From the NCBI GenBank assembly GCA_028280845.1, contig JANQKZ010000006.1, forward strand, positions 135,512 to 199,511: a stretch of 64,000 nt of DNA, written 5' to 3'. Every line of letters starts with the position of its first letter. Positions within the stretch are counted from its first letter, which is position 1. A program made the position numbers and the translations under genes. The stretch is from Opitutales bacterium. Its GTDB lineage: Bacteria; Verrucomicrobiota; Verrucomicrobiia; Opitutales; JABSRG01. Below, piece by piece: positions 1-64,000 of the stretch. Below the pieces are notes generated by a model. It saw only the letters and a program-made list of their open reading frames with translations. It was not told the DNA's origin and did not search any database.

Positions 1-1
1 C

Positions 2-112
2 GCGTCAGCCAGGCTTAGTGCTCCGACCTCAGCCAATTTCCAAAACCTGCAAGAGCAGTTGGAAGCTATTGCCGGGGACATCATGGTTTCCGTCAACTTG
101 GTGCGTTCCTGA
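2..112 (+). CDS. Partial CDS, 3' end of an unidentified upstream gene
   Basis: Frame 2 is open from the window edge to TGA at 110-112 (...NLQEQLEAIAGDIMVSVNLVRS*). The 36 aa are too short for any domain call. Confidence 0.3.
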   Translation, partial: ASARLSAPTSANFQNLQEQLEAIAGDIMVSVNLVRS

Positions 113-163
113 AACACTTTATATCATTGCCAAAGCAGATCGCCTGAAGTTGGTTGCCCTGAC

Positions 164-997
164 ATGATGCCCCCTCTCAAACATCTTGCCTTCGTCGTGA
201 ACGAAGGAAAAACCGGTTCTTTGGAGTATGCCGGTCAACTGCGGGACCGCATCGCCAATCATCTCGATTCCTCAAAGATTTTCGAGGGCTCTTCCTTAAA
301 GCCAGAGGACCTCCAGGGTGTGGATGCCTGCTGCGTGATCGGTGGGGATGGAACCATCCTGGGAGTTGTCGAAGAGGCCGTCGCGTTTAATATCCCAGTC
401 ATTGGGATCAACTTCGGGAAATTAGGCTTTCTTACAACCTACACGCAGGAGGAGGCAGACCGTTGTCTCGCCGACCTTATCCAAGGGGACTATATCAACA
501 CCACCCGCTCTCTTCTCGCCGTAAAATCAGCGACGGGAAGTGAATCCATTGCGCTGAATGACGTAGTCGTAAAAGGGGCTCCCAATACCGGGTTGGCCCA
601 CCTCCAGGTCTGGCAAAATTCAAAGCTGGTCAACAATTTCTCCTGCGATGGTCTGGTTTTCACCACCCCCACCGGGTCGACCGCTTATAACCTCGCTGCA
701 GGCGGACCTATCATGCACCCTTCGGCCGAAGCCCTCGCCATGACCCCCATCAGCCCGCACACCTTGAGTAATCGGAGTGTGGTTTTTTCCAGTGAGGTTT
801 CCCTTTCCCTCGACCTTGCCAGTCCAACCCCAGGCCAGGCCGCTCCGCAAATTGCCGTAGACGGCCGTTACCCCTTCCAAGACGAAGGTCCCGCTGGGCT
901 CCCTCTGGAAATCTCCCTTTCGAGCAAGAAATTTACCCTCATCCATCAGGCCAGCTACGAGCACTTCGCCATCGTTCGCAGCAAGCTGAAATGGTAG
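164..997 (+). CDS. nadK: NAD(+) kinase
   Basis: 277-aa ORF with VIGGDGTILG, NDVVV and DGLVFTTPTGSTAYNLAAGGPI motifs typical of the NAD kinase family. Confidence 0.92.
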   Translation: MMPPLKHLAFVVNEGKTGSLEYAGQLRDRIANHLDSSKIFEGSSLKPEDLQGVDACCVIGGDGTILGVVEEAVAFNIPVIGINFGKLGFLTTYTQEEADRCLADLIQGDYINTTRSLLAVKSATGSESIALNDVVVKGAPNTGLAHLQVWQNSKLVNNFSCDGLVFTTPTGSTAYNLAAGGPIMHPSAEALAMTPISPHTLSNRSVVFSSEVSLSLDLASPTPGQAAPQIAVDGRYPFQDEGPAGLPLEISLSSKKFTLIHQASYEHFAIVRSKLKW

Positions 998-1410
998 CCC
1001 GGAGGACGGTAGTCGGAGGTCAGAGGTCCACTACAAGTCTTACTCCCACGCTTTCTTTAGCAGCAGTTTGGTTACCCCCATAAGCGCAAAACTTCTGGCA
1101 ACGTTTGGGAGGAAGAGTGGAGCCAGGGTGCCCCCACTTCGGACGGCAGGTAAGATCCCATGCCATCTCCCGCGGCCTGAGGGGCTGACCACCTCCAGGT
1201 TCGGCTTTACATTGCGAAAGTCATGGTAACCTGGACGCTGCTTACGCCGTAGCAGAAAAGGATAAAGACGACAGGGAAAACAAACCCCCATCCCCCATCC
1301 GAAGGGTCCCCCACTCCAGTCTGAGGCCTACAGCCTCCTCCAATTTGCGACTTGCTGCCCTAGACAGACTTAGAATAGCGTAACCCAATCTTTCTCTACC
1401 TTACCATTCT

Positions 1411-2304
1411 ATGTCAGACGAATATTATATTCGAACGCCAGACGCAGAAGAAGCGCGTGGGCCCTTTACGGTGGATCAACTTCAGTCTCTGGCCGAAGCA
1501 AAAAAAATCGACAGGGAGACCCTTTGCTATAACGAAGAGACAGAACTTTGGACCGAACTTGGGCACTACGAAGGCCTCTCTGACAAAGTCTTTCCGGAAA
1601 AGAAAAAGCTGTCCCTGAAGGTCAAAAACGATTCGCCTGACGATAAGCCCAAGCGCCGTAAGAAAGATGACACCAAACCATTAGGTTCCGGTGATGCGCT
1701 CAGTGAAGAAGAACAGGAAGCTGCAGCCGCCGCCATGGAGGAAACTGAAGAAGAACCGGAAGGCGATGGAGAGGAGGACCTCCCCGAGCATAGTGTTGAG
1801 GAAATGCTTGCTGCCGCCGAAGGCGAAACCGAGGGCACTGAACACTTGAAACGCCGCGAAGAACGTCAGGGAGCCGCCGCGGCCATGAGCTTGCCCGGAC
1901 TGGGGATCATTATGCTGCTCAGTGCGGTTTCCATGATTTTCCCTTACTATCCGGCGATCCAGACCGCACTGGAAGAGGAGGTCTACACCCAACTCCTCAG
2001 CCCCCTCCTGATCTTTGGGGGACTGGATTTGATCGTTGGTATTTTCCTCCTCCTCGGGGTTTCCGAGATTTATCCCATTGTCCGGTTTCGCGTCGCAATC
2101 GGGCTGGGTTTCTGGACCTACGTCTTCTGGGCTGGTGGAGATCCTCAACTGATGTATCTCGCCATCGCCGGACACATCAGTGTTTTCATCTGCACCATGA
2201 CCCTAAATATCTTTTTCATGATGGCAGGCCTGGCTCTCGGCATTCTGACCTTTGGTTCACTGGCCTTTCTCAGCGTCTCCGGCGCCCTCTCCGCCTTTCT
2301 CTAG
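1411..2304 (+). CDS. GYF_2-domain membrane protein (N-terminal GYF-like domain, charged linker, C-terminal TM bundle)
   Basis: N-terminus YYIRTPDAEEARGPFTVDQLQSLAEAKKIDRETLCYNEETELWTELG fits the bacterial GYF_2 pattern. It is followed by a Lys/Glu-rich linker and then about 4-5 hydrophobic helices. Confidence 0.6.
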   Translation: MSDEYYIRTPDAEEARGPFTVDQLQSLAEAKKIDRETLCYNEETELWTELGHYEGLSDKVFPEKKKLSLKVKNDSPDDKPKRRKKDDTKPLGSGDALSEEEQEAAAAAMEETEEEPEGDGEEDLPEHSVEEMLAAAEGETEGTEHLKRREERQGAAAAMSLPGLGIIMLLSAVSMIFPYYPAIQTALEEEVYTQLLSPLLIFGGLDLIVGIFLLLGVSEIYPIVRFRVAIGLGFWTYVFWAGGDPQLMYLAIAGHISVFICTMTLNIFFMMAGLALGILTFGSLAFLSVSGALSAFL

Positions 2305-2341
2305 GCCTGCCCTCGGTTAAGAGGAAGCAGGCCGCCCTCCC

Positions 2342-3841
2342 ATGCTTCAGCGGCTGCAACACCTGCTTTCCCGCATCACCCGGTTTCTTACCTGGGATGT
2401 CTGGCATTTACCCGGAGAATCCCAGAATCAGAGTCCCGGACTCTTCACCTTTATACGGGTAATACTTATCTCCGTGGAGGGAGTCTTACAAAACCGGATT
2501 ACCACCCAGGCTGCCTCGCTGTCTTTTTTCTCACTGATTGGCCTGGGTCCGGTGTTAGCCATCAGTGTCATGATTTCCGGGTTCGTGTTCAAGGATGCCA
2601 ACACAGATGCCATTACTGCCGGAATAGATCGGGCGATCGAGTTTATCGCTCCACCGGCCGCCGAATTCGAGCGCTATGAGCAAAGCCAAAAAGGCCCTCA
2701 AAGTGAATCCACAACCAGAGAGGACGGAGATCTCGGACCAGGCCAAATCACTCGGATCAACCCGAAGGTCGTTGAAGTGATCGAGCGCATCATACAGAGC
2801 TCACAATCTGGTGCTGTAGGTGTAGTCGGAGTCATCGTTCTCCTGATGATCTGTATGCAGTTACTCACCTCGATCGAATCCTCGTTCAACAGTATCTGGG
2901 GTATCCGCCGCGGCCGATCCTTCCAGCACCGGCTTATTCTCTACTGGACCCTGATTACGCTGGGTGCAGCCGTGCTCTTCACCTCAATGACTATCCGGAT
3001 TGCGCCCACGGTGGAGCGTTTCCTCTCGCAGATTCCCTTTCTGGGACAGCTCATCTTTTCATTCGGACTCACCGTAAGCCCCTTGTTTTCATTCTTGCTT
3101 GTCAGCTTTGTCCTCGCCCTGTTCTTCCGCTTTATCCCGAACACAAGGGTAAACTGGGTGCCGGCCCTCACCGGAGGTGTGTTCGTCTCCCTCCTCCTCT
3201 ATCTGAATAACTACCTGTCGTTTCTGTATATTCAACGGGCCATTGTTGGACAGAGCCTCTACGGGTCCATCGGCATCATTCCCATTCTCATGCTGGGCCT
3301 CTTTATCTTTTGGCTCTTCATCCTGCTCGGCGGACAATTGACCTATGCGATCCAGAACGTGAACCAGCTGACTTCCAAAAATGCCTGGGGCAATATCAGT
3401 GCGCACGGACGAGAGGTCGTCAGTCTCGCCGCTTTCCTGGAAATTTCCCGCCGCTTCCACGCCTGCGATGAAGGGCCCACGCCCGATGAACTATCTGCCA
3501 GGTTAAGAACCCCAATACAGATCCTGAACCTCTCCCTGAATCACCTGGAGGAGGGAGGCTGGGTCTCGGCAGTCGAAGTCCGGAGCAAGGACGGACAACA
3601 CAGTCTACGATTCCAACCGGGGAAACCGTTGAGCCATATCCGCTTGAATGAGGTTCGCAGCAGCTTTGCCCGCCAGGGAAATAATACCGGAGCCGACCTC
3701 CTGCTCAGCGAGGACCCAATCTTGAAACGACTTTTTGAGGTCGCCCCCGGTCAGGTGGACTGGGAAAATGAGGATTTTGAAACCCTCTTCGAACGCTTTT
3801 CCCCAGCTGACAGCGCGGAACAAAGCCCTGCAAAGGATTGA
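2342..3841 (+). CDS. YihY/BrkB-family inner-membrane protein with soluble C-terminal extension
   Basis: AASLSFFSLIGLGPVLAISV and multiple following TM helices are typical of the YihY/virulence factor BrkB family. At 499 aa it is longer than usual, with a soluble tail of about 150 aa. Confidence 0.7.
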   Translation: MLQRLQHLLSRITRFLTWDVWHLPGESQNQSPGLFTFIRVILISVEGVLQNRITTQAASLSFFSLIGLGPVLAISVMISGFVFKDANTDAITAGIDRAIEFIAPPAAEFERYEQSQKGPQSESTTREDGDLGPGQITRINPKVVEVIERIIQSSQSGAVGVVGVIVLLMICMQLLTSIESSFNSIWGIRRGRSFQHRLILYWTLITLGAAVLFTSMTIRIAPTVERFLSQIPFLGQLIFSFGLTVSPLFSFLLVSFVLALFFRFIPNTRVNWVPALTGGVFVSLLLYLNNYLSFLYIQRAIVGQSLYGSIGIIPILMLGLFIFWLFILLGGQLTYAIQNVNQLTSKNAWGNISAHGREVVSLAAFLEISRRFHACDEGPTPDELSARLRTPIQILNLSLNHLEEGGWVSAVEVRSKDGQHSLRFQPGKPLSHIRLNEVRSSFARQGNNTGADLLLSEDPILKRLFEVAPGQVDWENEDFETLFERFSPADSAEQSPAKD

Positions 3842-3890
3842 CATAGTCTTGAATTCACGGCAATTAGACCGGTTTTCCCACTAAATTGAA

Positions 3891-5654
3891 ATGATTTCCT
3901 GGATTCAGCAGAGACTGATTAAAAACGGTAAATGGATATTCAGTATCCTCCTCATTATTGTCATTGTTGCCTTTGTATTTGTGATCGGTAACACTCCCGG
4001 CATCCCCGGTGCCGAACGCGGCCTGGCTCGGGTCGATTTCTACGGGGTCAACCTGGCGGATCGCACTGAACTGGAGGCTATGGACCGGGCCACTGCCCTG
4101 GGCATCTTTCTCGATACCGGCAATGGACAGGTTACAGGGGAAATCATTCGACAAGTAGCCCTCTCACGGGCGGCCCTGCTCTACCTGGCCGATGCCTACC
4201 AGATCCCGCCCCCCACGGCAGATTCTATTCGGGAATACTTGTCTACCCGGCCCGTCTTCCTCGATCAGGAAGGTGAGTTTGATCCGGATGCCTACCAGCG
4301 CTTTTTCGACAACATCAAAACCAATCCTATGTATCCCGCCGCGGTCGTCGATCAAATCGTATCCGATCAATACCGCCTGGACCAAGTGTCTCAGTTGATC
4401 CAGGGCCTGGGCTACACAACCGACCATGAACAACTCCTCCAGAGCCAGCGGGAGTTGACCGAGTGGAGCCTGGAGGTGGCTGCCTATCCGGTCGCGCAAT
4501 ACCGCCCCGAGGTCGAGATAAGCGATGAAATCATTCAGGAATACTACGACGTGAATGCCTTTCAGTTCGAGACTCGTCCCCAGCAGGAACTGTCCTGGAT
4601 TTACTGGCCAAGCTCCCTCGCCAATTTCAATATTCCCGAACCTGCCGAAGACGACCTGCTCAACCACTTGGAACGCCACATCAGCCAGTTCATGCTGACG
4701 CCTGAAGAGTCGGCCGGCCGCGAGTCTTTACCCGAACCTGAGGAACTCCTTGAGCTCAAGCGGGATGATATCCTGGCCGATTGGAAAAGCACCATGGCGG
4801 CCGGTTCGACCCGTCAGACTGCGTCGGATTTCGCCTACAAATTGTATGAGGATGGCGTGCCTCAAAACGATCCGTCCTTAGCGCAACGCATTGAAGACGC
4901 CGGCGCATTCTCAGGTTCATTCAATCCCGTTGCTCGCGACACGGTTCCCACAGCCGCCGGCGAAGGGGCTACATGGAATATCCTTCAAGCCTGCCGGAGC
5001 CTGAATAACCAGCAATGGTTCACCGACGCCATCGAATTTCGCGAAGGCTATGCAGTGTTCTACCTGACCGGGGTCATTGCTCCCTATATTCCCGAGCTCC
5101 CTGAAATTCGTGACCAAGTCGAGTCGGCCTACCTCGCGGCGGAAAACCGACGACTCCTCGACGAAGCGGGCCGGGAATCTGCCGCCTACATCCGGGAGCA
5201 ATTGGCCGCGGGTGTCAGCTTCCGCGATGCTGTCAACCACTCTCCCATCTCTCCCACGTTTGACCAGCAGCTATCCAATATCAACACTGCCTTCGATTCC
5301 TTAGCGGGAGATAACTTTAATCAAAACCTCCTGGAGGAAGCCCAAAAGGTTGGTTTCCAGTTTACTGAATATGAAAATTATTCCCCTATATCCACCGAAC
5401 AAGGCCCGCCCATGGTCGTGTTCAATGCGATTCAAAATCTGGGAGTCGGCGATGTCTCAGAAATGACGATGGGGAGCGGGCAATCCTTCTTTGTCCTGGT
5501 CCGCGATAAAGTTGTACCTGAAGTCGATATTGAGAGTGAAACCTACCTGAATACAGCCAACGCCCTAGCCGCTTACTCCCAAACCCTCTTCCTCCGCAAC
5601 ACCACCGCGGAACTGATTCAGAGGGGTGCGCCTGAAGACGAAGTCATCCGCTAA
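3891..5654 (+). CDS. PpiD/SurA-N-like membrane-anchored periplasmic chaperone
   Basis: N-terminus MISWIQQRLIKNGKWIFSILLIIVIVAFVF (signal anchor) and a long soluble periplasmic region resemble PpiD-type chaperones. I could not recognise a clear parvulin PPIase motif. Confidence 0.55.
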   Translation: MISWIQQRLIKNGKWIFSILLIIVIVAFVFVIGNTPGIPGAERGLARVDFYGVNLADRTELEAMDRATALGIFLDTGNGQVTGEIIRQVALSRAALLYLADAYQIPPPTADSIREYLSTRPVFLDQEGEFDPDAYQRFFDNIKTNPMYPAAVVDQIVSDQYRLDQVSQLIQGLGYTTDHEQLLQSQRELTEWSLEVAAYPVAQYRPEVEISDEIIQEYYDVNAFQFETRPQQELSWIYWPSSLANFNIPEPAEDDLLNHLERHISQFMLTPEESAGRESLPEPEELLELKRDDILADWKSTMAAGSTRQTASDFAYKLYEDGVPQNDPSLAQRIEDAGAFSGSFNPVARDTVPTAAGEGATWNILQACRSLNNQQWFTDAIEFREGYAVFYLTGVIAPYIPELPEIRDQVESAYLAAENRRLLDEAGRESAAYIREQLAAGVSFRDAVNHSPISPTFDQQLSNINTAFDSLAGDNFNQNLLEEAQKVGFQFTEYENYSPISTEQGPPMVVFNAIQNLGVGDVSEMTMGSGQSFFVLVRDKVVPEVDIESETYLNTANALAAYSQTLFLRNTTAELIQRGAPEDEVIR

Positions 5655-6604
5655 GAGGCAGACGAAACCTCAAACAGGCTGTCCAACGCCTGGTCGACCT
5701 CGGTCTCGTCCAGGTTGATCGTCCGGTCGACCGGAATTTGCTTCCGTAACCAGGTCCGTTGTTTTTTCACCAGGGCGTAGGTGTTTGCCGTAATCGCTCG
5801 CACCAGGTCTTCCGTATCCATGCTGGCTTCCTCAATATAGGCGATGGTTTCCCGGTAGCCGATCGCTCGGGCAGCACTTGCATTTTCGGCTAATCCTTTG
5901 CCCAACATAGCCCGGACCTCCTCCACCAGGCCACGCCCCACCATCGTTTCGGCCCGTAACCGAATTCGGTCTTTGAGGACCTCCGAATCCCGAGTCAGCA
6001 GGCAAACCCGTTTCTCGAAATCCCCATAGGGAGTGGGTTGGTTCTTAAACGCCTCCTGCAACTCCGGTAAGGGCCGCCCGGACGCGATGCAACGCTCCAG
6101 GGCACGGACCACCCGTCTTGGGTTCTGTGTTTCCAGATCCCCCATCCCGTCGGGATTGAGCGCTTTCACCCGAGCCAATAAAGCAGGCAGACCCTGCTCC
6201 CGGTAGAGGGTGCGGACCGACTGACTGACCCGCTCTGGCACTTCAACCGGGTCGAGCACGGGAGCAAAAAAACTTTTCAGGTAAAATCCACTGCCTCCCG
6301 TCACCAGAAGGGTCTTACCGCGTGACAGAACATCCTTCACCACTTTCTCGCAGTAAGCGACATAGTTCACGATCGTGAATTGCTGATTCGGCTCCACGAG
6401 GTCGATCCCATGATGCGGCACGGCGGCCAACTCCGTTTTCGACGGTTTGGCCGTTCCAATATCGAGCCCCTTGTACACCAGGAGCGAATCGCAAGACAGG
6501 ATTTCTGCCCCATTTTTTTGGGCCAGCGCCCAACGCAGGGAAAGCTCCGTCTTTCCAACAGCAGTGGGCCCCGAAATGAAGTATAGCGAACCACCCATGG
6601 ACAA
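5651..6604 (-). CDS. miaA: tRNA dimethylallyltransferase
   Basis: P-loop GPTAVGKTELSL, then SCDSLLVYKGLDIGTAKP and the overall MiaA layout (317 aa). Confidence 0.92.
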   Translation of the reverse strand: MSMGGSLYFISGPTAVGKTELSLRWALAQKNGAEILSCDSLLVYKGLDIGTAKPSKTELAAVPHHGIDLVEPNQQFTIVNYVAYCEKVVKDVLSRGKTLLVTGGSGFYLKSFFAPVLDPVEVPERVSQSVRTLYREQGLPALLARVKALNPDGMGDLETQNPRRVVRALERCIASGRPLPELQEAFKNQPTPYGDFEKRVCLLTRDSEVLKDRIRLRAETMVGRGLVEEVRAMLGKGLAENASAARAIGYRETIAYIEEASMDTEDLVRAITANTYALVKKQRTWLRKQIPVDRTINLDETEVDQALDSLFEVSSAS

Positions 6605-6678
6605 ATATCTAGAGCTATAGATTTACGGTTGCAAATCCTTTACCGGCTTACCCTATGGTGTATACCTGAATCACGGTC

Positions 6679-7842
6679 ATGGATTCTGATCCCTTGCGAA
6701 TAACGATTGTTACGGAGACTTTCCCCCCCGAAGTGAACGGGGTGGCCATGACCCTGCATCGCCTGGCCACCGGTCTGCAACAGAAAGGCCATGCTGTCAG
6801 CATCGTCCGCCCCAGTCAGAATGGGGCCGCCAAAGACCAAAATGACTTCAAGGTGCTCAAAGTGCCCGGTGCCCCCATCCCGGGATATCCAGGGCTGAAG
6901 TTTGGGCTGCCCTGCGGGGGCAAACTCAAAAAAGTCTGGCGGGAGACTCCTCCGGATATCATCTATGCCGCCACCGAAGGTCCGCTCGGACTCTCCTCCA
7001 TTCGCGCCGCCAAAAAATTAGGGATTCCTGTCACCTCCGGCTTTCACACCAACTTTAACCAATACATGGATCACTACACGTTCCCCGGTATGCGATCCGT
7101 TATGACGACTTGGTTACGGTGGTTTCACAACCAGACCCGGTTTACCTTTACCCCCTCCCCTAAAATGGTTGCGGACTTGGAGGGCATGGGAATCCAGAAC
7201 GTCAAACTCCTGGGTCGTGGGGTAGACACCCGCCTCTTCCACCCGGACAAGGCCAAAGCTGACCTGCGACAAGAATGGAGAATCGCCCCGGAAGGCGCCG
7301 CCAACCTGTTTGTCAGTCGAATCGCCGCCGAAAAGAATCTCCAACTCACCGCGGAAGCTTTCCAATATATAGAAGACAAACTCCCTGGCAGTGCATCCGT
7401 CTGGGTAGGAGATGGACCCGAGCGCAAGCGATTGGAAAAGGCGTACCCAAATTTCAATTTCGCGGGTATGCGTCTCGGAGAAGAACTGGCCCAGTACTTT
7501 GCCTCGGGTGACCTGTTCATTTTCGCCAGCACCACCGAAACGTTCGGAAATGTCGTAACCGAGGCCATGGCGAGTGGTCTCGTTGTGATTGCCTATAATT
7601 ACGCAGCCCCGCAAATGGTCATTGAAGACGGCGTCAACGGCTTCCTCGCTCCCTTCGATAATCGGGACGGGTTTTTCCAAGCCATCGACCGTGCGCTTCA
7701 GGCCAGGGACCGTTGGAACACGATCCGAGAGGCGGCAAGGGTAACCGCTGAATCCCTCACCTGGGAACATATTGTCGATCGCTTTGTGGATACCCTTCGT
7801 GAAGCCAGAGGTGAAACCGAGGGTAACGCTGTCCAGGCGTAG
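6679..7842 (+). CDS. Glycosyltransferase family 4 (GT-B fold)
   Basis: RITIVTETFPPEVNGVAMTL N-terminus and C-terminal ...ETFGNVVTEAMASGLVVIA... (E-x7-E-like region) are typical of GT4/GT1-type enzymes. Confidence 0.85.
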   Translation: MDSDPLRITIVTETFPPEVNGVAMTLHRLATGLQQKGHAVSIVRPSQNGAAKDQNDFKVLKVPGAPIPGYPGLKFGLPCGGKLKKVWRETPPDIIYAATEGPLGLSSIRAAKKLGIPVTSGFHTNFNQYMDHYTFPGMRSVMTTWLRWFHNQTRFTFTPSPKMVADLEGMGIQNVKLLGRGVDTRLFHPDKAKADLRQEWRIAPEGAANLFVSRIAAEKNLQLTAEAFQYIEDKLPGSASVWVGDGPERKRLEKAYPNFNFAGMRLGEELAQYFASGDLFIFASTTETFGNVVTEAMASGLVVIAYNYAAPQMVIEDGVNGFLAPFDNRDGFFQAIDRALQARDRWNTIREAARVTAESLTWEHIVDRFVDTLREARGETEGNAVQA

Positions 7843-7866
7843 AGTACTTGAATCAAATACGCACCG

Positions 7867-9183
7867 GTGAGACCCATTGACGACGAGGACATTCGAGAGG
7901 GCTTGGCAGAATTGAGGATGCTATCCCCGAGTTTGCCAGGACAGTTTTTTTCGAAACAACCCTACGAACCCCCCTGGGATCAACGATCCTTCCTCGTTCC
8001 TCTCGCCAGATTCCGCAAGGCTCTCAACATTCAAAGCCTGGAACGGGAAGCCCTTTTAAAGGATATCCGGTTCCTCCACCGTCTCCTAGCCCAATGCTAC
8101 CCGGGTTATGAACTCGGGTTGTCGGCAGGGATGAACTGGGATGGTTCCTTCGAAAACTGGAGGGATCAGGTGAGTCGAGGACCTGCTTCCATCCCTTTGA
8201 ACCTGGGATTTAAGGGATTCCAGGATATCCTGAAGCGTTGGCCTGATGTCCACACCGGCCCCCTGACGGACCAGCTTCTATCTTCCCTTAAAGCTGTGAC
8301 CCGGCTCGAACAACCCCTGGACGGACCCCACCGGGTCGCCCCCTTGTTTGACCCAAGGGAAGCTCACTTACAGCAGACCCCTTTTTATGTAGAATCCGGG
8401 GTAGCGGATCGCTTATCTTCCCCATCGGATTCGACCACTCTACCCACCTACCAGGAGCTAGGCGGCTCGTTACTCTATCTTGGTTTTCCCCGCTTTGAAC
8501 GGAACTCCCCCGCATGGTTAACCGCAAACTTATCGAAAGGCTTGGGACTCCCGAGGATCAAAGGATTAATCTTGGACTTCAGGGGAAACCTGGGCGGTGA
8601 TCTAATATTGGCTCTCAATTCCCTGAAACCCCTTTTTCCCGGATTAAATCTGTGGACAGCCTTTCGGGGACTCATCGAGATTTCCGATGCGGAGCCCTGC
8701 CATATTTCCCTCCGTCTGGGTCAGACCCTCAGCCAGGTGGCCAAGCTATCGCCTCCCTATCCCTTGGACCTTCGCGGTGGATTTGAAAACCAGGTCCTTC
8801 GCTGGAAGCAGCCCCACGTGAAACCCACCCGTCCCAGCACTTCTCAAGCCCATGTGGACGGAGCAGAGTTTCCAATTCTCGTTCTGGCCGATGGAGCAAC
8901 ATCGAGCGATGCGGAACTGTTGGTCTACGGATTCCAAAAAGTCCTCGGCGCGGTGGTGGCGGGTGAAGTCACGGCCGGGGCTATTCGGTTGATTCAGCCC
9001 GGAGCCCTCGTGTTACCCCATACCGGGGTATTGTTCCGCTTAGCCACCGCTGTGTCATACTCCATCCCCTGCTGGGGAACTGGTGTGGGCACTGGGATCG
9101 TTCCGGACATCCTGGCGCCGGAGCTAAAGACACCACAACAAGTCGAGCATCTATTCCGGCTTGCCACCGGAGACAATCCCTAG
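7867..9183 (+). CDS. S41-family (tail-specific / C-terminal processing) peptidase-like protein
   Basis: GLILDFRGNLGGD and ILVLADGATSSDAELLV match the S41 core motifs (xDLRxNxGG; Ser-containing segment). GTG start at 7867; the alternative ATG at 7918 is in frame. Confidence 0.6.
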   Translation: MRPIDDEDIREGLAELRMLSPSLPGQFFSKQPYEPPWDQRSFLVPLARFRKALNIQSLEREALLKDIRFLHRLLAQCYPGYELGLSAGMNWDGSFENWRDQVSRGPASIPLNLGFKGFQDILKRWPDVHTGPLTDQLLSSLKAVTRLEQPLDGPHRVAPLFDPREAHLQQTPFYVESGVADRLSSPSDSTTLPTYQELGGSLLYLGFPRFERNSPAWLTANLSKGLGLPRIKGLILDFRGNLGGDLILALNSLKPLFPGLNLWTAFRGLIEISDAEPCHISLRLGQTLSQVAKLSPPYPLDLRGGFENQVLRWKQPHVKPTRPSTSQAHVDGAEFPILVLADGATSSDAELLVYGFQKVLGAVVAGEVTAGAIRLIQPGALVLPHTGVLFRLATAVSYSIPCWGTGVGTGIVPDILAPELKTPQQVEHLFRLATGDNP

Positions 9184-9194
9184 AGAAAGAGTCT

Positions 9195-9701
9195 ATGCTT
9201 TCTGTTGCAGTCTGCGGTTTGCTCGGCCTTTGGTTCATGGTTTCCTGTTTAAAGCAAACCGCGCTTCCATGGGCATCTCCCCGTTTTCATACATTCAATG
9301 TGTTCGGCTTGTTGCCCAACTGGTCTCTCTTTTCGTCCAATTTTGCCGCTTATAACTACGAGCTCTGTGTACGGTATATTTCAACGGATGGACAATCCGG
9401 CAATTGGATCCCCCTCCCCTCGGGTAGCTCCCGTATTCAAGTTCCGCCGATCTGGAACCCCGAGAGAAGAATAGGAAAAGCCTATTTGGATCTCGCCCTC
9501 AAATTAATTCAACTACGATTACTGAAGAGGGATCACATCCAGTCCAGCCTCCCCTACCTCATCTGCCTGAACATGGCCTCGGCAGCCCCTTCCCCCGCAA
9601 ATGGAAAATCGCTTGAGTTTGGTTTCTTTTTACAGGAAGGCCATAACCGGGGCACCCGGAAGTTGTTCTTTTTATCATCCCGTCACCCGGTGAACCCATG
9701 A
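9195..9701 (+). CDS. Hypothetical protein, possible SdpA-family partner of the downstream HTTM-like protein
   Basis: 168 aa with an N-terminal hydrophobic segment and an LPNWSLFSS...YEL stretch reminiscent of the W-x-F-F/S motif of SdpA-family proteins. The stop overlaps the next start (ATGA). Homology is asserted from memory only. Confidence 0.3.
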   Translation: MLSVAVCGLLGLWFMVSCLKQTALPWASPRFHTFNVFGLLPNWSLFSSNFAAYNYELCVRYISTDGQSGNWIPLPSGSSRIQVPPIWNPERRIGKAYLDLALKLIQLRLLKRDHIQSSLPYLICLNMASAAPSPANGKSLEFGFFLQEGHNRGTRKLFFLSSRHPVNP

Positions 9702-10474
9702 CCGCATTGGATGCATTGGCCTGGGGGCAGACCATTCTGGTCATGGGAATCGTGCTAAGCTCCCTGGAATACCTCGCCCTTAAGCGCTGGTTTGGCGCGG
9801 GAAAGATTTTCAGAGCGATGGCCCCCTCCGGCACGGGAGTGAACAGCTTCTATGCGCTTGCTTTGGTCATGGCGACGCGCGCCCTGGCAGCTGGCCTGCT
9901 CTGCTTTACCCCGATGGATCATATGTTGCGTTCAGGGATCCTCCTCTTCCTGGTTGTAATGACACTCTGGCTTTTCCACCGTATTCCCTTTGGCCAGGAA
10001 GGCGGAGACCAGTTGACCTTGATGGCCCTGGTCCTGCTCTTCATCCAATCCCTGGATTCTCAAAACCTGATGGTCGCTCAGGCCTGCTGTCTGTTTTGGT
10101 CCGGGCAACTGGTACTGGCGTACCTCAAAACGGGCTGGATTAAATTTGCATACTCGGGATGGCGAGATGGGACGTTGTTGCAGTTACTGGGATCCAGCGA
10201 ATTGTACGGGCATCCTTTCTTACACAAAATGGTACAAACCCAAAAAGGGCAAAAAGGGGCGAGAGCTGTCCTTCTTTTTATTGAATGGGGACTTCCGCTG
10301 AGCCTGTTACTTCCCCCAAGTGTATTTTATGTCTTTTTTACACTGGCCCTGCTATTTCATTTCGCCAACGCCGTGTTCCTCGGGTTGGGCGGATTTTTCT
10401 GGGCGATGGCCGCCGTCTTTCCTTCCCTGATTGTGACGCACGGCCTTATTCAGAGGGTCCTCCAGTCGCATTAA
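9698..10474 (+). CDS. Polytopic membrane protein, HTTM/SdpB-like
   Basis: 258 aa with about 6-7 TM helices. The GQEGGDQLTLMALVLLF, QLVLAYLKTGWIKFAYSGWRDGTLL and LALLFHFANAVFLGLG segments fit the HTTM (vitamin-K carboxylase-related, SdpB-type) pattern as I recall it. Confidence 0.4.
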   Translation: MTALDALAWGQTILVMGIVLSSLEYLALKRWFGAGKIFRAMAPSGTGVNSFYALALVMATRALAAGLLCFTPMDHMLRSGILLFLVVMTLWLFHRIPFGQEGGDQLTLMALVLLFIQSLDSQNLMVAQACCLFWSGQLVLAYLKTGWIKFAYSGWRDGTLLQLLGSSELYGHPFLHKMVQTQKGQKGARAVLLFIEWGLPLSLLLPPSVFYVFFTLALLFHFANAVFLGLGGFFWAMAAVFPSLIVTHGLIQRVLQSH

Positions 10475-10478
10475 TCCG

Positions 10479-11396
10479 ATGAAGGAATACTCCGTCAACG
10501 CTGGCCCAAGGGTCCATATCCAGGAATTAGATTCCGGGACCCATGCCGCGTTTAGCCGAATGACGTTTCCCCGGTATCGTTCAAAGGTGACGGAAGTCTG
10601 TCCCACTCATCATCTTCGACTCGCCGCTTTTTCCCGGGATAAACCGATCGGGCTCTTGTTAGGTGAAATAAAAGCCCTATCCCGGGAAATGGAAATTCTG
10701 TCTCTCTTCGTCATTCAGGGAGAGCGGAGGAAGGGAGTCGCCACCGCTTTACTGCAAGAGGCAGAGCGGATTTTAGTCAGGAATAAGGTCAAATCCATGG
10801 CCCTGGTGTTTATGGAAAAGACACAAACCCCACATCCCTTACGCCCCCTCCTGGCCAGTCAGCAATGGAACTCACCGGAAATCCGTATGGTGAGCTGCTT
10901 TTCACCTAAAACCCTCCTGTCCAGGGGCCCCTGGGTGAAGCCATACGTCAACCTGAGTCCGAGGCTAGTGTTGAAAGCCTGGGTAGATTTAACCGCCGAG
11001 GAGCGCAAGTCGGTTTACCGCGAGGATGCTCCAGAAGTGCTCAAGCCAAACCCGAAAGATCGGACCCTGGAACCCGTTTCCAGTATCGTCGTCTTTGAGG
11101 GAAAGCTTCCGATTGGGTGGATGATCAATCACGAGATTGACTCCGACCGAATCCGCTTCTCCCATCTATGGGTAAGATCTGGTATCTCCCCACGACAGTT
11201 GAACGGGATCGCCCTGGTCGGACATTCGATTCATCGTTGGGCGGAATCCCCCGCCTGCCAGGCATTAGTTTTTGCCTCCATGAACTTTCAAGCCCACAAC
11301 CGACCTATGTGGAATTTTTTGACCCGGCACTTAAAACCATATCTAGATGATATTCGCTTCTCCTTTGGGGCTCGCAAAGAACTAACCGAACGATGA
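10479..11396 (+). CDS. GNAT-family acetyltransferase, two-lobed (paralog of 16501..17409)
   Basis: Acetyl-CoA-binding-type segment ILSLFVIQGERRKGVATALLQEAERIL, plus a second C-terminal lobe. The stop overlaps the lanM start (ATGA). Confidence 0.7.
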   Translation: MKEYSVNAGPRVHIQELDSGTHAAFSRMTFPRYRSKVTEVCPTHHLRLAAFSRDKPIGLLLGEIKALSREMEILSLFVIQGERRKGVATALLQEAERILVRNKVKSMALVFMEKTQTPHPLRPLLASQQWNSPEIRMVSCFSPKTLLSRGPWVKPYVNLSPRLVLKAWVDLTAEERKSVYREDAPEVLKPNPKDRTLEPVSSIVVFEGKLPIGWMINHEIDSDRIRFSHLWVRSGISPRQLNGIALVGHSIHRWAESPACQALVFASMNFQAHNRPMWNFLTRHLKPYLDDIRFSFGARKELTER

Positions 11397-14300
11397 AAAT
11401 CGAATCAGCGGATCTGCAGCAGATTGCCTCCCGGGGGCTATTTCTCCACGAAAGGATCGCCCTGAACGAAGCGTTTTCCTCCGCCTCCGAGGCCGAAAAT
11501 CCATCCTCCGTAGAGCGACGGGTTCAAGCATGGAAAAAAGCCGGAGCTGCAGGCCACGAGGATGCCTTCCACCGCCTCCTGCAAAACGATGAGCTCGACG
11601 ATCCGGATTATACCCTCCTCTTCGAAGAATCCCTTCGCCTCAAACCAGAGGCATTTCCCGACTGGGTAAACCGAGGGGAAGCCCTTCTGGAGTCTTACTC
11701 CAAGACAGCGGAACTGACTTTTGATGAACTGGAGGCGAGCCTGCCTTTTCTCAACTCTGATACCCCGGTCGCCTTTGAACACTTGCTTGGCCCCCTGGTC
11801 TGTTTTTTCGCCCGACAGGTGGAGGCGAAATGTCCTAAGCTCCTGAATTGGGTAAGTCACTCGGCATGGAATGAATATCAGCACACCTTCCTGGTCACCC
11901 TTGCCATGATCGGCTCGGAGACCCTTGGTCAGGAGTTCAGTATATTCCGGGCGGTCCGGAAAACGATGCAGGGAAAGTCACCCGGCCGGCAGCCAGGTTC
12001 GAGGGAAATATATGCCGCATTCGTCGACCATCAAAGGCGAGGTAAATTGGTCAAGACCCTGACCCGGTATCCCCTGCTCCTTCGCTATTGGATAAGCACC
12101 GGGTATCAATTCGTCCGTAACGCAGTCACATTCTTCCACCACCTGGAAACCGATTTTGCCGATATTCGGGACGAATTAAACCAAGGTAAATCCCCAGGCA
12201 AAGTGTCCAAGCTCACTCCTGGTATCTCCGATCGTCACGATGGAGGAAAGACCTCGGTCCGCGTTGAATTCGAGGACGGACTTCGGACCATATACAAAGC
12301 AAAATCCCTGGATACCGAGGTGGGATATCATCGGCTGTTGGATTGGTTGAACCAACAAGGCCTCTCTACTCCCCTGAATGGATATCATGTTATTGATAAA
12401 CAGGGACACGGTTGGGTCGAATTTGTCGATGTTCAGGCCTGCCGGAATAAGGAAGAGGTCAAGACCTACTTCACCCGGGGAGGCATGCTCCTCGCTCTTT
12501 TCTACGCCATCGAGGGCAGTGACCTTCATAATGAAAATCTCATCGCTCACGGAGCGCATCCCGTAATCGTCGACTTGGAAACCATCCTCCAGTCTCGTCC
12601 ACGATCCCTGGAGGAAAGGGGTCCCGGCCAGGCTCTCATTCAGGCAAACCAGTTTTTCTACTGGGATTCCGTTTTCCGGACTGCACTTCTGCCCCGTTGG
12701 GAAATAGGGCCTGAAGGACAGAGCTATGACATAAGTGGCCTGGGCGGAGTTCAGGAACACACCACAAGTTTTGTGCAGAAACAGTGGAAACAGATCAACT
12801 CGGACGACATGCAATTAACCCGGCAAACCTTATCGACATCGCCTAACCAGAATGTCGTCCGTTTGAACGGGACGATTCAACTGCCGTCCGATCATCGGGA
12901 AGAACTGCTTCAGGGGTTTCGGGAGATGTATGCCTTGCTTCTGGAGAAGCGGGAGGAGCTCCTGGCACCTGGTGGCCCCCTGCATAGACTGTCCCGGTGC
13001 CCGGTCCGCTTTATTCAGCGCAATACCCGGATCTATGTGACCCTTTTAAGAAAACTGGCTCTGCCTAAAAATCTAACCTTTGGGCCGGATGCCAGCATTG
13101 TGGTCGAATCCCTTGCCCGACCTTTTTTAAGCCTCGACGCACCACACCCTTACTGGCCCCTCGTGAAAGTCGAACGGGAAAATTGTTTTCACCTTGATAT
13201 TCCGCGGTTCATGGCAAATCCGGATTCAGCCGACTTGGAGATTTCCGCTGAAAAAACGCTGCCCGCCTTTTTTGAAGAGCCGGCCTGGGAGCAGGTTCAG
13301 AAACGGTTCAGGACCCTTTCTGAGGCGGATTGCGACCTTCAACAAGCCTTTATCCGATCTTCTTTTGCCAGTACGCCCAGCCAGTCACTCGAGCCACCCC
13401 CAACGGATATCAATCCAACAGCCTGGGAAAATGTGGATCCCCAGGCCTGGGAGGACGAAGCCCTGGAACTCGCAGAAAAAGCCTGCCATGCTGCCATTCG
13501 TTCCTCAGGAAATGAGGTGTCCTGGTTAACTTTGTCCTATTTTGCGGAGGCGCAACGATGGCAGGTCCAACCCATGGCCGCCCGGCTTTACGACGGGCTA
13601 TGTGGTCCCCTGGTCTTTCTCGCTGCGGCTGAGCGCGTATCCGGCGGCTCCCCGGAGTTTCGAGCCACCCTCGAAGGAACCGTGCGATCCATTTCCAGTT
13701 TTCTTCAGGACGCTTATGCTGCGCGATACCTGTTTGAGGCAGGTACGGGAGCAGGTCTGGGAGCTTCCAGCTTGATTTATGCCCTGGTTGTTGCCGGCGC
13801 CTTACTGGAAGATCGCGATACCCTGAACTTGGCTGAAAAATGCGCCTTCTGGGTCGGAGAGGACCAATGTGAGGCCGACCAGCGCAATGATTTATTGGGC
13901 GGCAATGCCGGGGCCGTCTCAGCCTTCCTGGCCCTCCATTCTGTCCGCTCCTCCGGGACCTGGATGGACCGGGCCCTCGCCTGTGGCGATCTCCTGCTGG
14001 GCCAACGGGTCAAGACGGATTCGGGATACCACACCTGGCTGACCTTGGAGAACAAACCACTCCTGGGCTTTTCCCACGGGGCCGCCGGGATCATCATGGC
14101 TTTGAGCCAGCTGGGTGAACAGTCCGGGGAAAGTCGGTACATCGAGGCGGCAGAAGAGGCCCTCGCCTATGAGAATTCATTCTTTGACGAGGAAAAAGGC
14201 AATTGGCCCGACCTGCGCTATCGACAGACCAAAGACGGGTACCACTTTACAAACCGGTGGTGCCATGGTGCGCCCGGGATTGGCTTGGGACGGCTTTACA

Positions 14301-14650
14301 CGCCCTTGCCGGGCTTGGTCGAACAGGATATCCTCCGTGCCTTGGACTGCACGAAATCGCAACCCCTTACTCCCCTGGATCATTTATGTTGCGGGAATCT
14401 TGGCCGAGCCCAGGCCCTTCAAGTGGGGGGACTCCGCACCGGGGACACAAGCCTGGTCCTATCGGCCCAGAAATTGACCCAACAAGTCTACTCCCGGGCC
14501 AGAAACCAAGGGGGTTACGGTCTGGGGCTCGCGCCCGGGCTGGACATTTTTTCCTTTCACCAGGGCCTCGCCGGGATCGGCTATCATTTCCTCTGGATGA
14601 ACCACCTGAACACCTTACCTTGTATCCTCGCATGGGAAACAACACCGTAA
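11393..14650 (+). CDS. lanM: Class II lanthipeptide synthetase (LanM), ProcM-like CCG type
   Basis: 1085 aa. The N-terminal dehydratase region carries the kinase-like loop DLHNENLIAHGAHPVIVDLETI. The C-terminal LanC-like cyclase has GFSHGAAGI, WCHGAPGIGL and DHLCCGNLG. Confidence 0.93.
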   Translation: MKIESADLQQIASRGLFLHERIALNEAFSSASEAENPSSVERRVQAWKKAGAAGHEDAFHRLLQNDELDDPDYTLLFEESLRLKPEAFPDWVNRGEALLESYSKTAELTFDELEASLPFLNSDTPVAFEHLLGPLVCFFARQVEAKCPKLLNWVSHSAWNEYQHTFLVTLAMIGSETLGQEFSIFRAVRKTMQGKSPGRQPGSREIYAAFVDHQRRGKLVKTLTRYPLLLRYWISTGYQFVRNAVTFFHHLETDFADIRDELNQGKSPGKVSKLTPGISDRHDGGKTSVRVEFEDGLRTIYKAKSLDTEVGYHRLLDWLNQQGLSTPLNGYHVIDKQGHGWVEFVDVQACRNKEEVKTYFTRGGMLLALFYAIEGSDLHNENLIAHGAHPVIVDLETILQSRPRSLEERGPGQALIQANQFFYWDSVFRTALLPRWEIGPEGQSYDISGLGGVQEHTTSFVQKQWKQINSDDMQLTRQTLSTSPNQNVVRLNGTIQLPSDHREELLQGFREMYALLLEKREELLAPGGPLHRLSRCPVRFIQRNTRIYVTLLRKLALPKNLTFGPDASIVVESLARPFLSLDAPHPYWPLVKVERENCFHLDIPRFMANPDSADLEISAEKTLPAFFEEPAWEQVQKRFRTLSEADCDLQQAFIRSSFASTPSQSLEPPPTDINPTAWENVDPQAWEDEALELAEKACHAAIRSSGNEVSWLTLSYFAEAQRWQVQPMAARLYDGLCGPLVFLAAAERVSGGSPEFRATLEGTVRSISSFLQDAYAARYLFEAGTGAGLGASSLIYALVVAGALLEDRDTLNLAEKCAFWVGEDQCEADQRNDLLGGNAGAVSAFLALHSVRSSGTWMDRALACGDLLLGQRVKTDSGYHTWLTLENKPLLGFSHGAAGIIMALSQLGEQSGESRYIEAAEEALAYENSFFDEEKGNWPDLRYRQTKDGYHFTNRWCHGAPGIGLGRLYTPLPGLVEQDILRALDCTKSQPLTPLDHLCCGNLGRAQALQVGGLRTGDTSLVLSAQKLTQQVYSRARNQGGYGLGLAPGLDIFSFHQGLAGIGYHFLWMNHLNTLPCILAWETTP

Positions 14651-15561
14651 CACTCAGTGTCCTGGAATTTGGCTACTTGGGCCCCAATCAGGACGCCCGC
14701 CTGCGCCTACAGGCTGTCGTGGACCACGGCCCCGTCTTCGAAGCCATGGGGTTTCATCGATATTGGTTGGCCGAACATCATGAGGCACACTTCGCCTTCG
14801 CCGTGCCGGAACTTATGATCCCCGCAATTGCGGCGAAAACTTCGACCATTCGTTTGGGAACGGCCGGTGTGCTCATGCAATTCCACAGCCCCCTGAGAAT
14901 CGCAGAATCCTTCCGCATGCTCGAAGCCCTCTACCCCGATCGCATCGACTGTGGTGTCGCCTCCGGGGTTACCGCCCATGTCGAGGTCCGCAAAGATCTT
15001 TATCCCGACTTTGACTTGGATCGCGCTATCCGGGATCGCCAATACACCCAGCACGTGGAGCGCCTCATCACCCTGCTGCGGGATGAAGCCCACTACGACC
15101 ATCGCCATTACCGCAGTGTGAGCCCGGCTCGGCAAGCCAGCCCGGCCATCACGCTCCTGGGCGCTGCCCGAGGCAAGGGAAACCAAATCCTGGCCTCCCG
15201 GCACGGGACCGCCTTTTGCTATTCTCTGGCCCATGGTCCCTCCGAACAAGGCCCGGCCATTTGCCAAAGATATCGAGAAAACTTTCAGGCCAGTAAGACC
15301 CTTCAGGAACCCAAGCTACTCATCGCCGCCACCGTCATATGCGCCGAAACCAACGCAAAAGCAGTCGAGTATTTGAATTACTTAAAAGCGATGAACCAGA
15401 CCGTGGGCACAGTGATTATGGGTAACCCGCGATTGTGCCGGGATAAAATACTCCAGCTTTGTGAACAGTTTCAATGCCATGACTTCGTCATCATCCCCAT
15501 GTATCCCAAGGCCCATCAGGTCACAGAAGGCATGGAACGCCTTATGGAGACATTCTCGTAA
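14632..15561 (+). CDS. LLM-class (luciferase-like, group 1) flavin-dependent oxidoreductase
   Basis: LSVLEFGYLGPN...GFHRYWLAEHHEAHFAFAVPELMIPAIAAKTSTIRLGTAGVLMQFHSPLRIAESFRMLEALYPDRIDCGVASG matches the luciferase-family group 1 pattern. The homology starts at the ATG at 14632, which overlaps the lanM end by 19 nt. The ORF-track start at 14203 is an out-of-frame run-in through lanM. Confidence 0.85.
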   Translation: MGNNTVTLSVLEFGYLGPNQDARLRLQAVVDHGPVFEAMGFHRYWLAEHHEAHFAFAVPELMIPAIAAKTSTIRLGTAGVLMQFHSPLRIAESFRMLEALYPDRIDCGVASGVTAHVEVRKDLYPDFDLDRAIRDRQYTQHVERLITLLRDEAHYDHRHYRSVSPARQASPAITLLGAARGKGNQILASRHGTAFCYSLAHGPSEQGPAICQRYRENFQASKTLQEPKLLIAATVICAETNAKAVEYLNYLKAMNQTVGTVIMGNPRLCRDKILQLCEQFQCHDFVIIPMYPKAHQVTEGMERLMETFS

Positions 15562-15596
15562 AAAAAAGCAGGATCGGAAATCCTGCCTTTTGATTT
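15560..15596. terminator. Bidirectional rho-independent terminator between the LLM gene and the precursor operon
   Basis: The A-run at 15560-15567 is followed by the hairpin gcaggat-cggaa-atcctgc at 15568-15586 and then cttttgattt. Read on the minus strand, the hairpin is followed by T8. Confidence 0.75.
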
Positions 15597-15618
15597 AAAC
15601 TGAATGAAGGCCTGGGAA

Positions 15619-15999
15619 CTAGACGCAACCGCCAACCGCGCCCACACCGGGATAACCAATGCTAACGGTTGAGGTCACCGCACAAGAGGCTGCACAGGAT
15701 GCTGCGCACCGCGCGCCCCCTGCTACCTGTTCCAACTCACTATCGGAGAGTTCTTCGTCCTCATCGACAGGCTCATCGAGAATGATATTCACGAGCGCAC
15801 CCTTACCATCGTGAAACTTGACCGAGATCCCATCCGGAACGGGTTTGGCCGATTGCTCCATGATGGCCGCCTGGGGATCGCTCAGGGCTTTTTCTCGAAA
15901 AGCAGCATCGGTACGGGCACGTTCAATGGTGGAACGAAGCAGGTCCTCAATATCACGCGGTTCCCAATTCGGACTAGCCGCACTATCGAAGTCTGACAT
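15619..15999 (-). CDS. NHLP-leader lanthipeptide precursor A1 (core 15622..15714)
   Basis: 126 aa. The leader ...AFREKALSDPQAAIMEQSAKPVPDGISVKFHDGKGALVNIILDEPVDEDEELSDSELEQVAGG fits the nitrile-hydratase-like leader (NHLP) pattern and ends in a double glycine. The core is ARCAASCAASCAVTSTVSIGYPGVGAVGGCV. Confidence 0.88.
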   Translation of the reverse strand: MSDFDSAASPNWEPRDIEDLLRSTIERARTDAAFREKALSDPQAAIMEQSAKPVPDGISVKFHDGKGALVNIILDEPVDEDEELSDSELEQVAGGARCAASCAASCAVTSTVSIGYPGVGAVGGCV

Positions 16000-16001
16000 G
16001 A

Positions 16002-16334
16002 CTAGAATCCTTGACTGACGACACAGCTAGCGGCGCAACTGCCTCCGCAACGATTTCCGTCTCCGACACCCCCTGCTACTTGCTCCAATTCGCTGTCACT
16101 CAATTCTTCGGCGACAGGATCAGGCAGGACAAAGGTAAAGGTAGCTCCAGCGTTATCCACGAAGCGGATAGAAACACCTTCCGGAATGGGTTTATCCGTG
16201 AATTTTGCGATGGCCGCATGGGGATCTGACATTGCGAGTTCGCGTAATTCGGGATCAGTGCTTGATTTTGCTAGAAGTTCGGAAGCAACTTCGTTAATTG
16301 AATCTTCGGTCCAGGGTCCGGGATCGATGGCCAT
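16002..16334 (-). CDS. NHLP-leader lanthipeptide precursor A2 (core 16005..16067)
   Basis: 110 aa. The leader is ...ELRELAMSDPHAAIAKFTDKPIPEGVSIRFVDNAGATFTFVLPDPVAEELSDSELEQVAGG and the core is VGDGNRCGGSCAASCVVSQGF. Its stop lies 2 nt upstream of the A1 start, and an AAGGA Shine-Dalgarno for A1 sits inside its last codons. Confidence 0.88.
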   Translation of the reverse strand: MAIDPGPWTEDSINEVASELLAKSSTDPELRELAMSDPHAAIAKFTDKPIPEGVSIRFVDNAGATFTFVLPDPVAEELSDSELEQVAGGVGDGNRCGGSCAASCVVSQGF

Positions 16335-16500
16335 AAGGTATCCTTACTAGAGGTTAATTCGTGGTGTTTAAGAATTGAGATAGCGACAGAATGGATTTTC
16401 TGTAGCTGGAAGTGTTAGGGCATCTTTGCCTGTGTAAAGGTTGAATTTAACCTACTATGCCCTATTAGCCCCCCTGTTGAGTTTTCATGGTTTATTTACA

Positions 16501-17409
16501 ATGCCTAATATAGGGTCTATCCCCGATCCCCGCCTGGTGGACTTGGAAGACCTGCGGGCCCTTCGATATCGCTCCTTCACCTTTCCGACTCATGCCAATC
16601 TGCTCTCCCAGACAGAGAGACCGGAAGTCGTGGCTATCGGGTTGGAACGGGCAGGACGACCCATCGGCCTGGGACTCGGGATGCGGGGAAACAGTGAAGC
16701 CTATTCCGGTGACATCCTGTCGCTGGCCGTGGCTGCCGAATATCGAACCCAAGGCTACGGCAGTGCGCTCCTCAATCGTTTGGAGTGCCGCCTTCAGCAA
16801 AAGGGGGCCTGCTTTGCCAGCCTACAGTACATGTCCCACCAGAAGAGCACCCCTTATCTGGAACGCATGCTTCGTTCCGCTGGTTGGGAAGAGCCAGTCC
16901 ATCGGCAATTGTTCTGTGCCTCCACCTACACAAGGATTCTAAAGGCCCCCTGGATGCGCTTCAGAACCCTGCCGGACGGCTTCGAGACCTTTTCCTGGCC
17001 TGCAGGACTTCAAGATTCGGAATGGAAACGACTGACTGGCGAAGGTGGGCGAGCGTCCTGGTTCCCGGAATTGTTAAATCCCTTGCATAGCGTGGAAGAC
17101 ATCGATGGAGAAAATAGCCTGGGATTGCGGTTTCGGGGGGACCTGGTCGGATGGCTGATCGCTTTCCGGATTGCCCCGACGACCGTCCGCTATCAAAAAC
17201 TCTTTATCAAGGATGAATTCCAGAAACAGGGATTGGCGATTCGACTCCTGGCGATGGGGATTTATCCCCTGCCCTCCACTGGGGTCGACTCCGCGGTCTG
17301 GGATGTGATCCCCACTAGCAAGAATATGCTCAATTTTGTTGAGCGGGGTTTGCGACCCTACTGCACAGAATACAAATGGTCGATGGGAGCCATCAAACGG
17401 TTTTCCTGA
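16501..17409 (+). CDS. GNAT-family acetyltransferase, two-lobed (paralog of 10479..11396)
   Basis: ILSLAVAAEYRTQGYGSALLNRLECRL GNAT core. The segment STPYLERMLRSAGWEEP...APWMRFR aligns by eye with TPHPLRPLLASQQWNSP...GPWVKPY of the other GNAT. I prefer the ATG at 16501; the ORF track opens at a TTG at 16441. Confidence 0.7.
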   Translation: MPNIGSIPDPRLVDLEDLRALRYRSFTFPTHANLLSQTERPEVVAIGLERAGRPIGLGLGMRGNSEAYSGDILSLAVAAEYRTQGYGSALLNRLECRLQQKGACFASLQYMSHQKSTPYLERMLRSAGWEEPVHRQLFCASTYTRILKAPWMRFRTLPDGFETFSWPAGLQDSEWKRLTGEGGRASWFPELLNPLHSVEDIDGENSLGLRFRGDLVGWLIAFRIAPTTVRYQKLFIKDEFQKQGLAIRLLAMGIYPLPSTGVDSAVWDVIPTSKNMLNFVERGLRPYCTEYKWSMGAIKRFS

Positions 17410-17425
17410 TTTCCCCACATAGTCC

Positions 17426-18355
17426 ATGGATCCGATACCTCTCATAATCCTGGAAGAGCACCACGAGGCATTTTATACCCTGGTCGCAGCCAAAAAGAAG
17501 GGGTGGCTGGGGGATCAGCCGTACGCCCTCCTTCATGTCGATGAACATTCAGACATGTCGCTTCCTCGCTTGAGACATCCCCTTCCCCGGAAGCGTGACC
17601 CGATAGAAACCTGGATTCGATTTACCTACAATGAGCTGGATATCGGGAATTTCATTTGGCCCCTGGTCTATTTAGGTCATTTGGACTCGGTCACCTGGTT
17701 TCGCTTCCAACACAAAAAGGCAGTCACACCCCGGCATCTCGAAATATGCACCACGGATGACCGGGGGCTGGAATTTATGACGGCCGGATCTCTGGATCAG
17801 ACCGCTTATCGAAACCGACCCGACCGACGCTCCCTCCGCTATGAAACCCGTTCACCTGGCGAAAGCTACGCACCCGACGGCCCGTGGATCTTAAGTATCG
17901 ACGAGGATTTTATTGCCGCCAACCCCTTTCCAAAGATAGAGGATCGGGTGATCGAAATCACGGAAGCCAGTTACCATGCCTTTCTCCGGGATCCATACCA
18001 TTTTCTCAGGATTTCACCGGGCTCCAAGCCGAGTGTATTTGTAAAAGATAAGCGATATTTCTTAAATTTTAACGATCTTCCTTCCTCCGGAGTAACCGAT
18101 TCCTTACAAGTACTGGATTTATCGCCTCGTTATGAAACCCTCAACACCCTTTTGAAGGGAATTCGCCGGCCTCCTGAGTTGATTATGCTTTGCCGCTCGT
18201 TAAAAAGTGGTTACCTGCCTATAACGCTTTTCCCCTCCATTGAAGCACGCTTGTTGCGAGACCTCAGCCATTGCTATCCCACCCAACTTATTCGGGTACA
18301 CGAAATCATCCCCGACTCTGTGAAAGTCGAATACGCCTTTTACCCCAATGATTGA
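17426..18355 (+). CDS. UPF0489-like protein (arginase/ureohydrolase-related fold suspected)
   Basis: The N-terminus PLIILEEHHEAFYTL...ALLHVDEHSDMSLP resembles UPF0489 (PF12640). The motifs EEHHE, HVDEHSD and LSIDEDFIAANP resemble the ureohydrolase metal-binding signatures (GGDHS, DAHxD, SxDxDxxDP). Confidence 0.5.
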   Translation: MDPIPLIILEEHHEAFYTLVAAKKKGWLGDQPYALLHVDEHSDMSLPRLRHPLPRKRDPIETWIRFTYNELDIGNFIWPLVYLGHLDSVTWFRFQHKKAVTPRHLEICTTDDRGLEFMTAGSLDQTAYRNRPDRRSLRYETRSPGESYAPDGPWILSIDEDFIAANPFPKIEDRVIEITEASYHAFLRDPYHFLRISPGSKPSVFVKDKRYFLNFNDLPSSGVTDSLQVLDLSPRYETLNTLLKGIRRPPELIMLCRSLKSGYLPITLFPSIEARLLRDLSHCYPTQLIRVHEIIPDSVKVEYAFYPND

Positions 18356-19310
18356 AGACCACTCCTCGGGAACCACATCCGCCATCGTGCCTCCCTATCC
18401 CCTACCCTTTGAAGCGATAGAGCGGAGGGACGGTCTGTCTCCTGAAGTTTTCCAGGAACGCTATGAAAGCGGAATGCGCCGCCCGGTCGTGGTGACCGAC
18501 GCCATGCAGGAATGGCCTGCCTGGGGAAAGTGGGGGTTTGATTTTTTCGCGAAACAGTATGGAGAAGAACGCGTCGTCGTCACCAACCGCCTGTCCGGGG
18601 CCACGGCCGCCCGGCGGATAAAGATGGGAGATTTCATTACCTATTGTCAGTTTCCTGCCTTCAGTCCCCTTTCCAAAAACGAGACGGATACCCCCTTTTA
18701 CCTGACCTCATTTTCTCCCTTCGTAGACCACCCCGAGCTCTACGGAGACTTTGAGGATCCCTACTTTCTGAGTAACCTCTACCGGTCTCTCGAGGGTCCC
18801 CTGGGCGATTGGTATAAACAAGGCTTCGGCTGGATTTTTATTGGACCTGCGGGAACCCTCTCCCCTCTCCATCTCGATCTTTTTGGAACCCATGCCTGGC
18901 TGGCCCAATTTCATGGGCGGAAGCGCTTCCTTCTGTTCCCGAAAACAGACTTCCCCTACGTCTACGATGGTCGGCCTGATTTTATTAACCCGGATCTCAA
19001 GGCCTTTCCGGACCTCGCCAAGACCCGACCGGTCCTGGCCATCCTCGAGCCTGGGGAAGTCATTTATATCCCAGAGGGATGGGCTCATCATGTGGTCTCA
19101 TTAGATCCCTCCATATCCCTCACATTTAACTTCGTGGACGCCAGTAATGCCGTCGACCATGTGATGGCCATCACCCGCGACTTGCCAAACTGGGTGAACA
19201 AAACCGGAACTGATTCCTTTAAGCAGGCAAACCGGGTATACTGGACCCAGGCGGAGTTCAGTTTTCCTGGCCAGGATGACAACAATGGGAAGGAAGAAGG
19301 TTCTCACTGA
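18348..19310 (+). CDS. JmjC / cupin_8 Fe(II)/2-oxoglutarate-dependent oxygenase
   Basis: WIFIGPAGTLSPLHLDLFGTHAWLAQFHGRKRFLLFP ... IYIPEGWAHHVVSLDPSISLTFNF gives an HxD...H facial triad on a cupin fold, typical of JmjC-only hydroxylases. The start overlaps the upstream stop by 8 nt. Confidence 0.8.
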   Translation: MIEDHSSGTTSAIVPPYPLPFEAIERRDGLSPEVFQERYESGMRRPVVVTDAMQEWPAWGKWGFDFFAKQYGEERVVVTNRLSGATAARRIKMGDFITYCQFPAFSPLSKNETDTPFYLTSFSPFVDHPELYGDFEDPYFLSNLYRSLEGPLGDWYKQGFGWIFIGPAGTLSPLHLDLFGTHAWLAQFHGRKRFLLFPKTDFPYVYDGRPDFINPDLKAFPDLAKTRPVLAILEPGEVIYIPEGWAHHVVSLDPSISLTFNFVDASNAVDHVMAITRDLPNWVNKTGTDSFKQANRVYWTQAEFSFPGQDDNNGKEEGSH

Positions 19311-19311
19311 T

Positions 19312-20955
19312 ATGCATATAGCCAGGATTCAGCCTGCTCGCTTGCTATCCCGAATCTCACCTTGGATCATCCTTCTGGCGTGGTCCTGTACGGGAGTCGG
19401 CCAAGCGCGGAACGACCCGAATCCCCTGCAGATTGATCGTTCGATCCCGGCTCCGGATGATCTTCCCCAGTCCAGATTGGTCGGGCCCACGGCTCCTCCC
19501 GGGCCGTTGACCCTCGAAGATGTGATCCGAATCAGTCTGGAGTCCAATGTGGAGATCCTCGTTCGCCAAGAGGACGTCATCATCGCGGACGCCCAACTGC
19601 AGCAGGTCTCTTCCGTGTTTAACCCGCAGATTGACGCCACCCTGGATAGCAACGAAACCCGGGTGAACTCCGCGCTCTCGACCGCTCCGGAAGATCTTTT
19701 TATTTCCGAGTCGGAAACGTCCACCTACTCTCTCGCCGTCACCAAAACCTTCCGCAGCGGGATTTCTCTCACCCCCAGCCTGGAATACGATTTATCTGCA
19801 TCCAATACGGACGGATTGGTGCCTTCCAACCGCGGCATCTGGCAACTGAACATCACGGTTCCCTTACTGAAAGGATTCGGCAGAATCGCCACAGCTGGAA
19901 AGGAGCTGGCGGCCCAGAAAAATGTAGAAGCCGTGCAGTTTGCCTATGAGCATACACTGTCCGAGCAACTCTCCCTGGTCGTCGCGGCTTACTGGAGTTA
20001 CCTCTCGGCCGCCCGAAATCTCGATATTCTTCAAAGGGCAGAACAGCGGGGCGAACTGCTCCTCCGACAGACCGAAGCCCTGATCGAGGCAAATCAACTG
20101 CCTGCCGCCGAAATCAGTAAATCCCAGGCCGATTTATCCGCCCGCCGCGCTGACCGCTCCAGGGGAGAACTCAGCCTCTTTTCGGCTAGGCGCAACTTGG
20201 GGCTCCTCATGGGACTATCCAAAGAAACGGTCACTACCCTAACGGAACCCTCCACCCCGTTCACGATTGTCCCCCCGGTAGACCCAACTTCCCTCCTTGA
20301 TCAAAGTGAACGCTACGTCGATTTGGCTCTGCAACAACGCCGGGATTTACAAGCTGCGGCTGGACAGACTAAGGCGACTGAGGTGTTGAGAAAGCAAGCC
20401 GAAGCCCTGGATAAAATCCAGGTCGACTTCACCTTGGGGGTTGGCTATTCGGGCTATTCCCCAGGGCGTTCTTTCAGCGCCAAACCGGAATCCTTTTACC
20501 GGCATCTCGAAGGGCCCAGTTATGAGGCGACCTTCAACATCGGTTGGGGCTGGAATCGCAACCTCGAAAAAGGAACCTTGCGCGAACGGCTCTCCCGGGA
20601 AGCCCAGGCCCGCTATGCGGAAGTCCAGCTGGAACGCGAGATCTACTCCGGGGTGATCCGAGCCTTAGAAAACTTGAGGACCGCTTCCCTCACCCTGGAA
20701 GAATCTAACAAGGCTCAACTGCTTTTCCAGAAATCGCTCGAATTAGAGGCTCAAAAGCTCCAGTTGGGCCAAGCTACCATTATTGATGTCATCAACCTGC
20801 AGGAACGCCTGACCCAGGCGGAACTCGAGTTGACTCAGGCTCAGCTTCAATACGTCAATGCCATCGTCGAGCTTCGTTTTCAAACCGGAACCCTCCTGAA
20901 TCTACAGGAGGATATGTTTCAATTAAACCAGGATGCCCTGACGACCCTCCCCTAG
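19312..20955 (+). CDS. TolC-family outer-membrane efflux protein
   Basis: Signal-like N-terminus, LTLEDVIRISLESNVEILVRQEDV... and two long coiled-coil repeat halves typical of OEP/TolC. The ATG at 19312 lies 1 nt after the JmjC stop; the track start at 19276 overlaps it. Confidence 0.85.
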   Translation: MHIARIQPARLLSRISPWIILLAWSCTGVGQARNDPNPLQIDRSIPAPDDLPQSRLVGPTAPPGPLTLEDVIRISLESNVEILVRQEDVIIADAQLQQVSSVFNPQIDATLDSNETRVNSALSTAPEDLFISESETSTYSLAVTKTFRSGISLTPSLEYDLSASNTDGLVPSNRGIWQLNITVPLLKGFGRIATAGKELAAQKNVEAVQFAYEHTLSEQLSLVVAAYWSYLSAARNLDILQRAEQRGELLLRQTEALIEANQLPAAEISKSQADLSARRADRSRGELSLFSARRNLGLLMGLSKETVTTLTEPSTPFTIVPPVDPTSLLDQSERYVDLALQQRRDLQAAAGQTKATEVLRKQAEALDKIQVDFTLGVGYSGYSPGRSFSAKPESFYRHLEGPSYEATFNIGWGWNRNLEKGTLRERLSREAQARYAEVQLEREIYSGVIRALENLRTASLTLEESNKAQLLFQKSLELEAQKLQLGQATIIDVINLQERLTQAELELTQAQLQYVNAIVELRFQTGTLLNLQEDMFQLNQDALTTLP

Positions 20956-20992
20956 GTCTGATGAAACACACTATGATGAAAGGTTGGCTGAC

Positions 20993-22249
20993 ATGGATCC
21001 CATGAAGAAAATTTTCAGGCAAAAATCGCTCGATAAAATCTCGTCTCCCGAGCGCCTGGACGAACTCATGCAGGTTACGAGTCCCCGCCTCTGGATAGCC
21101 CTGCTTACCCTGGGGATCCTCCTGGCCTTTACTCTGGTCTGGGGCGTATTCGGGAGAATCCCCCAAAAGGTTCACGGTCGGGGCATCCTGATCAAAACTG
21201 AGGGACTCTACACCGTGACCACTGAAGGGGCCGGACGGGTTGTGGAAATCTCAGTCAAACCCGGAGAATCCATCGAGACGGGACAGCACATAGCCCGGGT
21301 GGAAGACCCGAATATGCAAAAATTAATCAAAGACGGAAAGGCAAATCTAGCCCGCCTGCAGGAAGTCCACAACACACTCGTCGAGTTCAACCACCGTGAA
21401 GTGAAACTCAAACAGGAATCCATTGATAGGCAGAAAGTCGGCCTGGAAAACACTTTGGATTCGCTGAATCGTAAGGCGTCCTACTTGAAGGAACAACTGA
21501 AGACATTTGACAAACTCTTGGAGGAAGGACTCGTCACCACCAAAACGCGACAACAAACCAACCTCGAAATTCTTCAAGTCGAACTGCAGATCGAGGAAAA
21601 CCACAACAAAATCAGTAACCTGGTGTTGGCCCGGGAGGAAGTGGAAAGCCAGTCGACTCAAGAGATTCAACAATCACAAACTCAGTTGGAGACAGAGCGG
21701 CGTCGGTTAGAGGAACAGGAATTAGCTTACGAGAGAGAAGCCGCCGTGGTCTCCCCCTATTCCGGGAATGTCCTGGAAGTACTCGTCGACCAGCACCAGT
21801 TAGTTGGAGTGGGGAATTCCGTCATCAATTTGGAGTTAACCGGACAGGATTTGACTGTGAGCTTCTTCATCCCTGACACGGAAGGGAAGAAGGTTCGCGA
21901 GGGCTCAGTAATCCAGGTATCCCCGACCACCGTAAAAAAAGAACGCTACGGCGTGCTGCTCGGCGAAGTTGTCAGTATTTCGGAGTTTCCGGCGACCCCT
22001 GTCTTCATGATGCATATCCTTCAGAACAAGGAACTCGTTCATGAAATGGCCCAGACTGGTGATCAATTTGCCGGCGTAGCCTCCATCCAGAAAGATAGCA
22101 ACACCCCGAGCGGGTTTCGATGGTCCTCCGCCCAAGGCCCACCCAAGCAATTATACGCCGGGACGATTTGCGAAGTGAGTGTCGTGACCGAAGAGACGCC
22201 CCCCATCTCCCTCGTCATTCCCTTCCTCCGAAAGCTGTTCGGTTTATAA
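20993..22249 (+). CDS. HlyD-type membrane fusion protein, NHLM bacteriocin-system secretion protein type
   Basis: FRQKSLDKISSPERLDELMQVTSPRLWIALLTLGILL N-terminus, a long coiled coil and a C-terminal beta-barrel region, as in TIGR03794-type adaptors. First ATG at 20993; the track opens at a TTG at 20984. Confidence 0.82.
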   Translation: MDPMKKIFRQKSLDKISSPERLDELMQVTSPRLWIALLTLGILLAFTLVWGVFGRIPQKVHGRGILIKTEGLYTVTTEGAGRVVEISVKPGESIETGQHIARVEDPNMQKLIKDGKANLARLQEVHNTLVEFNHREVKLKQESIDRQKVGLENTLDSLNRKASYLKEQLKTFDKLLEEGLVTTKTRQQTNLEILQVELQIEENHNKISNLVLAREEVESQSTQEIQQSQTQLETERRRLEEQELAYEREAAVVSPYSGNVLEVLVDQHQLVGVGNSVINLELTGQDLTVSFFIPDTEGKKVREGSVIQVSPTTVKKERYGVLLGEVVSISEFPATPVFMMHILQNKELVHEMAQTGDQFAGVASIQKDSNTPSGFRWSSAQGPPKQLYAGTICEVSVVTEETPPISLVIPFLRKLFGL

Positions 22250-22253
22250 GCCC

Positions 22254-24464
22254 ATGGCGGATTCAGACACAACACAGCCAGATTTTAAGCCGTCTATGGT
22301 GAAGAAAAAGCGGAGGATCAAGACCCCTTCGGTTCTTCAAATGGAGGCCGTGGAGTGTGGAGCTGCCTCCCTGTCCATGATTCTAGGTCATTACCATTAC
22401 CGGGAATCGCTGGAGCGCCTTCGGGTCGAGTGTGGAGTTACCCGGGACGGCAGCAAAGCCAGCAACTTGCTCAAGGCGGCCCGCCGCTATGGCTTGAACG
22501 CAAAAGGCTACCGGAAAGAGCCGCAGCAGTTGGCAGATATGCCCCTCCCCATGGTGGTATTCTGGAATTTTAATCACTTCCTCGTCCTGGAAGGTTTCGG
22601 TTCCAAGTGGGTTTATTTAAATGATCCGGCCACCGGTCCCCGCAAGGTAACTTATGCCGAGTTTGACGACAGCTTTACAGGAGTCGCGCTGACCTTCGAA
22701 CCGGGTGAAGACTTTAAAGCAGGCGGAGAAAAACCCAGCTTCATCAACTCCCTGAGAAGACGCCTCCGGGGATCCGAGCTAGGACTCGGCTTCCTAGTAT
22801 TAGCCACGCTCTTTCTGGTCATCCCGGGACTGGTTGTTCCAGCCTTCAGCAAAATATTTATCGACCAGATTCTGATTATGGGCAGGCAGGAATGGCTGCG
22901 TCCCCTCCTGCTGGCCATGATCATTGCTCTTGGTATCCAGACGACTTTATTTTATCTGCAAAAACAGTCGCTTCGCCGCCTCGAAGTCAAGTTGGCCATC
23001 AAGATGTCGAGTGAGTTTTTCAGGCGAGTCCTCAGCCTGCCGGTTCAATTCTTCCAGCAGCGCTTTGCCGGGGAGATTGCCAACCGGGTTGCCCTCAATG
23101 ATCGAATTGCCCAATTACTATCCGGAGAGCTGGCCACCAATACCGTCGGTTTAGGCCTACTGGTGTTTTACGGCTCAGTGATGCTGCTCTACGACTGGGT
23201 ACTTGCCCTGGTCGCCATCGGGGTCGCAGCCAGCAATCTCGTTGTCCTGAAATTCATCTCCCGCAAGCGGAGGGACATCAACGCCCGCCTCTTACAGGAT
23301 CAAGGCAAACTGGCGGGCTCTACCATGGCCGGCCTCCAGATTATAGAAAGCCTGAAAGCCAGCGGAACAGAGGGGAATTTCTTTTCTCAATGGGCCGGCT
23401 ACCAGGTCAAATTTCTGAACGGAATGCAGGGTCTTGGCGTAACCAACCAACTGCTCGCGGTTCTGCCTACTACCCTGCAGGCATTCAACACTGCATTGAT
23501 CCTGGGCCTGGGCGGGTATCGAGTCATGGAAGGTGTCCTCAGCATGGGAGACTTGGTGGCCTTTCAGGTCCTGATGGGCAACTTCACCAAACCGGTTAAT
23601 GAGTTTGTCAAGCTGGGCAGCTCACTCCAGGAAGTGGATGGCAATCTCAAGCGCCTGGACGATGTCCTCAAAAACAAACCCGTAGTTGAGTTTATCGAGC
23701 CCGAAAGCAAACCGGATGCCGGGGACATGAAGGTTCCGATCGAAATGACGGGGCTGGTGGACATCCGCAACCTTTCCTTTGGGTATTCTCCGTTGGATCC
23801 TCCCTTTATCGATAACTTTAACCTTACGGTGCGACCGGGAGAACGGGTGGCTCTGGTAGGTCCCTCCGGATGCGGGAAGTCGACCCTCGCGAAAATTGTC
23901 AGCGGCCTCTACGATCCCTGGACGGGTGAAATCCTCTTCGATGGATTTGCCCGGAGCGAGTATCCCCGCCATTTGTTTACCGACTTCTTCGCCGCGGTGG
24001 ACCAGGATATCTTTCTTTTTGACGGCACCATCAGAGACAACCTCACCCTATGGGACAAAACGGTTTCCCAGCAGGATATGATCTTCGCCTGCAAGGACGC
24101 CTGCATTCATGACATCATTTCCGAGCGATCCGGAGCTTATGAAGGTGTCGTGGCAGAAGGAGGGAGAAACTTCAGCGGGGGGCAACGCCAACGCCTGGAA
24201 ATTGCCCGGGCCTTAATCAGGAACCCGCGGGTCCTCATCCTCGACGAAGCGACCAGCGCCCTCGATCCGGCGACCGAACGCCAGATCGATGAGAATCTGC
24301 GGAGGCGTGGATGCTCCTGTATCATTATTGCCCACCGCCTGAGTACCATTCGGGACTGTGATCAGATCCTGGTGCTCCAACGCGGCAAAGTCGTTCAACA
24401 TGGAGATCACAACAGCCTGATGATGGAGCAGGACGGCATCTACGCCAATTTGGTCAACCTCTAA
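22254..24464 (+). CDS. Bacteriocin ABC transporter with N-terminal C39 peptidase (NHLM peptidase/ATP-binding type)
   Basis: The C39 domain has its catalytic Cys in LQMEAVECGAASLSMILGHY and its His in NFNHFLVLEG. It has a 6-TM domain, Walker A GPSGCGKST, signature FSGGQRQRLEIARAL and Walker B VLILDEATSALD. Confidence 0.9.
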   Translation: MADSDTTQPDFKPSMVKKKRRIKTPSVLQMEAVECGAASLSMILGHYHYRESLERLRVECGVTRDGSKASNLLKAARRYGLNAKGYRKEPQQLADMPLPMVVFWNFNHFLVLEGFGSKWVYLNDPATGPRKVTYAEFDDSFTGVALTFEPGEDFKAGGEKPSFINSLRRRLRGSELGLGFLVLATLFLVIPGLVVPAFSKIFIDQILIMGRQEWLRPLLLAMIIALGIQTTLFYLQKQSLRRLEVKLAIKMSSEFFRRVLSLPVQFFQQRFAGEIANRVALNDRIAQLLSGELATNTVGLGLLVFYGSVMLLYDWVLALVAIGVAASNLVVLKFISRKRRDINARLLQDQGKLAGSTMAGLQIIESLKASGTEGNFFSQWAGYQVKFLNGMQGLGVTNQLLAVLPTTLQAFNTALILGLGGYRVMEGVLSMGDLVAFQVLMGNFTKPVNEFVKLGSSLQEVDGNLKRLDDVLKNKPVVEFIEPESKPDAGDMKVPIEMTGLVDIRNLSFGYSPLDPPFIDNFNLTVRPGERVALVGPSGCGKSTLAKIVSGLYDPWTGEILFDGFARSEYPRHLFTDFFAAVDQDIFLFDGTIRDNLTLWDKTVSQQDMIFACKDACIHDIISERSGAYEGVVAEGGRNFSGGQRQRLEIARALIRNPRVLILDEATSALDPATERQIDENLRRRGCSCIIIAHRLSTIRDCDQILVLQRGKVVQHGDHNSLMMEQDGIYANLVNL

Positions 24465-24467
24465 GCC

Positions 24468-27443
24468 ATGCCCACCTCTCGCACCACTGATACCAGAACC
24501 CCCTTTTACCGGGAAGCGGATCCCTTGGTTCGCGCCCTTTTCGAGAGCCGGGGAGAACGGTCCGACTTGCCTGGAAATGCTCCCATACTCCTCGATTCTT
24601 ATGCTGCCTGGCTGGTCGAGAAGGGCCAAGTCGAACTCTTTTCGGTTGAGGTAGAAGAGGGACAGCCGGTTGGGGCACGCAGTCACCTCCTCACCTTGCC
24701 CCAGGGCAGGATTTTCCTCGGCATGGGGGAATCGATTAACGAGGGCTTACTAGCGGTCGGTGGAACCAACACCCGAATCATCCGTCTCCCGCGCGAGGTC
24801 ATTCGAGATGCGATCAAAGAAGATAGTACGCGCCCTGTCGTGATTGAGCAGCTGAAACTCTGGGTCTTACAACTGAACCTTAGTATCGCCGAACCGCTAT
24901 CCCGAGACCCCGACCATAGAGTGAAACCGGGAAACCCGCTCCAGGCCCAGGCCGGCCAAACCATGGTGACGGCAAACGACCTACTCTGGCTTCGGATCCA
25001 TACGGGTTCGGTCGCGTTTGATGCAAACCTCGATGTGGCTTGGGCAGACCCGTCGCTCTGGCTTCCCTTAACCCCCAGACGCGTCCTGGTTCCCATCGAA
25101 AACTGTATTTTTGAGGCGGTCACGACCGAGGATCTCGCCAGTCGCGAAGGACAGGTATTGTGGGACAGCCTCCAGGCCTTCTATCACCAGCTCTTTGAGA
25201 TTCGTGCCCGCCTGCGGGAAGGGGACACGGCCAGAGAACTGGAACGCTTAAAACAGCAGGAGGAATACGCCAGGGTCGCTGCCGAAACCGCATACGATCA
25301 CCTGGTCGCCGCCCTGGGGAAAAAAGATAAAGCTATCCTCGCTCGCTACAAGGCCATGTCCGCCAGTCCGGTCTTTCATGCAGCAGGCCTCGTCGCCCAC
25401 CACCAGGGAATCGAGATTAGCTTACCGAAAGGACTCGACGAAGTGGGGACTACCGGCAGTCCAGTGGATATGATTTTGAGAGCGTCCCGCTTGAAGGCGC
25501 GAAAAGTGGCCTTGCGCGGCGAGTGGTGGAAAGCATCTCATGGCCCTCTCCTGGCACGCATGGAGACAGATAACCGGCCCGTGGCCCTCATCCCTCATGG
25601 ACCGGACCGCTACTTACTCCACGATCCCGTCGACGATAGTACCGTGGCCGTGACCGATAAAGTGGCTTACGCCGTGACCCCCTTCGCGACCTCCTTTTAC
25701 AAACCACTTCCCGAGAAGCCCCTGAAATATCGGGACCTCCTTACCTTCGTCTATAAAGACTGCATGTGGGAATCGCGCTGGATCTTTCTCCTCTCTTTCG
25801 CTGGCGGGGTGTTGGGTCTCGTTGCCCCCTGGGCCACGGGGATCATTTTTGATACGATCATTCCTGCGGTCGAATACAGCCAGCTGCTTTACCTGACTCT
25901 CGGGATGTTGTTCGCTGTGGGAGGTGCTGGGGCCTTCAATTTCCTGCGCAATATTCTGGTCCTGCGCACCGAAGGAATCTTCGACGTAAAGCTCCAGCCG
26001 GCCTTGTTCGACCGCCTCCTGCGCCTCCCCGTGGACTTTTACCGAAACTACACCGCCGGGGATCTGGCCGAACGCGCCCGGACCATTAACATGATTCGCG
26101 AGGTGTTTTCAGGCAGTATGGTCAATTCCATCATGAGTGGTCTGCTCGGCTTTCTCGCAATTGGCCTCATGCTCAGTTACAACGTAAAATTGACCCTCGT
26201 TGGAATCGGCCTCGGTTTATTCGCCGCCTGCTTTACCTTTATCACCAGCTACCTTAAACTCCACTACGAACGACGAATTCTGGCCCTGGAGGGCAAAACG
26301 CAAGGTCTCGTGTTACAGCTCTTGACGGGGATATCGAAGCTGCGGAATGCGGGAGCCGAGGTGCATGCCTTTTCCTCCTGGACCAAAACCTTCAGCCGTC
26401 AAAAGCAGCTCGACTACAAGGCCAGGGGGTATGACAACGTGGTCTCCATTTTTGCCGAGACCTACATCCTGGCGTGCAGCATCATCATCTTTTTCATGCT
26501 GTTCGAATTCGCCCAGAATGATCCTTCTCAGATCCTGTCAACCGGGAAGTTCCTCGCTTTCAGCGCCGCCTTTGGCCTGTTCATTGGAGGCGTCCTCGGG
26601 ATTGCCCAGTCCTTCGTCCAAGTCATCAACATCGGGCCCATGCTGGCCCGCATTCAGCCGATCCTGGAAAGCGTACCGGAGTCGAATGCCGACGCCATGG
26701 ATCCACCGGAACTCACCGGACGGATTGAACTGAGCCGGATCCGCTTCCGATACAATCCCCAAGATCCCCTGGTGATCAAAGATGTCAGCCTGACTATCCT
26801 CCCTGGCGAATTTGTGGCCTTCGTCGGTCCTTCAGGATCAGGAAAATCCACCATCATGCGCCTCCTCCTCGGGTTCAATCGTCCCGAAAAAGGAAGCATC
26901 CATTACGACAACTACGACTTGGCCAGCCTTGATGTTTCCGGCGTTCGGCGCCAGATGGGGCCTGTCCTGCAAAACGGCCAGCTCCTTCCGGGCGACATCT
27001 ATTCCAATATCATCGGCGCTCGATCCCTCAGTGAACAGGATGCTTGGCAGGCGGCTAAACTGGCCGGGGCCGATACCGAAATCGCCGCCATGCCGATGGG
27101 AATGCATACCCTGGTGAATCCATCGGCCACGACCTTGTCAGGTGGTCAAATCCAGCGCCTTCTGATTGCCCGAGCCATCGCCTCGAATCCCAAAATTTTC
27201 CTCCTGGATGAAGCCACCAGCGCCTTGGACAATCGCTCCCAAGCTGTTGTGACCGAAAGTCTGGATCGTATGAAGGTCACACGGGTCGTCATCGCCCACC
27301 GCCTGAGCACTATCATGAACGCAGACAAAATTTTCGTCATCGTGAAAGGCGAGCTCGTCGAACAAGGGGATTACCATTCCCTTATGCGTCAAAACGGCGT
27401 CTTCGCCGAATTGGCCCGCCGCCAAATGGTGGACGAGGAATAG
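24468..27443 (+). CDS. Second bacteriocin-export ABC permease/ATPase (NHLM ATP-binding type) with an N-terminal extension of about 400 aa
   Basis: 991 aa. C-terminal ABC exporter with Walker A GPSGSGKST, signature LSGGQIQRLLIARAI and Walker B IFLLDEATSALD. There is no C39 Cys motif. The N-terminal soluble region (…AAWLVEKGQVELFSVEVEEGQPVGARSHLLTLPQGRIF…) looks like a cNMP-binding-type beta-roll. Confidence 0.85.
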   Translation: MPTSRTTDTRTPFYREADPLVRALFESRGERSDLPGNAPILLDSYAAWLVEKGQVELFSVEVEEGQPVGARSHLLTLPQGRIFLGMGESINEGLLAVGGTNTRIIRLPREVIRDAIKEDSTRPVVIEQLKLWVLQLNLSIAEPLSRDPDHRVKPGNPLQAQAGQTMVTANDLLWLRIHTGSVAFDANLDVAWADPSLWLPLTPRRVLVPIENCIFEAVTTEDLASREGQVLWDSLQAFYHQLFEIRARLREGDTARELERLKQQEEYARVAAETAYDHLVAALGKKDKAILARYKAMSASPVFHAAGLVAHHQGIEISLPKGLDEVGTTGSPVDMILRASRLKARKVALRGEWWKASHGPLLARMETDNRPVALIPHGPDRYLLHDPVDDSTVAVTDKVAYAVTPFATSFYKPLPEKPLKYRDLLTFVYKDCMWESRWIFLLSFAGGVLGLVAPWATGIIFDTIIPAVEYSQLLYLTLGMLFAVGGAGAFNFLRNILVLRTEGIFDVKLQPALFDRLLRLPVDFYRNYTAGDLAERARTINMIREVFSGSMVNSIMSGLLGFLAIGLMLSYNVKLTLVGIGLGLFAACFTFITSYLKLHYERRILALEGKTQGLVLQLLTGISKLRNAGAEVHAFSSWTKTFSRQKQLDYKARGYDNVVSIFAETYILACSIIIFFMLFEFAQNDPSQILSTGKFLAFSAAFGLFIGGVLGIAQSFVQVINIGPMLARIQPILESVPESNADAMDPPELTGRIELSRIRFRYNPQDPLVIKDVSLTILPGEFVAFVGPSGSGKSTIMRLLLGFNRPEKGSIHYDNYDLASLDVSGVRRQMGPVLQNGQLLPGDIYSNIIGARSLSEQDAWQAAKLAGADTEIAAMPMGMHTLVNPSATTLSGGQIQRLLIARAIASNPKIFLLDEATSALDNRSQAVVTESLDRMKVTRVVIAHRLSTIMNADKIFVIVKGELVEQGDYHSLMRQNGVFAELARRQMVDEE

Positions 27444-27506
27444 TCCCCTACCTCTTCGTTCTCCTCGCCCCACTTCGAAGCGAAACCCAGCCAAGCCGGG
27501 CACAAT

Positions 27507-28475
27507 TCACGGCTTCCCCCCAAATTCCCGCCGCGAAAACGCGACCCGGTCCTCCGCCTGCATCATCATATGGTCCCGTCGCGATAACTGCTCAATCCGT
27601 TCAAGGCGCGGCTGCAGGCCAGTCTGGTTGGCGATTTGAATCGCGAGGCCAGGCCGGGCATTCAATTCCAGCAACAGCGGCCCCCGCTCACGATCCAACA
27701 CGATATCCGCACCCAGGTAGCCGATTTCCGTCATCTCATAACAGCGGGTAGCTAACAGGATCAGTTCATCCCATTGAGGAACCACCAATTCGGCCAGAGC
27801 CCGGCCCGTATCCGGGTGATGCTCAACCGGACGGTCAAACTGAACCGCCGCACTTGCTCGACCTGTAATCAAATCAATCCCTGCCCCAACGGCTCCCTGG
27901 TGTAAATTGGCTTTTCCATCTGAAGCTTCGGTGGACAGTCGCATCATCGCCATCACCGGATACCCGCGGAACACCACGACCCGGACGTCGGGCACTCCTT
28001 GATAGGAGAATCCCTCGAAGGCATCACTGAACTGGATTAGAGCTTCCACCATGGCCTTGTCGTTACGCCCGCCTAAACTGTAGAGGCCGCTCAGGGTGTT
28101 GTTCACATGCCGCCGGATATCGGTTAGCGAGAGCGCTTCCTTACTGGGCTTCAAGTAGCTGTCTCCATCCCTGCCCATAATGACCAGAATACCCTTACCT
28201 GCACTCCCCTGAGAAGGCTTGATCACAAGTTGATCATGGGGAGCCAGGAGCTCAGCCAGTCTGTTGACCTCGTGTTGTCGCTCTACCACGCCGTAGAGCT
28301 GGGGAACCGGAATCCCAAATTCCTCAGCCAGCCGTTTCGTGGTCAATTTGTCATCAACCCGGGGATAGTGTTCACGCCGGTTATATTGTGCAATAAATCC
28401 ACCGTTTCGCTGATTCATCCCGAGCACGCCCGCTCGCCTCAGGGCTGCAGGTGAACTGAGTTTAGGAAGCCTCAT
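27507..28475 (-). CDS. Alpha-L-glutamate ligase-like (RimK-related) ATP-grasp protein
   Basis: The N-terminus LRRAGVLGMNQRNGGFIAQYNRREHYPRVDDKLTTKRLAEEFGIPVP is characteristic of the RimK-related E-ligase-like family. The ATP-grasp core is VIKPSQGSAGKGILV...LELNARPGL. Confidence 0.8.
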   Translation of the reverse strand: MRLPKLSSPAALRRAGVLGMNQRNGGFIAQYNRREHYPRVDDKLTTKRLAEEFGIPVPQLYGVVERQHEVNRLAELLAPHDQLVIKPSQGSAGKGILVIMGRDGDSYLKPSKEALSLTDIRRHVNNTLSGLYSLGGRNDKAMVEALIQFSDAFEGFSYQGVPDVRVVVFRGYPVMAMMRLSTEASDGKANLHQGAVGAGIDLITGRASAAVQFDRPVEHHPDTGRALAELVVPQWDELILLATRCYEMTEIGYLGADIVLDRERGPLLLELNARPGLAIQIANQTGLQPRLERIEQLSRRDHMMMQAEDRVAFSRREFGGKP

Positions 28476-30040
28476 CCGTCCTCCTTAGCAGCTTGGGATT
28501 CGGCAAGCGGAGAAAACCGGATTAATTCGGTAAGCCGATAACCGGCATATTGGCCAAGCCCAAGAATACCAGCCAGTACGACCAACAAGAGTTCGGGAAA
28601 AATGAAAACGAGATAACGTAGGGTTCCGTTCCCCATCACGAAATAGGCAAGGATCGCGACAACCAAACTGCCAGCGGCTTGAACTGCCACCTCATGCAGG
28701 CCATCTTCCTCCCACAACACGGAAAGCCGCTCCACCGTCCAGGCCAGGATAATGGTAGGGAACAGGGTCACTGACGAAGCAATCGCCAGATTAAAGCGCG
28801 ACCCAATCAATCCGAACCCCACCATGATCCCAATCACCACCACTACGACAGCTGATATGCGAGGCACCAGCAACAGATCCAACCTGGATAGGTAAGACCG
28901 CATAATCAGCCCGGCACTCACTACAATAACAAAGAGGATCAGCCCGGAGAGCAGGGTCGTTTTCAAAAAGGCCATTGCCAGCAGAATGGGCATAAAGGTC
29001 CCCGAAGTCTTGATTCCCACCAGATTGCGCATGATCACAACGACCAGAGCCCCGAGAGGGATCATCAGTAATAGTCGGTAAGAGTTCTGTTGTTCAATAC
29101 TGAGCTGAGAAAGGGAAAAATTCACCCAGCTCCCCGACTGTTGTTCTGAGGCCTGCTCCAGGACAAAAGTAGCTGGCAACTGGCGTTTCATCACAGCAAA
29201 TTCAACCCGAGCATCCCGGCCTCCCCGAAGTTCGATGAGAGCGGGCCCACCCCGCTGCCACGCGAGGATATCACCGTCTTCAACCGGTTGGGGGTTACCC
29301 CAGGCAAATAAATCACCTTGCCCGTCATCACCAAGTATGAGCACACCAGGCACCAGACTCTGACTTGAACTACTCTCTCCGAGCACAAGGGCCCGAATTA
29401 AATGCGCATTATAGCCGGCCTTTAAAGCCAGGTTTAACAGAAGCCTGGACTTCGCTAAGTCAGACTTTGCCCCCTCTAACAGATATTGGACATTCTGGTT
29501 AGTGGAATCGCCCAGCAATTGAATCAGCTGGCCCATAAAGGTCACACCGTCTGCTGAGTACCGTTTAGCCTGCGAGACGACCTGGTCCGCCGCCACCGAC
29601 AGCGGCTCTTCCATGTAGGAGGGATCTAATACGGCGGGAGGTGGTAGAACGTCAAAATCCATGCTGCTCGGTCGTTTGTAAACATCGACCCGGTAAAACA
29701 ATTCCTGCCTCCCGCGCCGAGCCTCCTCTCTTGACCAGGTCACGGTCCGATAAAATCCGGTCTTCTCATTTTGCGCCCCCGGGGGGGTAAAGCCATAATC
29801 CAGAGAAGTTCCGATTTCGTCCAGGATACCCAAGGTGGGTTGCTCCCCGGGTACGGCGAGTTTTACTTTTACGGGACCTCCTGTCGCCCGGAAACTGACC
29901 TTCGCTTCAATCGTCCAGATAGCAATCTGCTGCCGGGGGATGAACGGATAGCCCACCTCCAGATACTTATGAATGGCAAGCCCTAGTCCGACCGCCGTTA
30001 ACGCCAGGATGAGGAGACGGAGTTGAATCTTGGACTTCAC
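28472..30040 (-). CDS. Inactive-transglutaminase-like domain fused to a 7-TM domain
   Basis: 522 aa with an N-terminal TM anchor, a soluble domain of about 300 aa, and then about 7 hydrophobic helices. This architecture and the adjacency to the RimK-like gene match the PF14400/PF14402 family. The stop overlaps the downstream start (ATGA). Confidence 0.7.
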   Translation of the reverse strand: MKSKIQLRLLILALTAVGLGLAIHKYLEVGYPFIPRQQIAIWTIEAKVSFRATGGPVKVKLAVPGEQPTLGILDEIGTSLDYGFTPPGAQNEKTGFYRTVTWSREEARRGRQELFYRVDVYKRPSSMDFDVLPPPAVLDPSYMEEPLSVAADQVVSQAKRYSADGVTFMGQLIQLLGDSTNQNVQYLLEGAKSDLAKSRLLLNLALKAGYNAHLIRALVLGESSSSQSLVPGVLILGDDGQGDLFAWGNPQPVEDGDILAWQRGGPALIELRGGRDARVEFAVMKRQLPATFVLEQASEQQSGSWVNFSLSQLSIEQQNSYRLLLMIPLGALVVVIMRNLVGIKTSGTFMPILLAMAFLKTTLLSGLILFVIVVSAGLIMRSYLSRLDLLLVPRISAVVVVVIGIMVGFGLIGSRFNLAIASSVTLFPTIILAWTVERLSVLWEEDGLHEVAVQAAGSLVVAILAYFVMGNGTLRYLVFIFPELLLVVLAGILGLGQYAGYRLTELIRFSPLAESQAAKEDG

Positions 30041-30044
30041 GGAC

Positions 30045-30569
30045 TTATTGCTTGGGCTTGGGTTGTTTCGTTTGCGTATAGGCCACGCTCACGTCGACGA
30101 TTAAGGTCCCCCGCAATAAGTTGCGCCCGATCAGCAAGGGAAACTCAAAGTCAGTACGATCAGCCAGATTAAATTCGTAGCGACGGGTCCAGTTGCCCAA
30201 AGTGGCCTCCAACTTGACTACGTAGCGCTTCATGGATTCTTCCCCGCCCCGCCGCCGGATACTCGCAATCCGTTCCACGGGTTTTTCCAGCTCCACGGCT
30301 TTTCCCGACTCCGGTTGAATCAAGGTAAAGGAAACCCAGGTCTCCCCGTCCCGCTCAAACGCTTCGATGTCCAAAGCATGAATGGAACTCGTCGTCGCAC
30401 CTGTATCAATACGGGCATTATATCGAGCCCCGGCTTCGGAAATATAAAAATACTCCGCCTCTCCAATCACCAGTCGCTCTACCTCCGCAGGGTCCTCTTT
30501 AGATCGCAGATCGACCGGAGGGGTCAGTATACATAGACAAAGTAAAGCAACAAAGAATCGGAGTCTCAT
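30045..30569 (-). CDS. Retropepsin-like 'ATP-dependent zinc protease' family protein (PF05618-like), secreted
   Basis: Signal peptide, then ARIDTGATTSSIHA (D-T-G-A aspartic-protease-like motif) and LLIGRNLL near the C-terminus. It is the usual first gene of the RimK-like triad. Confidence 0.7.
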   Translation of the reverse strand: MRLRFFVALLCLCILTPPVDLRSKEDPAEVERLVIGEAEYFYISEAGARYNARIDTGATTSSIHALDIEAFERDGETWVSFTLIQPESGKAVELEKPVERIASIRRRGGEESMKRYVVKLEATLGNWTRRYEFNLADRTDFEFPLLIGRNLLRGTLIVDVSVAYTQTKQPKPKQ

Positions 30570-30852
30570 AGGGAATGCCTCACCTTAAATTTCCCTACTC
30601 CCTCGTCAAGCCCCCCAACACGCCTCCCCTCATTCCAGGGCGGAAATCCTTTTTGCGTGAATTCGCCTTCATTCGGGGTTTCAGAATGGCTAACCCCACT
30701 TTGGTTTGAATAAAATTTTTACTTTTAACCCGCTATCAATCAATGATTTAAATAAAAAATGACACAAATGTCATTTAATTTTATTAGCGTATATCCGATA
30801 GTATTAACATTAACGCCTAAAATTTACTAAAACATCAAAAAAATAGCTACAC
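30570..30852. promoter_or_regulatory. AT-rich divergent promoter region containing a 20-bp palindrome (30757..30776)
   Basis: A 283-bp intergenic region between divergent genes that is visibly much more AT-rich than its surroundings. It contains aaatgaca-caaa-tgtcattt, perfect 8-bp inverted arms. Confidence 0.4.
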
Positions 30853-31362
30853 ATGAGTATCCAAAACAAAATCACCCTCCTCCTGGCCACCTTCGTGGGA
30901 ATCACGGCCACGGCGAATGCTGTGGTCAACGTGAACATGGAGCCCGTCGGCACCCAGTATCGCGACTTGGCCTTCGAAGGACGGGACGGCCAGAAAGCCA
31001 ATGAGCGCTTCGCCAGGGAAATGACCCAACACATGCAGCAGCTCACCGGAGACATGCTACCTCCTGGTGCTGAGATCACCATCACCTTTATCGAGGTAGA
31101 CATGGCCGGAAACTACGAACCCCAGTTGGACCCTGAATTCAACGACGTTCGGATCATGACCAGTATTTACGCTCCCTATCTGGAGTTCAGCTACATCGTT
31201 AGCGGCGAAGACGGAGATGTCCTAAAGACCGGGGAAGCGAAACTCACGGATCCCGCCTGGATGAACAATATCAGGGCCCCTTTCCATAACAGTGACCAAC
31301 TGTTCTACGAAAAGGAGCTGATGACACGTTGGGCAAAAGAGGAATTCCGAGGTGGTTTTTAA
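30853..31362 (+). CDS. Secreted hypothetical protein, DUF3016-like
   Basis: Signal peptide MSIQNKITLLLATFVGITATANA. The segment ...LPPGAEITITFIEVDMAGNYEP...DVRIM... resembles the DUF3016 pattern (LP-x-G-x-L-x-I-x-V-x-D-V-D-L-A-G) as I recall it. Confidence 0.45.
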   Translation: MSIQNKITLLLATFVGITATANAVVNVNMEPVGTQYRDLAFEGRDGQKANERFAREMTQHMQQLTGDMLPPGAEITITFIEVDMAGNYEPQLDPEFNDVRIMTSIYAPYLEFSYIVSGEDGDVLKTGEAKLTDPAWMNNIRAPFHNSDQLFYEKELMTRWAKEEFRGGF

Positions 31363-31404
31363 TCCTCCCACAACGATTTAAAAAAGATATCACACTGAGA
31401 AACC

Positions 31405-31441
31405 GACAAAGGCAGGGCTCTTCACAAGTCCTGCCTTTGTC
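31405..31441 (+). terminator. Rho-independent terminator after the DUF3016-like gene
   Basis: The 12-bp stem gacaaaggcagg / cctgcctttgtc has a 13-nt loop and is followed by ttgtatcgatttt. Confidence 0.6.
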
Positions 31442-32035
31442 TTGTATCGATTTTACAAGAGGAAACGGAGGGAGAGGAGGAAATGGAAAACCGTGGTCCT
31501 GGCCGACACCGCGGTCTCTGTCAGCCTCACTTGGAAGGACTGGGTCACCCGCTACATTCTCTTTCCCAAATGGGCCATGACCCTGACCATGCGCCTCATC
31601 CCAGTCCGCCGGTTTGTGGATCTTTCCTTCTGGCCGGCCCGAGTCACCAGAAACAACAAGTGGTTCGGGCAGGATTACCAAACGGCCAACTACGTGAAGG
31701 CCTGCATACTCCAACGCAGCTCCCGGGATTACGTCAAAATTTATGGTGCCCTCTACGGCTTTAAATTAAAACCCCTCGAGCGGATCGCCATCCCTACCCT
31801 GGTCCTAAACGGCGAACATGAATCCGCGTCCGTCTTTCGGCACACCCAATACATGGAGGAAAATATCCCCGGGTTGACCTTCATTGTCATCCCTAACGCT
31901 GACCACACCTCCAGCATGGAAAACCCGGAAAAGCATCTCACAGAGGCACAGAGATTACTCAGACAACCCAGATCTTTTCCAGTGCCGAAGGAGCCCTTTT
32001 CACTTTCAATTTCGCTTCTCCCTTTCTTCTCCTGA
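31442..32035 (+). pseudogene. 5'-truncated alpha/beta-hydrolase remnant
   Basis: The translation covers only the cap and C-terminal part of an alpha/beta hydrolase (...TVVLADTAVS...IPTLVLNGEHESASVF...IVIPNADHTSSMENPEKH). The N-terminal 90-100 aa or so, which carry the HG and GxSxG nucleophile motifs, are absent. There is no ATG start, and the ORF abuts the upstream terminator. Confidence 0.5.
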
Positions 32036-32090
32036 ACGGTTCAGTGACTCCAGGCGTGATATCTAGCGGCTCAATCACCAGCATTCCGGC

Positions 32091-32981
32091 ATGGAAATGC
32101 GTTCTCTACTTTGTTTCGTCCTTTTTTTCTCTCAATTCCCTTCCCTTTTTGCTGCCGAAGCCCCCTGGCAGGGTAAGGGCAGGATCGCGATCAGCTCGGA
32201 TGGCAATCACCACGATCACGATGACTGGGCCGCCACGCCACTGACCCTCGCCATCCTCGCCTCCCAGGGTCTCCAGGATCAGACCGTCCTTTATGTCTAC
32301 AGCGACCATGTCTGGGGCAATGGAGGGCACCAGGGCCGGGGTTACGAAGAGATGCAGATCAGTGCCCTGGGAGGCCAAAAACAATTTGGGTTCGAGTCGA
32401 CTAAATTCATCGCCGGGGTGGATGACCCAGAGGCCGCGTATGCCGCCATGGCCGAGGTGATCAATGCCTCGTCCGCCAATGACCCGCTTTTCATTATTGC
32501 CGCCGGCCCTATGCATGTTGTGGGTGAAGGCTTGCGCCTGGCAGATCAATCGAAGCGGAAATACGTCAGCGTCATTTCCCATTCCCCCTGGAATAACTGG
32601 CACTCCGATCGACCGGGGAAAGGGGAAGACCATAGCGGATGGACCTTTGACGAAATGATCGAAACCTTCGGAACCCGGACCGGCGGATCCGTCGAGTTCA
32701 TCCAGATCGCCAACCAAAATGGCGGAGACGGCTACCCCGGGCTCCACACCGACCGCACCGCTTTCGATTGGATCCTCACCTCACCAGCCCGCGACCAGGC
32801 TCCGTATAAAAAAGGATCCTGGGATTGGCTCTATGCCCGACAAGAAAGCTGCATCAAAAGAGGGGGAAAGAACTTCGATCCATCCGACGCTGGCATGGCC
32901 GTCTTTCTCCTTACCGGTGAAGATAAAACCAGCCCGGATCACGTCCGGCGTCTGCTGGAAAATCCAGTGGTGAAGGAGTAG
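32091..32981 (+). CDS. Secreted hypothetical protein
   Basis: 296-aa ORF with signal peptide MEMRSLLCFVLFFSQFPSLFAAEA and a His/Asp-rich segment DGNHHDHDDW. I cannot assign it to a family. Confidence 0.55.
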   Translation: MEMRSLLCFVLFFSQFPSLFAAEAPWQGKGRIAISSDGNHHDHDDWAATPLTLAILASQGLQDQTVLYVYSDHVWGNGGHQGRGYEEMQISALGGQKQFGFESTKFIAGVDDPEAAYAAMAEVINASSANDPLFIIAAGPMHVVGEGLRLADQSKRKYVSVISHSPWNNWHSDRPGKGEDHSGWTFDEMIETFGTRTGGSVEFIQIANQNGGDGYPGLHTDRTAFDWILTSPARDQAPYKKGSWDWLYARQESCIKRGGKNFDPSDAGMAVFLLTGEDKTSPDHVRRLLENPVVKE

Positions 32982-33266
32982 TTAGGGGGGTGAGGCTGGA
33001 GCTTGTAGACGATTGCTTCAGCCCGGTAGGCCTCACCATGCCGATTAACAAACGATCGGTCATCGCGAATGGAGTGAAGTGATCTCACAAATTCAGCGTT
33101 ATCAGCGGTAAAGATCGGAACAGAAGCTCGGGAAGAAGCTAGCTTCACAAGAGGAAAGGGAGCCGGGGAGACCCTTTTTCTTTCCACGGTTCCATTCTGG
33201 AGAAAGAAAACCCCCTTTCATGTAAATTCGCATTTTTCGTAGTTTAAAAAAAAAGCCAATTTCAAC

Positions 33267-33698
33267 CTAATCTGGAATCACCACATATTGATCCTGTCCT
33301 CCTGAAACCCATTTAACGCGAATTCGTTTATCCAAGGTAACCAGCTTGCCCTTGCGCTCTACAGCCAGGGCAAGCAAGTATAGGTCGGTGAGCTGCTTGC
33401 TTTTGGTTTTTCTGAGGTCAGGCATCACTTCCAGATTCCGAATACTTAAAGAATCTGACCAAAATTGATGTCCCGGGAACAAGCAAAGCCGGACCAACAG
33501 GGACCGCACTTCCTCGGGGGAGCCTGGGGCATTAGGGTAGGACGGATTCGACAAAATTCGCACAAACCCATTTTCGGTTATCGGACAAGTGGCCCACCCC
33601 TGTCGGGCCACCGCCTTGAACCATTTCCTGACTCGGCTATGGTGGACATGGTCCGGATCCGCCAGAGCGATCAAGACGTTTACATCAAGGAGCATCAT
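33267..33698 (-). CDS. vapC: Type II toxin, VapC-family PIN-domain ribonuclease
   Basis: MMLLDVNVLIALADPDHVHHSRVRKWF is the typical VapC (TIGR00028-type) N-terminus with the first acidic PIN residue. 143 aa, 5 nt downstream of a small antitoxin gene. Confidence 0.85.
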   Translation of the reverse strand: MMLLDVNVLIALADPDHVHHSRVRKWFKAVARQGWATCPITENGFVRILSNPSYPNAPGSPEEVRSLLVRLCLFPGHQFWSDSLSIRNLEVMPDLRKTKSKQLTDLYLLALAVERKGKLVTLDKRIRVKWVSGGQDQYVVIPD

Positions 33699-33703
33699 TG
33701 GGC

Positions 33704-33952
33704 CTAGACCTCCTCCTCATTCGATAAATCATATACCTGCTCACTGGTGACTTTGCCCCGACGCGAAGAAAAGTAAGGGAGTCCATCCTCATCTATCAGA
33801 AAAGCCGCGCTACTCCCTGGATCCGACTGTTCATCGACCAACTCCCGGCGCAGGGCATGCTCAACCAGCGCTTTTAAAGTTGTCCTCCGACGAAACGCTA
33901 CGGCCTTGGCTTCGTTCAGTAGGTCATCCGGGAGTTCTAAGGTCGTTTTCAT
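33704..33952 (-). CDS. vapB: Type II antitoxin (VapB-like)
   Basis: 82 aa. MKTTLELPDDLLNEAKAVAFRRRTTLKALVEHALRREL is typical of small antitoxins paired with this VapC subfamily. Confidence 0.7.
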   Translation of the reverse strand: MKTTLELPDDLLNEAKAVAFRRRTTLKALVEHALRRELVDEQSDPGSSAAFLIDEDGLPYFSSRRGKVTSEQVYDLSNEEEV

Positions 33953-34314
33953 ATGGTTATATATATGGGTTTATGGGTATATGGTAGTATTTGGCGAGTT
34001 TCACAAGAGGAAAGAATAGGTCAAAGACTCCAGGCTGGGGTCATAATTATGTGCCTCTTGTGTTGTTTTAGGCTACCCTCCCTACGCTTTTTACACGAAC
34101 CAATCGTTTTCAGAATTCCCAAACAGACCCCAATCCCTTGCGGTTCACCTGCATCACAACCCCAAGATCTAGGGATCAAGCGACCAAATCGTTGTTACGA
34201 TCCGGTTAACCCTGTCACAACCAGGTCAAAAATGGGAATAAGGTGTGAATAACTTTTGACCCCCGACAAACCGCCCTTTAATCGAAATTCCCGAGCTGAA
34301 TGATCCTCTTCTAA

Positions 34315-35259
34315 ATGAAAAATGTATCTCTCAAATACAAAACCATCTTTCTCTCGGACGTCCACCTCGGCATGGCGGACTGTAAGATCGAGGATGTAAA
34401 TTTTTTCCTGAAACACGCCCATTGTGATCGCCTGATCCTGAATGGGGATATCATCGACGGACTCGCCCTCAAACGTGGAGGAAAATGGACGAAAAAGCAC
34501 ACGCGTTTCATTCGCCTTGTCCTCAAGAAAATGGAGAAGAAGCGGACAGAAATCATCTATGTCCGGGGCAATCACGACGACATCCTCAAACGTTTTCTTC
34601 CGCTAAAGTTCGATAAACTCCAGGTTGTAGATAAATTTGTCCATAGTACACCGAATGGTGAATACCTCTGCATCCATGGAGATGGGCTTGATATGATTTG
34701 CGCCCACCACCCATGGCTCATGCATGTGGGTAACTTCGGGTATGACTTTATGCTCTGGCTGAATCGCAAGTACAATGCCTGGCGGGCATGGAGAGGAAAG
34801 GAGTATTTCTCGATCAGCAAAGTCATTAAAGCAAAGGTCAAAGGCGCCGTCAGTTTTGTTGGAAATTACGAAGACGAATTGCAGAAACTGGCCGAGCGTA
34901 ATGGCTACAAGGGTATCATTGCCGGACACATCCATACGCCCGGCAACAAGATGATAGGCAACGTCCACTACCTGAATTCCGGAGACTGGGTAGAATCGTC
35001 CACCTGCATCGTGGAGCACTTCGACAACACCTTTGAGGTGCTACAATTTGAAGACTTTATAGCCAGGCTCCAGGAAAAGGCTGAACGGAAGAAAGGAAAA
35101 ACAGGCGCCAAAATCATCTGCATCGGCGATGACCTTCCTCCTGAGGAAGAAGAGGAGGAGGAAGATATCATCGCTACTGCCATGGTCGATACTTACGTAG
35201 AGGAAAAAAAGATCTCTCGAAAAAAACAAAAGGCCGCCGCTAAGGCCGCTGCGGTGTAG
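34315..35259 (+). CDS. UDP-2,3-diacylglucosamine diphosphatase-like metallophosphoesterase (LpxH/LpxG-like)
   Basis: Calcineurin-like motifs IFLSDVHLG, LNGDIIDG, RGNHD and GHIHTP, plus an unusual Glu-run and Lys/Ala-rich C-terminal tail. Confidence 0.7.
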   Translation: MKNVSLKYKTIFLSDVHLGMADCKIEDVNFFLKHAHCDRLILNGDIIDGLALKRGGKWTKKHTRFIRLVLKKMEKKRTEIIYVRGNHDDILKRFLPLKFDKLQVVDKFVHSTPNGEYLCIHGDGLDMICAHHPWLMHVGNFGYDFMLWLNRKYNAWRAWRGKEYFSISKVIKAKVKGAVSFVGNYEDELQKLAERNGYKGIIAGHIHTPGNKMIGNVHYLNSGDWVESSTCIVEHFDNTFEVLQFEDFIARLQEKAERKKGKTGAKIICIGDDLPPEEEEEEEDIIATAMVDTYVEEKKISRKKQKAAAKAAAV

Positions 35260-35486
35260 CCAACCGATTTGCATTTTTGTCGGGGCTGCGCTCGCCGCAG
35301 GTCCTGAGCCTGTCAAAGGGTGTATGCCCCATTGATCATTGGATCTTGGACTTGGATATTGATTCTTATTGAATAGGAAATGGTTTAGCCGCCCTACTAG
35401 CAGCATCACCCTACCGAATCCCTATTAAGGGAACCTTTGCTCTGACGATGGTTCAGTATAAGTAGACCTTTTACCACAGATAAATC

Positions 35487-35921
35487 ATGAAAACAAAGAC
35501 CCTCACCCTCCTTTTTTCTCTAGCTCTCTTCACTGGGCTGGCCGGGTGCGCGACCACTACTGGCACCGCCGGCAAGGTGAGAACTGGGTCCCCCCTGAAC
35601 CAGGAATACCCGACGACGTGGATAACTGAAGCTGACCAGGCTCCCATTCTTCAGTCCGGGAAAGCACCTTCCCAGCCCATCGGTGAAGCCTTCGCCAGCG
35701 GCTTTGCCAAACTTACCTTCACCGTGACGGCCGAAGGCAAAACCGAAAATATCAGAGTTGTTGATTCCGAAGGCAGCCGCTACTTCGGCGGAAACTCCAG
35801 GGAAGCCATTAAATACTGGCGTTATACTCCGGCCATGAAAGACGGTCAGCCTGTCGCTTGTGATGGTGAGATCACTTTTAACTTCACCGGAGCTACCCGG
35901 GGAGCGCGGCCTCAAAATTAA
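35487..35921 (+). CDS. Lipoprotein with TonB C-terminal-like domain
   Basis: Lipobox LTGLAGC. The C-terminal segment KLTFTVTAEGKTENIRVVDSEG...AIKYWRYTPAMKDGQPV resembles TonB_C. Confidence 0.6.
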   Translation: MKTKTLTLLFSLALFTGLAGCATTTGTAGKVRTGSPLNQEYPTTWITEADQAPILQSGKAPSQPIGEAFASGFAKLTFTVTAEGKTENIRVVDSEGSRYFGGNSREAIKYWRYTPAMKDGQPVACDGEITFNFTGATRGARPQN

Positions 35922-35947
35922 CTTTAATCTGAATAACCTTTAAACTT

Positions 35948-35978
35948 AAAACCGGGGTGGACACGCCCCGGTTTTTTG
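35948..35978 (+). terminator. Rho-independent terminator
   Basis: Stem accgggg / ccccggt with loop tggacacg, followed by a T6 run (aaaaccggggtggacacgccccggtttttt). Confidence 0.8.
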
Positions 35979-36279
35979 TATCCATAAAATGGTTACGGAT
36001 AAGGGTAAGCCATAGCCAAATTAACCATACTTCCTGTCTCCTGCTTTAAACCTCAGATTACGCAGATACGTTGATAACCACAGCTTATCGCTTACTGACT
36101 AAAGCCACACCCTCCTTGTGTCTCCGTACCCTTTAGTCAGTTTGGTCGAAAACGATCGCGATAAGGAAAACAAGTTCGCGTCACGTCTCTCGCGCCGGCC
36201 ATGCTGCAGGCAGGAAGCGCTACATTTTTATTTCCTATCTCCTTAGGCGCCCTTGCTCGCCAACGTGCACGCCTCCTTT

Positions 36280-37818
36280 TTAATCGAGGAACATCTTGCT
36301 TGTCGCGTGGAACTCATCCTTCAGGGCTGGATACAATGCGCGATATCGGGGATAGAGCCGGCCGTATAGCTCGGCGTCTACGCCGGGGCTGGCTTCAGCC
36401 GTATTCTGAATGGTAGATTTGCAAGCTGTAGCCACATCCGGGTAGTGACCACTGCAAACCCCGCCCAGCAATGCGGCACCAAAAGCCGCTCCTTCGGTGG
36501 CATTCACAGTGACTACCCGTTGGGCAAAAACATCAGCCATCATTTGGCGCCAGAATGGGTTTTGCGCACCGCCTCCACTCACGACGACTTCCTCCGGCTG
36601 AATCCCGAGGTGGGTCATGAGCTGGAGCGAATCGTTCATGCCGAAAGTAATGCCTTCCAGGACTGACCGAACCATATGCCCCTTGGCATGGCGCAGGGTT
36701 AAACCAATGAAGGCGCCACGAGCAAGCGGATCCGGATACGGCGTTCGCTCTCCGGACAAGTATGGCAGAAAGAGCAGGCCTTCGCAGCCCGCCGGCACAC
36801 TGGCCGCTTTTTCAACCAGGAGGTCATAGGCTTTCCCACGTCCTTGCTCTTCTAAGGCAAGCTCAGTCCGTCCCAAAGCATTCCGAAACCACTGGAACGA
36901 ACCCGCGGCAGAAAGCATCACTCCCATGAGATGCCACTCTCCGGGCACAGCTGAACAGAAGGCATGGAGATTACCTTCCGGCTCAACCCTGAATTCCTTG
37001 GAGTGCGCGAAAACCACCCCGCTCGTGCCGAAGGTGGCCGAAATCTTGCCCTCTTCGAAGATTCCGGACCCGACCGCCTGGGCAGCCTGATCACCGGCTC
37101 CTGCCGCAATGGGGATTCCGGCTTTCAGGCCTGTGGCAATCGCGGCTTCCTCGGAAAGGTGGCCCGAGATCTCTACACTTTCCATCAGGGGAGGTAACCA
37201 TTTGGGATCCACCCCGGTCGCATCAACCATTTCGGCAGACCACTTGCGCGAGCCAACTTCCATGAGGGAGGTGCCCGACCCATCGGCGACATCCATGGCC
37301 AATTCCCCCGATAAGCGGTAGCGCACGTAATCCTTGGGAAGCAGAATATGTTTGATTTTCGCAAATACAGTCGGCTCATGCTTTTTGACCCAGGCAATTT
37401 TCGGGGCCGTGAACCCCGGTAAAACCGGATTCCCGGTAATCGACAAAACTTTGTCTGCCCCGACGGAAGTTGTGATTTCGGCACATTCCTCTGCCGTCCG
37501 CTGATCATTCCACATGATACAGGGGCGCAACACTTCTCCCTTAGACCCGAGAAGGACCAACCCGTGCATCTGCCCCGTCAGTCCGATGGCAGCAATGGAC
37601 TCACCGTTCACGCCCCCTTTCCGGATAACCTGGCGGATGGCTTGAATACTGGCCTCCCACCAATCCTCCGGATCGGACTCTGCCCAGAGCGGCTTGGGGG
37701 TGTGGAATTTGTATTCAGGGGCCGCGGTCGCCACCACCGTTCCGTCCAGGCGGATTAATACCGCCTTGGTGGAAGAAGTTCCGACATCGATCCCGAGAAG
37801 AAGAGGTTGGTCACTCAT
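36280..37818 (-). CDS. xylB: Xylulokinase
   Basis: FGGY kinase with LLLGIDVGTSSTKAVL at the N-terminus, 512 aa, immediately downstream of xylA. Confidence 0.9.
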   Translation of the reverse strand: MSDQPLLLGIDVGTSSTKAVLIRLDGTVVATAAPEYKFHTPKPLWAESDPEDWWEASIQAIRQVIRKGGVNGESIAAIGLTGQMHGLVLLGSKGEVLRPCIMWNDQRTAEECAEITTSVGADKVLSITGNPVLPGFTAPKIAWVKKHEPTVFAKIKHILLPKDYVRYRLSGELAMDVADGSGTSLMEVGSRKWSAEMVDATGVDPKWLPPLMESVEISGHLSEEAAIATGLKAGIPIAAGAGDQAAQAVGSGIFEEGKISATFGTSGVVFAHSKEFRVEPEGNLHAFCSAVPGEWHLMGVMLSAAGSFQWFRNALGRTELALEEQGRGKAYDLLVEKAASVPAGCEGLLFLPYLSGERTPYPDPLARGAFIGLTLRHAKGHMVRSVLEGITFGMNDSLQLMTHLGIQPEEVVVSGGGAQNPFWRQMMADVFAQRVVTVNATEGAAFGAALLGGVCSGHYPDVATACKSTIQNTAEASPGVDAELYGRLYPRYRALYPALKDEFHATSKMFLD

Positions 37819-37836
37819 GGGAAAGGGAGTAATGGG

Positions 37837-39144
37837 TTAGATGAATTGGTTAAAGATGGATTCGAGTACCTCTTGGCGACCACTGCGGATCGTTGGCTCC
37901 TCCCTGCCTATAATATAAGCTTCCAGATCGGCCAGGGAGACTTGGCCCCCTTCCACTCTGGCTCCCATTTCGGAATCCCAGCTGGAATACCGGTCCGTCA
38001 CAAATTCCTCGATGCGCCCATCCGCGCGTATAGCAGCGGCGATCTTTAGCCCTCGAGCAAAGGTATCCATTCCGGCGATATGAGAATGGAACAGATCCAC
38101 CGGTTCGAAGCTGTCGCGGCGGCGTTTCGCATCAAAGTTCAATCCACCCGTGGTGAACCCGCCCATGCGCATCAATTCGAGCATGATGGTGGTAGTCCCA
38201 TAAATATTGGTCGGAAACTCGTCGGTGTCCCACCCGATGAACTCGGTTCCCGAATTGGCATCCACCGAGCCAAGTGCGCCCGCGTCGGCGGCCACTCGCA
38301 TTTCGTGCTGCATGGTATGCCCGGCCAACTCCGCATGATTGGTTTCCAGATTGAGCTTAAAATGATCCATCAGGTCATACTGTCTGAGAAAATTCAGGCA
38401 GGCTGCCGAATCACTGTCATACTGGTGGGTGGTCGGTTCTTTTGGCTTCGGCTCAATGTAGAACTGGCCATCAAACCCGATCTCCTGTTTAAACGCCACT
38501 GCCATATGGAGCAGGGCCGCCAGATGGTCCAGCTCCCGCTTCATGTTGGTGTTCAACAAGGTAGAATATCCCTCACGACCACCCCAGAAGGTATAGCCCT
38601 CTCCTCCCAGGCGATGAGTCACCTCGATGGCTTTTTTCACCTGAGCAGCGGCGTAAGCAAAAACATCCAACTCCGGGGATGTTGCCGCTCCCTGGCCATA
38701 GCGGTGATTCGTAAACAGACAAGCCGTTCCCCAAAGGAGCTTTTTCCCGGTGCTTTGCTGATAAGATTCCAGGACCTCGGCAATGGCATCCAGATTGGCA
38801 TTGGACTCCGTGAGCGTCGCTCCCTCTGGCGCAACGTCACGATCATGGAAGCAGTAATAATCGATTCCGATCTTTTCTAGAAATTCAAAAAACACCCCCA
38901 CGCGATGCTTAGCATTCTCCAGGCTTTCGGTCCCATCGTCCCAAGGCATCTGGGCAGTCCCTACACCAAATGGGTCCGATAGCGGGTTCCGCATCGTGTG
39001 CCAATACGGAGAGGCAAACCGAAGGTGATCCTTCATGGCCTTTCCCTCTACCAACTCGTCCGGGTTGTAGTGTTTAAACGCCAACAGGTTTTTACTGTCA
39101 GGGCCTTCATATTCAATTTTCGAAATATCAGGAAATGCACTCAT
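37837..39144 (-). CDS. xylA: Xylose isomerase
   Basis: 435 aa. ...FKHYNPDE...FCFHDRD..., FWGGREGY and [13 protein letters not shown] match class II xylose isomerase throughout. Confidence 0.93.
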
Positions 39145-39303
39145 GATTTGGGGGAATTGGGGTTAGTTAAAGGCTGAGTTCCATCCTTGGTTTTGGAATA
39201 AGGATGACAACAGTGATCTTACAAAATCCACGTCAACAGGTTAACCGCATTTTGCGGTATTTTTCTGTTGTTTTGCGTAAAATCAAGGGTTTCACTTTGA
39301 GCT

Positions 39304-40461
39304 GTGGCTTCCCCCGTCCGCATTGCCTTTCTTTTGAGTTCTGTCAACGTAAGGCGGTTCATGCCGGGTATGATCGGTCAGGTTCGGCCGGACTATGAGT
39401 ATTGGCACATGGACATTTACAGACCTTGGAGCGAGGTCCTCTCCTTAGTCGATAAATGGAAACCAACCACTATGGTAACCGAGGTCATTGAAGGCATCAC
39501 GGAACCGATAGTCTCGCTGGGCCTGCCAACGGTAGTGGCACCAGGAGAATATGATGCAGACAACGTGGTGAGTATTGATGTCAACGACGTCCAGGTGGGC
39601 CATTTGGCAGCTCAACACCTCCTGGATCTGGGCATCCCCAACCTGGCTTACCTTGGAAATCAAACGATCTATTCGGTTCAACGGCACCGCGGGTTTGGGG
39701 ATTCCATATCAGTCAATGGCATACCGCTGTCGGCCCACATCGAAAAGGAGCCCCGGGCCAAGCAGTACCTCGAACACTTTCAGCCGCCATCCAAAGCTCT
39801 CATTCGATGGCTGCGGCGACTGCCCAAACCTGTAGGGATTTTTGCTGCCCACGACCCCCTCGGACGCTTGCTTTCAGAAACCTGTCGCGATCTGCAGCTT
39901 TCCATCCCAGAGGAGGTGTCCCTCCTCGCGGCCAATAATGATGAGTTGATTTGCGACCTCACCACGCCCCCCTTATCCAGCATCGATATTCCCTGGAAAC
40001 GGATCGGTAGTGAAGTCATCCACTGGGCGAATCGTATCGGCACCGAGGGATTGCCTACCCAGCGACACTTCACGATTGATCCCCTACCGGTCCACAAACG
40101 CCAATCCACCGAAGTTTCTGCTGTCGAAAGCCCGAGACTCGCCCAAATCCTCCAATACATCGATCGAGAGGCCACACGGGGAATCAATGTGAATGATGTG
40201 CTGCATGCGTTTCCCGTTTCACGCCGGTGGCTGGAAAAAACCTGCCTCACCTACTTGGGGAAGTCTCCCAAAAGCCACATACTGGATAAGCGCCTCGAAG
40301 CGGCAAAACGCCTCCTGATCCATACCGACCTGATGATCTCCGAAGTAGCCGAGCGCTCCGGGTTTTCTTCAGGCGAGCGGTTCGCTGTGAATTTCCGCCG
40401 TAAGGAAACCATCACTCCGAGCCAGTTTCGCAAGGAGTACAGCCTGTCTCCTCAGGGGTGA
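39304..40461 (+). CDS. XylR-like regulator (sugar-binding domain + AraC-type HTH)
   Basis: The C-terminal AraC HTH (…DLMISEVAERSGFSSGERFAVNFRRKETITPSQFRKEY) is preceded by a periplasmic-binding-protein-like domain. The gene is divergent from xylAB. The start is uncertain (GTG 39304 or ATG 39361). Confidence 0.7.
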   Translation: MASPVRIAFLLSSVNVRRFMPGMIGQVRPDYEYWHMDIYRPWSEVLSLVDKWKPTTMVTEVIEGITEPIVSLGLPTVVAPGEYDADNVVSIDVNDVQVGHLAAQHLLDLGIPNLAYLGNQTIYSVQRHRGFGDSISVNGIPLSAHIEKEPRAKQYLEHFQPPSKALIRWLRRLPKPVGIFAAHDPLGRLLSETCRDLQLSIPEEVSLLAANNDELICDLTTPPLSSIDIPWKRIGSEVIHWANRIGTEGLPTQRHFTIDPLPVHKRQSTEVSAVESPRLAQILQYIDREATRGINVNDVLHAFPVSRRWLEKTCLTYLGKSPKSHILDKRLEAAKRLLIHTDLMISEVAERSGFSSGERFAVNFRRKETITPSQFRKEYSLSPQG

Positions 40462-40659
40462 AGATAGCTGTGGGATAAGGCCAACTTCCAGGCAAGTGGT
40501 CCAATACGATTTGCTCGACCAACTCCGCATCGCTCCATCGGGCTGGATGGGGATTTCGATCAGAATGTACCCCACCTCTCCCCCTCCCCGCAGAGCACTC
40601 ACAATTTCAAGACGATCGAATCCATTTACATCACATTCAATTTGACTTATGCTGAGCCC

Positions 40660-41751
40660 ATGAACCGTCGACACTTTATTCAAGCCACCTCCACCGCCAT
40701 CGCCGCTACCCCTATCACCTCATCGCTGAAGGCCGGCACCGCGAATGCGATGGCCAAGGATATCGATTTCTCAAAGTTTAAAGGCTTCAACCTGCTGGAA
40801 AAATTCTGGTTGGATAACAATGAACCCTTCAAAGAGGAGGACTTTGAAATGATGGCGGAATGGGGGTTCAACTTTGCCCGCCTCCCCATGTCCTATTGGA
40901 CTTGGGGAGACCCGAAGGACTGGGACTATTTCGACGAAACCGTCTTGAACGAAATCGAAGCCGCCGTCGACCTGGGCCGCCAATACGGAATTCATGTGAA
41001 TATCAACTTCCACCGGGCCCCGGGGTATTGCGTAAACGATGGCCACCTCGAACCTTACCAGCTGTTTGAAGACCAGATAGCGGTGGATGCCACCCGAAAG
41101 CACTGGATGGTATTCGCGGAGATGTTTAAAGGCGTGTCCAATGAATACGTCACCTTCGACATGCTCAACGAACCCAAGGACATCCCCGTTGAAGTGCACA
41201 ACCCGGTTATGTCTCAGATCATTGAGGGCATCCGGTCCGTCGATCCGGATCGGACCATCGTGGTGGACGGGTTACGCTACGGGCGTGACCCCATTTTTGG
41301 CCTGGACTACCCGAACATGGTTCAAAGCACCCGCGGGTATGATCCCTTCCAACTTACCCACTACAAAGCAGGATGGGTAAACTCTAGCAATTGGCCCCTG
41401 CCCACATGGCCCTTTGTCGATAGCTCAGGAAAATCATGGGAAGCTGAGGAAATCTGGGAGGACCGTATCGTTCCCTGGCAGAAGTTGGAAGCCACCGGCA
41501 CCCAAGTCCATGCCGGTGAATGGGGAGTCTATAAGTATACCCCACACGACGTCACCCTGGAGTTTTTCAAGGCCAACCTGTCCAACTGGAGAAAAGCCCG
41601 ATGGGGCTGGGCCCTGTGGAATCTGCGGGGGGATTTCGGATTCCTCAATAGCGGGCGAGCCGATGTGAATTACGAGAAATTCCATGGCCACCAGCTCGAT
41701 CGCAAAATGCTCGAGCTCCTATTAGAGGATTTAGAGTTGAGCAAAGGGTAA
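40660..41751 (+). CDS. Glycoside hydrolase family 5, Tat-signal
   Basis: Twin-arginine signal MNRRHFIQATSTAIAA. The acid/base is in FDMLNEPKD and the nucleophile in VHAGEWGVY. ATG at 40660; the track opens at a TTG at 40642. Confidence 0.8.
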   Translation: MNRRHFIQATSTAIAATPITSSLKAGTANAMAKDIDFSKFKGFNLLEKFWLDNNEPFKEEDFEMMAEWGFNFARLPMSYWTWGDPKDWDYFDETVLNEIEAAVDLGRQYGIHVNINFHRAPGYCVNDGHLEPYQLFEDQIAVDATRKHWMVFAEMFKGVSNEYVTFDMLNEPKDIPVEVHNPVMSQIIEGIRSVDPDRTIVVDGLRYGRDPIFGLDYPNMVQSTRGYDPFQLTHYKAGWVNSSNWPLPTWPFVDSSGKSWEAEEIWEDRIVPWQKLEATGTQVHAGEWGVYKYTPHDVTLEFFKANLSNWRKARWGWALWNLRGDFGFLNSGRADVNYEKFHGHQLDRKMLELLLEDLELSKG

Positions 41752-41810
41752 TTTTGGAAGGTGAAATGGGAGTGTGGATTGGGAATTCTCCCCCAATCCC
41801 ATCGCCCAAT

Positions 41811-43217
41811 TCAATCCGCATCGTGGACTACCCCTAATTCAACCGGGTCAATCGTGAAGGCCCAGCGCTCAGTATTGGTTTTGTCGATACACTTAATTCT
41901 AATTTTTCGATCAACTTTGGTGCCGACGAGTTCGACCTGAACGAAATTCTGCGTCCCCACCAGGGTGCCTTGAACCACTGCGGGATCCATGGCTTTATCA
42001 CTTTCCTCCACATTCCAGGAACCACTGGAAAGCGGAGAGGAGGTTACCTCATAGACCCACTGGTCCGGTCGAATCTGCTGCCGGTAGAGTCCGGAGTGGT
42101 GCACATCGCCGGTCACAAACACCACGCCGCGAATATCATGATTACGAATGAAATCCAGGATCTCATTTCGCTCGCGCTGATATCCGTGATGGCTGTTGTT
42201 TCCGGCACCGACCGTCGCCAGGAACTGATTGCCGGTAACGATAAATTTGTAGGGATAAAGGCCAAGGTCTTTGATGTGCAACAGGGATTGCTTTAACCAG
42301 TCAACCTGTCTGGCCCCAAACTGCGTCTTGTCAGGAAACATGGCCGGGTCGAGCCGGGGATCATCCCGATAATAGTGATTATCCATGAGGATGAAGGCGG
42401 CGTCTCCCCAAAAGAACTTGGAGTATACTCCGGGGTTGTCGGGCTCTCCCCAGGTCGGGTTCGTGAAGTAGGTTTTAAAGGCCTCCAAGGCGACTGCTTT
42501 AAACTCAAAGGATTTGTTGGCATCGTTTGAGCCAAATTCATGGTCATCCCAAGTCGCATAATGCGGCATGGTTGCAAGCAGGGGTTGCAGATCCGGCGTT
42601 CTCCTTGTGTGAGAAAAGCGGTACCAGATCCCCGTCTCCGAGCTGAAATCAGCCTCCCGTAAATAAACGTTATCTCCCGACCACAGCATGAAGTCCGCTC
42701 CAGTATCCGCCATGTGCAGCAGGATTTCAGTCCCCTTTCCGTAAGGGGTGCCGGGACGATCAAAGGGCTCGTCATTGATATAGAGACAAGATCCGGTCAG
42801 GAAAGCAAAGTCAGGAGGATCATCATTGCTGCGCCATTCCCATTGCTCGGTGGTCCGGAACTCCAGGGGGTAGTCAAATTCCTGCTCCACCCCATCGATC
42901 ACCACCCGGTACTCAAAGGTTTTTCCCATCTCGAGAAGCGAGAGGATCGCCAACATGGGTTGAACCCCTGCCTTGTTGGTCACCGGATTCTCTGAACGCC
43001 AGACCCGTTCAGGGCCTATGGTTCCCTTTTCCCGGTAGAAAACTTCCACCAAATCCGCCCCCTGGGTTTCCAACCAGATTTGCCCCTCCATGTGGGACTG
43101 GTGGCCCAGCATGGGTCCGGATATCAGTTCTCCTCCGTATACATTCGAAGCGGTGAAGGCGGCAAGTGCCAGGCTGGGGGTGAGCAGGATAGCTTTGAGC
43201 AAACCAATTGTGTCCAT
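41811..43217 (-). CDS. PhoD-like alkaline phosphatase / phosphodiesterase
   Basis: Metallophosphatase motifs FAFLTGSC, SGDNVY, TWDDHEF and TGDVHHS in a 468-aa secreted protein. Confidence 0.8.
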   Translation of the reverse strand: MDTIGLLKAILLTPSLALAAFTASNVYGGELISGPMLGHQSHMEGQIWLETQGADLVEVFYREKGTIGPERVWRSENPVTNKAGVQPMLAILSLLEMGKTFEYRVVIDGVEQEFDYPLEFRTTEQWEWRSNDDPPDFAFLTGSCLYINDEPFDRPGTPYGKGTEILLHMADTGADFMLWSGDNVYLREADFSSETGIWYRFSHTRRTPDLQPLLATMPHYATWDDHEFGSNDANKSFEFKAVALEAFKTYFTNPTWGEPDNPGVYSKFFWGDAAFILMDNHYYRDDPRLDPAMFPDKTQFGARQVDWLKQSLLHIKDLGLYPYKFIVTGNQFLATVGAGNNSHHGYQRERNEILDFIRNHDIRGVVFVTGDVHHSGLYRQQIRPDQWVYEVTSSPLSSGSWNVEESDKAMDPAVVQGTLVGTQNFVQVELVGTKVDRKIRIKCIDKTNTERWAFTIDPVELGVVHDAD

Positions 43218-43379
43218 CCCACAAGGTTTGGCCGAGCCCCTTCTCCCGTCAACGGGTTTTGGAAAATCACATTATCAACGTTTCCTAATTGTTACAATAA
43301 AACCCAACTCTCCGACAGGCAACAGCTTAAGGAAAACCAAACTCTCCCGATAAAATGCTATTGCACAATCCCACCTGAA

Positions 43380-44267
43380 ATGACCACCATGCGGTCCATG
43401 CGCTTAGGGTTTTCCCGTATAGCTATCCTACTCACCTGCCTGACTCCGCTCCTCCTCTTTGGCCAGGAAGAGTATCCATTGGGTCGTGAATCCGGGAAGC
43501 TCATCATTGATCGCCTCATTAATGAGCAAAACATCCAGACGGAGGTGGCAGATATTGTCCTCGCCGTCATCGATAGTTCGGGAAATGTAAATCAACGCGA
43601 ACTTCTCGTCGCCGCCAGCCGGGCAGAAAGGGGACACTTTAATTATCTGATCCGGTTCACCGCCCCGAGTGACATTGCCGGAACCGGCCTCATCTCCAGA
43701 GAACAGGATAGCGGAGATATTGAACAATTCCTTTATCTTCCTGCCCTCGGACAAATCACCCCCATTACCGGCGACAGTAAACAATCCTCATTCATGGGGT
43801 CCGACTTCACCTACGAAGACCTGCAGCGCGAAAGTACCCAGCACTACGAATATGCCTATGTCGGAGACACCCGCATAGGAAACCGGATGGTTTACAAAGT
43901 TGTCGCCCTGGCCTCCACCCCGGGCCGGAAAAAGATTACCGGGTATGCCCGTCGGATCCTCTTCATCGATAAGTTGAATTTAAATGTGCTGAAAGTAGAG
44001 TTCTACGATAAAAATAATGTCCACCAGAAGACCCTGGAAGCCTTTGACTATTCCGTGCAGGAAAGCAACCTGACGACCCGGCGCCCCCAGCGCGCCGTTA
44101 TGGAGAACCATATCAAACGAACCACTTCCATTCTCACCCTGCGACAAGGCCGAACCAATGTCCCCATCTCCAAGGAGCTGTTTGTCCCGGATTCCCTCCA
44201 GATCTGGACCCAGGAAAATGAAGCCCAGATTCGGGACCTACTCAGCTTTACCCCGGACAACAGCTGA
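43380..44267 (+). CDS. LolA-like outer-membrane lipoprotein-sorting-type protein (partner of the MMPL transporter)
   Basis: Signal peptide MTTMRSMRLGFSRIAILLTCLTPLLLFG. ...FLYLPALGQITPITGDSKQSSFMGSDFTYEDL... is typical of the LolA_like (PF17131) family that pairs with RND/MMPL permeases. I prefer the ATG at 43380, because the track ORF start at 43080 overlaps phoD. Confidence 0.6.
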   Translation: MTTMRSMRLGFSRIAILLTCLTPLLLFGQEEYPLGRESGKLIIDRLINEQNIQTEVADIVLAVIDSSGNVNQRELLVAASRAERGHFNYLIRFTAPSDIAGTGLISREQDSGDIEQFLYLPALGQITPITGDSKQSSFMGSDFTYEDLQRESTQHYEYAYVGDTRIGNRMVYKVVALASTPGRKKITGYARRILFIDKLNLNVLKVEFYDKNNVHQKTLEAFDYSVQESNLTTRRPQRAVMENHIKRTTSILTLRQGRTNVPISKELFVPDSLQIWTQENEAQIRDLLSFTPDNS

Positions 44268-44457
44268 GGTCGGAGAGCCTGAGCCGGATGACAGCCCCCA
44301 TTCACGATCGACGAGCGATCATTTTCAACCAGAGGGAAAACCACTCTAGCCCTGGCAAGTGAGGCCCTATCTCCGCCTCTTTTCGCTTTACCTAAGCTCT
44401 TGAAAACCGAATGCTTACGGGAAGATCTCTCCGCTCCCTACAGAATAATATCTCTCG

Positions 44458-47271
44458 GTGCCCCGCCTATTCACCATCTGCCACCGCTATGCGATGCCTA
44501 TTATTGGGCTCGTCCTCGCCTTAACCTTCTGGGCGAGCACTCAGGTCGCCAACCTCGAAATTGAGGTCAGTAGCGATGCCCTCTTAAGCAAGGACAGTGG
44601 CCTGATCCGCGAATACGAAATCATTCGTTCGCAATTTGGGTCCGATCAGGTGGTTGGGATTTATATCCGGGACGATTCCCTCTTTGCCCCAGAGACACTG
44701 AGAAGCCTGGCCGAGCTCAACCGGAAGTTGAATCGGATGGGCAAGATTCAACGGGTAGAAAGCCTCTTCAGTGTCCCCAGCATCCACCGGTCTGAAATTG
44801 GGCTGGAGACCGGCCCGCTTCTCAAGCAGGACGCCATCCCGGACGATCAAACCTATCTCGATTCCCGGCGGGCGATGGCTCTGGAGAATCCACTCTTTGT
44901 GCGCCGGGTCATTTCCAGAGATGGAAATGCCACCATGATTACGCTCTTTATCAAAGAGCGAGAATCTGAAGCCCTTACCCAGGGTCAGTATTTTTCCCAC
45001 CTTCATCAGGAAGTGGAGCAAGTCCTTGAAGAACATGTGGACGATTTCGATGCCCTGTTCCAAGTAGGGTCGCCGGCGGTGCAACATTCCATTGCCCAGT
45101 TTATCGTCGATGACCAGAAAGTCCTGCTCCCCATCGCCGCCGTTCTGCTCGTCGTCCTGATCGGGATATCGATGCAGAGTATTCCGGGGGCGATCATCCC
45201 GATTCTCAATGCAGTGTTGGCCAGTTCCCTGGTCCTCGGCCTCATGGCCGGCCTGGGAGTCCCCCTGAACATGCTGAACAGTATCGTTCCGGCCATGCTC
45301 CTGATTATCGGCGCCACGGAAGATGTGCATTTCCTCTCCGAGTATCGAGATGCCATTAATGAAGGTTTAGACCGTCGCCAGGCAGTCAAACAGACAGGGG
45401 TCAAAATTGGGCTCACCCTCGTGCTGACGGGCATTACGACCACCTTGGGCTTTGCCTCCACAGCCGTAGCCGATCTGGATATTCTACGTGAGTTTGGTAT
45501 CACCGCCGGTCTCGCCATGTTCATCCGGCTATTGCTTTCCATTGCCTTTCTCCCTGCCCTGCTCCGATTTATCCGCATCAAGCCATCGCGCAAGCCAGGA
45601 GGAAAGCAAAGGGCCACCCGCGGGTTACAGCGTTACTCAGACAGTTATGCCTCTTTTGCCCTGAATACGCTGCTTGATCACAAGGTCATGATTATCGGTA
45701 TCATGGCGGTCATCACGATCCCCTCCCTGTTTCTGGGGCGCACCATTCATGTGGGCAATGACCTCACCGGCTTTCTCCAGGACCGGTCCCCCATCATTCA
45801 GCATCTGAATCAGGCCGGGCGTGAGCTCAGCGGATCCAAGGTTATCTTTCTCACGATCCACAACGAACCGGGTTCCTTCAAGGAACCTGCCAATCTGCAT
45901 ATGCTGGCGGCGATCCGGAATCGACTCGAAGAATCGGGGCGGTTCGATTCCGTGACCGCCCTTTCTGATCACATCTCCCTGCTCAACCAGGAATTCAAAT
46001 CCGGGGAAGCGGCCGACTTTCAAATCCCGGATGATCCGGCCCTGATTGCTCAGTACCTGCTCTTCCTGAGCCCCGGATCACTCCAACCCTACGTCAGTGG
46101 TGACTTTGGGAAGGCCAACATTGTCTTGCGCAGCAGTATAGACGACAGCCGTGAATTCAGCCAGGTGTACCAACAAATCAGATACAGATTGGGCACCGGG
46201 GAATTTGGAGATCTTAATTTTTCCCTCACCGGAAAATCTATCCTAGTCGCCGAAGCCGTGGATGAAATCGTTAAAAGCCAGGTGGCTAGCCTTGGAGTCG
46301 TCATCGTCATGCTACTCCTTATCGTGGCCACCCTGTTCGTCTCCTGGAGAGCCAGCCTGCTTGCCGTTCTCGCCAATCTTTTCCCGGTCGTCATCCTCTT
46401 CGGTGTGATGGGCTTGCTCAAAATACCTCTCAATGTCGGCACCTGCATGGTGGCGGCCATTACCGTGGGGATCGCAGTCGATGACACCCTTCACCTCATG
46501 GTTCGCTACAACCGGGAACTGAAATCCACAAAGGACGAACTCAAGGCACTTCATTCTGCCCTGGCGGCTGAGTTCCAGCCTGTGATGACGACCAGCCTGG
46601 GGCTGGCCATCGGTTTCCTCGTCTTATCTTTTTCCAGTTTTATTCCGATCCGACAATTCGGCCTGCTCAGCGCCATGGTGATCATGCTCGCCGTAGTAGC
46701 AGACTTAATCCTCACCCCCGTCCTCCTCTCCACGACCCGCCTCATCACGATCTGGGATATGATTGGACTCAAAGTCCGAAACGCCCTGCTCGAACGCTCC
46801 CCTCTCTTTGAAGGCATGAAGCCCTGGCAAGCCAAGAAGCTCATACTGACAGCTACCATTCAGGAATATCAGCGGGGCGACTACATCATCCATCAGGGCG
46901 AAGAGGGATCGACCATGTATGTCGTAATCGACGGGAAGTTAAGTGTCGAACGAGGCAAGGGCCAAACCCGTTCGCACCTCGCCGTCCTTACCGTGGGCGA
47001 CGCCCTGGGTGAAGTTGCCCTGGTTTCAAAGTCAAAACGCACCGCTGATGTCATCGCCAAAACCCACACCAAGGTTCTCGCCCTGGATTGGGATTCCCTC
47101 CTCAGCCTCCAGCGGTTTGCCCCCTATTTATCCTCCCGCCTCTTCCTGAACCTGTCTCGTATCATGGGAGATCGGATGGTCAGTTCACTCGGCCAATTGG
47201 ATACGGCTGCACCATTCCTTCCCAAAAGCGAAGAGTCACTCGGTCGGGGTCAGAAAAACGTCGAAGAGTAG
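44458..47271 (+). CDS. MMPL/RND-superfamily transporter fused to a C-terminal cyclic-nucleotide-binding domain
   Basis: Two 6-TM MMPL halves with large periplasmic loops. The C-terminal 150 aa or so, …IQEYQRGDYIIHQGEEGSTMYVVIDGKLSV…LTVGDALGEVALVSKSKRTADVIA…, carry the cNMP-binding signature (GE-x-AL...R-[ST]-A). Confidence 0.8.
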   Translation: MPRLFTICHRYAMPIIGLVLALTFWASTQVANLEIEVSSDALLSKDSGLIREYEIIRSQFGSDQVVGIYIRDDSLFAPETLRSLAELNRKLNRMGKIQRVESLFSVPSIHRSEIGLETGPLLKQDAIPDDQTYLDSRRAMALENPLFVRRVISRDGNATMITLFIKERESEALTQGQYFSHLHQEVEQVLEEHVDDFDALFQVGSPAVQHSIAQFIVDDQKVLLPIAAVLLVVLIGISMQSIPGAIIPILNAVLASSLVLGLMAGLGVPLNMLNSIVPAMLLIIGATEDVHFLSEYRDAINEGLDRRQAVKQTGVKIGLTLVLTGITTTLGFASTAVADLDILREFGITAGLAMFIRLLLSIAFLPALLRFIRIKPSRKPGGKQRATRGLQRYSDSYASFALNTLLDHKVMIIGIMAVITIPSLFLGRTIHVGNDLTGFLQDRSPIIQHLNQAGRELSGSKVIFLTIHNEPGSFKEPANLHMLAAIRNRLEESGRFDSVTALSDHISLLNQEFKSGEAADFQIPDDPALIAQYLLFLSPGSLQPYVSGDFGKANIVLRSSIDDSREFSQVYQQIRYRLGTGEFGDLNFSLTGKSILVAEAVDEIVKSQVASLGVVIVMLLLIVATLFVSWRASLLAVLANLFPVVILFGVMGLLKIPLNVGTCMVAAITVGIAVDDTLHLMVRYNRELKSTKDELKALHSALAAEFQPVMTTSLGLAIGFLVLSFSSFIPIRQFGLLSAMVIMLAVVADLILTPVLLSTTRLITIWDMIGLKVRNALLERSPLFEGMKPWQAKKLILTATIQEYQRGDYIIHQGEEGSTMYVVIDGKLSVERGKGQTRSHLAVLTVGDALGEVALVSKSKRTADVIAKTHTKVLALDWDSLLSLQRFAPYLSSRLFLNLSRIMGDRMVSSLGQLDTAAPFLPKSEESLGRGQKNVEE

Positions 47272-47365
47272 ATCTGTTTAGGCTTTCCAAACTGGAATAA
47301 ACCGTCTAACACCTTCAGCTCTGACAACTGACTAATCCTAAAACGAACCAACCTAAACGAACACC

Positions 47366-47827
47366 ATGGCTACTAATGGTAAATCTCCGGCACCAAAGAA
47401 AAAGGTCGCCGCTAAGAAAAAAACCGCCGCCAAGAAAGCTCCGGCCAAAAAAGTTGCTGCTAAAAAAGCTCCAGCGAAGAAGGCTCCCGCTAAAAAGGCT
47501 GCAGTAAAGAAAGCCGCAGCGAAGAAAGCCCCGGCTAAAAAAGCTGCCGCGAAGAAGAAAGCCACAGCTGCTTCCAAAACAACGATTGTCGCTCGCATCG
47601 ACACCGGCTTCGGCAACGAACTCTATGTCCGTGGCGAAGGTGGCGGTTTGAGCTGGGATGAAGGCATCCTGATGGAGTGCTCCGCGTCGGATGAGTGGAC
47701 CTGGTCCACTACTTCCGCAAAATCCGGAATCGTCTTCAAATTCTTGTTAAACGACCAAATCTGGTCCCTCGGCGAAGACCTCACCGTTCCGGCCGGCGGC
47801 ACTTCAGTCTCCACGCCGGATTTCTAG
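47366..47827 (+). CDS. Histone-H1-like Lys/Ala-repeat protein with C-terminal beta-rich (CBM20/48-like) domain
   Basis: Residues 10-66 or so are (A/P)KK(A/V)A repeats. The C-terminal segment TIVARIDTGFGNELYVRGEGGGLSWDEG...WTW...FKFLLNDQIWSLGEDL resembles a starch/glycogen-binding module. A strong terminator follows. Confidence 0.7.
   Translation: MATNGKSPAPKKKVAAKKKTAAKKAPAKKVAAKKAPAKKAPAKKAAVKKAAAKKAPAKKAAAKKKATAASKTTIVARIDTGFGNELYVRGEGGGLSWDEGILMECSASDEWTWSTTSAKSGIVFKFLLNDQIWSLGEDLTVPAGGTSVSTPDF
47393..47563 (+). repeat. Imperfect tandem 15-nt (5-codon) AKKAP/AKKAA coding repeats
   Basis: PKKKVAAKKKTAAKKAPAKKVAAKKAPAKKAPAKKAAVKKAAAKKAPAKKAAAKKKA. The nucleotide repeats gc(t/c)cc(g/a)gc(c/g)aa(a/g)aa(a/g) are visible. 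Confidence 0.8.
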
Positions 47828-47849
47828 TCCAATTATACCTCTTATTTTT

Positions 47850-47877
47850 AAAGGCGGCCTCCGGGCCGCCTTTTTTT
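47850..47877 (+). terminator. Rho-independent terminator
   Basis: aaaggcggcc-tccg-ggccgcc followed by T7. Confidence 0.85.
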
Positions 47878-47983
47878 GGGGCTATTCTTTGATATTCTCG
47901 TGCCACGCGCAAGCGCGGGTCCTACGGCCAATCCCGCGAAAGTATTTGATAATACACAGGCAGGGGTCACCTTGGAGACTACC

Positions 47984-49702
47984 ATGAAACTTTCTCCCTT
48001 CCTCCTCTGGGTTCTGTGTAGTATTTTTAACATTTCATCTTCAATGGCTGCAGATCGTATCACTGGAAAAATGTTTGCCACCCGCTCGGAGGTAGTGGCC
48101 CCCAACGCAATGGCGGCCACCAGCCACCCGCTCGCCACCCAGATCGCGCTCGATATCATGAAAAAGGGAGGCAGCGCAGTCGACGCCGCCATTGCAGCCA
48201 ACGCCGCCTTGACCCTCATGGAACCTACCAGCAACGGGATCGGAGGGGACCTCTTTGCAATTGTATGGGATCCTCAAACCCAACGGCTTCATGGGCTCAA
48301 TGCCAGTGGGCGATCGCCCATGGGGTTAACCAAAGACAAATTAAAAGAACTCGGATATGCTGAGGGCCTTCCCTTTATGGGGGTCCACTCCATATCCGTC
48401 CCGGGTTGTGTAGATGGATGGTTTGAATTGCATGATCAATTTGGAACCCTCCCCATGGCGGATGTGCTCGAACCCACCATTGATTATGCCAGGAACGGTC
48501 ATCCTGTAAGCGAGCTCATCGCTTATTACTGGGAACGCAGCCTGGCGAATCGGCGGGACCGGGATGATATGCCAGGTTTTGTTGAAACCTTCTCCATGCC
48601 CAACGGCGAAGCTCCCGCCAAAGGGGATATCTGGAAGAATCCGGCCCTGGCCAACACCCTGGAAACGATCGCCACCGGTGGCCGTGATGCATACTACCGT
48701 GGGCCTTTGACCAATGTTATGGTCGATTACCTGCAGGAACATGGATCCTTATTGAGCCGGGAAGATTTCGCCAGTCATGAGAGCAACTGGATCGATCCGG
48801 TCTCGACGAACTATCGCGGATGGGATGTCTGGGAAATTCCACCCAATGGACAAGGCATAGCAGCCCTCCAGATCCTGAATATTCTGGAAGGCTATGACCT
48901 GGCCTCCTATGGCTTTGGCAGTTTTGAGCATATTCACCTCTTTGTGGAAGCCAAGAAGCTGGCTTACGAGGATCGCGCCAAGTATTATGGAGATCCTGCC
49001 TTTTCCAAAATTCCAGTGAAGGAACTGATCTCCAAATCCTATGCGGATGAGCGCAGAAAATTGATTTCCATGGACCGCTCCACGCCCCGATACGATCCGG
49101 GTGTGCTGCAGCATGGCGACACAATCTACCTCGCGACCGCTGACCGAAATGGAATGATGGTATCCCTCATCCAAAGTCATTTTGCCGGCTTTGGCTCGGG
49201 CGTCACCATTCCAGAGTTGGGGTTTGGCTTTCAGAATCGTGGCGCTTCTTTTGTCATGGACGAAGGCCATGCCAATGAATACGCCCCCGGGAAACGCCCC
49301 TTCCACACCATCATCCCTTGCTTTGTTACCGAAAACGGAAAGCCACTGATCGCATTTGGCGTCATGGGAGGGGATATGCAGCCCCAGGGTCATGTCCAGA
49401 TCATCATCAACATGAAAGACTTTGGGATGAATTTGCAGGAAGCCGGCGATGCTCCTCGAATTCACCATGCCGGTTCCACTGATTTTTACGAGGATAACAG
49501 CACCATGGAAGACGGCGGAGAGGTAAACCTGGAATCCGGCTTTTCCCCCGAAGTCCGTCGCGAACTCGAGTTGAGGCGGCATCGATTGGAAGATGCAGTT
49601 GGCACCTACGGCGGGTACCAGGCCATCATGCGGGATCCGGAAACCGGAGTCTACTACGGCGCCTCCGAATCCCGCAAAGACGGCCAGGCCGCAGGATACT
49701 AG
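47984..49702 (+). CDS. ggt: Gamma-glutamyltransferase
   Basis: Signal peptide MKLSPFLLWVLCSIF. GGSAVDAAIAANAALTLMEPTSNGIGGDLF, autoprocessing site QHGD-TIYLATAD, and GVMGGDMQPQGHVQ. I prefer the ATG at 47984, because the track start at 47876 lies inside the upstream terminator. Confidence 0.9.
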   Translation: MKLSPFLLWVLCSIFNISSSMAADRITGKMFATRSEVVAPNAMAATSHPLATQIALDIMKKGGSAVDAAIAANAALTLMEPTSNGIGGDLFAIVWDPQTQRLHGLNASGRSPMGLTKDKLKELGYAEGLPFMGVHSISVPGCVDGWFELHDQFGTLPMADVLEPTIDYARNGHPVSELIAYYWERSLANRRDRDDMPGFVETFSMPNGEAPAKGDIWKNPALANTLETIATGGRDAYYRGPLTNVMVDYLQEHGSLLSREDFASHESNWIDPVSTNYRGWDVWEIPPNGQGIAALQILNILEGYDLASYGFGSFEHIHLFVEAKKLAYEDRAKYYGDPAFSKIPVKELISKSYADERRKLISMDRSTPRYDPGVLQHGDTIYLATADRNGMMVSLIQSHFAGFGSGVTIPELGFGFQNRGASFVMDEGHANEYAPGKRPFHTIIPCFVTENGKPLIAFGVMGGDMQPQGHVQIIINMKDFGMNLQEAGDAPRIHHAGSTDFYEDNSTMEDGGEVNLESGFSPEVRRELELRRHRLEDAVGTYGGYQAIMRDPETGVYYGASESRKDGQAAGY

Positions 49703-49826
49703 ATCAGACTGAAAGCTATTGAGGCCGGAAGCATCGTTCTCTCCTCGTAGCCGGAACCGTAATCGTTGTCACATTCGGCTGAAGGAGAGGAGGCAGCCGG
49801 AAGTTTCGAGCTCAAGCCCACGGCAT

Positions 49827-49903
49827 AAAAAAACCCTCGGCATTCGCTGAAACCGTGGGCGTATTGGCGTGCCACCCGAAGCTCCCCAGAGCGAAGGATG
49901 GCG
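49827..49903. repeat. 77-bp direct repeat, left copy (tRNA-Asp 3' tip + trailer)
   Basis: 74/77 identical to 52665..52741. The three differences are all C here versus T there. Confidence 0.9.
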
Positions 49904-49965
49904 CCCGTCGCCCTTACACTTTGCCGAGGCACGCATTCTTCTGACCAAGTGAAACTTGGAGAAAA

Positions 49966-49982
49966 ATGGCGGGATAGACGAG
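49966..49982. repeat. 17-nt duplicate of the tRNA-Asp 3' end (att-like remnant)
   Basis: atggcgggatagacgag is identical to 52736..52752, which covers the last 16 nt of tRNA-Asp plus 1 nt. Confidence 0.8.
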
Positions 49983-50175
49983 GCTTGAGACGCTCTACAC
50001 AAGATGATTTACGTCCGTAAAAGCAAAAAAGAGGAAGTCCTCACCAGCTAAAAAGGCGTTCCACGAATTCTGATTTCCCAACCTTTGATTGATAGGACAG
50101 GCACTGGAAGCGTGAAAGCAGGGCAAAGAAAAGATGAGTAACCATTCTCAAGCTTCTGAAAAAAGAGAGTAGTGG

Positions 50176-51249
50176 TTACCATCCTAAGCTGGCCTGAACT
50201 GAACCAAACTGGTGTCCGCCTTCCTGACCACCAAATTCATTGGTTCGAAAGGTTCGGGCATAAGTGACTGTAAATCGTTGATACCTTGCTCCAAAGCCGA
50301 TTATGGCTTCAGCGACAAGAGGCTTTGAACCGACGGCACCATCAAAATCGCGGAACCATGGACCGTCCAAAGTAATGTCATGAGCAACCGCTGTTCCACG
50401 TCCACCAGCTAAACCAAAAATCGACCAGGCCCCTGTGTTTGTTCGATCTCCGACAAAGAGTTCATGACTGTAACTTCCCAGTTGAATTCGGGGAGTCATA
50501 TACTGAATTGGAAGGTTCCAACCACCCCGAAATAGAAGTCCAGTAAAAGCATCAGTTCGAAAATTCCCTAAAGTCGCACCCCATTCCCAATAACCATCAA
50601 AATCAATCCCGCCAGCGGAAGTTTTCCCCAGATTAACCTTACTGTCAAAGTGGAGATTAATGGTGATTTCCTGAGGAACTTGTGAATCCCAACCCTGAAA
50701 TATTGGAGAACCACTAATGTGGGTATGAACATATTCTTGAGACTCTTCAGCTATGGACGCCTTTCCTGTTGTGCCAACCGAAAGCAGCATGGAAACCAGA
50801 GCTTTTTCATTTTTTGCATGAACAGAAAATTCCAGGCCAAGCCAACCTGCATAGGGTCGCTTCCCAGGGGGAGCAAAAAGTAGTTCATGATCTTCAGGAG
50901 TAAACATTAGTTGAGTCAGACCCACTCCCCAATCGTATTCGGTCTTGGAAGGTTGGACCTTCTGGGAGAAAAAAACGCCCACTGTATCATCTGCCTCTTT
51001 TCCAAGGTTTTTGAGAAAAGCCTGAAAGGCGTTCATGGTCTCCGGAGAGATTTGTTGAAGATATGCAACCCGAACCCCACTCGTGTAGTTCTGGTCTGAG
51101 CCTGTGAAAAGATCATTATCTAACTGAAACAGAAGATATCGCAGGCGTCTCTCTCCGGCTAGGTCCTGGGCAGGAGAAACTTGAAGAGTAGGAAATACTC
51201 CAAAAAAGAGTAAAATGAAGGTGAAGAAAACCTGTGTCCGACCTACCAC
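50176..51249 (-). CDS. LpxR-family (DUF2219) outer-membrane protein, putative lipid A 3-O-deacylase
   Basis: Signal peptide; LFQLDNDLFTGSDQNYTSGVRVAY, MFTPED...KRPYAGWL, QGWDSQVPQE and GATLGNFRTDAFTGLLFRGGW fit the DUF2219/LpxR pattern. Confidence 0.65.
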   Translation of the reverse strand: MVGRTQVFFTFILLFFGVFPTLQVSPAQDLAGERRLRYLLFQLDNDLFTGSDQNYTSGVRVAYLQQISPETMNAFQAFLKNLGKEADDTVGVFFSQKVQPSKTEYDWGVGLTQLMFTPEDHELLFAPPGKRPYAGWLGLEFSVHAKNEKALVSMLLSVGTTGKASIAEESQEYVHTHISGSPIFQGWDSQVPQEITINLHFDSKVNLGKTSAGGIDFDGYWEWGATLGNFRTDAFTGLLFRGGWNLPIQYMTPRIQLGSYSHELFVGDRTNTGAWSIFGLAGGRGTAVAHDITLDGPWFRDFDGAVGSKPLVAEAIIGFGARYQRFTVTYARTFRTNEFGGQEGGHQFGSVQASLGW

Positions 51250-51305
51250 ATAGTGATGGTTATTTCATGCCAGAACACCATGCAAGTTTAGGAGACAGAT
51301 TTTTC

Positions 51306-51881
51306 CTATTTGGGGAGGTCAATATGTAAGCTGCTAAGCAGGTAGTAGTAAGAAACCACCGCCAGAATGCCCAAGCCTATCGTAATTAAAATTTTCATTT
51401 TCATACCATGAGCATGATATTTCTCACGTTCGCGATGAGAAGTCACATCCATCATTTCATCACCGAAATAGATCGAGAGTAAAGTACCCGCCGCACTAAT
51501 AATCAGGATACTCCAATATGGATAGGGTTCAGTCAGAATCTTTTCCAAAAGAGAGGTCAAAAAAGTAAGACTATACGTTCCTCTGAACCTCCAAAGCATT
51601 GCCAGATTTATTCCAATGGCGATAAACCAAATAGCAACTTGGGTAAGTGCCATTTTGACCCCAAATAACAGTCGAAGCGGGAACGCTATGACAAACCCGC
51701 CATCAGCTATCGGGGTGCACAAAACGAAAAAACTCCACGTCAGAAGAGCCAACCCGAATCCAGTAGATGCATCATACTTCAAGGACATCCATATAAAATA
51801 GCCGACCAAGAGAACTATCAGTAAGAGGAACTTTAGAATAGTCTCTCTATGAGTGGGGTGCTGAAGGCTTAATTTACTCAC
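51306..51881 (-). CDS. Hypothetical integral membrane protein
   Basis: 191-aa ORF with about 5-6 hydrophobic helices. No family recognised. Confidence 0.5.
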   Translation of the reverse strand: MSKLSLQHPTHRETILKFLLLIVLLVGYFIWMSLKYDASTGFGLALLTWSFFVLCTPIADGGFVIAFPLRLLFGVKMALTQVAIWFIAIGINLAMLWRFRGTYSLTFLTSLLEKILTEPYPYWSILIISAAGTLLSIYFGDEMMDVTSHREREKYHAHGMKMKILITIGLGILAVVSYYYLLSSLHIDLPK

Positions 51882-52072
51882 GAAGCTCCTTTCATCGCAT
51901 GTTTTTATGGTCTAACAAGTCTTTATTACGTTTATCCTTTGGTCAAATATCGTGACCAAATTCAACGAGCTCAAGGCGTCGGAAAACATTCCTCCATCCA
52001 GGCTGATAGTCTAGTGGAAAAAGTGAAATGGGATGATGGAGACTGCAGCTCTCACTCATTTCTCGCAAGCGG

Positions 52073-52664
52073 TTATTTCCAGTAGTATTCCGCCTGGTCA
52101 CCGAGCTTGTAACCAATTTCCAATAAGCGATTATACTTTGAGATCCGCTCACTCCGAGATGCTGAACCCGTCTTTAAATGCCCACCATCCATGGCTACGG
52201 CAAAGTCTGTGAGACAACTACCTTCATTTTCTTCTGAGCGATGTGAAAGAAAATACCGCCAACGAGCTTTCCTGCACACTCTTACCGCTTCAATAGTCTC
52301 GGTAACAGTGCCTATTTGGTTTAAATTTAATGAGACGGGAGTTCGCAGTCCTGAGCTCGATTCCTTTGCGAATCTACTTTGTATTTGTAACAAAAATGTC
52401 ATCCCCAACAACTTCAATTTGATAACCGGAAGAAGTGTTAAATTTCGCAAATCCGTCCCAATCATCCTCTGACAACAGGTCTTCCCAAAGGATAATAGGA
52501 TACTGCTTTAACCAGTCCCCGGCTTTGGCAATGAGGTCATCGCTAGTCAAATTACCTTCACCTGACCATTTTAAATGATAGTTTCCGGGTGAGTCCGTAG
52601 CGATGGAATTCGCGGCACTGCGCAGTGGAGGCCGTTTTCGAGTCTGGGACAGGGCAGCAGGCAC
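52073..52664 (-). pseudogene. eno: Enolase pseudogene (5'-truncated, frameshifted)
   Basis: Two overlapping minus-strand ORFs in different frames together encode only the C-terminal 180 aa or so of enolase: ...QYPIILWEDLLSEDDWDGFAKFNTSSGYQIEVVGDDIFVTNTK / RFAKE...LNLNQIGTVTETIEAV...SHRSEENEGSCLTDFAVA...LKTGSASRSERISKYNRLLEI. The frame shifts near 52370-52385. The N-terminal 250 aa or so are absent, and conserved residues have degenerated (LIKxNQIGT has become LNLNQIGT; SGETED has become SEENEG). Confidence 0.75.
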
Positions 52665-52736
52665 AAAAAAACCCTCGGCATTCGCTGAAACCGTGGGTGT
52701 ATTGGCGTGCCATCCGAAGCTCCCTAGAGCGAAGGA

Positions 52737-52741
<5 letters not shown>
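52665..52741. repeat. 77-bp direct repeat, right copy (last 5 nt of tRNA-Asp + 72-nt trailer with terminator-like hairpin/T7 on the minus strand)
   Basis: 74/77 identical to 49827..49903. On the minus strand it ends cccacggtttcagcgaatgccgagggttttttt. Confidence 0.9.
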
Positions 52742-52814
<73 letters not shown>

Positions 52815-52909
52815 TGTGGTGTGAGAAAGAATGAGAACGTAGCATTCGGATTGCGGGAGTCAACAGGTATTTTAGGAAAAAGCCAGCCAATTAAAAACAG
52901 GGATTCGGG

Positions 52910-55003
52910 TCATAACTCCTCGCCTACCGCACGCAGGAAAAGTGTCTCCCCATCTGGCATCTCCGGCGGATGGAAATACACCTGGTAAGGGGCATTATCG
53001 TCCATCCCGAGGGGAATCCAGGCCTCCGGAGCACGGCCTAAGGCATAGGAAAACGAAACCCGGGCCGGGACATTGGCCTTATTCACCAGAGCTTCCAAGT
53101 GGACGCGACCAGGGAAGCTATGCCCTGCATGGGAATAGGGTTCTCGCACCAGCTCGCCATTTTCGAGCGGAATCTGAATTGAAACGGACAGGGCCCTTCC
53201 CCCGCGCGGGCGGGCATGGGTCGATTTGAGCACTATGGCCTGCAATGGGTCTACGGTGAGCTCGAGATCTCCCCCTTCCCCAAGCTCAAACATCTGTCCG
53301 ATCTGATTGCCTCCGGAATCAGTTTCATAGATCACTTCAAAGTGATGCCCCCCGGTAAAGAAGGTCATGACCTTTCCGGTTTGCGGGTTATCCCTGTCAT
53401 TGTTTCCCACAAAAATATATTCGTGGCCCGTATTCGGATCATAGCGAGAGATGGCGAGCAAGTGCTCCCTCTCCGTAGGACGACTAACCTGCAGCCCCTG
53501 TCGTAAGCCAGCCTCCGCTTTGTAGACCTGAATCATGCGTTTGAAGCTGAGAAACAGTGGATGGGTCGTATCAAAATTGGAGTCAGCCGTGGTGCCGGTC
53601 GTTCCCAGGAGGTCGATCCCATTATAAGTGGCAACCTGGCTTGGCATCATATCTTCACGGGCGGCGTTATCCCCTCCTGTGCCGACGAAACCCTGTTCGT
53701 CTCCATAATAGATTATGGGTTGTCCCCGAAGAAAGAAGAGACTGGCATAGCCCAGCTCAACCAGGTCAATCCGTTGATCCTCACTCATTCCAGGATTATC
53801 CACTTCGATAAAATGGGCCCACCTGCCCATGTCGTGATTTCCCAGGAAGATAGGACGGATCCTCGAGTTTGAATCGACGTCCAAGTGATAATCATCCGCA
53901 TCAAAATACGCATATAACCCGGCCGAACTCAGGCCGCGAGACACCCAATCACGGAGGCCGAAGGATAACCCGAAATCCAGTGTCGCATCGAGGCTGCCTT
54001 CCGTAGAAAACTCACTGGTAAACCGCTGGTCTCCATCGAAAATCTCCCCAAAAAGGAAAAAATGGTCAATCCCCACCTTTGCCGCCTCGGCGCGCAGGGC
54101 CTCCCCAAAGGGAATCCAGAACTCCCGGTTGACATGCTTGACCGTGTCCACCCGAAAGCCGTCTATTTTATATTCACGTATCCAAAACGTAAATACATCA
54201 ATAAAGCCATCCACTACCTCCGGTTTTTCAGTAAATAGATCATCCAGACCGAAAAAATCACCATAGAGGGAATCCTCTCCCGAAAAGGTGGTGTTTCCCC
54301 GATTGTGGTAGTTTGTCAGGTCATTGAGCCATCCAGGGTTCTTTCGGTTCACATCTTCCACGTTTACCGTTGGCGTATATGGAAAGCTGCCGTTTATATC
54401 CAATTCAGGAAACGTCGCGTCCCCGTTTCCATCCCAGGCAAAGTCCCGATCATCGAAAACCATCCCCCCGGAATCCCTGAAGGGGAAAGTAGATTTATCC
54501 CGGTAGGAATATTGGTTTTCGGTGAAATAGATCACATCGGCGGTGTGATTTACGACGATGTCGAGATATAGTTTCATCCCCCTCGCATGCACCGCTTCTA
54601 CCAGGGCTTTAAACTCCTCGTTTGTCCCGAGATGTGGATCCACATTCAGAAAGTCAGTGATCCAATAGCCATGATACCCTGCGGAGCTGAATTGAACCGG
54701 CTTGTTAGTCATAACCGGTGTTATCCATAAGGCGGTCACCCCAAGGGTTTGCAGGTAATCCAGTCGGTTTTGCAGTCCGGCGAGATCGCCCCCATGAAAA
54801 AAGTTGTCGGCCCCAGGGTCATAACCCGTGGTTTCCCGCCCGCCCGTGTACCCGCCGCGGTTGTTATCGGGGTTTCCATCTTCAAAGCGATCGATCAACA
54901 GGAAGTAAAAGACCTCGTCCTGGATTGGATGATTCAAGGCCAGAAGGGCGTGCATTTCCGGAATGCAGTTCAAGCAAAGGGCGAAAACAATAACGCGGAT
55001 CAT
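52910..55003 (-). CDS. GH13 alpha-amylase-family glycosidase, secreted
   Basis: The four GH13 regions are present: DIVVNHTA, GFRVDTVKH, FLFGEIFDG and FLGNHDMGR. Signal peptide; 697 aa. Confidence 0.9.
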   Translation of the reverse strand: MIRVIVFALCLNCIPEMHALLALNHPIQDEVFYFLLIDRFEDGNPDNNRGGYTGGRETTGYDPGADNFFHGGDLAGLQNRLDYLQTLGVTALWITPVMTNKPVQFSSAGYHGYWITDFLNVDPHLGTNEEFKALVEAVHARGMKLYLDIVVNHTADVIYFTENQYSYRDKSTFPFRDSGGMVFDDRDFAWDGNGDATFPELDINGSFPYTPTVNVEDVNRKNPGWLNDLTNYHNRGNTTFSGEDSLYGDFFGLDDLFTEKPEVVDGFIDVFTFWIREYKIDGFRVDTVKHVNREFWIPFGEALRAEAAKVGIDHFFLFGEIFDGDQRFTSEFSTEGSLDATLDFGLSFGLRDWVSRGLSSAGLYAYFDADDYHLDVDSNSRIRPIFLGNHDMGRWAHFIEVDNPGMSEDQRIDLVELGYASLFFLRGQPIIYYGDEQGFVGTGGDNAAREDMMPSQVATYNGIDLLGTTGTTADSNFDTTHPLFLSFKRMIQVYKAEAGLRQGLQVSRPTEREHLLAISRYDPNTGHEYIFVGNNDRDNPQTGKVMTFFTGGHHFEVIYETDSGGNQIGQMFELGEGGDLELTVDPLQAIVLKSTHARPRGGRALSVSIQIPLENGELVREPYSHAGHSFPGRVHLEALVNKANVPARVSFSYALGRAPEAWIPLGMDDNAPYQVYFHPPEMPDGETLFLRAVGEEL

Positions 55004-55189
55004 GAATGGGGATGGGGTGTGCGCGGCGGGAACCCCGCCGTCTCCCTATTCTGCCCCGATTATCTGCTAGAGGATAAGGGCCCTCCCCATGAATTTTCTG
55101 GGAAGTTGAGGATAATTCTTTGAACCCACTCACCAAAAACACTCCCTGGGTTCGTCAAAGCTTCGTTCAATTTAAGATTCAAGCCCAAC

Positions 55190-55228
55190 TCCCCAAAAAG
55201 ACTAGGGCCGGCCCCCTCAGGCCGGCCC
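55190..55228 (-). terminator. Probable terminator of the nifJ / DHOD-like operon
   Basis: 9-bp GC stem gggccggcc / ggccggccc (55205-55228). On the minus strand it is followed, after a 5-nt spacer, by T5. Confidence 0.5.
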
Positions 55229-55280
55229 AATCTATCTCTCTTTTCTCGCATTAAGGGTAGCCTATGCAGGCTACATCCCC

Positions 55281-56276
55281 TCAGGAAGTCTTCCAGCTCT
55301 GGATGATCTTCATGTAGTTGGTCCGTTCGATCGCCTCCGCGTCTCCGCTACGCATATGGCTCATATTGCCACGCATCTCTTCGAGGGATTCGTACTCGAA
55401 CTCTTCTAACCAGTGCTGTAATTCCGTGATATAGCGTTTCAAGGTATCCGGCCCTTCACGGAGAAGGGCCGATACAACTTGTATACAGGATGCCCCAGCC
55501 ATGGTCCCTTTTACGGCATCCATCGCGCCATGAACTCCGCCGCTCAAGGCCAGGTCGGCGTCGACCTTTCCATAGAGGATGGCAATCCAGCGGAGTCGTA
55601 ACAGCAGTTCCTCGGAGGACGACAACTTTAGGGTAGGTGTCACCTCGAGGTTTTCTATATCTATATCGGGTTGATAAAAACGGTTGAATAGCACGAGGCC
55701 GTTCACCCGGAGGGCATCCAGGCTTCGGGCAAAATGGGCTAGGGAAGAATAATAGGGCGATAGTTTGACAGCCACCGGAATTCGGGTGCGGTCACGAATG
55801 CCGGCCACTACCTTGATCAAACGGTCTTCCATCGCGCTTCCGGAAATCTCCGGATCGGCCCCGAGGAAATAGAGGTTCAGTTCCAGGGCATCGGCTCCCG
55901 CTTCCTCCATCATCCGGGCATATTGGAACCAGTCCCCGGTTTCCGAACCATTAATCGAGGCAATGACCGGAACATCGACGGCTTGCTTCACCTTCTGGAT
56001 ATGGGCCAGGTACTGGTCTGGCCCCAGGGCGAAGTCCTCCACTTCGGGGAAATAGGTCGTGGCCTCCGCATAGGATTCTTCCACACTTTCCACATAGGCG
56101 GAATATCCGGTTTGCTGGTGGATGATTTGCTCAACAAACAGGGAGCGCATAACGATAGCTGCGGCTCCCGCGTCTTCGAGTCGGCGGACCGAATCCAAGT
56201 TATCCGCCAGGGGGGATGCTCCGGCGACGAAGGGATTCTTTAGATTAAATCCAAGGTATGGGGAAGAAAGGTCCAT
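55281..56276 (-). CDS. Dihydroorotate-dehydrogenase-like TIM-barrel flavoprotein (PFOR-associated)
   Basis: NPFVAGASPL, VIASINGS, ALELNLY, VAVKLSPY and NRFYQPDID resemble class 1 DHOD/DPD-like proteins. It lies 18 nt downstream of nifJ on the same strand. Confidence 0.7.
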   Translation of the reverse strand: MDLSSPYLGFNLKNPFVAGASPLADNLDSVRRLEDAGAAAIVMRSLFVEQIIHQQTGYSAYVESVEESYAEATTYFPEVEDFALGPDQYLAHIQKVKQAVDVPVIASINGSETGDWFQYARMMEEAGADALELNLYFLGADPEISGSAMEDRLIKVVAGIRDRTRIPVAVKLSPYYSSLAHFARSLDALRVNGLVLFNRFYQPDIDIENLEVTPTLKLSSSEELLLRLRWIAILYGKVDADLALSGGVHGAMDAVKGTMAGASCIQVVSALLREGPDTLKRYITELQHWLEEFEYESLEEMRGNMSHMRSGDAEAIERTNYMKIIQSWKTS

Positions 56277-56294
56277 GGTGTGCAGGGGGTTGGA

Positions 56295-59200
56295 TTACGA
56301 GGCAGGAGTTTCTCCATTGGTGGGTGGAGTGGACAATGCTTTATAATGCACATACCGCTCGTCCACCATGCGCTGAGCCATTTTCGCCAATTGCTTGGCA
56401 CGCTCGGGATTGCTCAAGTGTAACATCTTGAAACGGCCTTCATTAGCCATGTATTCGCTAACGGAGGCGCGGGGTTTCGGTGAATCGAGGTGGAAGGCAG
56501 GTTTGCCCTCCTCGACATTTCTCGGGTCGAACCGGTAGATTGGCCAGTAGCCGCTGTTCACCGCAAGCTTCTGCTGATCAATCCCATGAGTCAGGGAGTA
56601 GCCATGAGCAATACAATGGCTGTAAGCGATGACCAGGGAGGGTCCGGGATAACTGGCGGCCTCTACCATGGCTTGTACAACCTGAGAGTCACGATAGCCC
56701 ATGCTGACTTTGGCCACATAGACATGTCCATACTCCGAGGCGATGAGGCCCAGGTCCTTTTTGCCGATGGCTTTACCTCCCGCGGCAAACTTCGCAACCG
56801 CCCCTATCGGGGTCGACTTACTTTGCTGTCCACCCGTGTTGGAGTATACCTCGGTATCGAGTACCAGGACATTAATATTCTTGCCGCTCGCCAGGACATG
56901 ATCGAGCCCGCCGAAGCCGATGTCGTAGGCCCATCCGTCGCCCCCCATGATCCAGACCGATTTTTCCACGAGGTGATCAATCAGGCTTCCCAACCGTTCC
57001 GCATCTCGCGCATCGGGGATCTGGGTGACGAGGGACTTCAGGCGCTCCACACGTTCGCGCTGCAGTTCGATATCTTCATCCGTAACTTGCGGCGCAGCGA
57101 TTATTTCCTCAATGAGCTCCTTATCCAGGGCATCGGCATGTCGAGTAATAATACTCTCCGCGATTTCTTTCCGTTTCTCTACTCCAAGACGGATCCCTAA
57201 GCCGAACTCGGCGTTATCTTCAAACAGAGAGTTGGACCAAGCGGGTCCTCGACCATTGCTGTCGCAGGTATATGGAGTTGTCGGCAGATTGCCGCCGTAA
57301 ATGGAGGAGCACCCCGTAGCATTGGCGATCAGGAGACGGTCCCCAAACAACTGCGTGAGCAGTTTGACGTAGGGGGTTTCCCCACAGCCCTGGCAGGCAC
57401 CGTTGAACTCAAAGTACGGCTGACGGAACTGGACCGACTTGATTTTCATATCCAGGTCCTTCTTGTCCGGGTTAGGCAAGTTGAGGAAGAAATCCCAATT
57501 TTCCGCTTCCACGTCTTTGAAGTCCTTGTGGGGCTTCATGTTGATCGCCTTGAATTTGGGTTCCTTACGATTCTTGGCCGGACACACCTGGACACACAAA
57601 CTGCAACCGGTGCAATCTTCAGGAGCTACCTGGATGGTGAATTTCTTTCCCTTCAGGTTGCGATCCTTGAAGTCTACTGACTGGAAGTCTTCAGGAGCCT
57701 TTTCCAGCTCTTCCGGATCAAAGAATTTTCCCCGGATGGTAGCATGCGGGCAGACCGTAACGCACTTCATGCACTGGGTGCAACAACTCGGATCCCAGAT
57801 CGGGATTTCCTGGGCAATATTGCGTTTTTCCCATTTGGCGGTATCGCTTGGCCAGCGACCATCCAGTGGCATTGCGCTGACGGGTAAACCGTCTCCACGT
57901 TGTTCCAGCATGGGAGCGATGACCTCGCGGACAAACTCGGGAGCATGTTCCGGAATCAACGGAATCAACTCGACCCCTTTCACCGCTGCTCCAGGGAGCG
58001 GCAGTTCGTGGAGGCCGGACAGGGCCTGGTCGACCGCAGCAAAGTTCTTCTGGACAATGGCTTCCCCCTTCTTCCCGTAGGTTTTCTGGATGGTATCTTT
58101 GATCTTCGCAATGGCTTCGTCCTTATCCAAAATACCGGAAATGGCAAAGAAGCAGGTTTGCATGATCGTGTTGATCCGTCCCCCCATGCCAGCGGCACGC
58201 GCCACCTTGTAGGCGTCGATGATGTAACATTTCAGCTCTTTCTCTCGGATGACCCCCAGCGTTTCCTCTGAGAGATGATTCCAGGTGTCCTCACCTTCGT
58301 ATGGGCTATTCAGCAGTAAGACCGCCCCTTTGGCGGCGGCATCCAATACGGGAAATTTATCGAGGAAACTGAACTGGTGGCAGCCGACAAACTTGGCATT
58401 CTGCACCAGGTACGGGGCGTGGACGGTGTCCGGGCCAAAACGCAGGTGCGAGATGGTCATACCTCCCGACTTTTTGGAGTCGTAAACGAAGTAAGCCTGC
58501 GCCTGATACTCAGTTTCTGTACCGATGATCTTGATGGTGTTCTTGTTGGCTCCCACCGTGCCATCCGACCCAAGACCGAAGAAAAGGGCGCGGAAGACAT
58601 CGTCCGCCTCAATGTCCAGCTCATGTTCATAAGCCAGAGACAAGCCGGAAACGTCATCCAGAATCCCCACCGTAAAGCGGGGTTTCGGCGTGTCGGCCTG
58701 CAGCTCATCAAAAACGGCCTTGGCCATGCCTGGATTAAACTCTTTGGATCCCAGACCATAACGTCCGCCAATGATTTGCGGGCGGACAGCAAATGTATCC
58801 GGATTCTGGCTACATGCGGAATCAATCGCACCCACCACATCCAGATAGAGGGGTTCACCCAGGCTTCCAGCTTCCTTCGTCCGATCCAGAACCGCGATGC
58901 GTTTCACCGTTTTCGGCAGGGCTTCGATAAAGCGTTCGGTGTAAAACGGTCGGTAAAGGCGAACGATGATCACCCCGACCTTTCGGCCCTGGGTGTTCAA
59001 ATATTTCGCGGTCTCGACCACCGTTTCCGCACCGGAACCCATCACTACCACAACTTCTTCCGCTTCCGGATCTCCAACATAATCAAACAGGTGATACTGG
59101 CGGCCCGTTGCCTCGCCCAGAATATCCATCGCTTCCTGAACCTTATCCCCACACCGATCGTAAAAGTGATTCGCAGCTTCTCTTGCCTGGAAAAAAGTGT

Positions 59201-59882
59201 CAGGATTCTGGGCGGTTCCACGCACGTTCGGGGCATCCGGAGTCATTCCGCTTTTGCGGAAAGCCGTTAGGGCTTCAGGGTCCACCAACTTGTCCAGAAC
59301 CGCTTGATCCAGGACTTCAATCGTATTCACCTCATGGGAGGTCCGGAACCCGTCAAAGAAATGCAGGAAAGGAATGCGGGTTGGAAGTGTGGCTCCATGA
59401 GCGATGCCCGCCATATCATGGGCTTCCTGTACCGAACCCGACGCCAACATGGCAAAGCCGGTCTGCCGACAGGCCATCACGTCGGAATGATCCCCAAAGA
59501 TGGATAGCGCGTGGGTCGCCAGGGCCCGCGCACTGACGTGCATGACAAACGGTGTCAACTCCCCGGCTATTTTATACATATTCGGGATCATCAACAACAA
59601 CCCCTGCGAGGCGGTAAACGTCGTAGAGAGAGCTCCGGCCGATAGGGCCCCATGCAGGGCGCCGGCTGCTCCCCCTTCCGATTGCATTTCATAAACGGTG
59701 GGTACCGATCCCCACAAATTTTCCTGGCCTTTTGAGGCCCATTCGTCCGCTAACTCGGCCATCGGGCTGGAGGGTGTTATCGGGTAGATAGCTACAACCT
59801 CACTGAATTGATAAGCTACTTTCGCAACCGCTTCATTTCCGTCCACCGTTGCTTTAACTGGGGTATCTGCTGCTTTAATCAC
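56295..59882 (-). CDS. nifJ: Pyruvate:ferredoxin (flavodoxin) oxidoreductase
   Basis: 1195-aa single-chain PFOR with two 4Fe-4S motifs (CTQCMKCVTVCPHA, CTGCSLCVQVCPA) and the TPP-binding segment GGDGWAYDIGFGGLDHV. Confidence 0.95.
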   Translation of the reverse strand: MIKAADTPVKATVDGNEAVAKVAYQFSEVVAIYPITPSSPMAELADEWASKGQENLWGSVPTVYEMQSEGGAAGALHGALSAGALSTTFTASQGLLLMIPNMYKIAGELTPFVMHVSARALATHALSIFGDHSDVMACRQTGFAMLASGSVQEAHDMAGIAHGATLPTRIPFLHFFDGFRTSHEVNTIEVLDQAVLDKLVDPEALTAFRKSGMTPDAPNVRGTAQNPDTFFQAREAANHFYDRCGDKVQEAMDILGEATGRQYHLFDYVGDPEAEEVVVVMGSGAETVVETAKYLNTQGRKVGVIIVRLYRPFYTERFIEALPKTVKRIAVLDRTKEAGSLGEPLYLDVVGAIDSACSQNPDTFAVRPQIIGGRYGLGSKEFNPGMAKAVFDELQADTPKPRFTVGILDDVSGLSLAYEHELDIEADDVFRALFFGLGSDGTVGANKNTIKIIGTETEYQAQAYFVYDSKKSGGMTISHLRFGPDTVHAPYLVQNAKFVGCHQFSFLDKFPVLDAAAKGAVLLLNSPYEGEDTWNHLSEETLGVIREKELKCYIIDAYKVARAAGMGGRINTIMQTCFFAISGILDKDEAIAKIKDTIQKTYGKKGEAIVQKNFAAVDQALSGLHELPLPGAAVKGVELIPLIPEHAPEFVREVIAPMLEQRGDGLPVSAMPLDGRWPSDTAKWEKRNIAQEIPIWDPSCCTQCMKCVTVCPHATIRGKFFDPEELEKAPEDFQSVDFKDRNLKGKKFTIQVAPEDCTGCSLCVQVCPAKNRKEPKFKAINMKPHKDFKDVEAENWDFFLNLPNPDKKDLDMKIKSVQFRQPYFEFNGACQGCGETPYVKLLTQLFGDRLLIANATGCSSIYGGNLPTTPYTCDSNGRGPAWSNSLFEDNAEFGLGIRLGVEKRKEIAESIITRHADALDKELIEEIIAAPQVTDEDIELQRERVERLKSLVTQIPDARDAERLGSLIDHLVEKSVWIMGGDGWAYDIGFGGLDHVLASGKNINVLVLDTEVYSNTGGQQSKSTPIGAVAKFAAGGKAIGKKDLGLIASEYGHVYVAKVSMGYRDSQVVQAMVEAASYPGPSLVIAYSHCIAHGYSLTHGIDQQKLAVNSGYWPIYRFDPRNVEEGKPAFHLDSPKPRASVSEYMANEGRFKMLHLSNPERAKQLAKMAQRMVDERYVHYKALSTPPTNGETPAS

Positions 59883-60257
59883 TGTGGGTTCTGAGTTGAG
59901 AGATGGTTCTTACCTTCGACCGATTCCGTGGTTTCCCGAAGGTGATTGCCAGTGTAAGGAGACCTTATCTCTTGTCCATTTTAAAATTAGTAATTTTTAT
60001 ATTTTTTTATAATCTAATTACGTATTCTAATGATACAAAGTCTCAATTTGCCCTTTTCCCCAGCGTCTCCCTCCCCTTCCCTTCCTGGAAATCACCTCCG
60101 GGCCTGGACCGGAATTTCTTTTCTTCGTGGTGTTGAGATTTTCGGAATAAACTGACTTTGTTGTTTATCCCACTCAAAACAGACCGGTCTGTCTCTAGGC
60201 GGTAACAATACTCATAAAATCTCACAACCTATTCCCTATTAAAAAGAAAGCTCACTC

Positions 60258-60704
60258 ATGAAAAACAAACGACCTCGATCAGCAACGATCACTACCTGGA
60301 TGTTTCAGCTCATTGCGGCAGGAATTCTTCTACAAACCCTCTTCTTTAAGTTTTCTGGCGCGCCGGAATCTGTTTACATTTTTGAGATGATCGGTCTCGA
60401 ACCGCTGGGTCGATATGGGAGCGGAATCGCAGAGGGGATCGCGGGAGTGTTGCTCCTCATCCCGGCGACAGCCTGGTTGGGAGCAGCTCTGGCTGCAGGA
60501 ATCATTTCCGGAGCCATATTCTTTCACCTGACCTCCCTGGGTATCGTGGTCCAGGATGACGGGGGTACGCTGTTTGCCATGGCTCTCGTCGTGTTCTTTT
60601 TCAGCCTGGGGGTTCTGGCTATCCGTCGACGTGAAATCGCTTTTCCGAAGCTTGTGCGGGGTTTGCTGTCAAGGCAGTTCCTGCCAACGGGCCAGAAAGC
60701 ATAA
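60258..60704 (+). CDS. DoxX-family membrane protein
   Basis: 148 aa with 4 TM helices and a DoxX-like pattern (…LQTLFFKFSGAPESVYIFEMIG…GIAGVLLLIP…). Confidence 0.6.
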   Translation: MKNKRPRSATITTWMFQLIAAGILLQTLFFKFSGAPESVYIFEMIGLEPLGRYGSGIAEGIAGVLLLIPATAWLGAALAAGIISGAIFFHLTSLGIVVQDDGGTLFAMALVVFFFSLGVLAIRRREIAFPKLVRGLLSRQFLPTGQKA

Positions 60705-60864
60705 GCGCAGCTTGCGCTTCACGCACTGTTGAGGGGAAGGCGGTTCAGGTAACCATCCAATCCACATCCAGAGGAATATTCCGGATTAAGGAATCTCCTA
60801 CTTCAAAATTACCCTTCCCTGCCGACTGTGAGTTTTGTTAAATGCAGGGAAATTCTGTCGAGTC

Positions 60865-61365
60865 ATGCAAGGAATCATCCACCAAAACCTGGTCTGCCTG
60901 GAACAAGGCCTGGCGCTCCTTGAACAAATCGAGGCTAAATCCTACACCCAAAAAGATAAAACCGCCATGGATGCCTGCATTGGGGACCATATGCGACACA
61001 GTCTGGACTTTTTTGAGACTTTTTTTGCAGGCCTCGACAGGGCGTGCGTAGATTATGAAGCGCGTCAACGGGATACCCGCGTGGCTACAGACCCTAAAGT
61101 CGCCTACAACCGGCTTATGGGCTACCGTGAACGTCTGGTCCAGCTGTTGGAGGGTGAGGATAAACCGCTTAAAGTAGAATCGGATAGTGAGGAGGATGGG
61201 CCCTCAGACTCCACCCTCTCCCGCGAGCTCAACTTTTTGTTGTCCCATACCGTGCATCATTTTGCCCTCATTGCTTACATTTGCCGATCAATCGGAGTGT
61301 CCCTTCCTCAGGATTTCGGCGTTGCGGGATCGACGCTCCGATACAAAGCCAGCCTGAAACCTTAA
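60865..61365 (+). CDS. DinB-like four-helix-bundle protein
   Basis: His-containing helices (IGDHMRHSLDFFETF ... LSHTVHHFALIAYI) resemble the DinB/YfiT-like metal-binding triad. The start is uncertain (ATG 60865 or TTG 60835). The stop overlaps the next start (TAATG). Confidence 0.5.
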   Translation: MQGIIHQNLVCLEQGLALLEQIEAKSYTQKDKTAMDACIGDHMRHSLDFFETFFAGLDRACVDYEARQRDTRVATDPKVAYNRLMGYRERLVQLLEGEDKPLKVESDSEEDGPSDSTLSRELNFLLSHTVHHFALIAYICRSIGVSLPQDFGVAGSTLRYKASLKP

Positions 61366-62114
61366 TGTGCACTGTAACGGCTTGGCCGGGCCACAACCAA
61401 ACCAAGATCTATTTTAACCGGGACGAGATGAAGACTCGACCGCGGGCAAAGCCCTTGTCTGCCCATACAACTGGCGGGACTTCATGGCTGGGATGTATAG
61501 ATCCCGTGGGAGGCGGCACCTGGCTCGGCGTAAATGCATACGGCGTGGCGGTCGGGCTGCTGAACTATTATCACGCGGGCAATGTCAAGGAGGCCATCGC
61601 CGGAGGATCGACGAGCCGCGGACAACTCGTTGTTCATCTGTTGGGACAAGGGCGGGCACAAAAGATGGAAACGGTGATGGACAGTTGCTCGGTTCATGCT
61701 TACCAGCCCTTTCATTGTTTCGTCATTCAAAGGGAAGGCGGTGGACATATATGGACCTGGAATGGCCAGCAATTGATCAAAGATCGAATCGAGGACGCAC
61801 CCTGGTTTTACTCTTCCTCCTCCTATAAAACTCACGACGTTATCGCTTTCCGGAAAGCGCGCTTTTCTAAACTCCAAACCGCCTTTGAGTCCTCCTTCAG
61901 CAGGGAAACCCCCGATATCCACGCGTATCATTTTCGTTTGCACCCCGAACACCCCATGGAGAGTCCGCTTATGTTAAGAGAGCAGACGAAGACCCGTTCG
62001 ATATCCTTGGTTACTCTCTCTCCGGAAATGGCACGCTACGACTTTTGGGCAGTGGATCCCCATGGTAAACCCGAATCCCAGGCTCAAAGCCAAACTCTGG
62101 ACATTGTGACTTGA
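61365..62114 (+). CDS. NRDE-family (TANGO2-like) protein
   Basis: N-terminal MCT... (Cys2) and the FNRDE motif define the NRDE family (PF05742). I prefer the ATG at 61365 over the track start at 61281. Confidence 0.7.
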   Translation: MCTVTAWPGHNQTKIYFNRDEMKTRPRAKPLSAHTTGGTSWLGCIDPVGGGTWLGVNAYGVAVGLLNYYHAGNVKEAIAGGSTSRGQLVVHLLGQGRAQKMETVMDSCSVHAYQPFHCFVIQREGGGHIWTWNGQQLIKDRIEDAPWFYSSSSYKTHDVIAFRKARFSKLQTAFESSFSRETPDIHAYHFRLHPEHPMESPLMLREQTKTRSISLVTLSPEMARYDFWAVDPHGKPESQAQSQTLDIVT

Positions 62115-63841
62115 AGAACGCACCAGACAGGCCCGGAGTCCGTTGGGCTGTCCTTCTGGCATTTGCCACCGGGGCGCTTCTGCTCGTCTGGGCTTCCGGA
62201 AAATGGGACCTCGGAAACCTGCAGAATTGGACCGAAGACCCGCCGCTCAATATTTCCCCGACCGGCTGGTTTTTTATTTTCCTCTTCAGCACCTTCATCA
62301 CCGAAGACCTCACCTGCATTTTTGCGGGCTTGCTCATCAGCCAGGGAGTGGTCGATTTCCTGCCGGCTACCCTGGCCTGTTTTACTGGAATTTTCCTCGG
62401 AGACGGCGCACTCTTTCTCATCGGAAGGTATTGGGGGCGAGATGCACTTCAATGGAAATGGGTCCGCAAACTTATTTCCCCTCAGGCCGAAGCCAGGGCC
62501 GAACGTTTTTTCAAAGCACGGGGTCCCTGGATTATTTTGGCCACTCGCTTTCTTCCTGGGGCTCGCCTTCCTACCTATTTCGCAGCCGGGGTCATGCGAA
62601 GCCACCCAGGATCGTTTTTTTTCTATTTTGCCTTGGCTGGACTTGCATGGACTCCGCTCCTGGTCGGTTTGGCCGTCATCGTGGGCAATCAGCTCATCCC
62701 CACGTTCGAGTCCTACGCGGCCTGGGCCCTTCCCGCCTTCCTGGTGACCGGCGCCTTTTTGTTTCTCTCTTTGCGGTCGATCGAGCGCTTGGCCACCTGG
62801 AAAGGACGCCAACTCCTGAAATCAAGATTTCACCGCTGGAACCAGTGGGAGTTCTGGCCCCCTTTTTTGTTTTATCCTCCGGTGGTTCTCTATGTCGCCT
62901 GGCTCGGCCTCCGCTATCGGAGCATCACGCTTCCTGGCCTGGCCAATCCGGGAATACCCCTTGGTGGATTTGTTGGGGAATCAAAATCAGACATTCTTCA
63001 CTCCCTTCAAACCCATCGGCCGAATGCCATCGCCCGGTTCATCTGCCTGGATAGCCAGGATGCGTCAGCTTCTCTGGAGACCATCCGCCAGTTTCAGAGT
63101 GCCCTGAAGCAGCCTTGGCCAATCGTATGGAAACCTGACACAGGTGAGCGAGGTAAAGGCGTTCATATCCTGGAGAATGAGGAGATGTTGAAAGCAGCCC
63201 TTTCCGATAACCCCGGACGGTTTATCATCCAGGAGTATATTGAGGGGCTCGAGTTTGGGGTGTTCTACATCCATTACCCGGGAGCCGCAAAGGGGGAGAT
63301 CTTCTCCATCACAGACAAACAACTCCTCACCGTCACAGGAGATGGTAAAAGTACGCTTTGCCGCTTAATCCTCCAGCATCCGCGAGCACTTAGCATGGCC
63401 CCCACCTTTCTCAAACGGTTTCCCGATGCGGAGGACCGGGTGCCGCAAAAAGGAGAGACGGTGAAACTCGTGGAGGTGGGAACCCATTGCCAGGGTGCAC
63501 TCTTTCTCGATTCCACTCGGGAAGCCACCGCCGCCTTGGAACAAACTATCCGCAGAATATCTGAAGGACTCCCGGGATTTCATTTCGGGCGTTATGATTT
63601 GAGGGTGCCTAGCCTGGAAGATCTTAAAGCCGGACAACATCTGAAAGTTCTCGAACTCAATGGGCTGACCTCAGAAGCCACCCACATTTACCATCCGGGA
63701 ACCCCTCTCTGGAAAGCCTACGGAACTCTATTTCGGCAATGGAGGCATGCTTTCGCCATTGGAGCGATAAACCGCAAAGCCGGGGCCACTCCCCCCTCTC
63801 TCATGGAAGTAGGCAAAGCTTTATGGAACCATTACCGATAG
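62111..63841 (+). CDS. Fusion protein: DedA/VTT-domain membrane region + C-terminal ATP-grasp ligase
   Basis: The N-terminal 200 aa or so (…FITEDLTCIFAGLLISQG…GIFLGDGALFLIGRYWGR…ILATRFLPGARLPTYFAAG…) are DedA/SNARE-associated. The C-terminal 330 aa or so (…IVWKPDTGERGKGVHIL…FIIQEYIEG…LRVPSLEDLKAGQHLKVLELNG…) are ATP-grasp. The TTG start overlaps the upstream stop (TTGA), and there is no in-frame ATG nearby. Confidence 0.65.
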   Translation: MKNAPDRPGVRWAVLLAFATGALLLVWASGKWDLGNLQNWTEDPPLNISPTGWFFIFLFSTFITEDLTCIFAGLLISQGVVDFLPATLACFTGIFLGDGALFLIGRYWGRDALQWKWVRKLISPQAEARAERFFKARGPWIILATRFLPGARLPTYFAAGVMRSHPGSFFFYFALAGLAWTPLLVGLAVIVGNQLIPTFESYAAWALPAFLVTGAFLFLSLRSIERLATWKGRQLLKSRFHRWNQWEFWPPFLFYPPVVLYVAWLGLRYRSITLPGLANPGIPLGGFVGESKSDILHSLQTHRPNAIARFICLDSQDASASLETIRQFQSALKQPWPIVWKPDTGERGKGVHILENEEMLKAALSDNPGRFIIQEYIEGLEFGVFYIHYPGAAKGEIFSITDKQLLTVTGDGKSTLCRLILQHPRALSMAPTFLKRFPDAEDRVPQKGETVKLVEVGTHCQGALFLDSTREATAALEQTIRRISEGLPGFHFGRYDLRVPSLEDLKAGQHLKVLELNGLTSEATHIYHPGTPLWKAYGTLFRQWRHAFAIGAINRKAGATPPSLMEVGKALWNHYR

Positions 63842-63862
63842 GGATGGACTGTTAGGCTGTCT

Positions 63863-64000
63863 ATGACCCTTAAAACAGAAATAGCGATTCGGGAGCTGAC
63901 GCCTGCTGATTCACACTTTCAGAAGGAAATGACCTACATTGCCCTTTGGGATCCACCCGGAAGCTCAAGGCGCCCCCGGTCGGTCCTCGAGCATCCCAAG
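63863..64000 (+). CDS. Partial CDS (5' end), possibly a GNAT acetyltransferase
   Basis: The ATG at 63863 opens a frame that stays open to the window end (MTLKTEIAIRELTPADSHFQKEMTYIALWDPPG...). The IRELTPAD start is typical of GNATs, but 46 aa is too little to be sure. Confidence 0.3.
   Translation, partial: MTLKTEIAIRELTPADSHFQKEMTYIALWDPPGSSRRPRSVLEHPK

Follow-up and report, generated by a model that had tools for sequence, protein, structure and literature searches.

A probable selidamide-type lipo-lanthipeptide gene cluster with two co-conserved precursors in an Opitutales bacterium

Introduction

Selidamide chemistry combines, beside LanM rings, the conversion of Arg to ornithine by an arginase, JmjC/2OG hydroxylation and fatty acylation by a GNAT, and the reconstituted order is R, then I, then N, with M independent (PMC8784127). 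The pha (phaeornamide) cluster comprises an NHLP precursor, a LanM, a GNAT, a PF12640 arginase, an Fe/2OG hydroxylase and a C39 exporter, and the ksp (kamptornamide) cluster has this set minus the hydroxylase (Hubrich et al. 2022, PMC8784127). Of the selidamide-clade GNATs, three have been tested, and each transfers C10-C16 chains (PMC8784127); selidamide GNATs are specific for their own leader (PMC13647313). LanJC, a luciferase-like enzyme of a lanthipeptide cluster (birimositide), converts Ser to D-Ala via Dha (PMC7268733). In Bacillus subtilis, both SdpA and SdpB are needed to process SdpC into SDP. Two-component lantibiotics that rely on a single LanM include cytolysin, bicereucin and roseocin.

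Here, a cluster within a 64,000-nucleotide stretch of DNA from an Opitutales bacterium (the window) is compared with these systems. The comparison with pha is based on the published cluster description. The ksp locus compared is L024, orthologous to the Kamptonema sp. cluster, whose core RRRGGSSRVITNTPGVPGCN agrees with the published features of KspA (i.e., four Arg, Thr11, Cys19 and Asn20).

Results

Gene content and organization

The identities of the genes, the integrity of their motifs, their synteny and their conservation are established by observation. Positions 7867-27443 hold 15 tightly packed, intact genes, including a LanM, two opposite-strand NHLP-type precursors, and a full set of NHLP export genes, with a TolC-like protein alongside:

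7867..9183, plus strand: S41-like protein, 438 aa (PF03572, 38.5 bits, cut-off 24)
9195..9701, plus strand: orf168, 168 aa, N-terminal TM helix, obligate upstream partner of the HTTM gene
9698..10474, plus strand: HTTM / vitamin-K-carboxylase-fold polytopic membrane protein, 258 aa (family transitivity and fold)
10479..11396, plus strand: GNAT_A, selidamide-type acyltransferase paralogue, 305 aa, co-operonic with LanM (PF00583, 33.4 bits)
11393..14650, plus strand: LanM, class II lanthipeptide synthetase, 1085 aa (TIGR03897, DUF4135, LANC_like)
14632..15561, plus strand: LLM, luciferase-like MsnO8-family flavin oxidoreductase, 309 aa (TIGR03558)
15568..15586, plus strand: terminator-like hairpin at the end of the first operon (consensus scan only)
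15619..15999, minus strand: beta precursor, 126 aa, NHLP-type leader ending in ELSDSELEQVAGG, core ARCAASCAASCAVTSTVSIGYPGVGAVGGCV
16002..16334, minus strand: alpha precursor, 110 aa, NHLP-type leader ending in ELSDSELEQVAGG, core VGDGNRCGGSCAASCVVSQGF
16441..17409, plus strand: GNAT_B, selidamide-type N-acyltransferase (PF00583, 49.5 bits)
17426..18355, plus strand: peptide arginase (PF12640/UPF0489), predicted to convert Arg to ornithine (PF12640, 47.6 bits)
18348..19310, plus strand: JmjC/cupin Fe(II)/2-oxoglutarate oxygenase (Cupin_8, 99.7 bits; JmjC_2, PF08007, 28.2 bits)
19276..20955, plus strand: TolC-like outer-membrane factor (PF02321, 106 bits, two stretches)
20984..22249, plus strand: NHLP bacteriocin system HlyD-type adaptor (TIGR03794, 322 bits, cut-off 156)
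22254..24464, plus strand: C39-peptidase ABC exporter (TIGR03796, 1068 bits, cut-off 853; Peptidase_C39, 121 bits)
24468..27443, plus strand: second NHLP-system ABC exporter subunit (TIGR03797, 843 bits, cut-off 709)

The ORF positions read from the sequence reproduce all coordinates of the preliminary description, and the junction distances agree with its picture of two tight plus-strand operons around the minus-strand precursor pair. Junctions are +11, -4, +4, -4 and -19 nt in the first run (7867-15561), and +16, -8, +1 (with the TolC-like OEP starting at M13, 19312), +28/+37, +4 and +3 nt in the second (16441/16501-27443). HMM matches likewise bear out that this class II lanthipeptide cluster is of the NHLP type and complete, having the TIGR03794/03796/03797 export genes, all three models scoring above cut-off, as well as an outer-membrane factor, whose likely start (M13) precedes a signal-like sequence. 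By analogy, the C39-peptidase exporter would cleave after the Gly-Gly motif, and the second ABC exporter has a 300-aa N-terminal extension, the TIGR03797 match spanning residues 300-987. The LanM assignment was upheld by TIGR03897 (750.7 bits, cut-off 304), DUF4135 (350 bits) and LANC_like (153 bits). The enzyme carries ProcM-like zinc-ligand motifs (WCHG and CCG, at residues 957 and 999), and is 32% identical to the KspM orthologue of L024 over its full length (E 2e-152).

Precursors

The assignment of both leaders to the NHLP family stands as regards full-length alignment with TIGR03793 and E values of about 1e-12 (beta, 48.0 bits, E 8e-13; alpha, 45.9 bits, E 4e-12), although both scores lie just under the 50.9 cut-off. 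Each core contains a single Arg, directly before the first Cys in a C-x-x-S-C-x-x-S-C motif; in the beta core, this Arg is at position 2. Both core types occur in L001, L003/4, L087, L013, L034 and L038, and since two distinct types are kept together in at least six lineages, this suggests a two-component product. Between lineages, alpha leaders share 57-63% identity, and alpha and beta leaders are 42-49% identical to each other. Across lineages, beta leaders are 44-52% identical, barely above the alpha-versus-beta likeness. A spacer of 3-5 residues before R-C in alpha cores is found only in clusters with the S41-like gene.

Tailoring enzymes

HMM matches confirm the S41-like, GNAT (two), LLM oxidoreductase and JmjC assignments made earlier. 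The label UPF0489/arginase-like also holds and can be made more exact, namely a peptide arginase with intact metal-binding motifs: EEHHEAF, DEHSD and IDED are present and invariant in a 22-sequence alignment. This protein is 30% identical to the L024 arginase (E 5e-36) and scores 164 bits on NF052474, below the 350 cut-off. In the oxygenase, H175, D177 and H247 (the HxD...H triad) and K192 are kept in 22 homologues. Its Pfam family and gene order make it a candidate ornithine hydroxylase in the PhaI position, the N-R-I order of the window being common to five proteobacterial clusters (L013, L028, L034, L035 and L038; N-R-I(-M)).

GNAT_B, of 322 aa (TTG at 16441) or 302 aa (ATG at 16501), is 35% identical to the KspN orthologue of L024 (E 1e-51) and groups with KspN-like and acidobacterial GNATs. 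GNAT_A is 30% identical to the same orthologue (E 3e-32) and forms its own clade with its L001, L003 and L004 orthologues, apart from GNAT_B. The two form separate orthologous clades, GNAT_A being an anciently diverged second GNAT. The favored reading is that each GNAT would serve one leader type (alpha or beta). This idea is weakened by L013 (Caulobacteraceae), which has Arg in both core types and a single GNAT within 10 kb.

The LLM scores 179 bits on TIGR03558 (cut-off 167), has 4us5 as its closest PDB match (3.5e-29), and is kept directly 3' of LanM in L001, L082, L087 and L089. It is a candidate LanJC-type dehydroalanine reductase (Dha to D-Ala). What counts against this assignment is the range and cofactor of the known LanJC enzymes, which are actinobacterial and of which at least one (LxmJ) uses F420H2, a cofactor not expected here. 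LanJC is a precedent for a luciferase-like enzyme in such a cluster (PMC7268733).

S41-like protein, orf168 and HTTM protein

Aligned with CtpA, the S41-like protein keeps the nucleophile Ser347, while the Lys of TFGKG is replaced by Ala (TAGA). It contains an invariant DxH(T/S)GP His129, and no signal peptide was found in it. Five cluster-associated homologues have H129, DxRGNxGG, S347-D-x-E and T-A-G in common. FlmF-type relatives of it are encoded after peptide arginases at over 20 Bacteroidota loci, and its PDB matches include 4y68 (NSR, an S41 peptidase conferring lantibiotic resistance).

For orf168, no Pfam/NCBIfam match was obtained even at E<=10, no PDB fold matched its AF2 model (pLDDT 72.8), and profile searches gave no support to the name SdpA-like. 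Homologues lie 5' of an HTTM gene in L001, L003/4, L082 (twice), L087, L091 and L092. The pair is present, too, on contigs where lanthipeptide genes are not visible, these contigs being short. As for the description of the 258-aa ORF as SdpB/HTTM-like, the match is weak by HMM (E 0.005), and the HTTM part is sustained by family transitivity and fold. A full-library HMMER search retrieved 1546 relatives, and 16 of 40 aligned relatives match PF05090 (HTTM). In a Foldseek search with the AF2 model (pLDDT 93.4), the ten best PDB matches are all GGCX (TMq 0.64-0.68, prob 1.0), followed by matches with TMq <=0.30.

Conservation in other genomes

All 15 genes are syntenic in an Opitutaceae MAG (L001), with 40-91% amino-acid identity and different flanks, which supports the view that the flanking enzymes are part of the cluster. 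Syntenic clusters containing the accessory genes and the LLM are also present in Vicinamibacteria MAGs and on a metagenome contig (L082, L089 and L087), a co-occurrence among relatives that indicates the adjacency is not fortuitous. The synteny reaches across two phyla, at 25-91% identity and with differing flanks. Proteobacterial alpha/beta clusters have no S41, HTTM or LLM genes; hence, these genes are dispensable for the basic scaffold.

Discussion

The region is probably a selidamide-type, and probably two-component, lipo-lanthipeptide biosynthetic gene cluster, given the pha/ksp gene set, the homology to ksp proteins, the gene order, the intact motifs and the single core Arg. The products, a pair of antibiotic-like peptides with rings, most likely carry a fatty-acylated ornithine. 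Each chemical step below is proposed from the parallel with the pathways reconstituted for pha and ksp. The alpha and beta NHLP-leader precursors would be made first, and the one ProcM-like LanM would dehydrate Ser/Thr and close thioethers, probably as Cys(i)-to-Dha(i+3) rings in tandem, comparable to Cys4-Thr7 in phaeornamide. The PF12640 arginase would then turn the core Arg into ornithine, the JmjC/2OG oxygenase would hydroxylate it, and a GNAT would transfer a fatty acyl group to its side-chain nitrogen. The LLM may, like LanJC, turn excess dehydro residues into D-amino acids by reduction, and the S41-like/orf168/HTTM triad may act in late processing or maturation (cf. SdpAB for the SDP toxin) or in self-protection. 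Finally, the C39-ABC/ABC/HlyD/TolC-like system would cut after Gly-Gly and export the peptides over both membranes.

That the adjacency is fortuitous, or the cluster decayed and silent, is highly improbable: a scan for the sigma-70 consensus gave no clear promoter for the precursors, yet none of the 15 ORFs is disrupted, their junctions overlap or nearly abut, catalytic motifs are kept, and the synteny over two phyla persists at 25-91% identity while flanks differ. It is also very unlikely that the tailoring is wholly unprecedented, with the GNATs, arginase-like protein and JmjC enzyme doing chemistry outside characterized pathways. Literature and database searches found no named product for the cluster or its closest relatives, and the S41, orf168 and HTTM genes have no characterized RiPP role; however, GNAT, PF12640, 2OG oxygenase, LanM and NHLP together make up the logic reconstituted for pha/ksp, homology links the window proteins to those of the ksp cluster, and the cores carry the expected single Arg acceptor. 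The earlier claim of a tailoring set outside any characterized NHLP lanthipeptide pathway is not supported, as pha and ksp have NHLP precursor, LanM, GNAT and PF12640 (PMC8784127).

The acyl group itself could be acetyl. Most GNATs use acetyl-CoA, and this usual donor would fit a selidamide-like pathway in which the GNATs acetylate or short-acylate, or GNAT_A acts on another nucleophile (a new hydroxyl or the amino terminus), yielding no true lipopeptide. GNAT_A is indeed a deep paralogue only ~30% identical to the KspN orthologue, and two GNATs are encoded for one Arg per core. Nevertheless, this outcome is rather unlikely: GNAT_B groups with KspN-like enzymes, and each of the three tested members of the clade transfers C10-C16 chains. 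A more serious contender, though still less likely than not, is that the triad is a producer immunity/resistance or generic membrane-maintenance module traveling with the cluster. HMM family assignments found no LanI/LanFEG-type immunity genes in the cluster, NSR (4y68) is among the matches of the S41-like protein, proteobacterial alpha/beta clusters manage with no triad, and the small-protein/HTTM pair occurs on (short) contigs devoid of visible lanthipeptide genes. On the other hand, the S41-like protein lacks a signal peptide, and the restriction of the alpha-core spacer to clusters with its gene hints at processing.

The tailoring set is thus largely published selidamide logic. What is new is the conserved accessory module, i.e., the S41-like protein, orf168, the HTTM-fold protein and the second GNAT, all still without a characterized role, as suspected in the preliminary description. 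The cluster is a good experimental lead.

Comparison with known systems

In sdpABC/yitPOM of Bacillus subtilis, as in the window, a small protein gene precedes an HTTM-family gene, there beside a secreted peptide-toxin gene. Nonetheless, the window HTTM protein scores 16.5 bits on the SdpB model (cut-off 178), there is no SdpA match, and the substrate would be exported via ABC/C39 rather than Sec. The flm/ohk 'DD(I/V)LF' orphan RiPP clusters of Bacteroidota (PMC12703449) resemble the window in having an arginase and an S41-family protein with no canonical Lys, FlmF lying directly downstream of FlmR. They differ in precursor family, in the absence of LanM and GNAT, and in that FlmF-type proteins have ~650 aa and Cys at the nucleophile position. 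Birimositide (PMC7268733) shares with the window a luciferase-like enzyme beside LanM, although the window LLM is a member of the FMN-type MsnO8 family (TIGR03558) and its host is Gram-negative. Like cytolysin, bicereucin and roseocin, the window has two distinct co-conserved cores in one cluster, but these are unrelated to the lacticin 3147, haloduracin and mersacidin types.

In comparison with kamptornamide (L024), GNAT_B, LanM and arginase of the window are 30-35% identical, and the NHLP leaders of both end in Gly-Gly (...ELEQVAGG in the window; ...ELEAVAGG, ...ELESVAGG or ...ELEAIAGG in L024). The ksp cluster lacks hydroxylase and exporter, its cores have four Arg each and one large MeLan ring, and its leaders reach 90-94 bits on TIGR03793, where those of the window reach 46-48. 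In comparison with phaeornamide (Pseudophaeobacter arcticus DSM 23566), the window has two conserved precursor types instead of one, two GNAT paralogues, and its genes divided between two operons, the precursors lying on the other strand. It adds the LLM, the S41-like gene, the small-protein/HTTM pair and the TolC-like gene, in a Verrucomicrobiota-like host. The common set consists of NHLP precursor, LanM, GNAT, PF12640, PF08007-family hydroxylase and C39 exporter. In both, the acceptor Arg lies close to the N-terminal end of the core (PhaA and the window beta core have it at position 2), with a Cys nearby, and the Cys4-Thr7 ring is consistent with the CxxS/T spacing of the window.

Cluster layout, LanM and export

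On its profile matches, the cluster in the window is assigned to the class II lanthipeptides with NHLP/NHLM-type export, with a predicted tailoring core of the selidamide (pha-like) type, selidamides being side-chain fatty-acylated RiPPs. The preliminary map of open reading frames was borne out, with two plus-strand runs bracketing a minus-strand pair of precursor genes, as listed below. Base composition is uniform across the cluster region.

Features of the cluster region
7867-15561, + strand: first run, six genes, junctions of +11, -4, +4, -4 and -19 nt; the gene of the luciferase-like oxidoreductase (LLM) starts at 14632
9195-9701, + strand: orf168, small protein of 168 aa
9698-10474, + strand: orf258, HTTM membrane protein of 258 aa
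10479-11396, + strand: GNAT_A, about 300 aa, near the LanM gene
15568-15586: terminator-like hairpin, 3' of the first run
15619-15999, - strand: beta precursor gene
16002-16334, - strand: alpha precursor gene
16441/16501-27443, + strand: second run, seven genes, junctions of -8 to +37 nt depending on start-codon choice
16441/16501-17409, + strand: GNAT_B, about 300 aa, before the arginase gene

The LanM matched TIGR03897 with 750.7 bits (cut-off 304), PF13575 (DUF4135) with 350 bits and PF05147 (LANC_like) with 153 bits. The zinc ligands of its cyclase are present, in WCHG (residue 957) and CCG (residue 999), a pattern of three Cys that we take to be ProcM-like. No member of the export set is missing, and all scores exceed the cut-offs, with TIGR03794 at 322 bits, TIGR03796 at 1068 and TIGR03797 at 843, plus an OEP/TolC-like protein. 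All the LanM and export profiles that had been proposed as checks (PF13575, PF05147 and TIGR03794/03796/03797) were matched, the TIGR models passing their curated cut-offs. In the second ABC exporter, TIGR03797 aligns with residues 300-987 only, and the N-terminal extension of about 300 aa (window 24468-25370) has no Pfam match.

Both leaders end in the Gly-Gly motif VAGG. Against TIGR03793, the two precursors scored 48.0 and 45.9 bits (cut-off 50.9), with an E-value of about 1e-12 and a full-length alignment. Orthologous leaders in relatives scored 44-55 bits, versus 90-94 bits for KspA-type leaders, which argues that the window leaders are divergent members of the NHLP clan at the model threshold rather than failures of TIGR03793.

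Predicted tailoring core

Two NHLP/LanM pathways have been reconstituted, ksp (kamptornamide) and pha (phaeornamide) (PMC8784127). The ksp cluster comprises a precursor, the GNAT KspN, the arginase KspR and the LanM KspM, and pha adds to the same set a C39 exporter and, as PhaI (PF08007), an Fe/2OG hydroxylase (PMC8784127). Arg is converted to ornithine, which is then gamma-hydroxylated and finally fatty-acylated at delta-N by the GNAT, lanthionine formation being independent; the acylated residue is core position 1 in kamptornamide and 2 in phaeornamide, whose ring is Cys4-Thr7 (PMC8784127). Matched by family, the enzyme set of the window is exactly the pha set. The preliminary description had considered the tailoring set unprecedented, which does not hold, given that the same enzymes make up the reconstituted pha pathway (PMC8784127). 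The cluster is hence less exotic than first thought, and is a well-supported, experimentally tractable lead.

The protein initially labelled UPF0489/arginase-like does belong to PF12640, and its identity can be narrowed to a peptide arginase by NCBIfam naming and by the motifs EEHHEAF, DEHSD and IDED (DxHxD/IDxD), all of them invariant in an alignment of 22 sequences. Enzymes of this kind turn Arg residues of RiPP cores into ornithine (PMC12703449). The FlmR/OhkR subfamily was ruled out by a score of 164 bits against its model NF052474, below the cut-off of 350, and membership in PF12640 holds. The JmjC oxygenase retains the conserved triad H175, D177 and H247 as well as K192, and matches PF08007 (28 bits) and Cupin_8 (99.7 bits). 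It is a candidate counterpart of PhaI, with which it shares its Pfam family; its gene comes next after that of the arginase, a position also seen in five proteobacterial clusters of the order N-R-I-M. Each core has one Arg, just before the first Cys, at position 2 in beta (A-R-C-A-A-S-C...) and at position 6 in alpha (...N-R-C-G-G-S-C...).

Species-representative genomes were scanned with the arginase alignment, which yielded 80 loci, P. arcticus not being among them. The core of the Kamptonema sp. locus L024, RRRGGSSRVITNTPGVPGCN, fits every published KspA feature (four Arg, Thr11, Cys19 and Asn20). In comparison with this locus, GNAT_B presents 35% identity (E 1e-51) and GNAT_A 30% (E 3e-32), both to its KspN orthologue; the LanM presents 32% over its full length (E 2e-152), and the arginase 30% (E 5e-36). 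The pha-like order GNAT-arginase-oxygenase-LanM is found in five proteobacterial loci (L013, L028, L034, L035 and L038), and its GNAT_B-arginase-oxygenase stretch is also present in the window.

Conservation and boundaries of the cluster

The preliminary description allowed that the flanking enzymes might be fortuitous neighbours, as would follow if homologous clusters in relatives lacked them. In the Opitutaceae MAG locus L001 (the same locus as L002), all 15 genes are present with order and orientation kept, at 40-91% identity. Four Vicinamibacteria MAG loci (L003, L004, L082 and L089) and L087, a metagenome contig rich in GC, have parts in common with the window: the unit GNAT_A-LanM-LLM, the LLM gene lying directly after LanM in L082 and L089; the small-protein/HTTM pair, in two copies in Vicinamibacteria; the S41-like gene; and a stretch of precursor, GNAT_B and arginase genes, after which all but L087 have the oxygenase gene. 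The exporters are seen in L004, and the other Vicinamibacteria and L087 loci end before the export region. Given the synteny in L001 and this recurrence in relatives, the adjacency is not fortuitous. Within 10 kb of the proteobacterial alpha/beta clusters, no S41, HTTM or LLM genes were found; with respect to the basic scaffold, they are accessory genes.

The related loci also carry decorations of their own, at 3622-4901, 10001-11238, 11232-13178 and from 19595 onward in L082, at 13791-15011 in L004 and at 10277-11140 in L087. The Vicinamibacteria extras are two small-protein/HTTM pairs, two large B12-rSAM-like genes and a DUF7005 protein, and L087 has an M28 peptidase and precursors of three alpha and one beta.

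Ordinary chromosomal genes flank the cluster, with miaA and a GT4 glycosyltransferase upstream and genes for a RimK-like ligase, RloB and RloA downstream. The flanks of L001 differ, with an ISL3 fragment downstream and the GT4 gene not kept upstream of the syntenic cluster. In the window, this gene (6679-7842, + strand), whose product has N-acetylglucosaminyl phosphatidylglycerol synthase as its best NCBIfam match, stops only 24 nt 5' of the S41-like gene, with which it may be co-transcribed. The three-gene system abutting the cluster (27507-30569, - strand) encodes a protein that resembles alpha-L-glutamate ligases and is related to RimK (TIGR02291, 442 bits), an RloB-like membrane protein of the inactive-transglutaminase/7TM type and a retropepsin-like peptidase of the RloA type; the triad is missing downstream of the L001 cluster and therefore lies outside the biosynthetic gene cluster.

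Further along the window, the gene at 44458-47271 (+ strand) encodes a fusion in which an MMPL/RND-type transporter, containing a sterol-sensing-like region, carries a cyclic-nucleotide-binding domain at its C-terminus. A patch at 50001-52813 has a GC content of 0.44, against about 0.54 elsewhere, and contains an LpxR lipid A deacylase homologue (50176-51249, - strand) and an unassigned 191-aa ORF. It adjoins tRNA-Asp (52737-52813), the sole tRNA gene of the window, and could be a small acquired island.

Two core types and two acyltransferases

The precursors represent two core types. The alpha type reads x-R-C-G-G-S-C-x-x-S-C..., and the alpha core of the window has three Cys and three Ser. 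The beta type reads x-R-C-x-A-S-C-A-A-S-C-x-V-T-S-T-V-S-x-G-x-P-G-V-G-A-V-G-G-C-x, and the beta core has four Cys and six Ser/Thr. Both occur together in the window, L001, L003/L004 and L087, as well as in L013 (Caulobacteraceae), L034 (Pseudohaliea rubra) and L038 (Alteromonadaceae). The co-conservation of two cores with one LanM suggests a two-component product, for which cytolysin, bicereucin and roseocin are precedents with a single LanM. From the residue spacing, we infer that all Cys and Ser of alpha would be consumed if it formed three tandem Cys(i)-Dha(i+3) rings, and that three tandem rings plus a large C-terminal ring would be possible in beta, leaving two dehydro residues.

In a neighbour-joining tree built without bootstrap, GNAT_B falls with KspN-like sequences, and GNAT_A and GNAT_B belong to separate clades, each kept from the Opitutaceae to the Vicinamibacteria clusters. 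A selidamide GNAT accepts only precursors bearing its own leader (PMC13647313), and alpha leaders are 57-63% identical across lineages, versus 42-49% between alpha and beta. The separate clades, the leader specificity and the distinct alpha-leader lineage favour the hypothesis of one GNAT per peptide type. The number of GNATs equals the number of Arg-bearing core types in the window, L001, L003/L004, L087, L034 and L038; L013, in which one GNAT is seen and both cores have Arg, is a misfit and a possible counter-example. If the two GNATs each recognise a single leader type and attach a chain of their own, the pair would be of direct use in engineering gene-encoded lipopeptides.

S41-like protein and luciferase-like oxidoreductase

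The S41-like protein matches PF03572 (Peptidase_S41) with 38.5 bits (cut-off 24). Its Ser aligns with the CtpA nucleophile, and the Lys of TFGKG is replaced by Ala, which rules out a canonical Ser/Lys S41 peptidase. NSR and tricorn use a Ser/His arrangement, and His129, in a DxH(T/S)GP motif, is invariant in five cluster-associated homologues, so a Ser/His dyad via this residue is possible. No signal peptide is present, which argues against a periplasmic second-step protease. An alpha spacer of 3-5 residues, with Asn last, precedes R-C only where the cluster has an S41-like gene (VGDGN, GGSGN, GDAN and VGNNN, across the window, L001, L003/L004 and L087); in L013, L034 and L038, which are without the S41-like protein, the alpha cores begin directly with (S)RC. 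This correlation hints at trimming.

In more than 20 Bacteroidota loci of the flm/ohk type, the gene next after that of the arginase encodes a Lys-less S41 relative (FlmF, annotated only as "peptidase"). The FlmF-type proteins, of about 650 aa (e.g., L055 10827-12845, L030 10867-12840 and about 20 further Bacteroidota loci), have Cys for the nucleophile Ser (T-A-C-x-S-E) and are without the dyad Lys. They may form an S41 subfamily, either with a Cys nucleophile or non-proteolytic, that is linked to ornithine-containing RiPPs. The pairing of a Lys-less S41 protein with a peptide arginase, both here and in flm/ohk, points to an unrecognised partnership in such RiPPs.

The LLM matches PF00296 and TIGR03558 (MsnO8 family, above cut-off), and its best structural relative is the epoxidase-type MsnO8 (4us5). 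The name LanJC has been given to luciferase-like enzymes for the reduction of Dha to D-Ala in birimositide, a two-component lantibiotic (PMC7268733). The LLM is likewise encoded in a lanthipeptide cluster, and the surplus of Ser/Thr (six) over Cys (four) in the beta core would fit a candidate LanJC role.

HTTM protein and its small partner

A word-indexed protein search with orf258 returned only orf258 itself, and a full-library HMMER search yielded 1546 relatives, with a Pfam HTTM match in 16 of 40 that were aligned. When the AF2 model (pLDDT 93.4) was compared with the PDB by Foldseek, ten entries of GGCX, the vitamin-K-dependent carboxylase, presented a TMq of 0.64-0.68 with a probability of 1.0, and all others a TMq of at most 0.30. 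The HTTM-family profile had no match among PDB sequences even at E<=10. K149 is nearly invariant, within the motif AGxAKxxxxxWRxG; the catalytic Lys of GGCX is K218. The score against the SdpB model TIGR04033 was 16.5 bits, far below the cut-off of 178.4. Of the SdpB/HTTM-like label first given to this protein, the HTTM superfamily and a GGCX fold were thus retained, and SdpB was not. Since Glu is absent from all the cores, its gamma-carboxylation by the HTTM protein is unlikely.

The SdpA-like label of orf168 was rejected, given that orf168 and its homologues had no NCBIfam or Pfam match at E<=10 and that its AF2 model (pLDDT 72.8) had no fold match in the PDB, the best TM-score being 0.30. 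Its homologues always lie upstream of an HTTM gene, also on contigs of other contexts.

We regard it as rather unlikely that the HTTM protein and its orf168 partner, possibly with the Lys-less S41 protein, perform a new late membrane-embedded maturation step, possibly quinone- and oxygen-dependent, on a lipo-lanthipeptide. If this is true, it would give the first defined reaction and substrate for bacterial HTTM proteins, among them SdpB, whose mechanism is unexplained. An HTTM protein beside small, defined peptide substrates is, in addition, a tractable route to bacterial HTTM function.

Comparison with known systems

SdpA and SdpB are needed for the processing of SdpC into the SDP toxin. What sdpA-sdpB share with the present pair is architecture only, i.e., a small protein gene immediately before an HTTM gene, and the family models are not matched. 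The cluster is thus not SdpAB, not FlmR/OhkR and not a canonical Ser/Lys S41 system, because the defining features of each were tested and found lacking.

Only three ribosomal lipopeptide (selidamide) pathways have been characterised. In comparison with pha, the window adds a two-peptide format, dual GNATs and a module of S41-like protein, small protein and HTTM protein with the LLM. These features and the Verrucomicrobiota-type host are new, and no paper in the literature searched reports such cores or such a gene set. With this cluster, the selidamides would come to include a Verrucomicrobiota-type host as well as pathways with two peptides and with two acyltransferases.

Follow-up and report, generated by a model that had tools for sequence, protein, structure and literature searches.

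Results

A tightly packed gene string in a class II lanthipeptide cluster

The window (the whole stretch of DNA that was analysed, 64,000 nt) carries a string of plus-strand genes that runs from an S41-like gene through two small genes, ORF3 and ORF4, into a lanthipeptide synthetase gene, with two precursor genes, a second tailoring operon and export genes further downstream (Table 1). The first three ORFs and their junctions had been noted in a preliminary description; all of them could be read directly in the sequence, as could the motifs quoted there (LILDFRGNLGGD, ADGATSSDAELLV, GGDQLTLMALVLLF, LKTGWIKFAYSGWRDG), and the three ORFs are conserved in a related locus of an Opitutaceae MAG (L001). 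The S41-like gene starts at a GTG, the first start codon past an in-frame stop at 7849–7851, and its own stop (TAG, 9181–9183) is separated by 11 nt (AGAAAGAGTCT) from the ATG of ORF3. ORF3 and ORF4 share an ATGA overlap (9698–9701), 4 nt lie between the ORF4 stop (TAA, 10472–10474) and the ATG of the GNAT-like gene, a further ATGA overlap (11393–11396) joins the GNAT-like gene to lanM, and the ATG of the LLM gene lies within a 19-nt overlap with the end of lanM. With such overlaps and gaps, all junctions from the S41-like to the LLM gene being of 0–11 nt, the operon-like coupling to lanM that had been claimed holds.

Table 1. Genes and other features of the cluster, with coordinates in the window.
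Feature	Position	Strand	Remarks
GT4 glycosyltransferase	6679..7842	+	Pfam GT4; 24 nt upstream of S41-like gene
S41-like serine hydrolase	7867..9183	+	438 aa; PF03572; 40% identical orthologue in L001
ORF3, LinL-family protein (by homology)	9195..9701	+	168 aa; predicted N-terminal transmembrane helix; LinL homology
ORF4, LinG-family polytopic membrane protein (by homology), predicted HTTM (vitamin-K carboxylase-like) fold	9698..10474	+	258 aa
GNAT-like protein	10479..11396	+	305 aa; PF00583 E=6.1e-8; translationally coupled to ORF4 and lanM
LanM, class II lanthipeptide synthetase	11393..14650	+	1085 aa; TIGR03897 E=1.9e-225, 750.7 bits; DUF4135 and LANC_like domains
Luciferase-like (LLM, MsnO8 family) oxidoreductase	14632..15561	+	TIGR03558 E=2.4e-53; final gene of the plus-strand string
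Terminator-like hairpin with T-rich tail	15568..15586	+	between convergent LLM and precursor genes; read from sequence
NHLP-leader precursor 1	15619..15999	-	TIGR03793 E=8.4e-13; core past GG site ARCAASCAASCAVTSTVSIGYPGVGAVGGCV
NHLP-leader precursor 2	16002..16334	-	TIGR03793 E=3.7e-12; core VGDGNRCGGSCAASCVVSQGF
Second tailoring operon	16441..19310	+	GNAT-like 16441-17409, peptide arginase 17426-18355, Cupin_8/JmjC hydroxylase 18348-19310
Export genes	19276..27443	+	OEP, HlyD-like protein, C39-peptidase ABC transporter, NHLP ABC2 transporter (TIGR03797 E=1.5e-253)

LanM, precursors containing Cys, Ser and Thr, and an export system are all present, which makes this a class II lanthipeptide cluster. 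Both precursors carry NHLP leaders with GG sites, and they contain 4 and 3 Cys. Several hallmarks of linaridin clusters were looked for: the PxxxTP motif is missing from both precursors and was seen in no credible small ORF, no alpha/beta-hydrolase (LinE, or fused as LinH) occurs among the genes scanned (2342–27443), and neither the LinM methyltransferase nor LinD is present at the locus. A DCC1 oxidoreductase is likewise absent from the window.

The S41-like protein lacks the catalytic lysine

The S41 assignment of the first gene is borne out by Pfam: the protein scores 38.5 bits against PF03572 (E=1.2e-9; cut-off 24) and its L001 orthologue 57.9 bits. One caveat applies, namely the loss of the catalytic Lys. 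In an alignment with Ctp, IRBP and NSR chains of solved structure, Ser347 ('TSSDAE') fell on the catalytic Ser of Ctp ('SASASE'), while the position of the catalytic Lys (the Lys of TFGKG) was held by Ala372 (TAGAIR); as the same Ser and Ala are found in L001, neither of the two known orthologues has a Ser-Lys dyad. The likeness to Ctp/Tsp and NSR consists of the S41 domain and the aligned nucleophile, and the protein further differs from them in having neither a PDZ domain (no Pfam match even at E<=10) nor a secretion signal. Its N-terminal 200 residues matched no known family, and the protein was found in two clusters only.

These features bear on whether the S41-like protein could be an independent protease, trimming the peptide before or after its export or conferring NSR-like self-resistance through cleavage of the lanthipeptide, with the products of ORF3 and ORF4 working separately. 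S41 members such as NSR, tricorn and CPAF use His instead of Lys, and the invariant His129 (WPDVHTGP) and His279 of the S41-like protein, its conserved Ser, the above-threshold S41 match and the weak similarity (E=0.009) to 4y68, a nisin-resistance protein, would all fit such an enzyme. We nevertheless regard this as unlikely: as neither a signal peptide nor a transmembrane helix is predicted, the protein should be cytoplasmic and badly placed to meet an external lantibiotic, its catalytic Lys is replaced, and leader cleavage at the GG site is already provided by the C39 ABC transporter. The protein is also related to IRBP, which is non-catalytic.

ORF4 and ORF3 are related to linaridin LinG and LinL

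ORF4 is polytopic by transmembrane prediction. When an AlphaFold (AF2) model of it (pLDDT 94.6, pTM 0.90) was compared with the PDB using Foldseek, the best 12 matches were all to human GGCX, the vitamin-K-dependent gamma-glutamyl carboxylase that is the prototype of the HTTM superfamily (probability 1.00, TMq 0.60–0.67), and the next had TMq <0.25. The model can be overlaid on the membrane domain of GGCX across ~270 columns, at 14–17% identity, and is without the large luminal domain of GGCX. Together with HMM matches among its relatives, this predicted fold supports the HTTM nature proposed for the protein in the preliminary description: in an alignment of ORF4 with 69 relatives, 25 of the 70 sequences matched PF05090 (HTTM; best 1e-9), and two relatives (P0006 and P0007) have precomputed HTTM matches. 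ORF4 alone did not match PF05090 even at E<=10, and GGCX was not reached by sequence searches, among them a search of the PDB sequences with a profile, which gave no match. Within the family Lys149 is near-invariant and lies inside an AGxxK...W..G motif; the catalytic Lys of GGCX is Lys218.

An exhaustive phmmer search with ORF4 gave 1546 cluster representatives (50% identity) at E<=1e-3. BLASTP matched ORF4 to LinG with E=3e-23, and tblastn against 7.3 Gb of plasmids returned actinomycete records only, 13 of 16 from Streptomyces (best E=1e-11, 92% coverage); the 4 matches whose context was inspected were all LinG or LinH genes. On the strength of these comparisons we identify ORF4 as a homologue of LinG (the N-terminal domain of CypH). 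ORF3, in which one transmembrane helix is predicted at the N-terminus and the motifs LLPNWxLF, WxPxRR and KAxxD occur, matches Streptomyces LinL by BLASTP (E=1e-10). Against a profile built from six sequences of the ORF3 family, LinL reaches 107.5 bits (E=3.5e-29) and 77.1 bits (E=7.8e-20; Z=1e6), and hhalign aligns the family with LinL at 99.6% over 159 columns, identifying ORF3, again by homology, as a LinL (CypL) protein.

The two proteins had previously been assigned to SdpA and SdpB. SdpB is an HTTM-superfamily membrane protein required to mature a ribosomal toxin peptide of B. subtilis, and in sdpA-sdpB, as here, a small upstream partner gene overlaps the HTTM gene. It is nonetheless improbable that ORF3 and ORF4 are a maturation or export pair of the kind that the SDP toxin requires, with peptide trimming left to the S41 protein. 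ORF4 itself and 33 of the 70 aligned sequences do match TIGR04033 (SdpB; best 2.7e-9), but ORF4 reaches 16.5 bits (E=0.0049) against a cut-off of 178.4 bits, and with its C-terminal half only. For ORF3 the SdpA assignment is not supported: it gave zero matches to all Pfam and NCBIfam models even at E<=10, and its relatives matched no NCBIfam model, SdpA included (7-member alignment at E<=10, 9-member alignment at E<=1), where TIGR04034 is taken as part of the NCBIfam release scanned and HMMER filters may mask very weak matches. The matches to LinL and LinG, the closest characterised relatives of the pair, are much stronger and full-length. Precursor type and export route differ as well, in that no SdpC-like Sec-secreted precursor is present at a locus whose precursors have NHLP leaders.

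The gene string is conserved, and the pair occurs more widely

L001 contains the same cluster, with enzymes 40–58% identical. The S41-LinL-LinG-GNAT-LanM-LLM series keeps its order and tight junctions there, and since the first three genes are retained at 40–44% identity they are not chance ORFs. Core peptide 1 is identical in the two loci, core 2 differs by 1 aa, and the second operon has the same genes in the same order. The upstream flank differs: GT4 and miaA are missing from that side of the cluster in L001. In the present locus the GT4 gene may be co-transcribed with the S41-like gene, from which 24 nt separate it (stop at 7842); it lies outside the conserved cluster, L001 having no GT4 gene in front of its S41-like gene. 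A chance placement of the trio beside lanthipeptide genes to which they are unrelated, as might be the case for cell-envelope genes that come after GT4, would suit this short gap and the many non-lanthipeptide contexts of LinL-LinG pairs, but the synteny with L001, where the junctions persist without GT4 and miaA, largely refutes it and, with the ATGA overlap into lanM and the documented RiPP role of LinG/LinL, makes it highly improbable.

A further locus, L002, repeats LinL-LinG-GNAT, and the orthologous GNAT gene lies 3' of the LinG-like gene in both L001 and L002. The arrangement linked to LanM turned up only three times, once as a fragment of 1.6 kb. More generally, in 11 of 11 inspected loci with ORF4's own ~270-aa family (drawn from L001–L006 and L011–L016, with DUF5819 loci left out), the LinG-like gene is overlapped or directly adjoined by a LinL-like gene, which lies on its upstream side in L001–L006 and L013–L015. 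Two of the loci reached by tblastn, L011 and L012, are bona fide linaridin clusters, with PxxxTP precursors (PVMATP/PVAFTP), LinG and LinE or the LinH fusion, LinL, a SAM methyltransferase and an ABC transporter. The preliminary description had held that finding the trio conserved in genomes without lanthipeptide genes would tell against its reading. The LinL-LinG pair does occur in such settings, with no lanthipeptide genes within ~8 kb (L004–L006, L013–L015), and the trio does not; the stand-alone pairs inspected come from Bacteroidota, Planctomycetota and two unassigned metagenome contigs. The module is thus not specific to lanthipeptides.

Discussion

Comparison with linaridin and hybrid clusters

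Deletion of cypH, cypL, legE or legG abolishes linaridin production, LinE/G/L have been proposed to form Dhb, and Actinobacteria account for all but two of the linaridin clusters known (bioRxiv 10.1101/2020.07.09.196543). An HTTM-type LinG is standard in these clusters, crdG having an HTTM domain annotation (PMC9927463); lists of RiPP epimerases include LinHL (PMC10406935, PMC12661438), and grmL is a named potential epimerase (PMC10373908). The known LinG and LinL proteins, whose chemistry is only partly resolved, are with the alpha/beta-hydrolase LinE the enzymes by which linaridin RiPP biosynthesis is defined. The present pair is homologous over its full length to linaridin LinG (the LinH/CypH domain, LegG, CrdG) and LinL (CypL, GrmL, CrdL), and it shares their adjacent or overlapping genes, the single N-terminal helix of LinL and the polytopic LinG with its predicted HTTM fold, as well as the setting in a RiPP cluster near precursors and an ABC exporter. 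It differs in gene order (LinL then LinG, against LinG-LinE-LinL), in having the S41-like protein in the adjacent position and no LinE or LinH fusion, in the absence of LinM and LinD, in its NHLP leaders with GG sites instead of PxxxTP, in the presence of LanM, and in its host, which is probably of the Verrucomicrobiota.

The preliminary description went too far in regarding an HTTM protein within a lanthipeptide operon as a novelty. Hybrid clusters combining class I LanB/LanC with LinE/G/L were reported bioinformatically in 2020, from S. atratus, S. xiamensis and NRRL F-2890 (Georgiou et al. 2020; bioRxiv 10.1101/2020.07.09.196543), and one of them, the S. atratus locus, was seen here (L016). 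The present arrangement joins this known class, with which it shares a lanthionine synthetase, LinG and LinL in a single operon and Cys-rich, lanthipeptide-like precursors. Its LanM version is nevertheless different: the Streptomyces hybrids have LanB and LanC and keep LinE, whereas this locus has LanM and the S41-like protein and no LinE, and adds NHLP leaders, a peptide arginase and a JmjC-type hydroxylase. L016 also has an LLM-class oxidoreductase and a ~285-aa GNAT beside LinL, and neither shows BLAST similarity to the LLM and GNAT proteins of the present cluster.

Proposed function

Because LinL/LinG homologues and an S41-like hydrolase lie upstream of the lanthipeptide synthetase gene, the cluster probably makes a lanthipeptide with extra linaridin-style modifications, and the role in peptide maturation envisaged earlier for the trio is likely and supported. 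The reading we favour, with moderate confidence, is of a LinL/LinG tailoring complex that takes the NHLP lanthipeptide precursors as substrates and epimerises and/or dehydrates residues in them. ORF3 and ORF4 would form this complex at the membrane and would act before or during export on the two precursors encoded ~5 kb downstream. By analogy with LinH/LinL, C-alpha protons would be abstracted to give L to D epimerisation, and/or the hydroxyls of Thr and Ser would be eliminated; as LanM already provides dehydration, a dehydratase role may be redundant. The likely target would be core 1 in its C-terminal half (AVTSTVSIGYPGVGAVGGCV), a hydrophobic and linaridin-like stretch that LanM may process incompletely. 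For the S41-like protein we propose, from its position alone, that it stands in the place of LinE, most likely as a third, soluble subunit or as a dedicated trimming hydrolase.

GGCX modifies peptides bearing a recognition propeptide, and in the proposed ORF4 system the substrates would similarly be peptides with a leader. Quite tentatively, the LinL/LinG machine may, like its structural relative GGCX, use membrane quinol to generate a strong base for C-alpha proton removal from ribosomal peptides. A broader and equally tentative idea, suggested by the ~1,500 cluster representatives and by the origins of the stand-alone pairs, is that LinL/LinG(HTTM) is no speciality of linaridins and constitutes a phylum-spanning, membrane-embedded peptide-modifying machine with a swappable hydrolase partner, LinE being replaced here by a Lys-less S41 fold upon recruitment to a class II NHLP pathway.

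Among the 'class-defining' RiPP enzymes, LinG and LinL are understood least, and they were previously thought to be nearly exclusive to Actinobacteria; here a LinL/LinG-like pair occurs within a lanthipeptide pathway of class II with NHLP leaders, in a genome that is probably verrucomicrobial. The locus offers a natural experiment on subunit roles, in which LinE, essential by linaridin genetics, appears to be replaced by a non-canonical S41-fold protein. Since LanM covers dehydration, a LinL/LinG-dependent change such as the introduction of D-residues should be cleanly readable. The cluster is also a target for genome mining, its predicted product being heavily tailored, with lanthionines, probably ornithine/hydroxy-ornithine, acylation and D-residues.

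The locus also indicates a much wider and largely unexplored distribution of LinL-LinG modules. A possible relative of LinL is seen in DUF5819-HTTM(-DCC1) pairs and triads (PF19136). PF19136 was matched by 6 of 9 aligned sequences at E<=1, ORF3 itself being unmatched. The C-terminal halves of the DUF5819 partner and LinL/ORF3 do not align, but hhalign joins their N-terminal 55–74 residues at 78–81%, and the DUF5819 partner has an N-terminal helix and an 'NW.LFAP.P' motif as in LinL/ORF3.

A predicted HTTM-fold membrane protein

Relatives of ORF4 (258 aa) were obtained by exhaustive phmmer after a word-indexed search of 5.8 billion proteins had returned the query alone; by itself ORF4 matched no Pfam family even at E<=10. 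At E<=1e-3 the family numbers 1546 cluster representatives, of which 412 remain at E<=1e-10; most are ~270 aa long. When ORF4 was aligned with 69 phmmer relatives, 25 of the 70 sequences matched Pfam HTTM (best 1e-9) and 33 matched SdpB (best 2.7e-9), all well under the respective family cut-offs. The preliminary description had taken ORF4 for an SdpB-like HTTM protein; its score against TIGR04033 SdpB, 16.5 bits (E=0.0049) vs a cut-off of 178.4, places it outside the SdpB family proper. The fold assignment fared better. An AlphaFold model built from the 70-sequence alignment reached a pLDDT of 94.6 and a pTM of 0.90 (a single-sequence AF2 model, with pLDDT 56, was set aside), and its top twelve Foldseek matches in the PDB were all human GGCX, the vitamin-K-dependent carboxylase (probability 1.00, TM-score 0.60–0.67 over ~270 columns), while the next-best matches had TM-scores <0.25. 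On the strength of this confident model and its GGCX-only top matches, ORF4 is predicted to be an HTTM-fold membrane protein. At the sequence level, the ORF4-family profile matched nothing among PDB sequences, and no link was found from ORF4 to GGCX via a Streptomyces HTTM protein.

Relationship of ORF3 and ORF4 to LinL and LinG

ORF3 (168 aa) gave no Pfam or NCBIfam match even at E<=10, only itself in a word-indexed search, and nothing by tblastn against the plasmid collection. However, all fetched loci of ORF4 relatives (L001–L006 and L013–L015) carry a 110–193-aa gene that runs into, or directly up to, the start of the HTTM-like gene. These upstream partners align with ORF3; like it, they have a transmembrane helix at the N-terminus and contain the motifs LLPNWxLF(A/S)P, WxPxRR, KAxxD, QFA and FxSxxH; a profile made from them scores newly fetched members at 98–128 bits. 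Neither a 7-member (E<=10) nor a 9-member (E<=1) alignment containing ORF3 matched any NCBIfam family, and therefore none matched SdpA. The SdpA identity of ORF3, offered as the weakest link of the preliminary description, is thus unsupported, and it was dropped after these two scans and that of ORF3 alone had come back empty.

A different identity emerged from the plasmid collection, which was searched by tblastn with the family member P0156 as first query and ORF4 as second. ORF4 matched actinomycete records only (13/16 Streptomyces; best E=1e-11, 92% coverage), and two annotated loci among the matches are textbook linaridin clusters. In the first, L011 from Streptomyces sp. 2P-4, three ~60-aa precursors with 'PVMATP', fitting the PxxxTP linaridin cleavage motif, are followed by an ORF4-like protein, an alpha/beta-hydrolase, a 181-aa ORF3-like protein, a SAM methyltransferase and an ABC transporter. 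The second, L012, encodes two PxxxTP-type precursors, a 601-aa fusion of transmembrane domain and alpha/beta-hydrolase, a 193-aa ORF3-like protein, a methyltransferase and an ABC transporter. In linaridin nomenclature the transmembrane domain is LinG, the alpha/beta-hydrolase LinE, their fusion LinH (CypH) and the small protein LinL (CypL), alongside LinM and LinT (bioRxiv 10.1101/2020.07.09.196543), and the corynaridin paper explicitly names CrdG an HTTM domain protein (PMC9927463). ORF4 is 29% identical to the L011 LinG over 254 aa (E=3e-23), and ORF3 matches its LinL at E=1e-10. A profile of the non-actinobacterial ORF3 family scores the two LinL proteins at 107.5 and 77.1 bits (E=3.5e-29 and 7.8e-20; Z=1e6), and hhalign relates family and LinL at 99.6% over 159 columns. 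The ORF3 family has a weaker link to DUF5819 (PF19136), which like LinL has an N-terminal transmembrane helix and an 'NW.LFAP.P' motif: hhalign gave 78–81%, over the N-terminal 55–74 residues only, and 6/9 aligned sequences matched PF19136 at E<=1. Sets of DUF5819 and HTTM genes, some with a DCC1 thiol-disulfide oxidoreductase, occur on 9–10-kb Bacillus plasmids and one Streptomyces plasmid (L007 2833–4498, L008 948–2935, L009 2997–5034).

The trio within the lanthipeptide cluster

All three ORFs lie at the coordinates first reported with every quoted motif present, and the tight junctions described from the S41-like gene through to lanM could all be read from the sequence. The gene string is part of a large RiPP cluster, whose features are collected below.

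Genes, junctions and other features of the cluster and its left flank
Feature	Position	Strand	Remark
miaA	5651–6604	-	divergent from GT4 gene
GT4 glycosyltransferase	6679–7842	+	stop at 7842, 24 nt before S41-like gene
S41-like gene start	GTG at 7867	+	first start codon past in-frame stop 7849–7851
S41-like gene end	TAG at 9183	+	11 nt, then ORF3 ATG at 9195
ORF3/ORF4 junction	9698–9701	+	ATGA overlap
ORF4 stop	10474	+	4 nt, then GNAT-like start at 10479
GNAT-like/lanM junction	11393–11396	+	ATGA overlap
LLM (luciferase-like) gene start	14632	+	19 nt ahead of lanM stop
GC-rich terminator-like hairpin with T-rich tail	15568–15586		after LLM gene, between convergent LLM and precursor genes
NHLP-leader precursor 1	15619–15999	-	core after GG site: ARCAASCAASCAVTSTVSIGYPGVGAVGGCV
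NHLP-leader precursor 2	16002–16334	-	core after GG site: VGDGNRCGGSCAASCVVSQGF
GNAT-like protein no. 2, ~320 aa	16441–17409	+	paralogue of GNAT-like 10479–11396
Peptide arginase	17426–18355	+	NF052474, E=5e-48
Cupin_8/JmjC protein	18348–19310	+	

A genome search with a 3-sequence alignment found one locus, L001 (JANQKV010000012.1, an Opitutaceae MAG), which holds the whole cluster in the window's gene order: S41-like, LinL-like, LinG-like, GNAT-like, LanM, LLM, two minus-strand precursors, GNAT-like, arginase and Cupin. The trio proteins are 40–44% identical between the two, and the junctions are alike (13-nt gap, ATGA overlap, 1-nt gap), while the upstream flank is unrelated, with neither GT4 nor miaA. 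The LinL-LinG-GNAT order recurs in L002, a 1.6-kb metagenome fragment. The conserved cluster therefore begins, on its left side, with the S41-like gene. Preservation of order and junctions beside a different upstream flank bears out the proposed association with lanM and places the trio within the lanthipeptide cluster. The GT4 gene is probably not a member, since the orthologous cluster in L001 lacks it, though it may share a transcript with the S41-like gene. A promoter scan did no better than shuffles (6 found vs 5.4 expected); the hairpin at 15568–15586 could be a bidirectional terminator.

The LanM-linked arrangement was found in three instances, one of them a fragment; neither the S41-like nor the ORF4 alignment turned up anything in metagenome scans. 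The LinL-LinG pair also stands alone, with no lanthipeptide genes within ~8 kb, in Pirellulales, Aquimarina, Ascidiimonas and unassigned contigs, and is thus a portable module. Conservation apart from lanthipeptide genes therefore holds for this pair and not for the trio, whose S41-like member turned up in the window and L001 only. Just upstream of the pair, three loci (L005 7213–7470, L006 7228–7464 and L013 7112–7414; one from Aquimarina, L006 and L013 unassigned) have a conserved 78–100-aa ORF carrying 'ATLDL.IA' N-terminally and '(D/E)(D/E)LL.(L/V)RNN' C-terminally, which could represent an uncharacterised precursor-peptide family for stand-alone LinL/LinG modules.

The S41-like protein

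The assignment to S41 was upheld, with scores against Pfam Peptidase_S41 of 38.5 bits for the window protein (threshold 24) and 57.9 bits for its L001 orthologue, though the catalytic Lys is replaced. In an alignment to solved C-terminal processing proteases, Ser347 (TSSDAE) falls on the catalytic Ser (SASASE), and the catalytic Lys of TFGKG becomes Ala372 (TAGAIR), likewise in the L001 orthologue. S41 peptidases with a Ser-His arrangement exist; His129 (WPDVHTGP) and His279, invariant in both orthologues, could supply one here. The protein also matches non-catalytic IRBP and, weakly, nisin-resistance protein. It showed no PDZ match, signal peptide or transmembrane helix, and tblastn with it against the plasmid collection found nothing. 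Taken together, it appears to be a non-canonical, cytoplasmic protein of the S41 fold. Because the cluster contains no alpha/beta-hydrolase, we tentatively propose that it fills the LinE slot beside LinL/LinG, a doubtful assignment suggested by its position and by both proteins having Ser-hydrolase folds.

Precursors, tailoring and a possible role for ORF3/ORF4

LanM scores 750.7 bits against TIGR03897, and the LLM oxidoreductase (14632–15561) belongs to the MsnO8 family. The two NHLP-leader precursor genes, convergent with the LLM gene, span 15619–16334 (-) in the window and 15944–16669 (-) in L001. Core 1 is identical in the two clusters and core 2 differs by one residue, against only 40–58% identity for the enzymes, a contrast indicative of very strong purifying selection acting on the core peptides. 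The second plus-strand operon further encodes an outer-membrane factor, an HlyD-like protein, a C39-peptidase ABC transporter and an NHLP ABC2 transporter. Plausible tailoring of the cores includes Arg-to-ornithine conversion, hydroxylation, acylation of the selidamide type and Dha/Dhb reduction. Each core peptide has a single Arg. A hidden linaridin-type PxxxTP precursor was sought in the window, and only spurious ORFs within other genes were found. GC content is low at 50001–52000 (0.44) and 34001–36000 (0.49), the rest of the window being at ~0.54.

Xue et al. (2023) reportedly showed CypH and CypL to be associated with the membrane and to carry out the modifications that define the family. 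Deletion of cypH, cypL, legE or legG abolishes linaridin production, and the Lin proteins have been proposed to form dehydrobutyrines from Thr (bioRxiv 10.1101/2020.07.09.196543; PMC9927463). LinHL is also counted among the RiPP L-to-D epimerases (PMC10406935; PMC12661438), and GrmL is a probable epimerase (PMC10373908). Since LanM already dehydrates, we favour epimerisation as the non-redundant step that ORF3/ORF4 would contribute. The GGCX-like fold suggests, speculatively, a quinol-driven strong-base mechanism for ORF4.

Comparison with known hybrid clusters

An HTTM protein in a lanthipeptide operon had been thought new. It is not so in RiPP clusters, because LinG is itself an HTTM protein, and lanthipeptide/linaridin hybrids are known too: clusters combining LanB/LanC with LinE/G/L occur in three Streptomyces (Georgiou et al. 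2020, bioRxiv 10.1101/2020.07.09.196543). The cluster is not a categorically new system. It is new in that LinL/LinG are combined with NHLP leaders and a LanM of class II, that LinE has been lost and a Lys-less S41-fold protein stands where it would be, and that a peptide arginase, a JmjC-type hydroxylase, an LLM and two GNAT-like proteins accompany them. The host is new as well: it is probably verrucomicrobial, judging only by the orthologous cluster in Opitutaceae, and all but two of the known linaridin clusters are actinobacterial (bioRxiv 10.1101/2020.07.09.196543). The cluster would be a rewarding subject for a RiPP laboratory and a useful natural means of dissecting what LinG/LinL do. 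Among the plasmids, a class I hybrid in S. atratus (L016; NZ_CP108284.1, 4077–13045) has the order LanA-LanB-LanC-LinG-LinE-LinL-LLM-GNAT, its LinG matching ORF4 at E=4.5e-16 and its LinL matching ORF3 at E=5.5e-11. Like the window, it places LLM and GNAT (~285 aa) superfamily members beside LinG/LinL, but these proteins have no BLAST similarity across the two clusters.

What the first reader, a model, noticed from the sequence alone, without database searches (positions are those of the whole stretch)
14632..15561. Luciferase-like flavin oxidoreductase overlapping the lanM stop: possible D-amino-acid-forming reductase or thioether S-oxygenase
Seen in sequence: a group-1 LLM protein (GFHRYWLAEHH..., 310 aa) starts 19 nt before the lanM stop, so the two are probably co-translated. 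Core A1 has two more Ser/Thr than Cys, so uncyclised Dha/Dhb should remain. Established knowledge: flavin- or F420-dependent reductases (LanJB/LanJC types such as CrnJ, BsjJB and LxmJ) reduce Dha/Dhb to D-Ala/D-Abu. A luciferase-like monooxygenase (GarO) oxidises a lanthionine to the sulfoxide in actagardine. Inference: this enzyme does one of these two jobs on the NHLP lanthipeptides. Neither has, to my knowledge, been shown for prochlorosin-type systems.
Basis: partly seen in the sequence, partly recalled or inferred. Interest (0 to 1): 0.6.

Follow-up and report, generated by a model that had tools for sequence, protein, structure and literature searches.

The report
Lanthipeptide-linked luciferase-like flavoenzyme, function untested
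A flavin enzyme gene fused to the end of a lanthipeptide synthetase gene belongs to a small, uncharacterised enzyme lineage that is found next to lanthipeptide machinery wherever examined, so it very likely modifies the peptide, probably by oxygenating it, but the exact reaction has not been shown.

Summary
An ATG at 14632 opens a 309-aa ORF (not 310) that overlaps the lanM stop by 19 nt. It encodes a group-1 (TIGR03558/MsnO8-family) luciferase-like flavoprotein, and the AF2 model has pLDDT 94.9.

It is not a primary-metabolism enzyme. All ten homologue contexts examined at 33% identity or more lie beside a lanthipeptide synthetase (nine LanM, one LanB/LanC). They span a wide GC range and the phyla that could be named, and an eleventh, short contig has a C39 exporter. 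Three of four more distant group-1 loci have no LanM.

This lineage (NJ bootstrap 72/100) lacks a ~30-residue segment that generic group-1 enzymes carry.

- **LanJC reductase:** not a member. Those enzymes are F420/Mer-type, and this protein scores 28.6 bits or less on F420 models.
- **GarO:** a GarO orthologue I recovered belongs to the same subfamily (36% identity) but is not an orthologue (0/100 bootstrap).

The locus is a phaeornamide-like selidamide cluster (arginase, JmjC hydroxylase, two GNATs, LanM). Its cores carry tandem (R/K)CxxSCxxSC rings.

The best guess is an FMNH2/O2 monooxygenase acting on the cyclised peptide, most plausibly by thioether S-oxygenation. Dha/Dhb reduction or a new chemistry is not excluded.

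The parts
14632..15561 (+). Group-1 (MsnO8-family) luciferase-like flavoprotein, 309 aa. This is the finding.
   Evidence: PF00296 E=1.5e-28; TIGR03558 181.4 bits; AF2 pLDDT 94.9; best structural match MsnO8 (4US5), TM 0.85.
11393..14650 (+). Class II lanthipeptide synthetase LanM, 1085 aa. Its stop overlaps the LLM start by 19 nt. It carries WCHG and HLCCG motifs.
   Evidence: TIGR03897 750.7 bits; DUF4135 plus LANC_like.
10479..11396 (+). GNAT-A acyltransferase, 305 aa. First gene of the GNAT-A/LanM/LLM unit; overlaps the lanM start by 4 nt.
   Evidence: Conserved upstream of LanM in L001, L003 and L005.
15568..15596 (+). Terminator-like hairpin plus T-run, 7 nt after the LLM stop, flanked by an A-run. 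It lies between the converging LLM and precursor genes.
   Evidence: Seven-pair stem, dG -11 kcal/mol, z = -2.55. This is a consensus match, not proof of function.
15619..15999 (-). NHLP-type precursor A1 (126 aa). Core: ARCAASCAASCAVTSTVSIGYPGVGAVGGCV.
   Evidence: leader_NHLP E=8e-13 (48.0 bits, cut-off 50.9).
16002..16334 (-). NHLP-type precursor A2 (110 aa). Core: VGDGNRCGGSCAASCVVSQGF.
16501..17409 (+). GNAT-B acyltransferase. The database start gives 302 aa; the mechanical ORF starts at TTG 16441.
17426..18355 (+). Peptide arginase (FlmR/OhkR/OspR type), predicted to convert Arg to ornithine.
   Evidence: PF12640 47.6 bits; NF052474 164 bits, below its 350-bit cut-off.
18348..19310 (+). 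Cupin_8/JmjC-type Fe(II)/2OG hydroxylase, counterpart of PhaI.
19276..27443 (+). Export module: OEP/TolC (19276-20955), HlyD (20984-22249), C39-peptidase ABC transporter (22254-24464), second ABC transporter (24468-27443).
7867..10474 (+). Conserved accessory module: S41 peptidase (7867-9183), 168-aa protein (9195-9701) and 258-aa protein with weak SdpB/HTTM-like similarity (9698-10474).

Best explanation
The ORF encodes a real, cytoplasmic, FMN-type (group 1/MsnO8-family) luciferase-like flavoenzyme. It is the last gene of a GNAT-A/LanM/LLM transcription unit in a selidamide-type (phaeornamide-like) lipo-lanthipeptide cluster. It belongs to an uncharacterised lineage of short group-1 LLMs that is specifically linked to lanthipeptide synthetases, so its substrate is the LanM-modified, leader-bound precursor. 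Most likely it uses FMNH2 from a housekeeping flavin reductase plus O2 to oxygenate the peptide. The most plausible target is one or more of the three or four tandem lanthionine thioethers, giving a sulfoxide (+16 Da each). That would be GarO-like chemistry reached by a separate lineage. Shown here: gene, fold, subfamily, conserved linkage to lanthipeptide synthetases, and non-membership of the F420/LanJC branch. Inferred: FMN use, monooxygenase activity and the sulfur target. My confidence that it is a dedicated lanthipeptide-tailoring flavoenzyme is about 0.85. The figure given below is for the specific S-oxygenase reading.
For: The enzyme is real and of the FMN type: (TIGR03558 181 bits; MsnO8 E=3.5e-29 by sequence and TM 0.85 by fold; LuxA matches rank above the F420 enzymes). 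Residues invariant across 57 group-1 sequences, including E48/H49 of the WLAEHH motif, are kept. Linkage is dedicated: all ten homologue contexts examined at 33% identity or more have a lanthipeptide synthetase within 10 kb (L001, L003/4, L005, the P0011 contig, L011, L023, L040, L041, L042 and the window itself), and an eleventh short contig (L043) has a C39 exporter. The link survives gene-order changes: the LLM follows LanM, follows a GNAT, or sits between precursor and LanM. GC ranges from 39 to 71%. Members occur in class I and class II clusters with no GNAT or arginase in the DNA retrieved, which points to a lanthipeptide-common target. Three of four more distant group-1 loci lack LanM. 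The two characterised enzymes of this subfamily, MsnO8 and GarO (by its orthologue in L045), are oxygenases. The GarO orthologue scores 329.9 bits on TIGR03558, is 36% identical to the window protein, and has the same precursor-LanM-LLM order. Nearly every core in these clusters offers thioethers: Cys-x-x-Ser/Thr units match the Cys4-Thr7 ring of phaeornamide. O2 chemistry already operates in the pathway through the JmjC hydroxylase.
Against: There is no biochemical evidence. The protein is not a GarO orthologue: the GarO-like sequence ranks 122 of 123 in similarity and groups with the generic LLMs (0/100 bootstrap for lineage plus GarO). The functional analogy therefore rests on subfamily and context only. 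The lineage lacks about 30 residues that GarO and MsnO8-type enzymes keep, so substrate handling and possibly chemistry may differ. No flavin reductase gene lies in the cluster. Every cluster has at least one precursor with spare Ser/Thr, so a reductase role is not excluded. Cofactor specificity of LLMs cannot be read reliably from sequence. The tree is NJ with moderate support (72/100).
Confidence: 0.38

Rival explanations
1. Dehydroamino-acid reductase: a functional analogue of LanJC that reduces leftover Dha/Dhb to D-Ala/D-Abu, using reduced FMN or another hydride source instead of F420H2.
For: LLM-fold enzymes do this in actinobacterial lanthipeptide, lipoavitide and daptide clusters. Core A1 has two spare Ser/Thr, and the long precursor type keeps a conserved VTSTV(S/T) stretch. 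Every LLM-lineage cluster has at least one precursor with spare Ser/Thr.
Against: LxmJ lies in the Type A F420/Mer clade and SprOR is annotated Mer-like. The window protein scores 28.6 bits or less on every F420 NCBIfam model against 181 on TIGR03558, gives no Mer hit in PDB, and F420 enzymes are poorer structural matches. In the review consulted, Verrucomicrobia are not mentioned as F420 producers, cyanobacteria are mentioned only for FO, and F420 genes occur in only some Acidobacteria. Six of 18 cores have no spare Ser/Thr, including A2 and both main L023 peptides. I know of no FMN-type group-1 LLM that acts as a C=C reductase (my own knowledge).
Confidence: 0.2
2. An oxygenase with a chemistry not yet described for lanthipeptides. 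Examples are flavin-peroxide attack on the electron-poor Dha/Dhb double bond (epoxidation or hydroxylation, as MsnO8 does on an enone), C-hydroxylation, or oxidation beyond the sulfoxide.
For: The nearest characterised relative by sequence and fold is the epoxidase MsnO8. The lineage is separate from GarO and has its own ~30-residue deletion. It occurs with unusual cores, such as tandem CxxS units and SCSCSC repeats in L040. L023 carries two paralogues, which hints at more than one site or step.
Against: Nothing points to a particular alternative target. Sulfur is the most easily oxidised site in these peptides (established flavin-hydroperoxide chemistry). The precedents within lanthipeptides are sulfoxidation and reduction only.
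Confidence: 0.25
3. The enzyme acts on the lipid or ornithine part of the selidamide, for example oxidation of the fatty acyl chain or of (hydroxy)ornithine, in partnership with the GNATs.
For: In the selidamide-type sub-clade a GNAT is always nearby, and in L011 and L023 the LLM directly follows a GNAT. Some LLMs (LuxAB, LadA) act on long aliphatic chains (my own knowledge).
Against: Sister members of the lineage sit in lanthipeptide clusters with no GNAT, arginase or hydroxylase in the DNA retrieved (L040, L041, L042). The LLM is present whether or not an arginase or JmjC is (L003, L005, L023). The characterised selidamide clusters make acylated (hydroxy)ornithine without any LLM.
Confidence: 0.07
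4. A housekeeping or primary-metabolism LLM that merely lies next to lanM, or an inactive remnant.
For: Most TIGR03558 members have no known function and are widespread.
Against: Linkage to lanthipeptide synthetases is conserved in all ten contexts examined despite rearrangement and 33-60% identity. The coding overlap, intact active-site residues and a confident fold also argue against it.
Confidence: 0.03

Closest known systems
GarO (actagardine lanthionine S-oxygenase); compared here through its orthologue by synteny in Actinoplanes cyaneus, L045 13478-14500
   Same: Luciferase-like fold and the same NCBIfam subfamily TIGR03558. 36% identity over residues 37-246 (E=5e-36). Encoded directly after a class II LanM, with the precursor nearby.
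   Different: Not orthologous: the GarO-like protein clusters with generic 334-340-aa group-1 LLMs and ranks 122 of 123 in similarity to the window protein. It covers the full TIGR03558 profile, whereas this lineage lacks about 30 residues after residue 251. The host phyla and the peptide type (NHLP, lipidated, tandem small rings) also differ.
MsnO8 (mensacarcin epoxidase, PDB 4US5)
   Same: Closest solved structure by sequence (E=3.5e-29) and by fold (TM 0.85). Namesake of the same subfamily.
   Different: It acts on a polyketide rather than a peptide. It is a full-length enzyme (about 330 residues in the crystal chains). Identity is only 26% over the structural alignment.
LanJC reductases (LxmJ, SprOR, the birimositide enzyme, LpvJ, TfDapJ)
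   Same: LLM (TIM-barrel) fold; encoded in lanthipeptide or RiPP clusters; act after dehydration.
   Different: They are F420H2-dependent Type A/Mer-clade enzymes from Actinobacteria. The window protein shows no significant affinity to that branch.
Selidamide clusters, especially pha (phaeornamide) of Pseudophaeobacter arcticus
   Same: NHLP precursor, LanM, peptide arginase, Fe/2OG (JmjC-type) hydroxylase, GNAT and a C39 exporter. The core motif has Arg directly before a Cys-x-x-Ser/Thr ring.
   Different: No LLM is mentioned in the main text of the ksp/pha/npu papers I could search. Here there are two precursor types, three or four tandem CxxS units, two GNATs, the LLM, and an S41 peptidase plus two small proteins.

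Membership tests
Luciferase-like monooxygenase superfamily (PF00296) | Significant profile match and a (beta/alpha)8 barrel fold | tested here: met
   PF00296 100.6 bits against a cut-off of 27.9. AF2 pLDDT 94.9 with eight strand/helix repeats. Foldseek top hits are all LLMs.
TIGR03558 group-1 / MsnO8-family LLM | Whole-protein score above the curated cut-off | tested here: met
   181.4 bits against 166.95, but only profile positions 1-241 of 325 align in one stretch. This is due to a lineage-wide ~30-residue deletion after residue 251.
LanJC (LLM-type Dha/Dhb reductase) | Belongs to the F420H2-dependent Type A (Mer/LxmJ) LLM clade | tested here: not met
   The best F420 NCBIfam model scores 28.6 bits, and there is no Mer model hit. 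No Mer structure appears among the PDB sequence hits. F420 enzymes reach TM 0.63-0.72 against 0.85 for MsnO8. No LanJC sequence was available for a direct comparison.
LanJC (LLM-type Dha/Dhb reductase) | Host makes F420 | not testable with these tools
   Only 64 kb of the genome is available. In the review consulted, Verrucomicrobia (the phylum of the nearest relative, L006) are not mentioned among F420 producers.
LanJC (LLM-type Dha/Dhb reductase) | Substrates retain uncyclised Dha/Dhb | tested here: inconclusive
   A1 has 2 spare Ser/Thr and A2 has 0. Six of 18 cores in lineage clusters have none, but every cluster has at least one with spare residues.
LanJC (LLM-type Dha/Dhb reductase) | Product shows +2 Da and D-Ala/D-Abu | not testable with these tools
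   Needs co-expression, mass spectrometry and chiral analysis.
LanJA / LanJB reductases | [quoted passage not shown] | tested here: not met
   The only Pfam family matched is PF00296.
GarO-type lanthionine S-oxygenase | Same LLM subfamily as GarO | tested here: met
   The GarO orthologue (L045) scores 329.9 bits on TIGR03558. Pairwise identity is 36%, E=5e-36.
GarO-type lanthionine S-oxygenase | Orthology with GarO (closest relatives of each other) | tested here: not met
   It ranks 122 of 123. The NJ tree groups the GarO-like sequence with generic LLMs. Bootstrap is 0/100 for lineage plus GarO and 72/100 for the lineage alone.
GarO-type lanthionine S-oxygenase | Encoded with a class II LanM and a precursor able to form thioethers | tested here: met
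   A 19-nt overlap with lanM. The cores have three Cys-x-x-Ser/Thr units each.
GarO-type lanthionine S-oxygenase | Product carries +16 Da on a (Me)Lan sulfur | not testable with these tools
   Needs co-expression with MS/NMR.
Selidamide (GNAT-lipidated lanthipeptide) cluster | NHLP or Nif11 precursor + LanM + GNAT (with or without arginase and hydroxylase) | tested here: met
   leader_NHLP E=8e-13 and 4e-12 (48.0 and 45.9 bits, just under the 50.9 cut-off). LanM 750 bits. Two GNATs. PF12640 arginase. Cupin_8/JmjC_2.
Selidamide (GNAT-lipidated lanthipeptide) cluster | GNAT belongs to the KspN/PhaN/NpuN clade | tested here: inconclusive
   The search with GNAT-B gave nine relatives, none from the characterised producers. 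Size (~300 aa) and an N-terminal-only GNAT signature agree with the tandem-GNAT description of NpuN.
Selidamide (GNAT-lipidated lanthipeptide) cluster | Side-chain fatty acylation of Orn/Lys | not testable with these tools
   Needs expression and MS. Indirect support: Arg is replaced by Lys in L023, which shows no arginase within the 20 kb retrieved.
Prochlorosin-type system | Nif11-type leaders, with many diverse precursors served by one ProcM | tested here: not met
   Nif11 matches cover only the last 15 leader residues. There are two precursors of fixed types. The LanM does carry a ProcM-like HLCCG motif (the significance of that motif is from my own knowledge).

The most novel reading that the evidence does not exclude
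The short group-1 LLM lineage may be a new family of lanthipeptide-tailoring enzymes with a reaction not yet described for this class. Examples are flavin-peroxide epoxidation or hydroxylation of Dha/Dhb, or multiple or over-oxidation of tandem thioethers. It would be working in an undescribed family of paired, lipidated lanthipeptides built from three or four consecutive four-residue CxxS rings.
Probability: 0.25. Interest if true: 0.75.

Novelty: new variant of a known kind. Interest (0 to 1): 0.5.

Why it matters
Lanthipeptide tailoring by LLM-fold enzymes is known only from Actinobacteria: GarO sulfoxidation and F420-dependent D-amino-acid formation. This finding identifies a distinct, conserved lineage with a shortened loop region that accompanies class I and class II lanthipeptide synthetases in Verrucomicrobiota, Acidobacteriota and unassigned metagenome contigs with GC from 39 to 71%. 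That makes a simple co-expression experiment worthwhile. The result would either extend sulfoxidation or D-residue formation to lipidated NHLP lanthipeptides, or reveal a new modification. It also flags a widespread, uncharacterised relative of the selidamide lipopeptides with an unusual tandem-ring core. That is relevant to engineering ribosomal lipopeptides.

Tried and rejected
- **Primary-metabolism enzyme:** rejected on conserved synteny.
- **LanJC membership:** rejected on family scores, PDB hits and the published clade assignment.
- **GarO orthology:** tested by recovering a GarO orthologue through the actagardine precursor. The first locus (L044) ended just after garA. The second (L045) gave precursor-LanM-LLM, and orthology was rejected.
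- **Spare Ser/Thr as a discriminator:** uninformative.
- **Genome-contig scan with the LLM alignment:** found only the Opitutaceae relative plus four distant LLMs. The window's own contig could not be looked up, so the organism is not identified directly.
- **Selidamide paper supplement:** not held.
- **GNAT-B homology search:** did not reach KspN, PhaN or NpuN.
- **KvPepI:** this structural hit is a pepstatin ketoreductase and is irrelevant.
- **L009 as a GarO surrogate:** considered and dropped, because it is no closer to the lineage than generic LLMs are.
- **L012:** it may carry the LLM beyond the fetched edge and could not be extended.
- **Mapping the deletion onto LuxA's mobile loop:** could not be tested, because no residue-level structural alignment or model coordinates were available.
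Full report
**Observation.** An ATG at 14632 opens a frame that ends with TAA at 15559-15561, giving 309 residues rather than 310. The lanM frame ends with TAA at 14648-14650, so the overlap is 19 nt. The only other in-frame start listed, TTG 14203, would run about 450 nt inside lanM. Homologues begin at the same position as the ATG, and a database protein has the identical 309-aa sequence (P0001).

The product matches Pfam Bac_luciferase (E=1.5e-28). It scores 181.4 bits on NCBIfam TIGR03558, the 'MsnO8 family/group 1' LLM model, against a cut-off of 166.95. AlphaFold2 on a 57-sequence alignment gives a TIM barrel with mean pLDDT 94.9 and pTM 0.92. A terminator-like hairpin with a T-run lies 7 nt after the stop, so the LLM closes the GNAT-A/LanM/LLM unit. 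Core A2 has 3 and 3.

**The locus.** The neighbourhood is richer than the finding implies. On the + strand lie:

- an S41 peptidase and two small proteins (168 and 258 aa)
- GNAT-A, LanM and the LLM
- GNAT-B, a peptide arginase (PF12640; NCBIfam FlmR/OhkR family) and a Cupin_8/JmjC hydroxylase
- OEP, HlyD, a C39-ABC exporter and a second ABC transporter

Two NHLP-type precursors lie on the - strand. The flanks are housekeeping genes, so the cluster spans about 7.9-27.4 kb.

This is the gene set of the selidamide pathway pha: NHLP precursor, LanM, arginase PhaR, Fe/2OG hydroxylase PhaI and GNAT PhaN. Phaeornamide carries a fatty-acylated gamma-hydroxy-ornithine and a four-residue MeLan ring from Cys4 to Thr7. 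Both cores here contain Arg followed directly by Cys-x-x-Ser, repeated three times. 'Selidamide-type' therefore describes the system better than 'prochlorosin-type'. The LanM does carry an HLCCG motif, which I recall as the ProcM-like zinc site. None of the main texts of the selidamide or nostolysamide papers I could search mentions an LLM.

**Is the LLM part of the pathway?** Among 5.8 billion proteins the query has only a dozen relatives at 38-60% identity. Scores then drop to generic ~334-aa group-1 LLMs at about 33%. Every member whose context I could read sits in a lanthipeptide cluster.

| Locus | Source | Context of the LLM |
|---|---|---|
| L001/L006 | Opitutaceae MAG | Fully syntenic with the window |
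| L003/L004 | Metagenome contig | GNAT-LanM-LLM with S41, the two small proteins, a radical SAM enzyme and two 107-aa precursors |
| L005 | Bryobacteraceae genome | Same arrangement as L003 |
| P0011 contig | JGI metagenome | LanM-LLM with S41, the two small proteins and three small (104-119 aa) candidate precursor genes; no DNA could be retrieved |
| L011 | Logan contig | Rearranged: the LLM follows two GNATs |
| L023 | 39% GC contig | Seven precursors, LanM, two GNATs, two tandem LLM paralogues, no arginase |

The next tier of shorter homologues (33-36% identity) is also lanthipeptide-linked:

- P0014 lies directly after a different LanM (L041).
- P0017 lies in a class I LanB/LanC cluster (L040).
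- P0023 lies between a precursor and a LanM (L042).
- P0016 lies next to a C39 exporter on a short contig.

That makes ten of ten informative contexts, counting the window itself. By contrast, three of four more distant group-1 loci have no LanM (L007, L008, L010). The fourth, L009, does have one. A neighbour-joining tree separates these short proteins from the generic ones. Bootstrap support is 72/100 for the lineage and 89/100 for the selidamide-type sub-clade. This is a rough method and the support is moderate.

The whole lineage lacks about 30 residues that generic group-1 enzymes carry just after window residue 251, between the helix that follows strand 7 and the next strand. From memory, this is the topological position of the mobile active-site loop of luciferase LuxA. 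I could not test that mapping.

**What tracks with the LLM.** A metagenome scan with the precursor alignment recovered 28 loci. Two precursor types recur together:

- a short type, '...N-R-C-G-G-S-C-A-A-S-C-V-x-S...'
- a long type, '...R-C-A-A-S-C-A-A-S-C-A-V-T-S-T-V-S-I-G-x-P-G-V-G...'

Within the selidamide-type sub-clade, every locus whose DNA could be read has cores with the tandem (R/K)-C-x-x-S-C-x-x-(S/T)-C motif. In L023, which shows no arginase in the 20 kb retrieved, Lys replaces Arg. That fits direct acylation of Lys.

The LLM is present with or without the arginase and JmjC. Sister-lineage members occur with no GNAT in view. The common denominator is therefore the lanthipeptide itself, not the lipid or the ornithine.

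**Reductase or oxygenase?**

*Against a LanJC-type reductase:*
- The characterised LLM reductases are actinobacterial and of the F420/Mer type. LxmJ is placed in the Type A clade and SprOR is annotated Mer-like.
- The window protein scores 28.6 bits or less on every F420 model, and no Mer structure is hit. F420 enzymes are poorer structural matches, with TM 0.63-0.72 against 0.85 for MsnO8.
- In the review consulted, Verrucomicrobia are not mentioned among F420 producers, cyanobacteria are mentioned only for FO, and only some Acidobacteria carry the genes.
- Six of 18 cores have no spare Ser/Thr. Every cluster does have one that has, so this criterion does not decide.

*For an oxygenase:*
- To test GarO directly I found GarA homologues, using the actagardine precursor recalled from memory (98% identical hit). 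I then retrieved an Actinoplanes cyaneus locus with precursor-LanM-LLM (L045).
- That LLM is a full-length TIGR03558 member (329.9 bits) and is 36% identical to the window protein.
- The two characterised representatives of the subfamily, MsnO8 and GarO, are both oxygenases. The residues invariant across 57 group-1 sequences are kept here.

*Limits of the GarO analogy:*
- The GarO-like protein is not the closest relative. It ranks 122 of 123 and groups with generic enzymes (0/100 bootstrap with the short lineage).
- The lineage is therefore a separate branch of the same subfamily that is also linked to lanthipeptide clusters.

**Conclusion.** It is well supported (about 0.85) that this is a dedicated, FMN-type lanthipeptide-tailoring flavoenzyme. 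My best mechanistic guess is an FMNH2/O2-dependent oxygenation of the cyclised, leader-bound peptide, most plausibly at lanthionine sulfur (0.38). Dha/Dhb reduction (0.2) or an undescribed oxygenation (0.25) are not excluded. No flavin reductase gene is in the cluster, so reduced flavin would have to come from a housekeeping enzyme. I recall this being the case for GarO in E. coli. The function can only be settled by co-expression and mass spectrometry.

**Novelty and score.** LLM tailoring of lanthipeptides is known, so this is not a new kind of system. The lineage is distinct from both known LLM types and has its own structural signature. It is conserved across class I and class II clusters outside Actinobacteria, and I found no mention of it in the literature I could search. 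I rate it a new variant of a known kind, with interest 0.5.

Noticed in passing
window 15619-16334 (-); L012-L028: The two precursor types recur together in many metagenome contigs: a short 'NRCGGSCAASCVxS..' and a long 'RCAASCAASCAVTSTVSIGxPGVGAVGGCx'. This looks like a widespread paired (possibly two-component) lipo-lanthipeptide family with three or four tandem Cys-x-x-Ser units. I found no description of it.
   Followed up: partly
window 7867-10474: An S41 peptidase, a 168-aa protein with no family hit and a 258-aa protein (weak SdpB/HTTM-like similarity) form a module. It is conserved in L001, L003, L005, L011, L012, L014 and the P0011 contig. Its role is unknown; it may act in leader trimming or export.
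   Followed up: partly
L023 14329-19074: This 39% GC locus has seven precursors with Lys in place of Arg, one LanM, a 242-aa unknown protein, two GNATs and two tandem LLM paralogues. No arginase or JmjC lies in the 20 kb retrieved.
   Followed up: partly
L040 2113-10891: A class I (LanB/LanC) cluster has a core made of Ser-Cys repeats (SASCTCSHNKSCSCYSCSCSCSCGCDNDY). It also encodes a Rieske oxygenase, an Asp/Arg hydroxylase and a lineage LLM.
   Followed up: no
L014 1-10338: Here S41 and the two small proteins are followed directly by four precursors and then GNAT-B, arginase and JmjC. There is no GNAT-A/LanM/LLM between them, so that trio may behave as a movable cassette or lie elsewhere on the genome.
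   Followed up: no
L009 10001-14509: In an Acidimicrobiaceae MAG, a group-1 LLM that also lacks the ~30-residue segment lies tail-to-tail with a 912-aa LanM and next to a cupin. No precursor was identified.
   Followed up: partly
window 11393-14650: The LanM cyclase domain carries WCHG and HLCCG motifs. From memory, the second is the ProcM-like three-cysteine zinc site associated with relaxed substrate specificity.
   Followed up: no
window 16441-16501: The mechanical ORF for GNAT-B starts at TTG 16441 (322 aa). The database protein (P0137) is 302 aa, which implies a start at 16501.
   Followed up: partly
window 27507-30569 (-): Directly downstream of the cluster, on the opposite strand, lie a sugar-transfer-associated ATP-grasp (PF14397), a 7TM protein fused to an inactive transglutaminase (PF14400/PF14402) and a 174-aa ORF. 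I recall this as a recurrent gene set of unknown role.
   Followed up: no
L042 16257-17836: An MbnB/TglH-family protein and a 253-aa partner lie inside a precursor-LLM-LanM-C39 ABC cluster on a 9.3-Mb contig. This suggests further oxidative Cys chemistry on that peptide.
   Followed up: no
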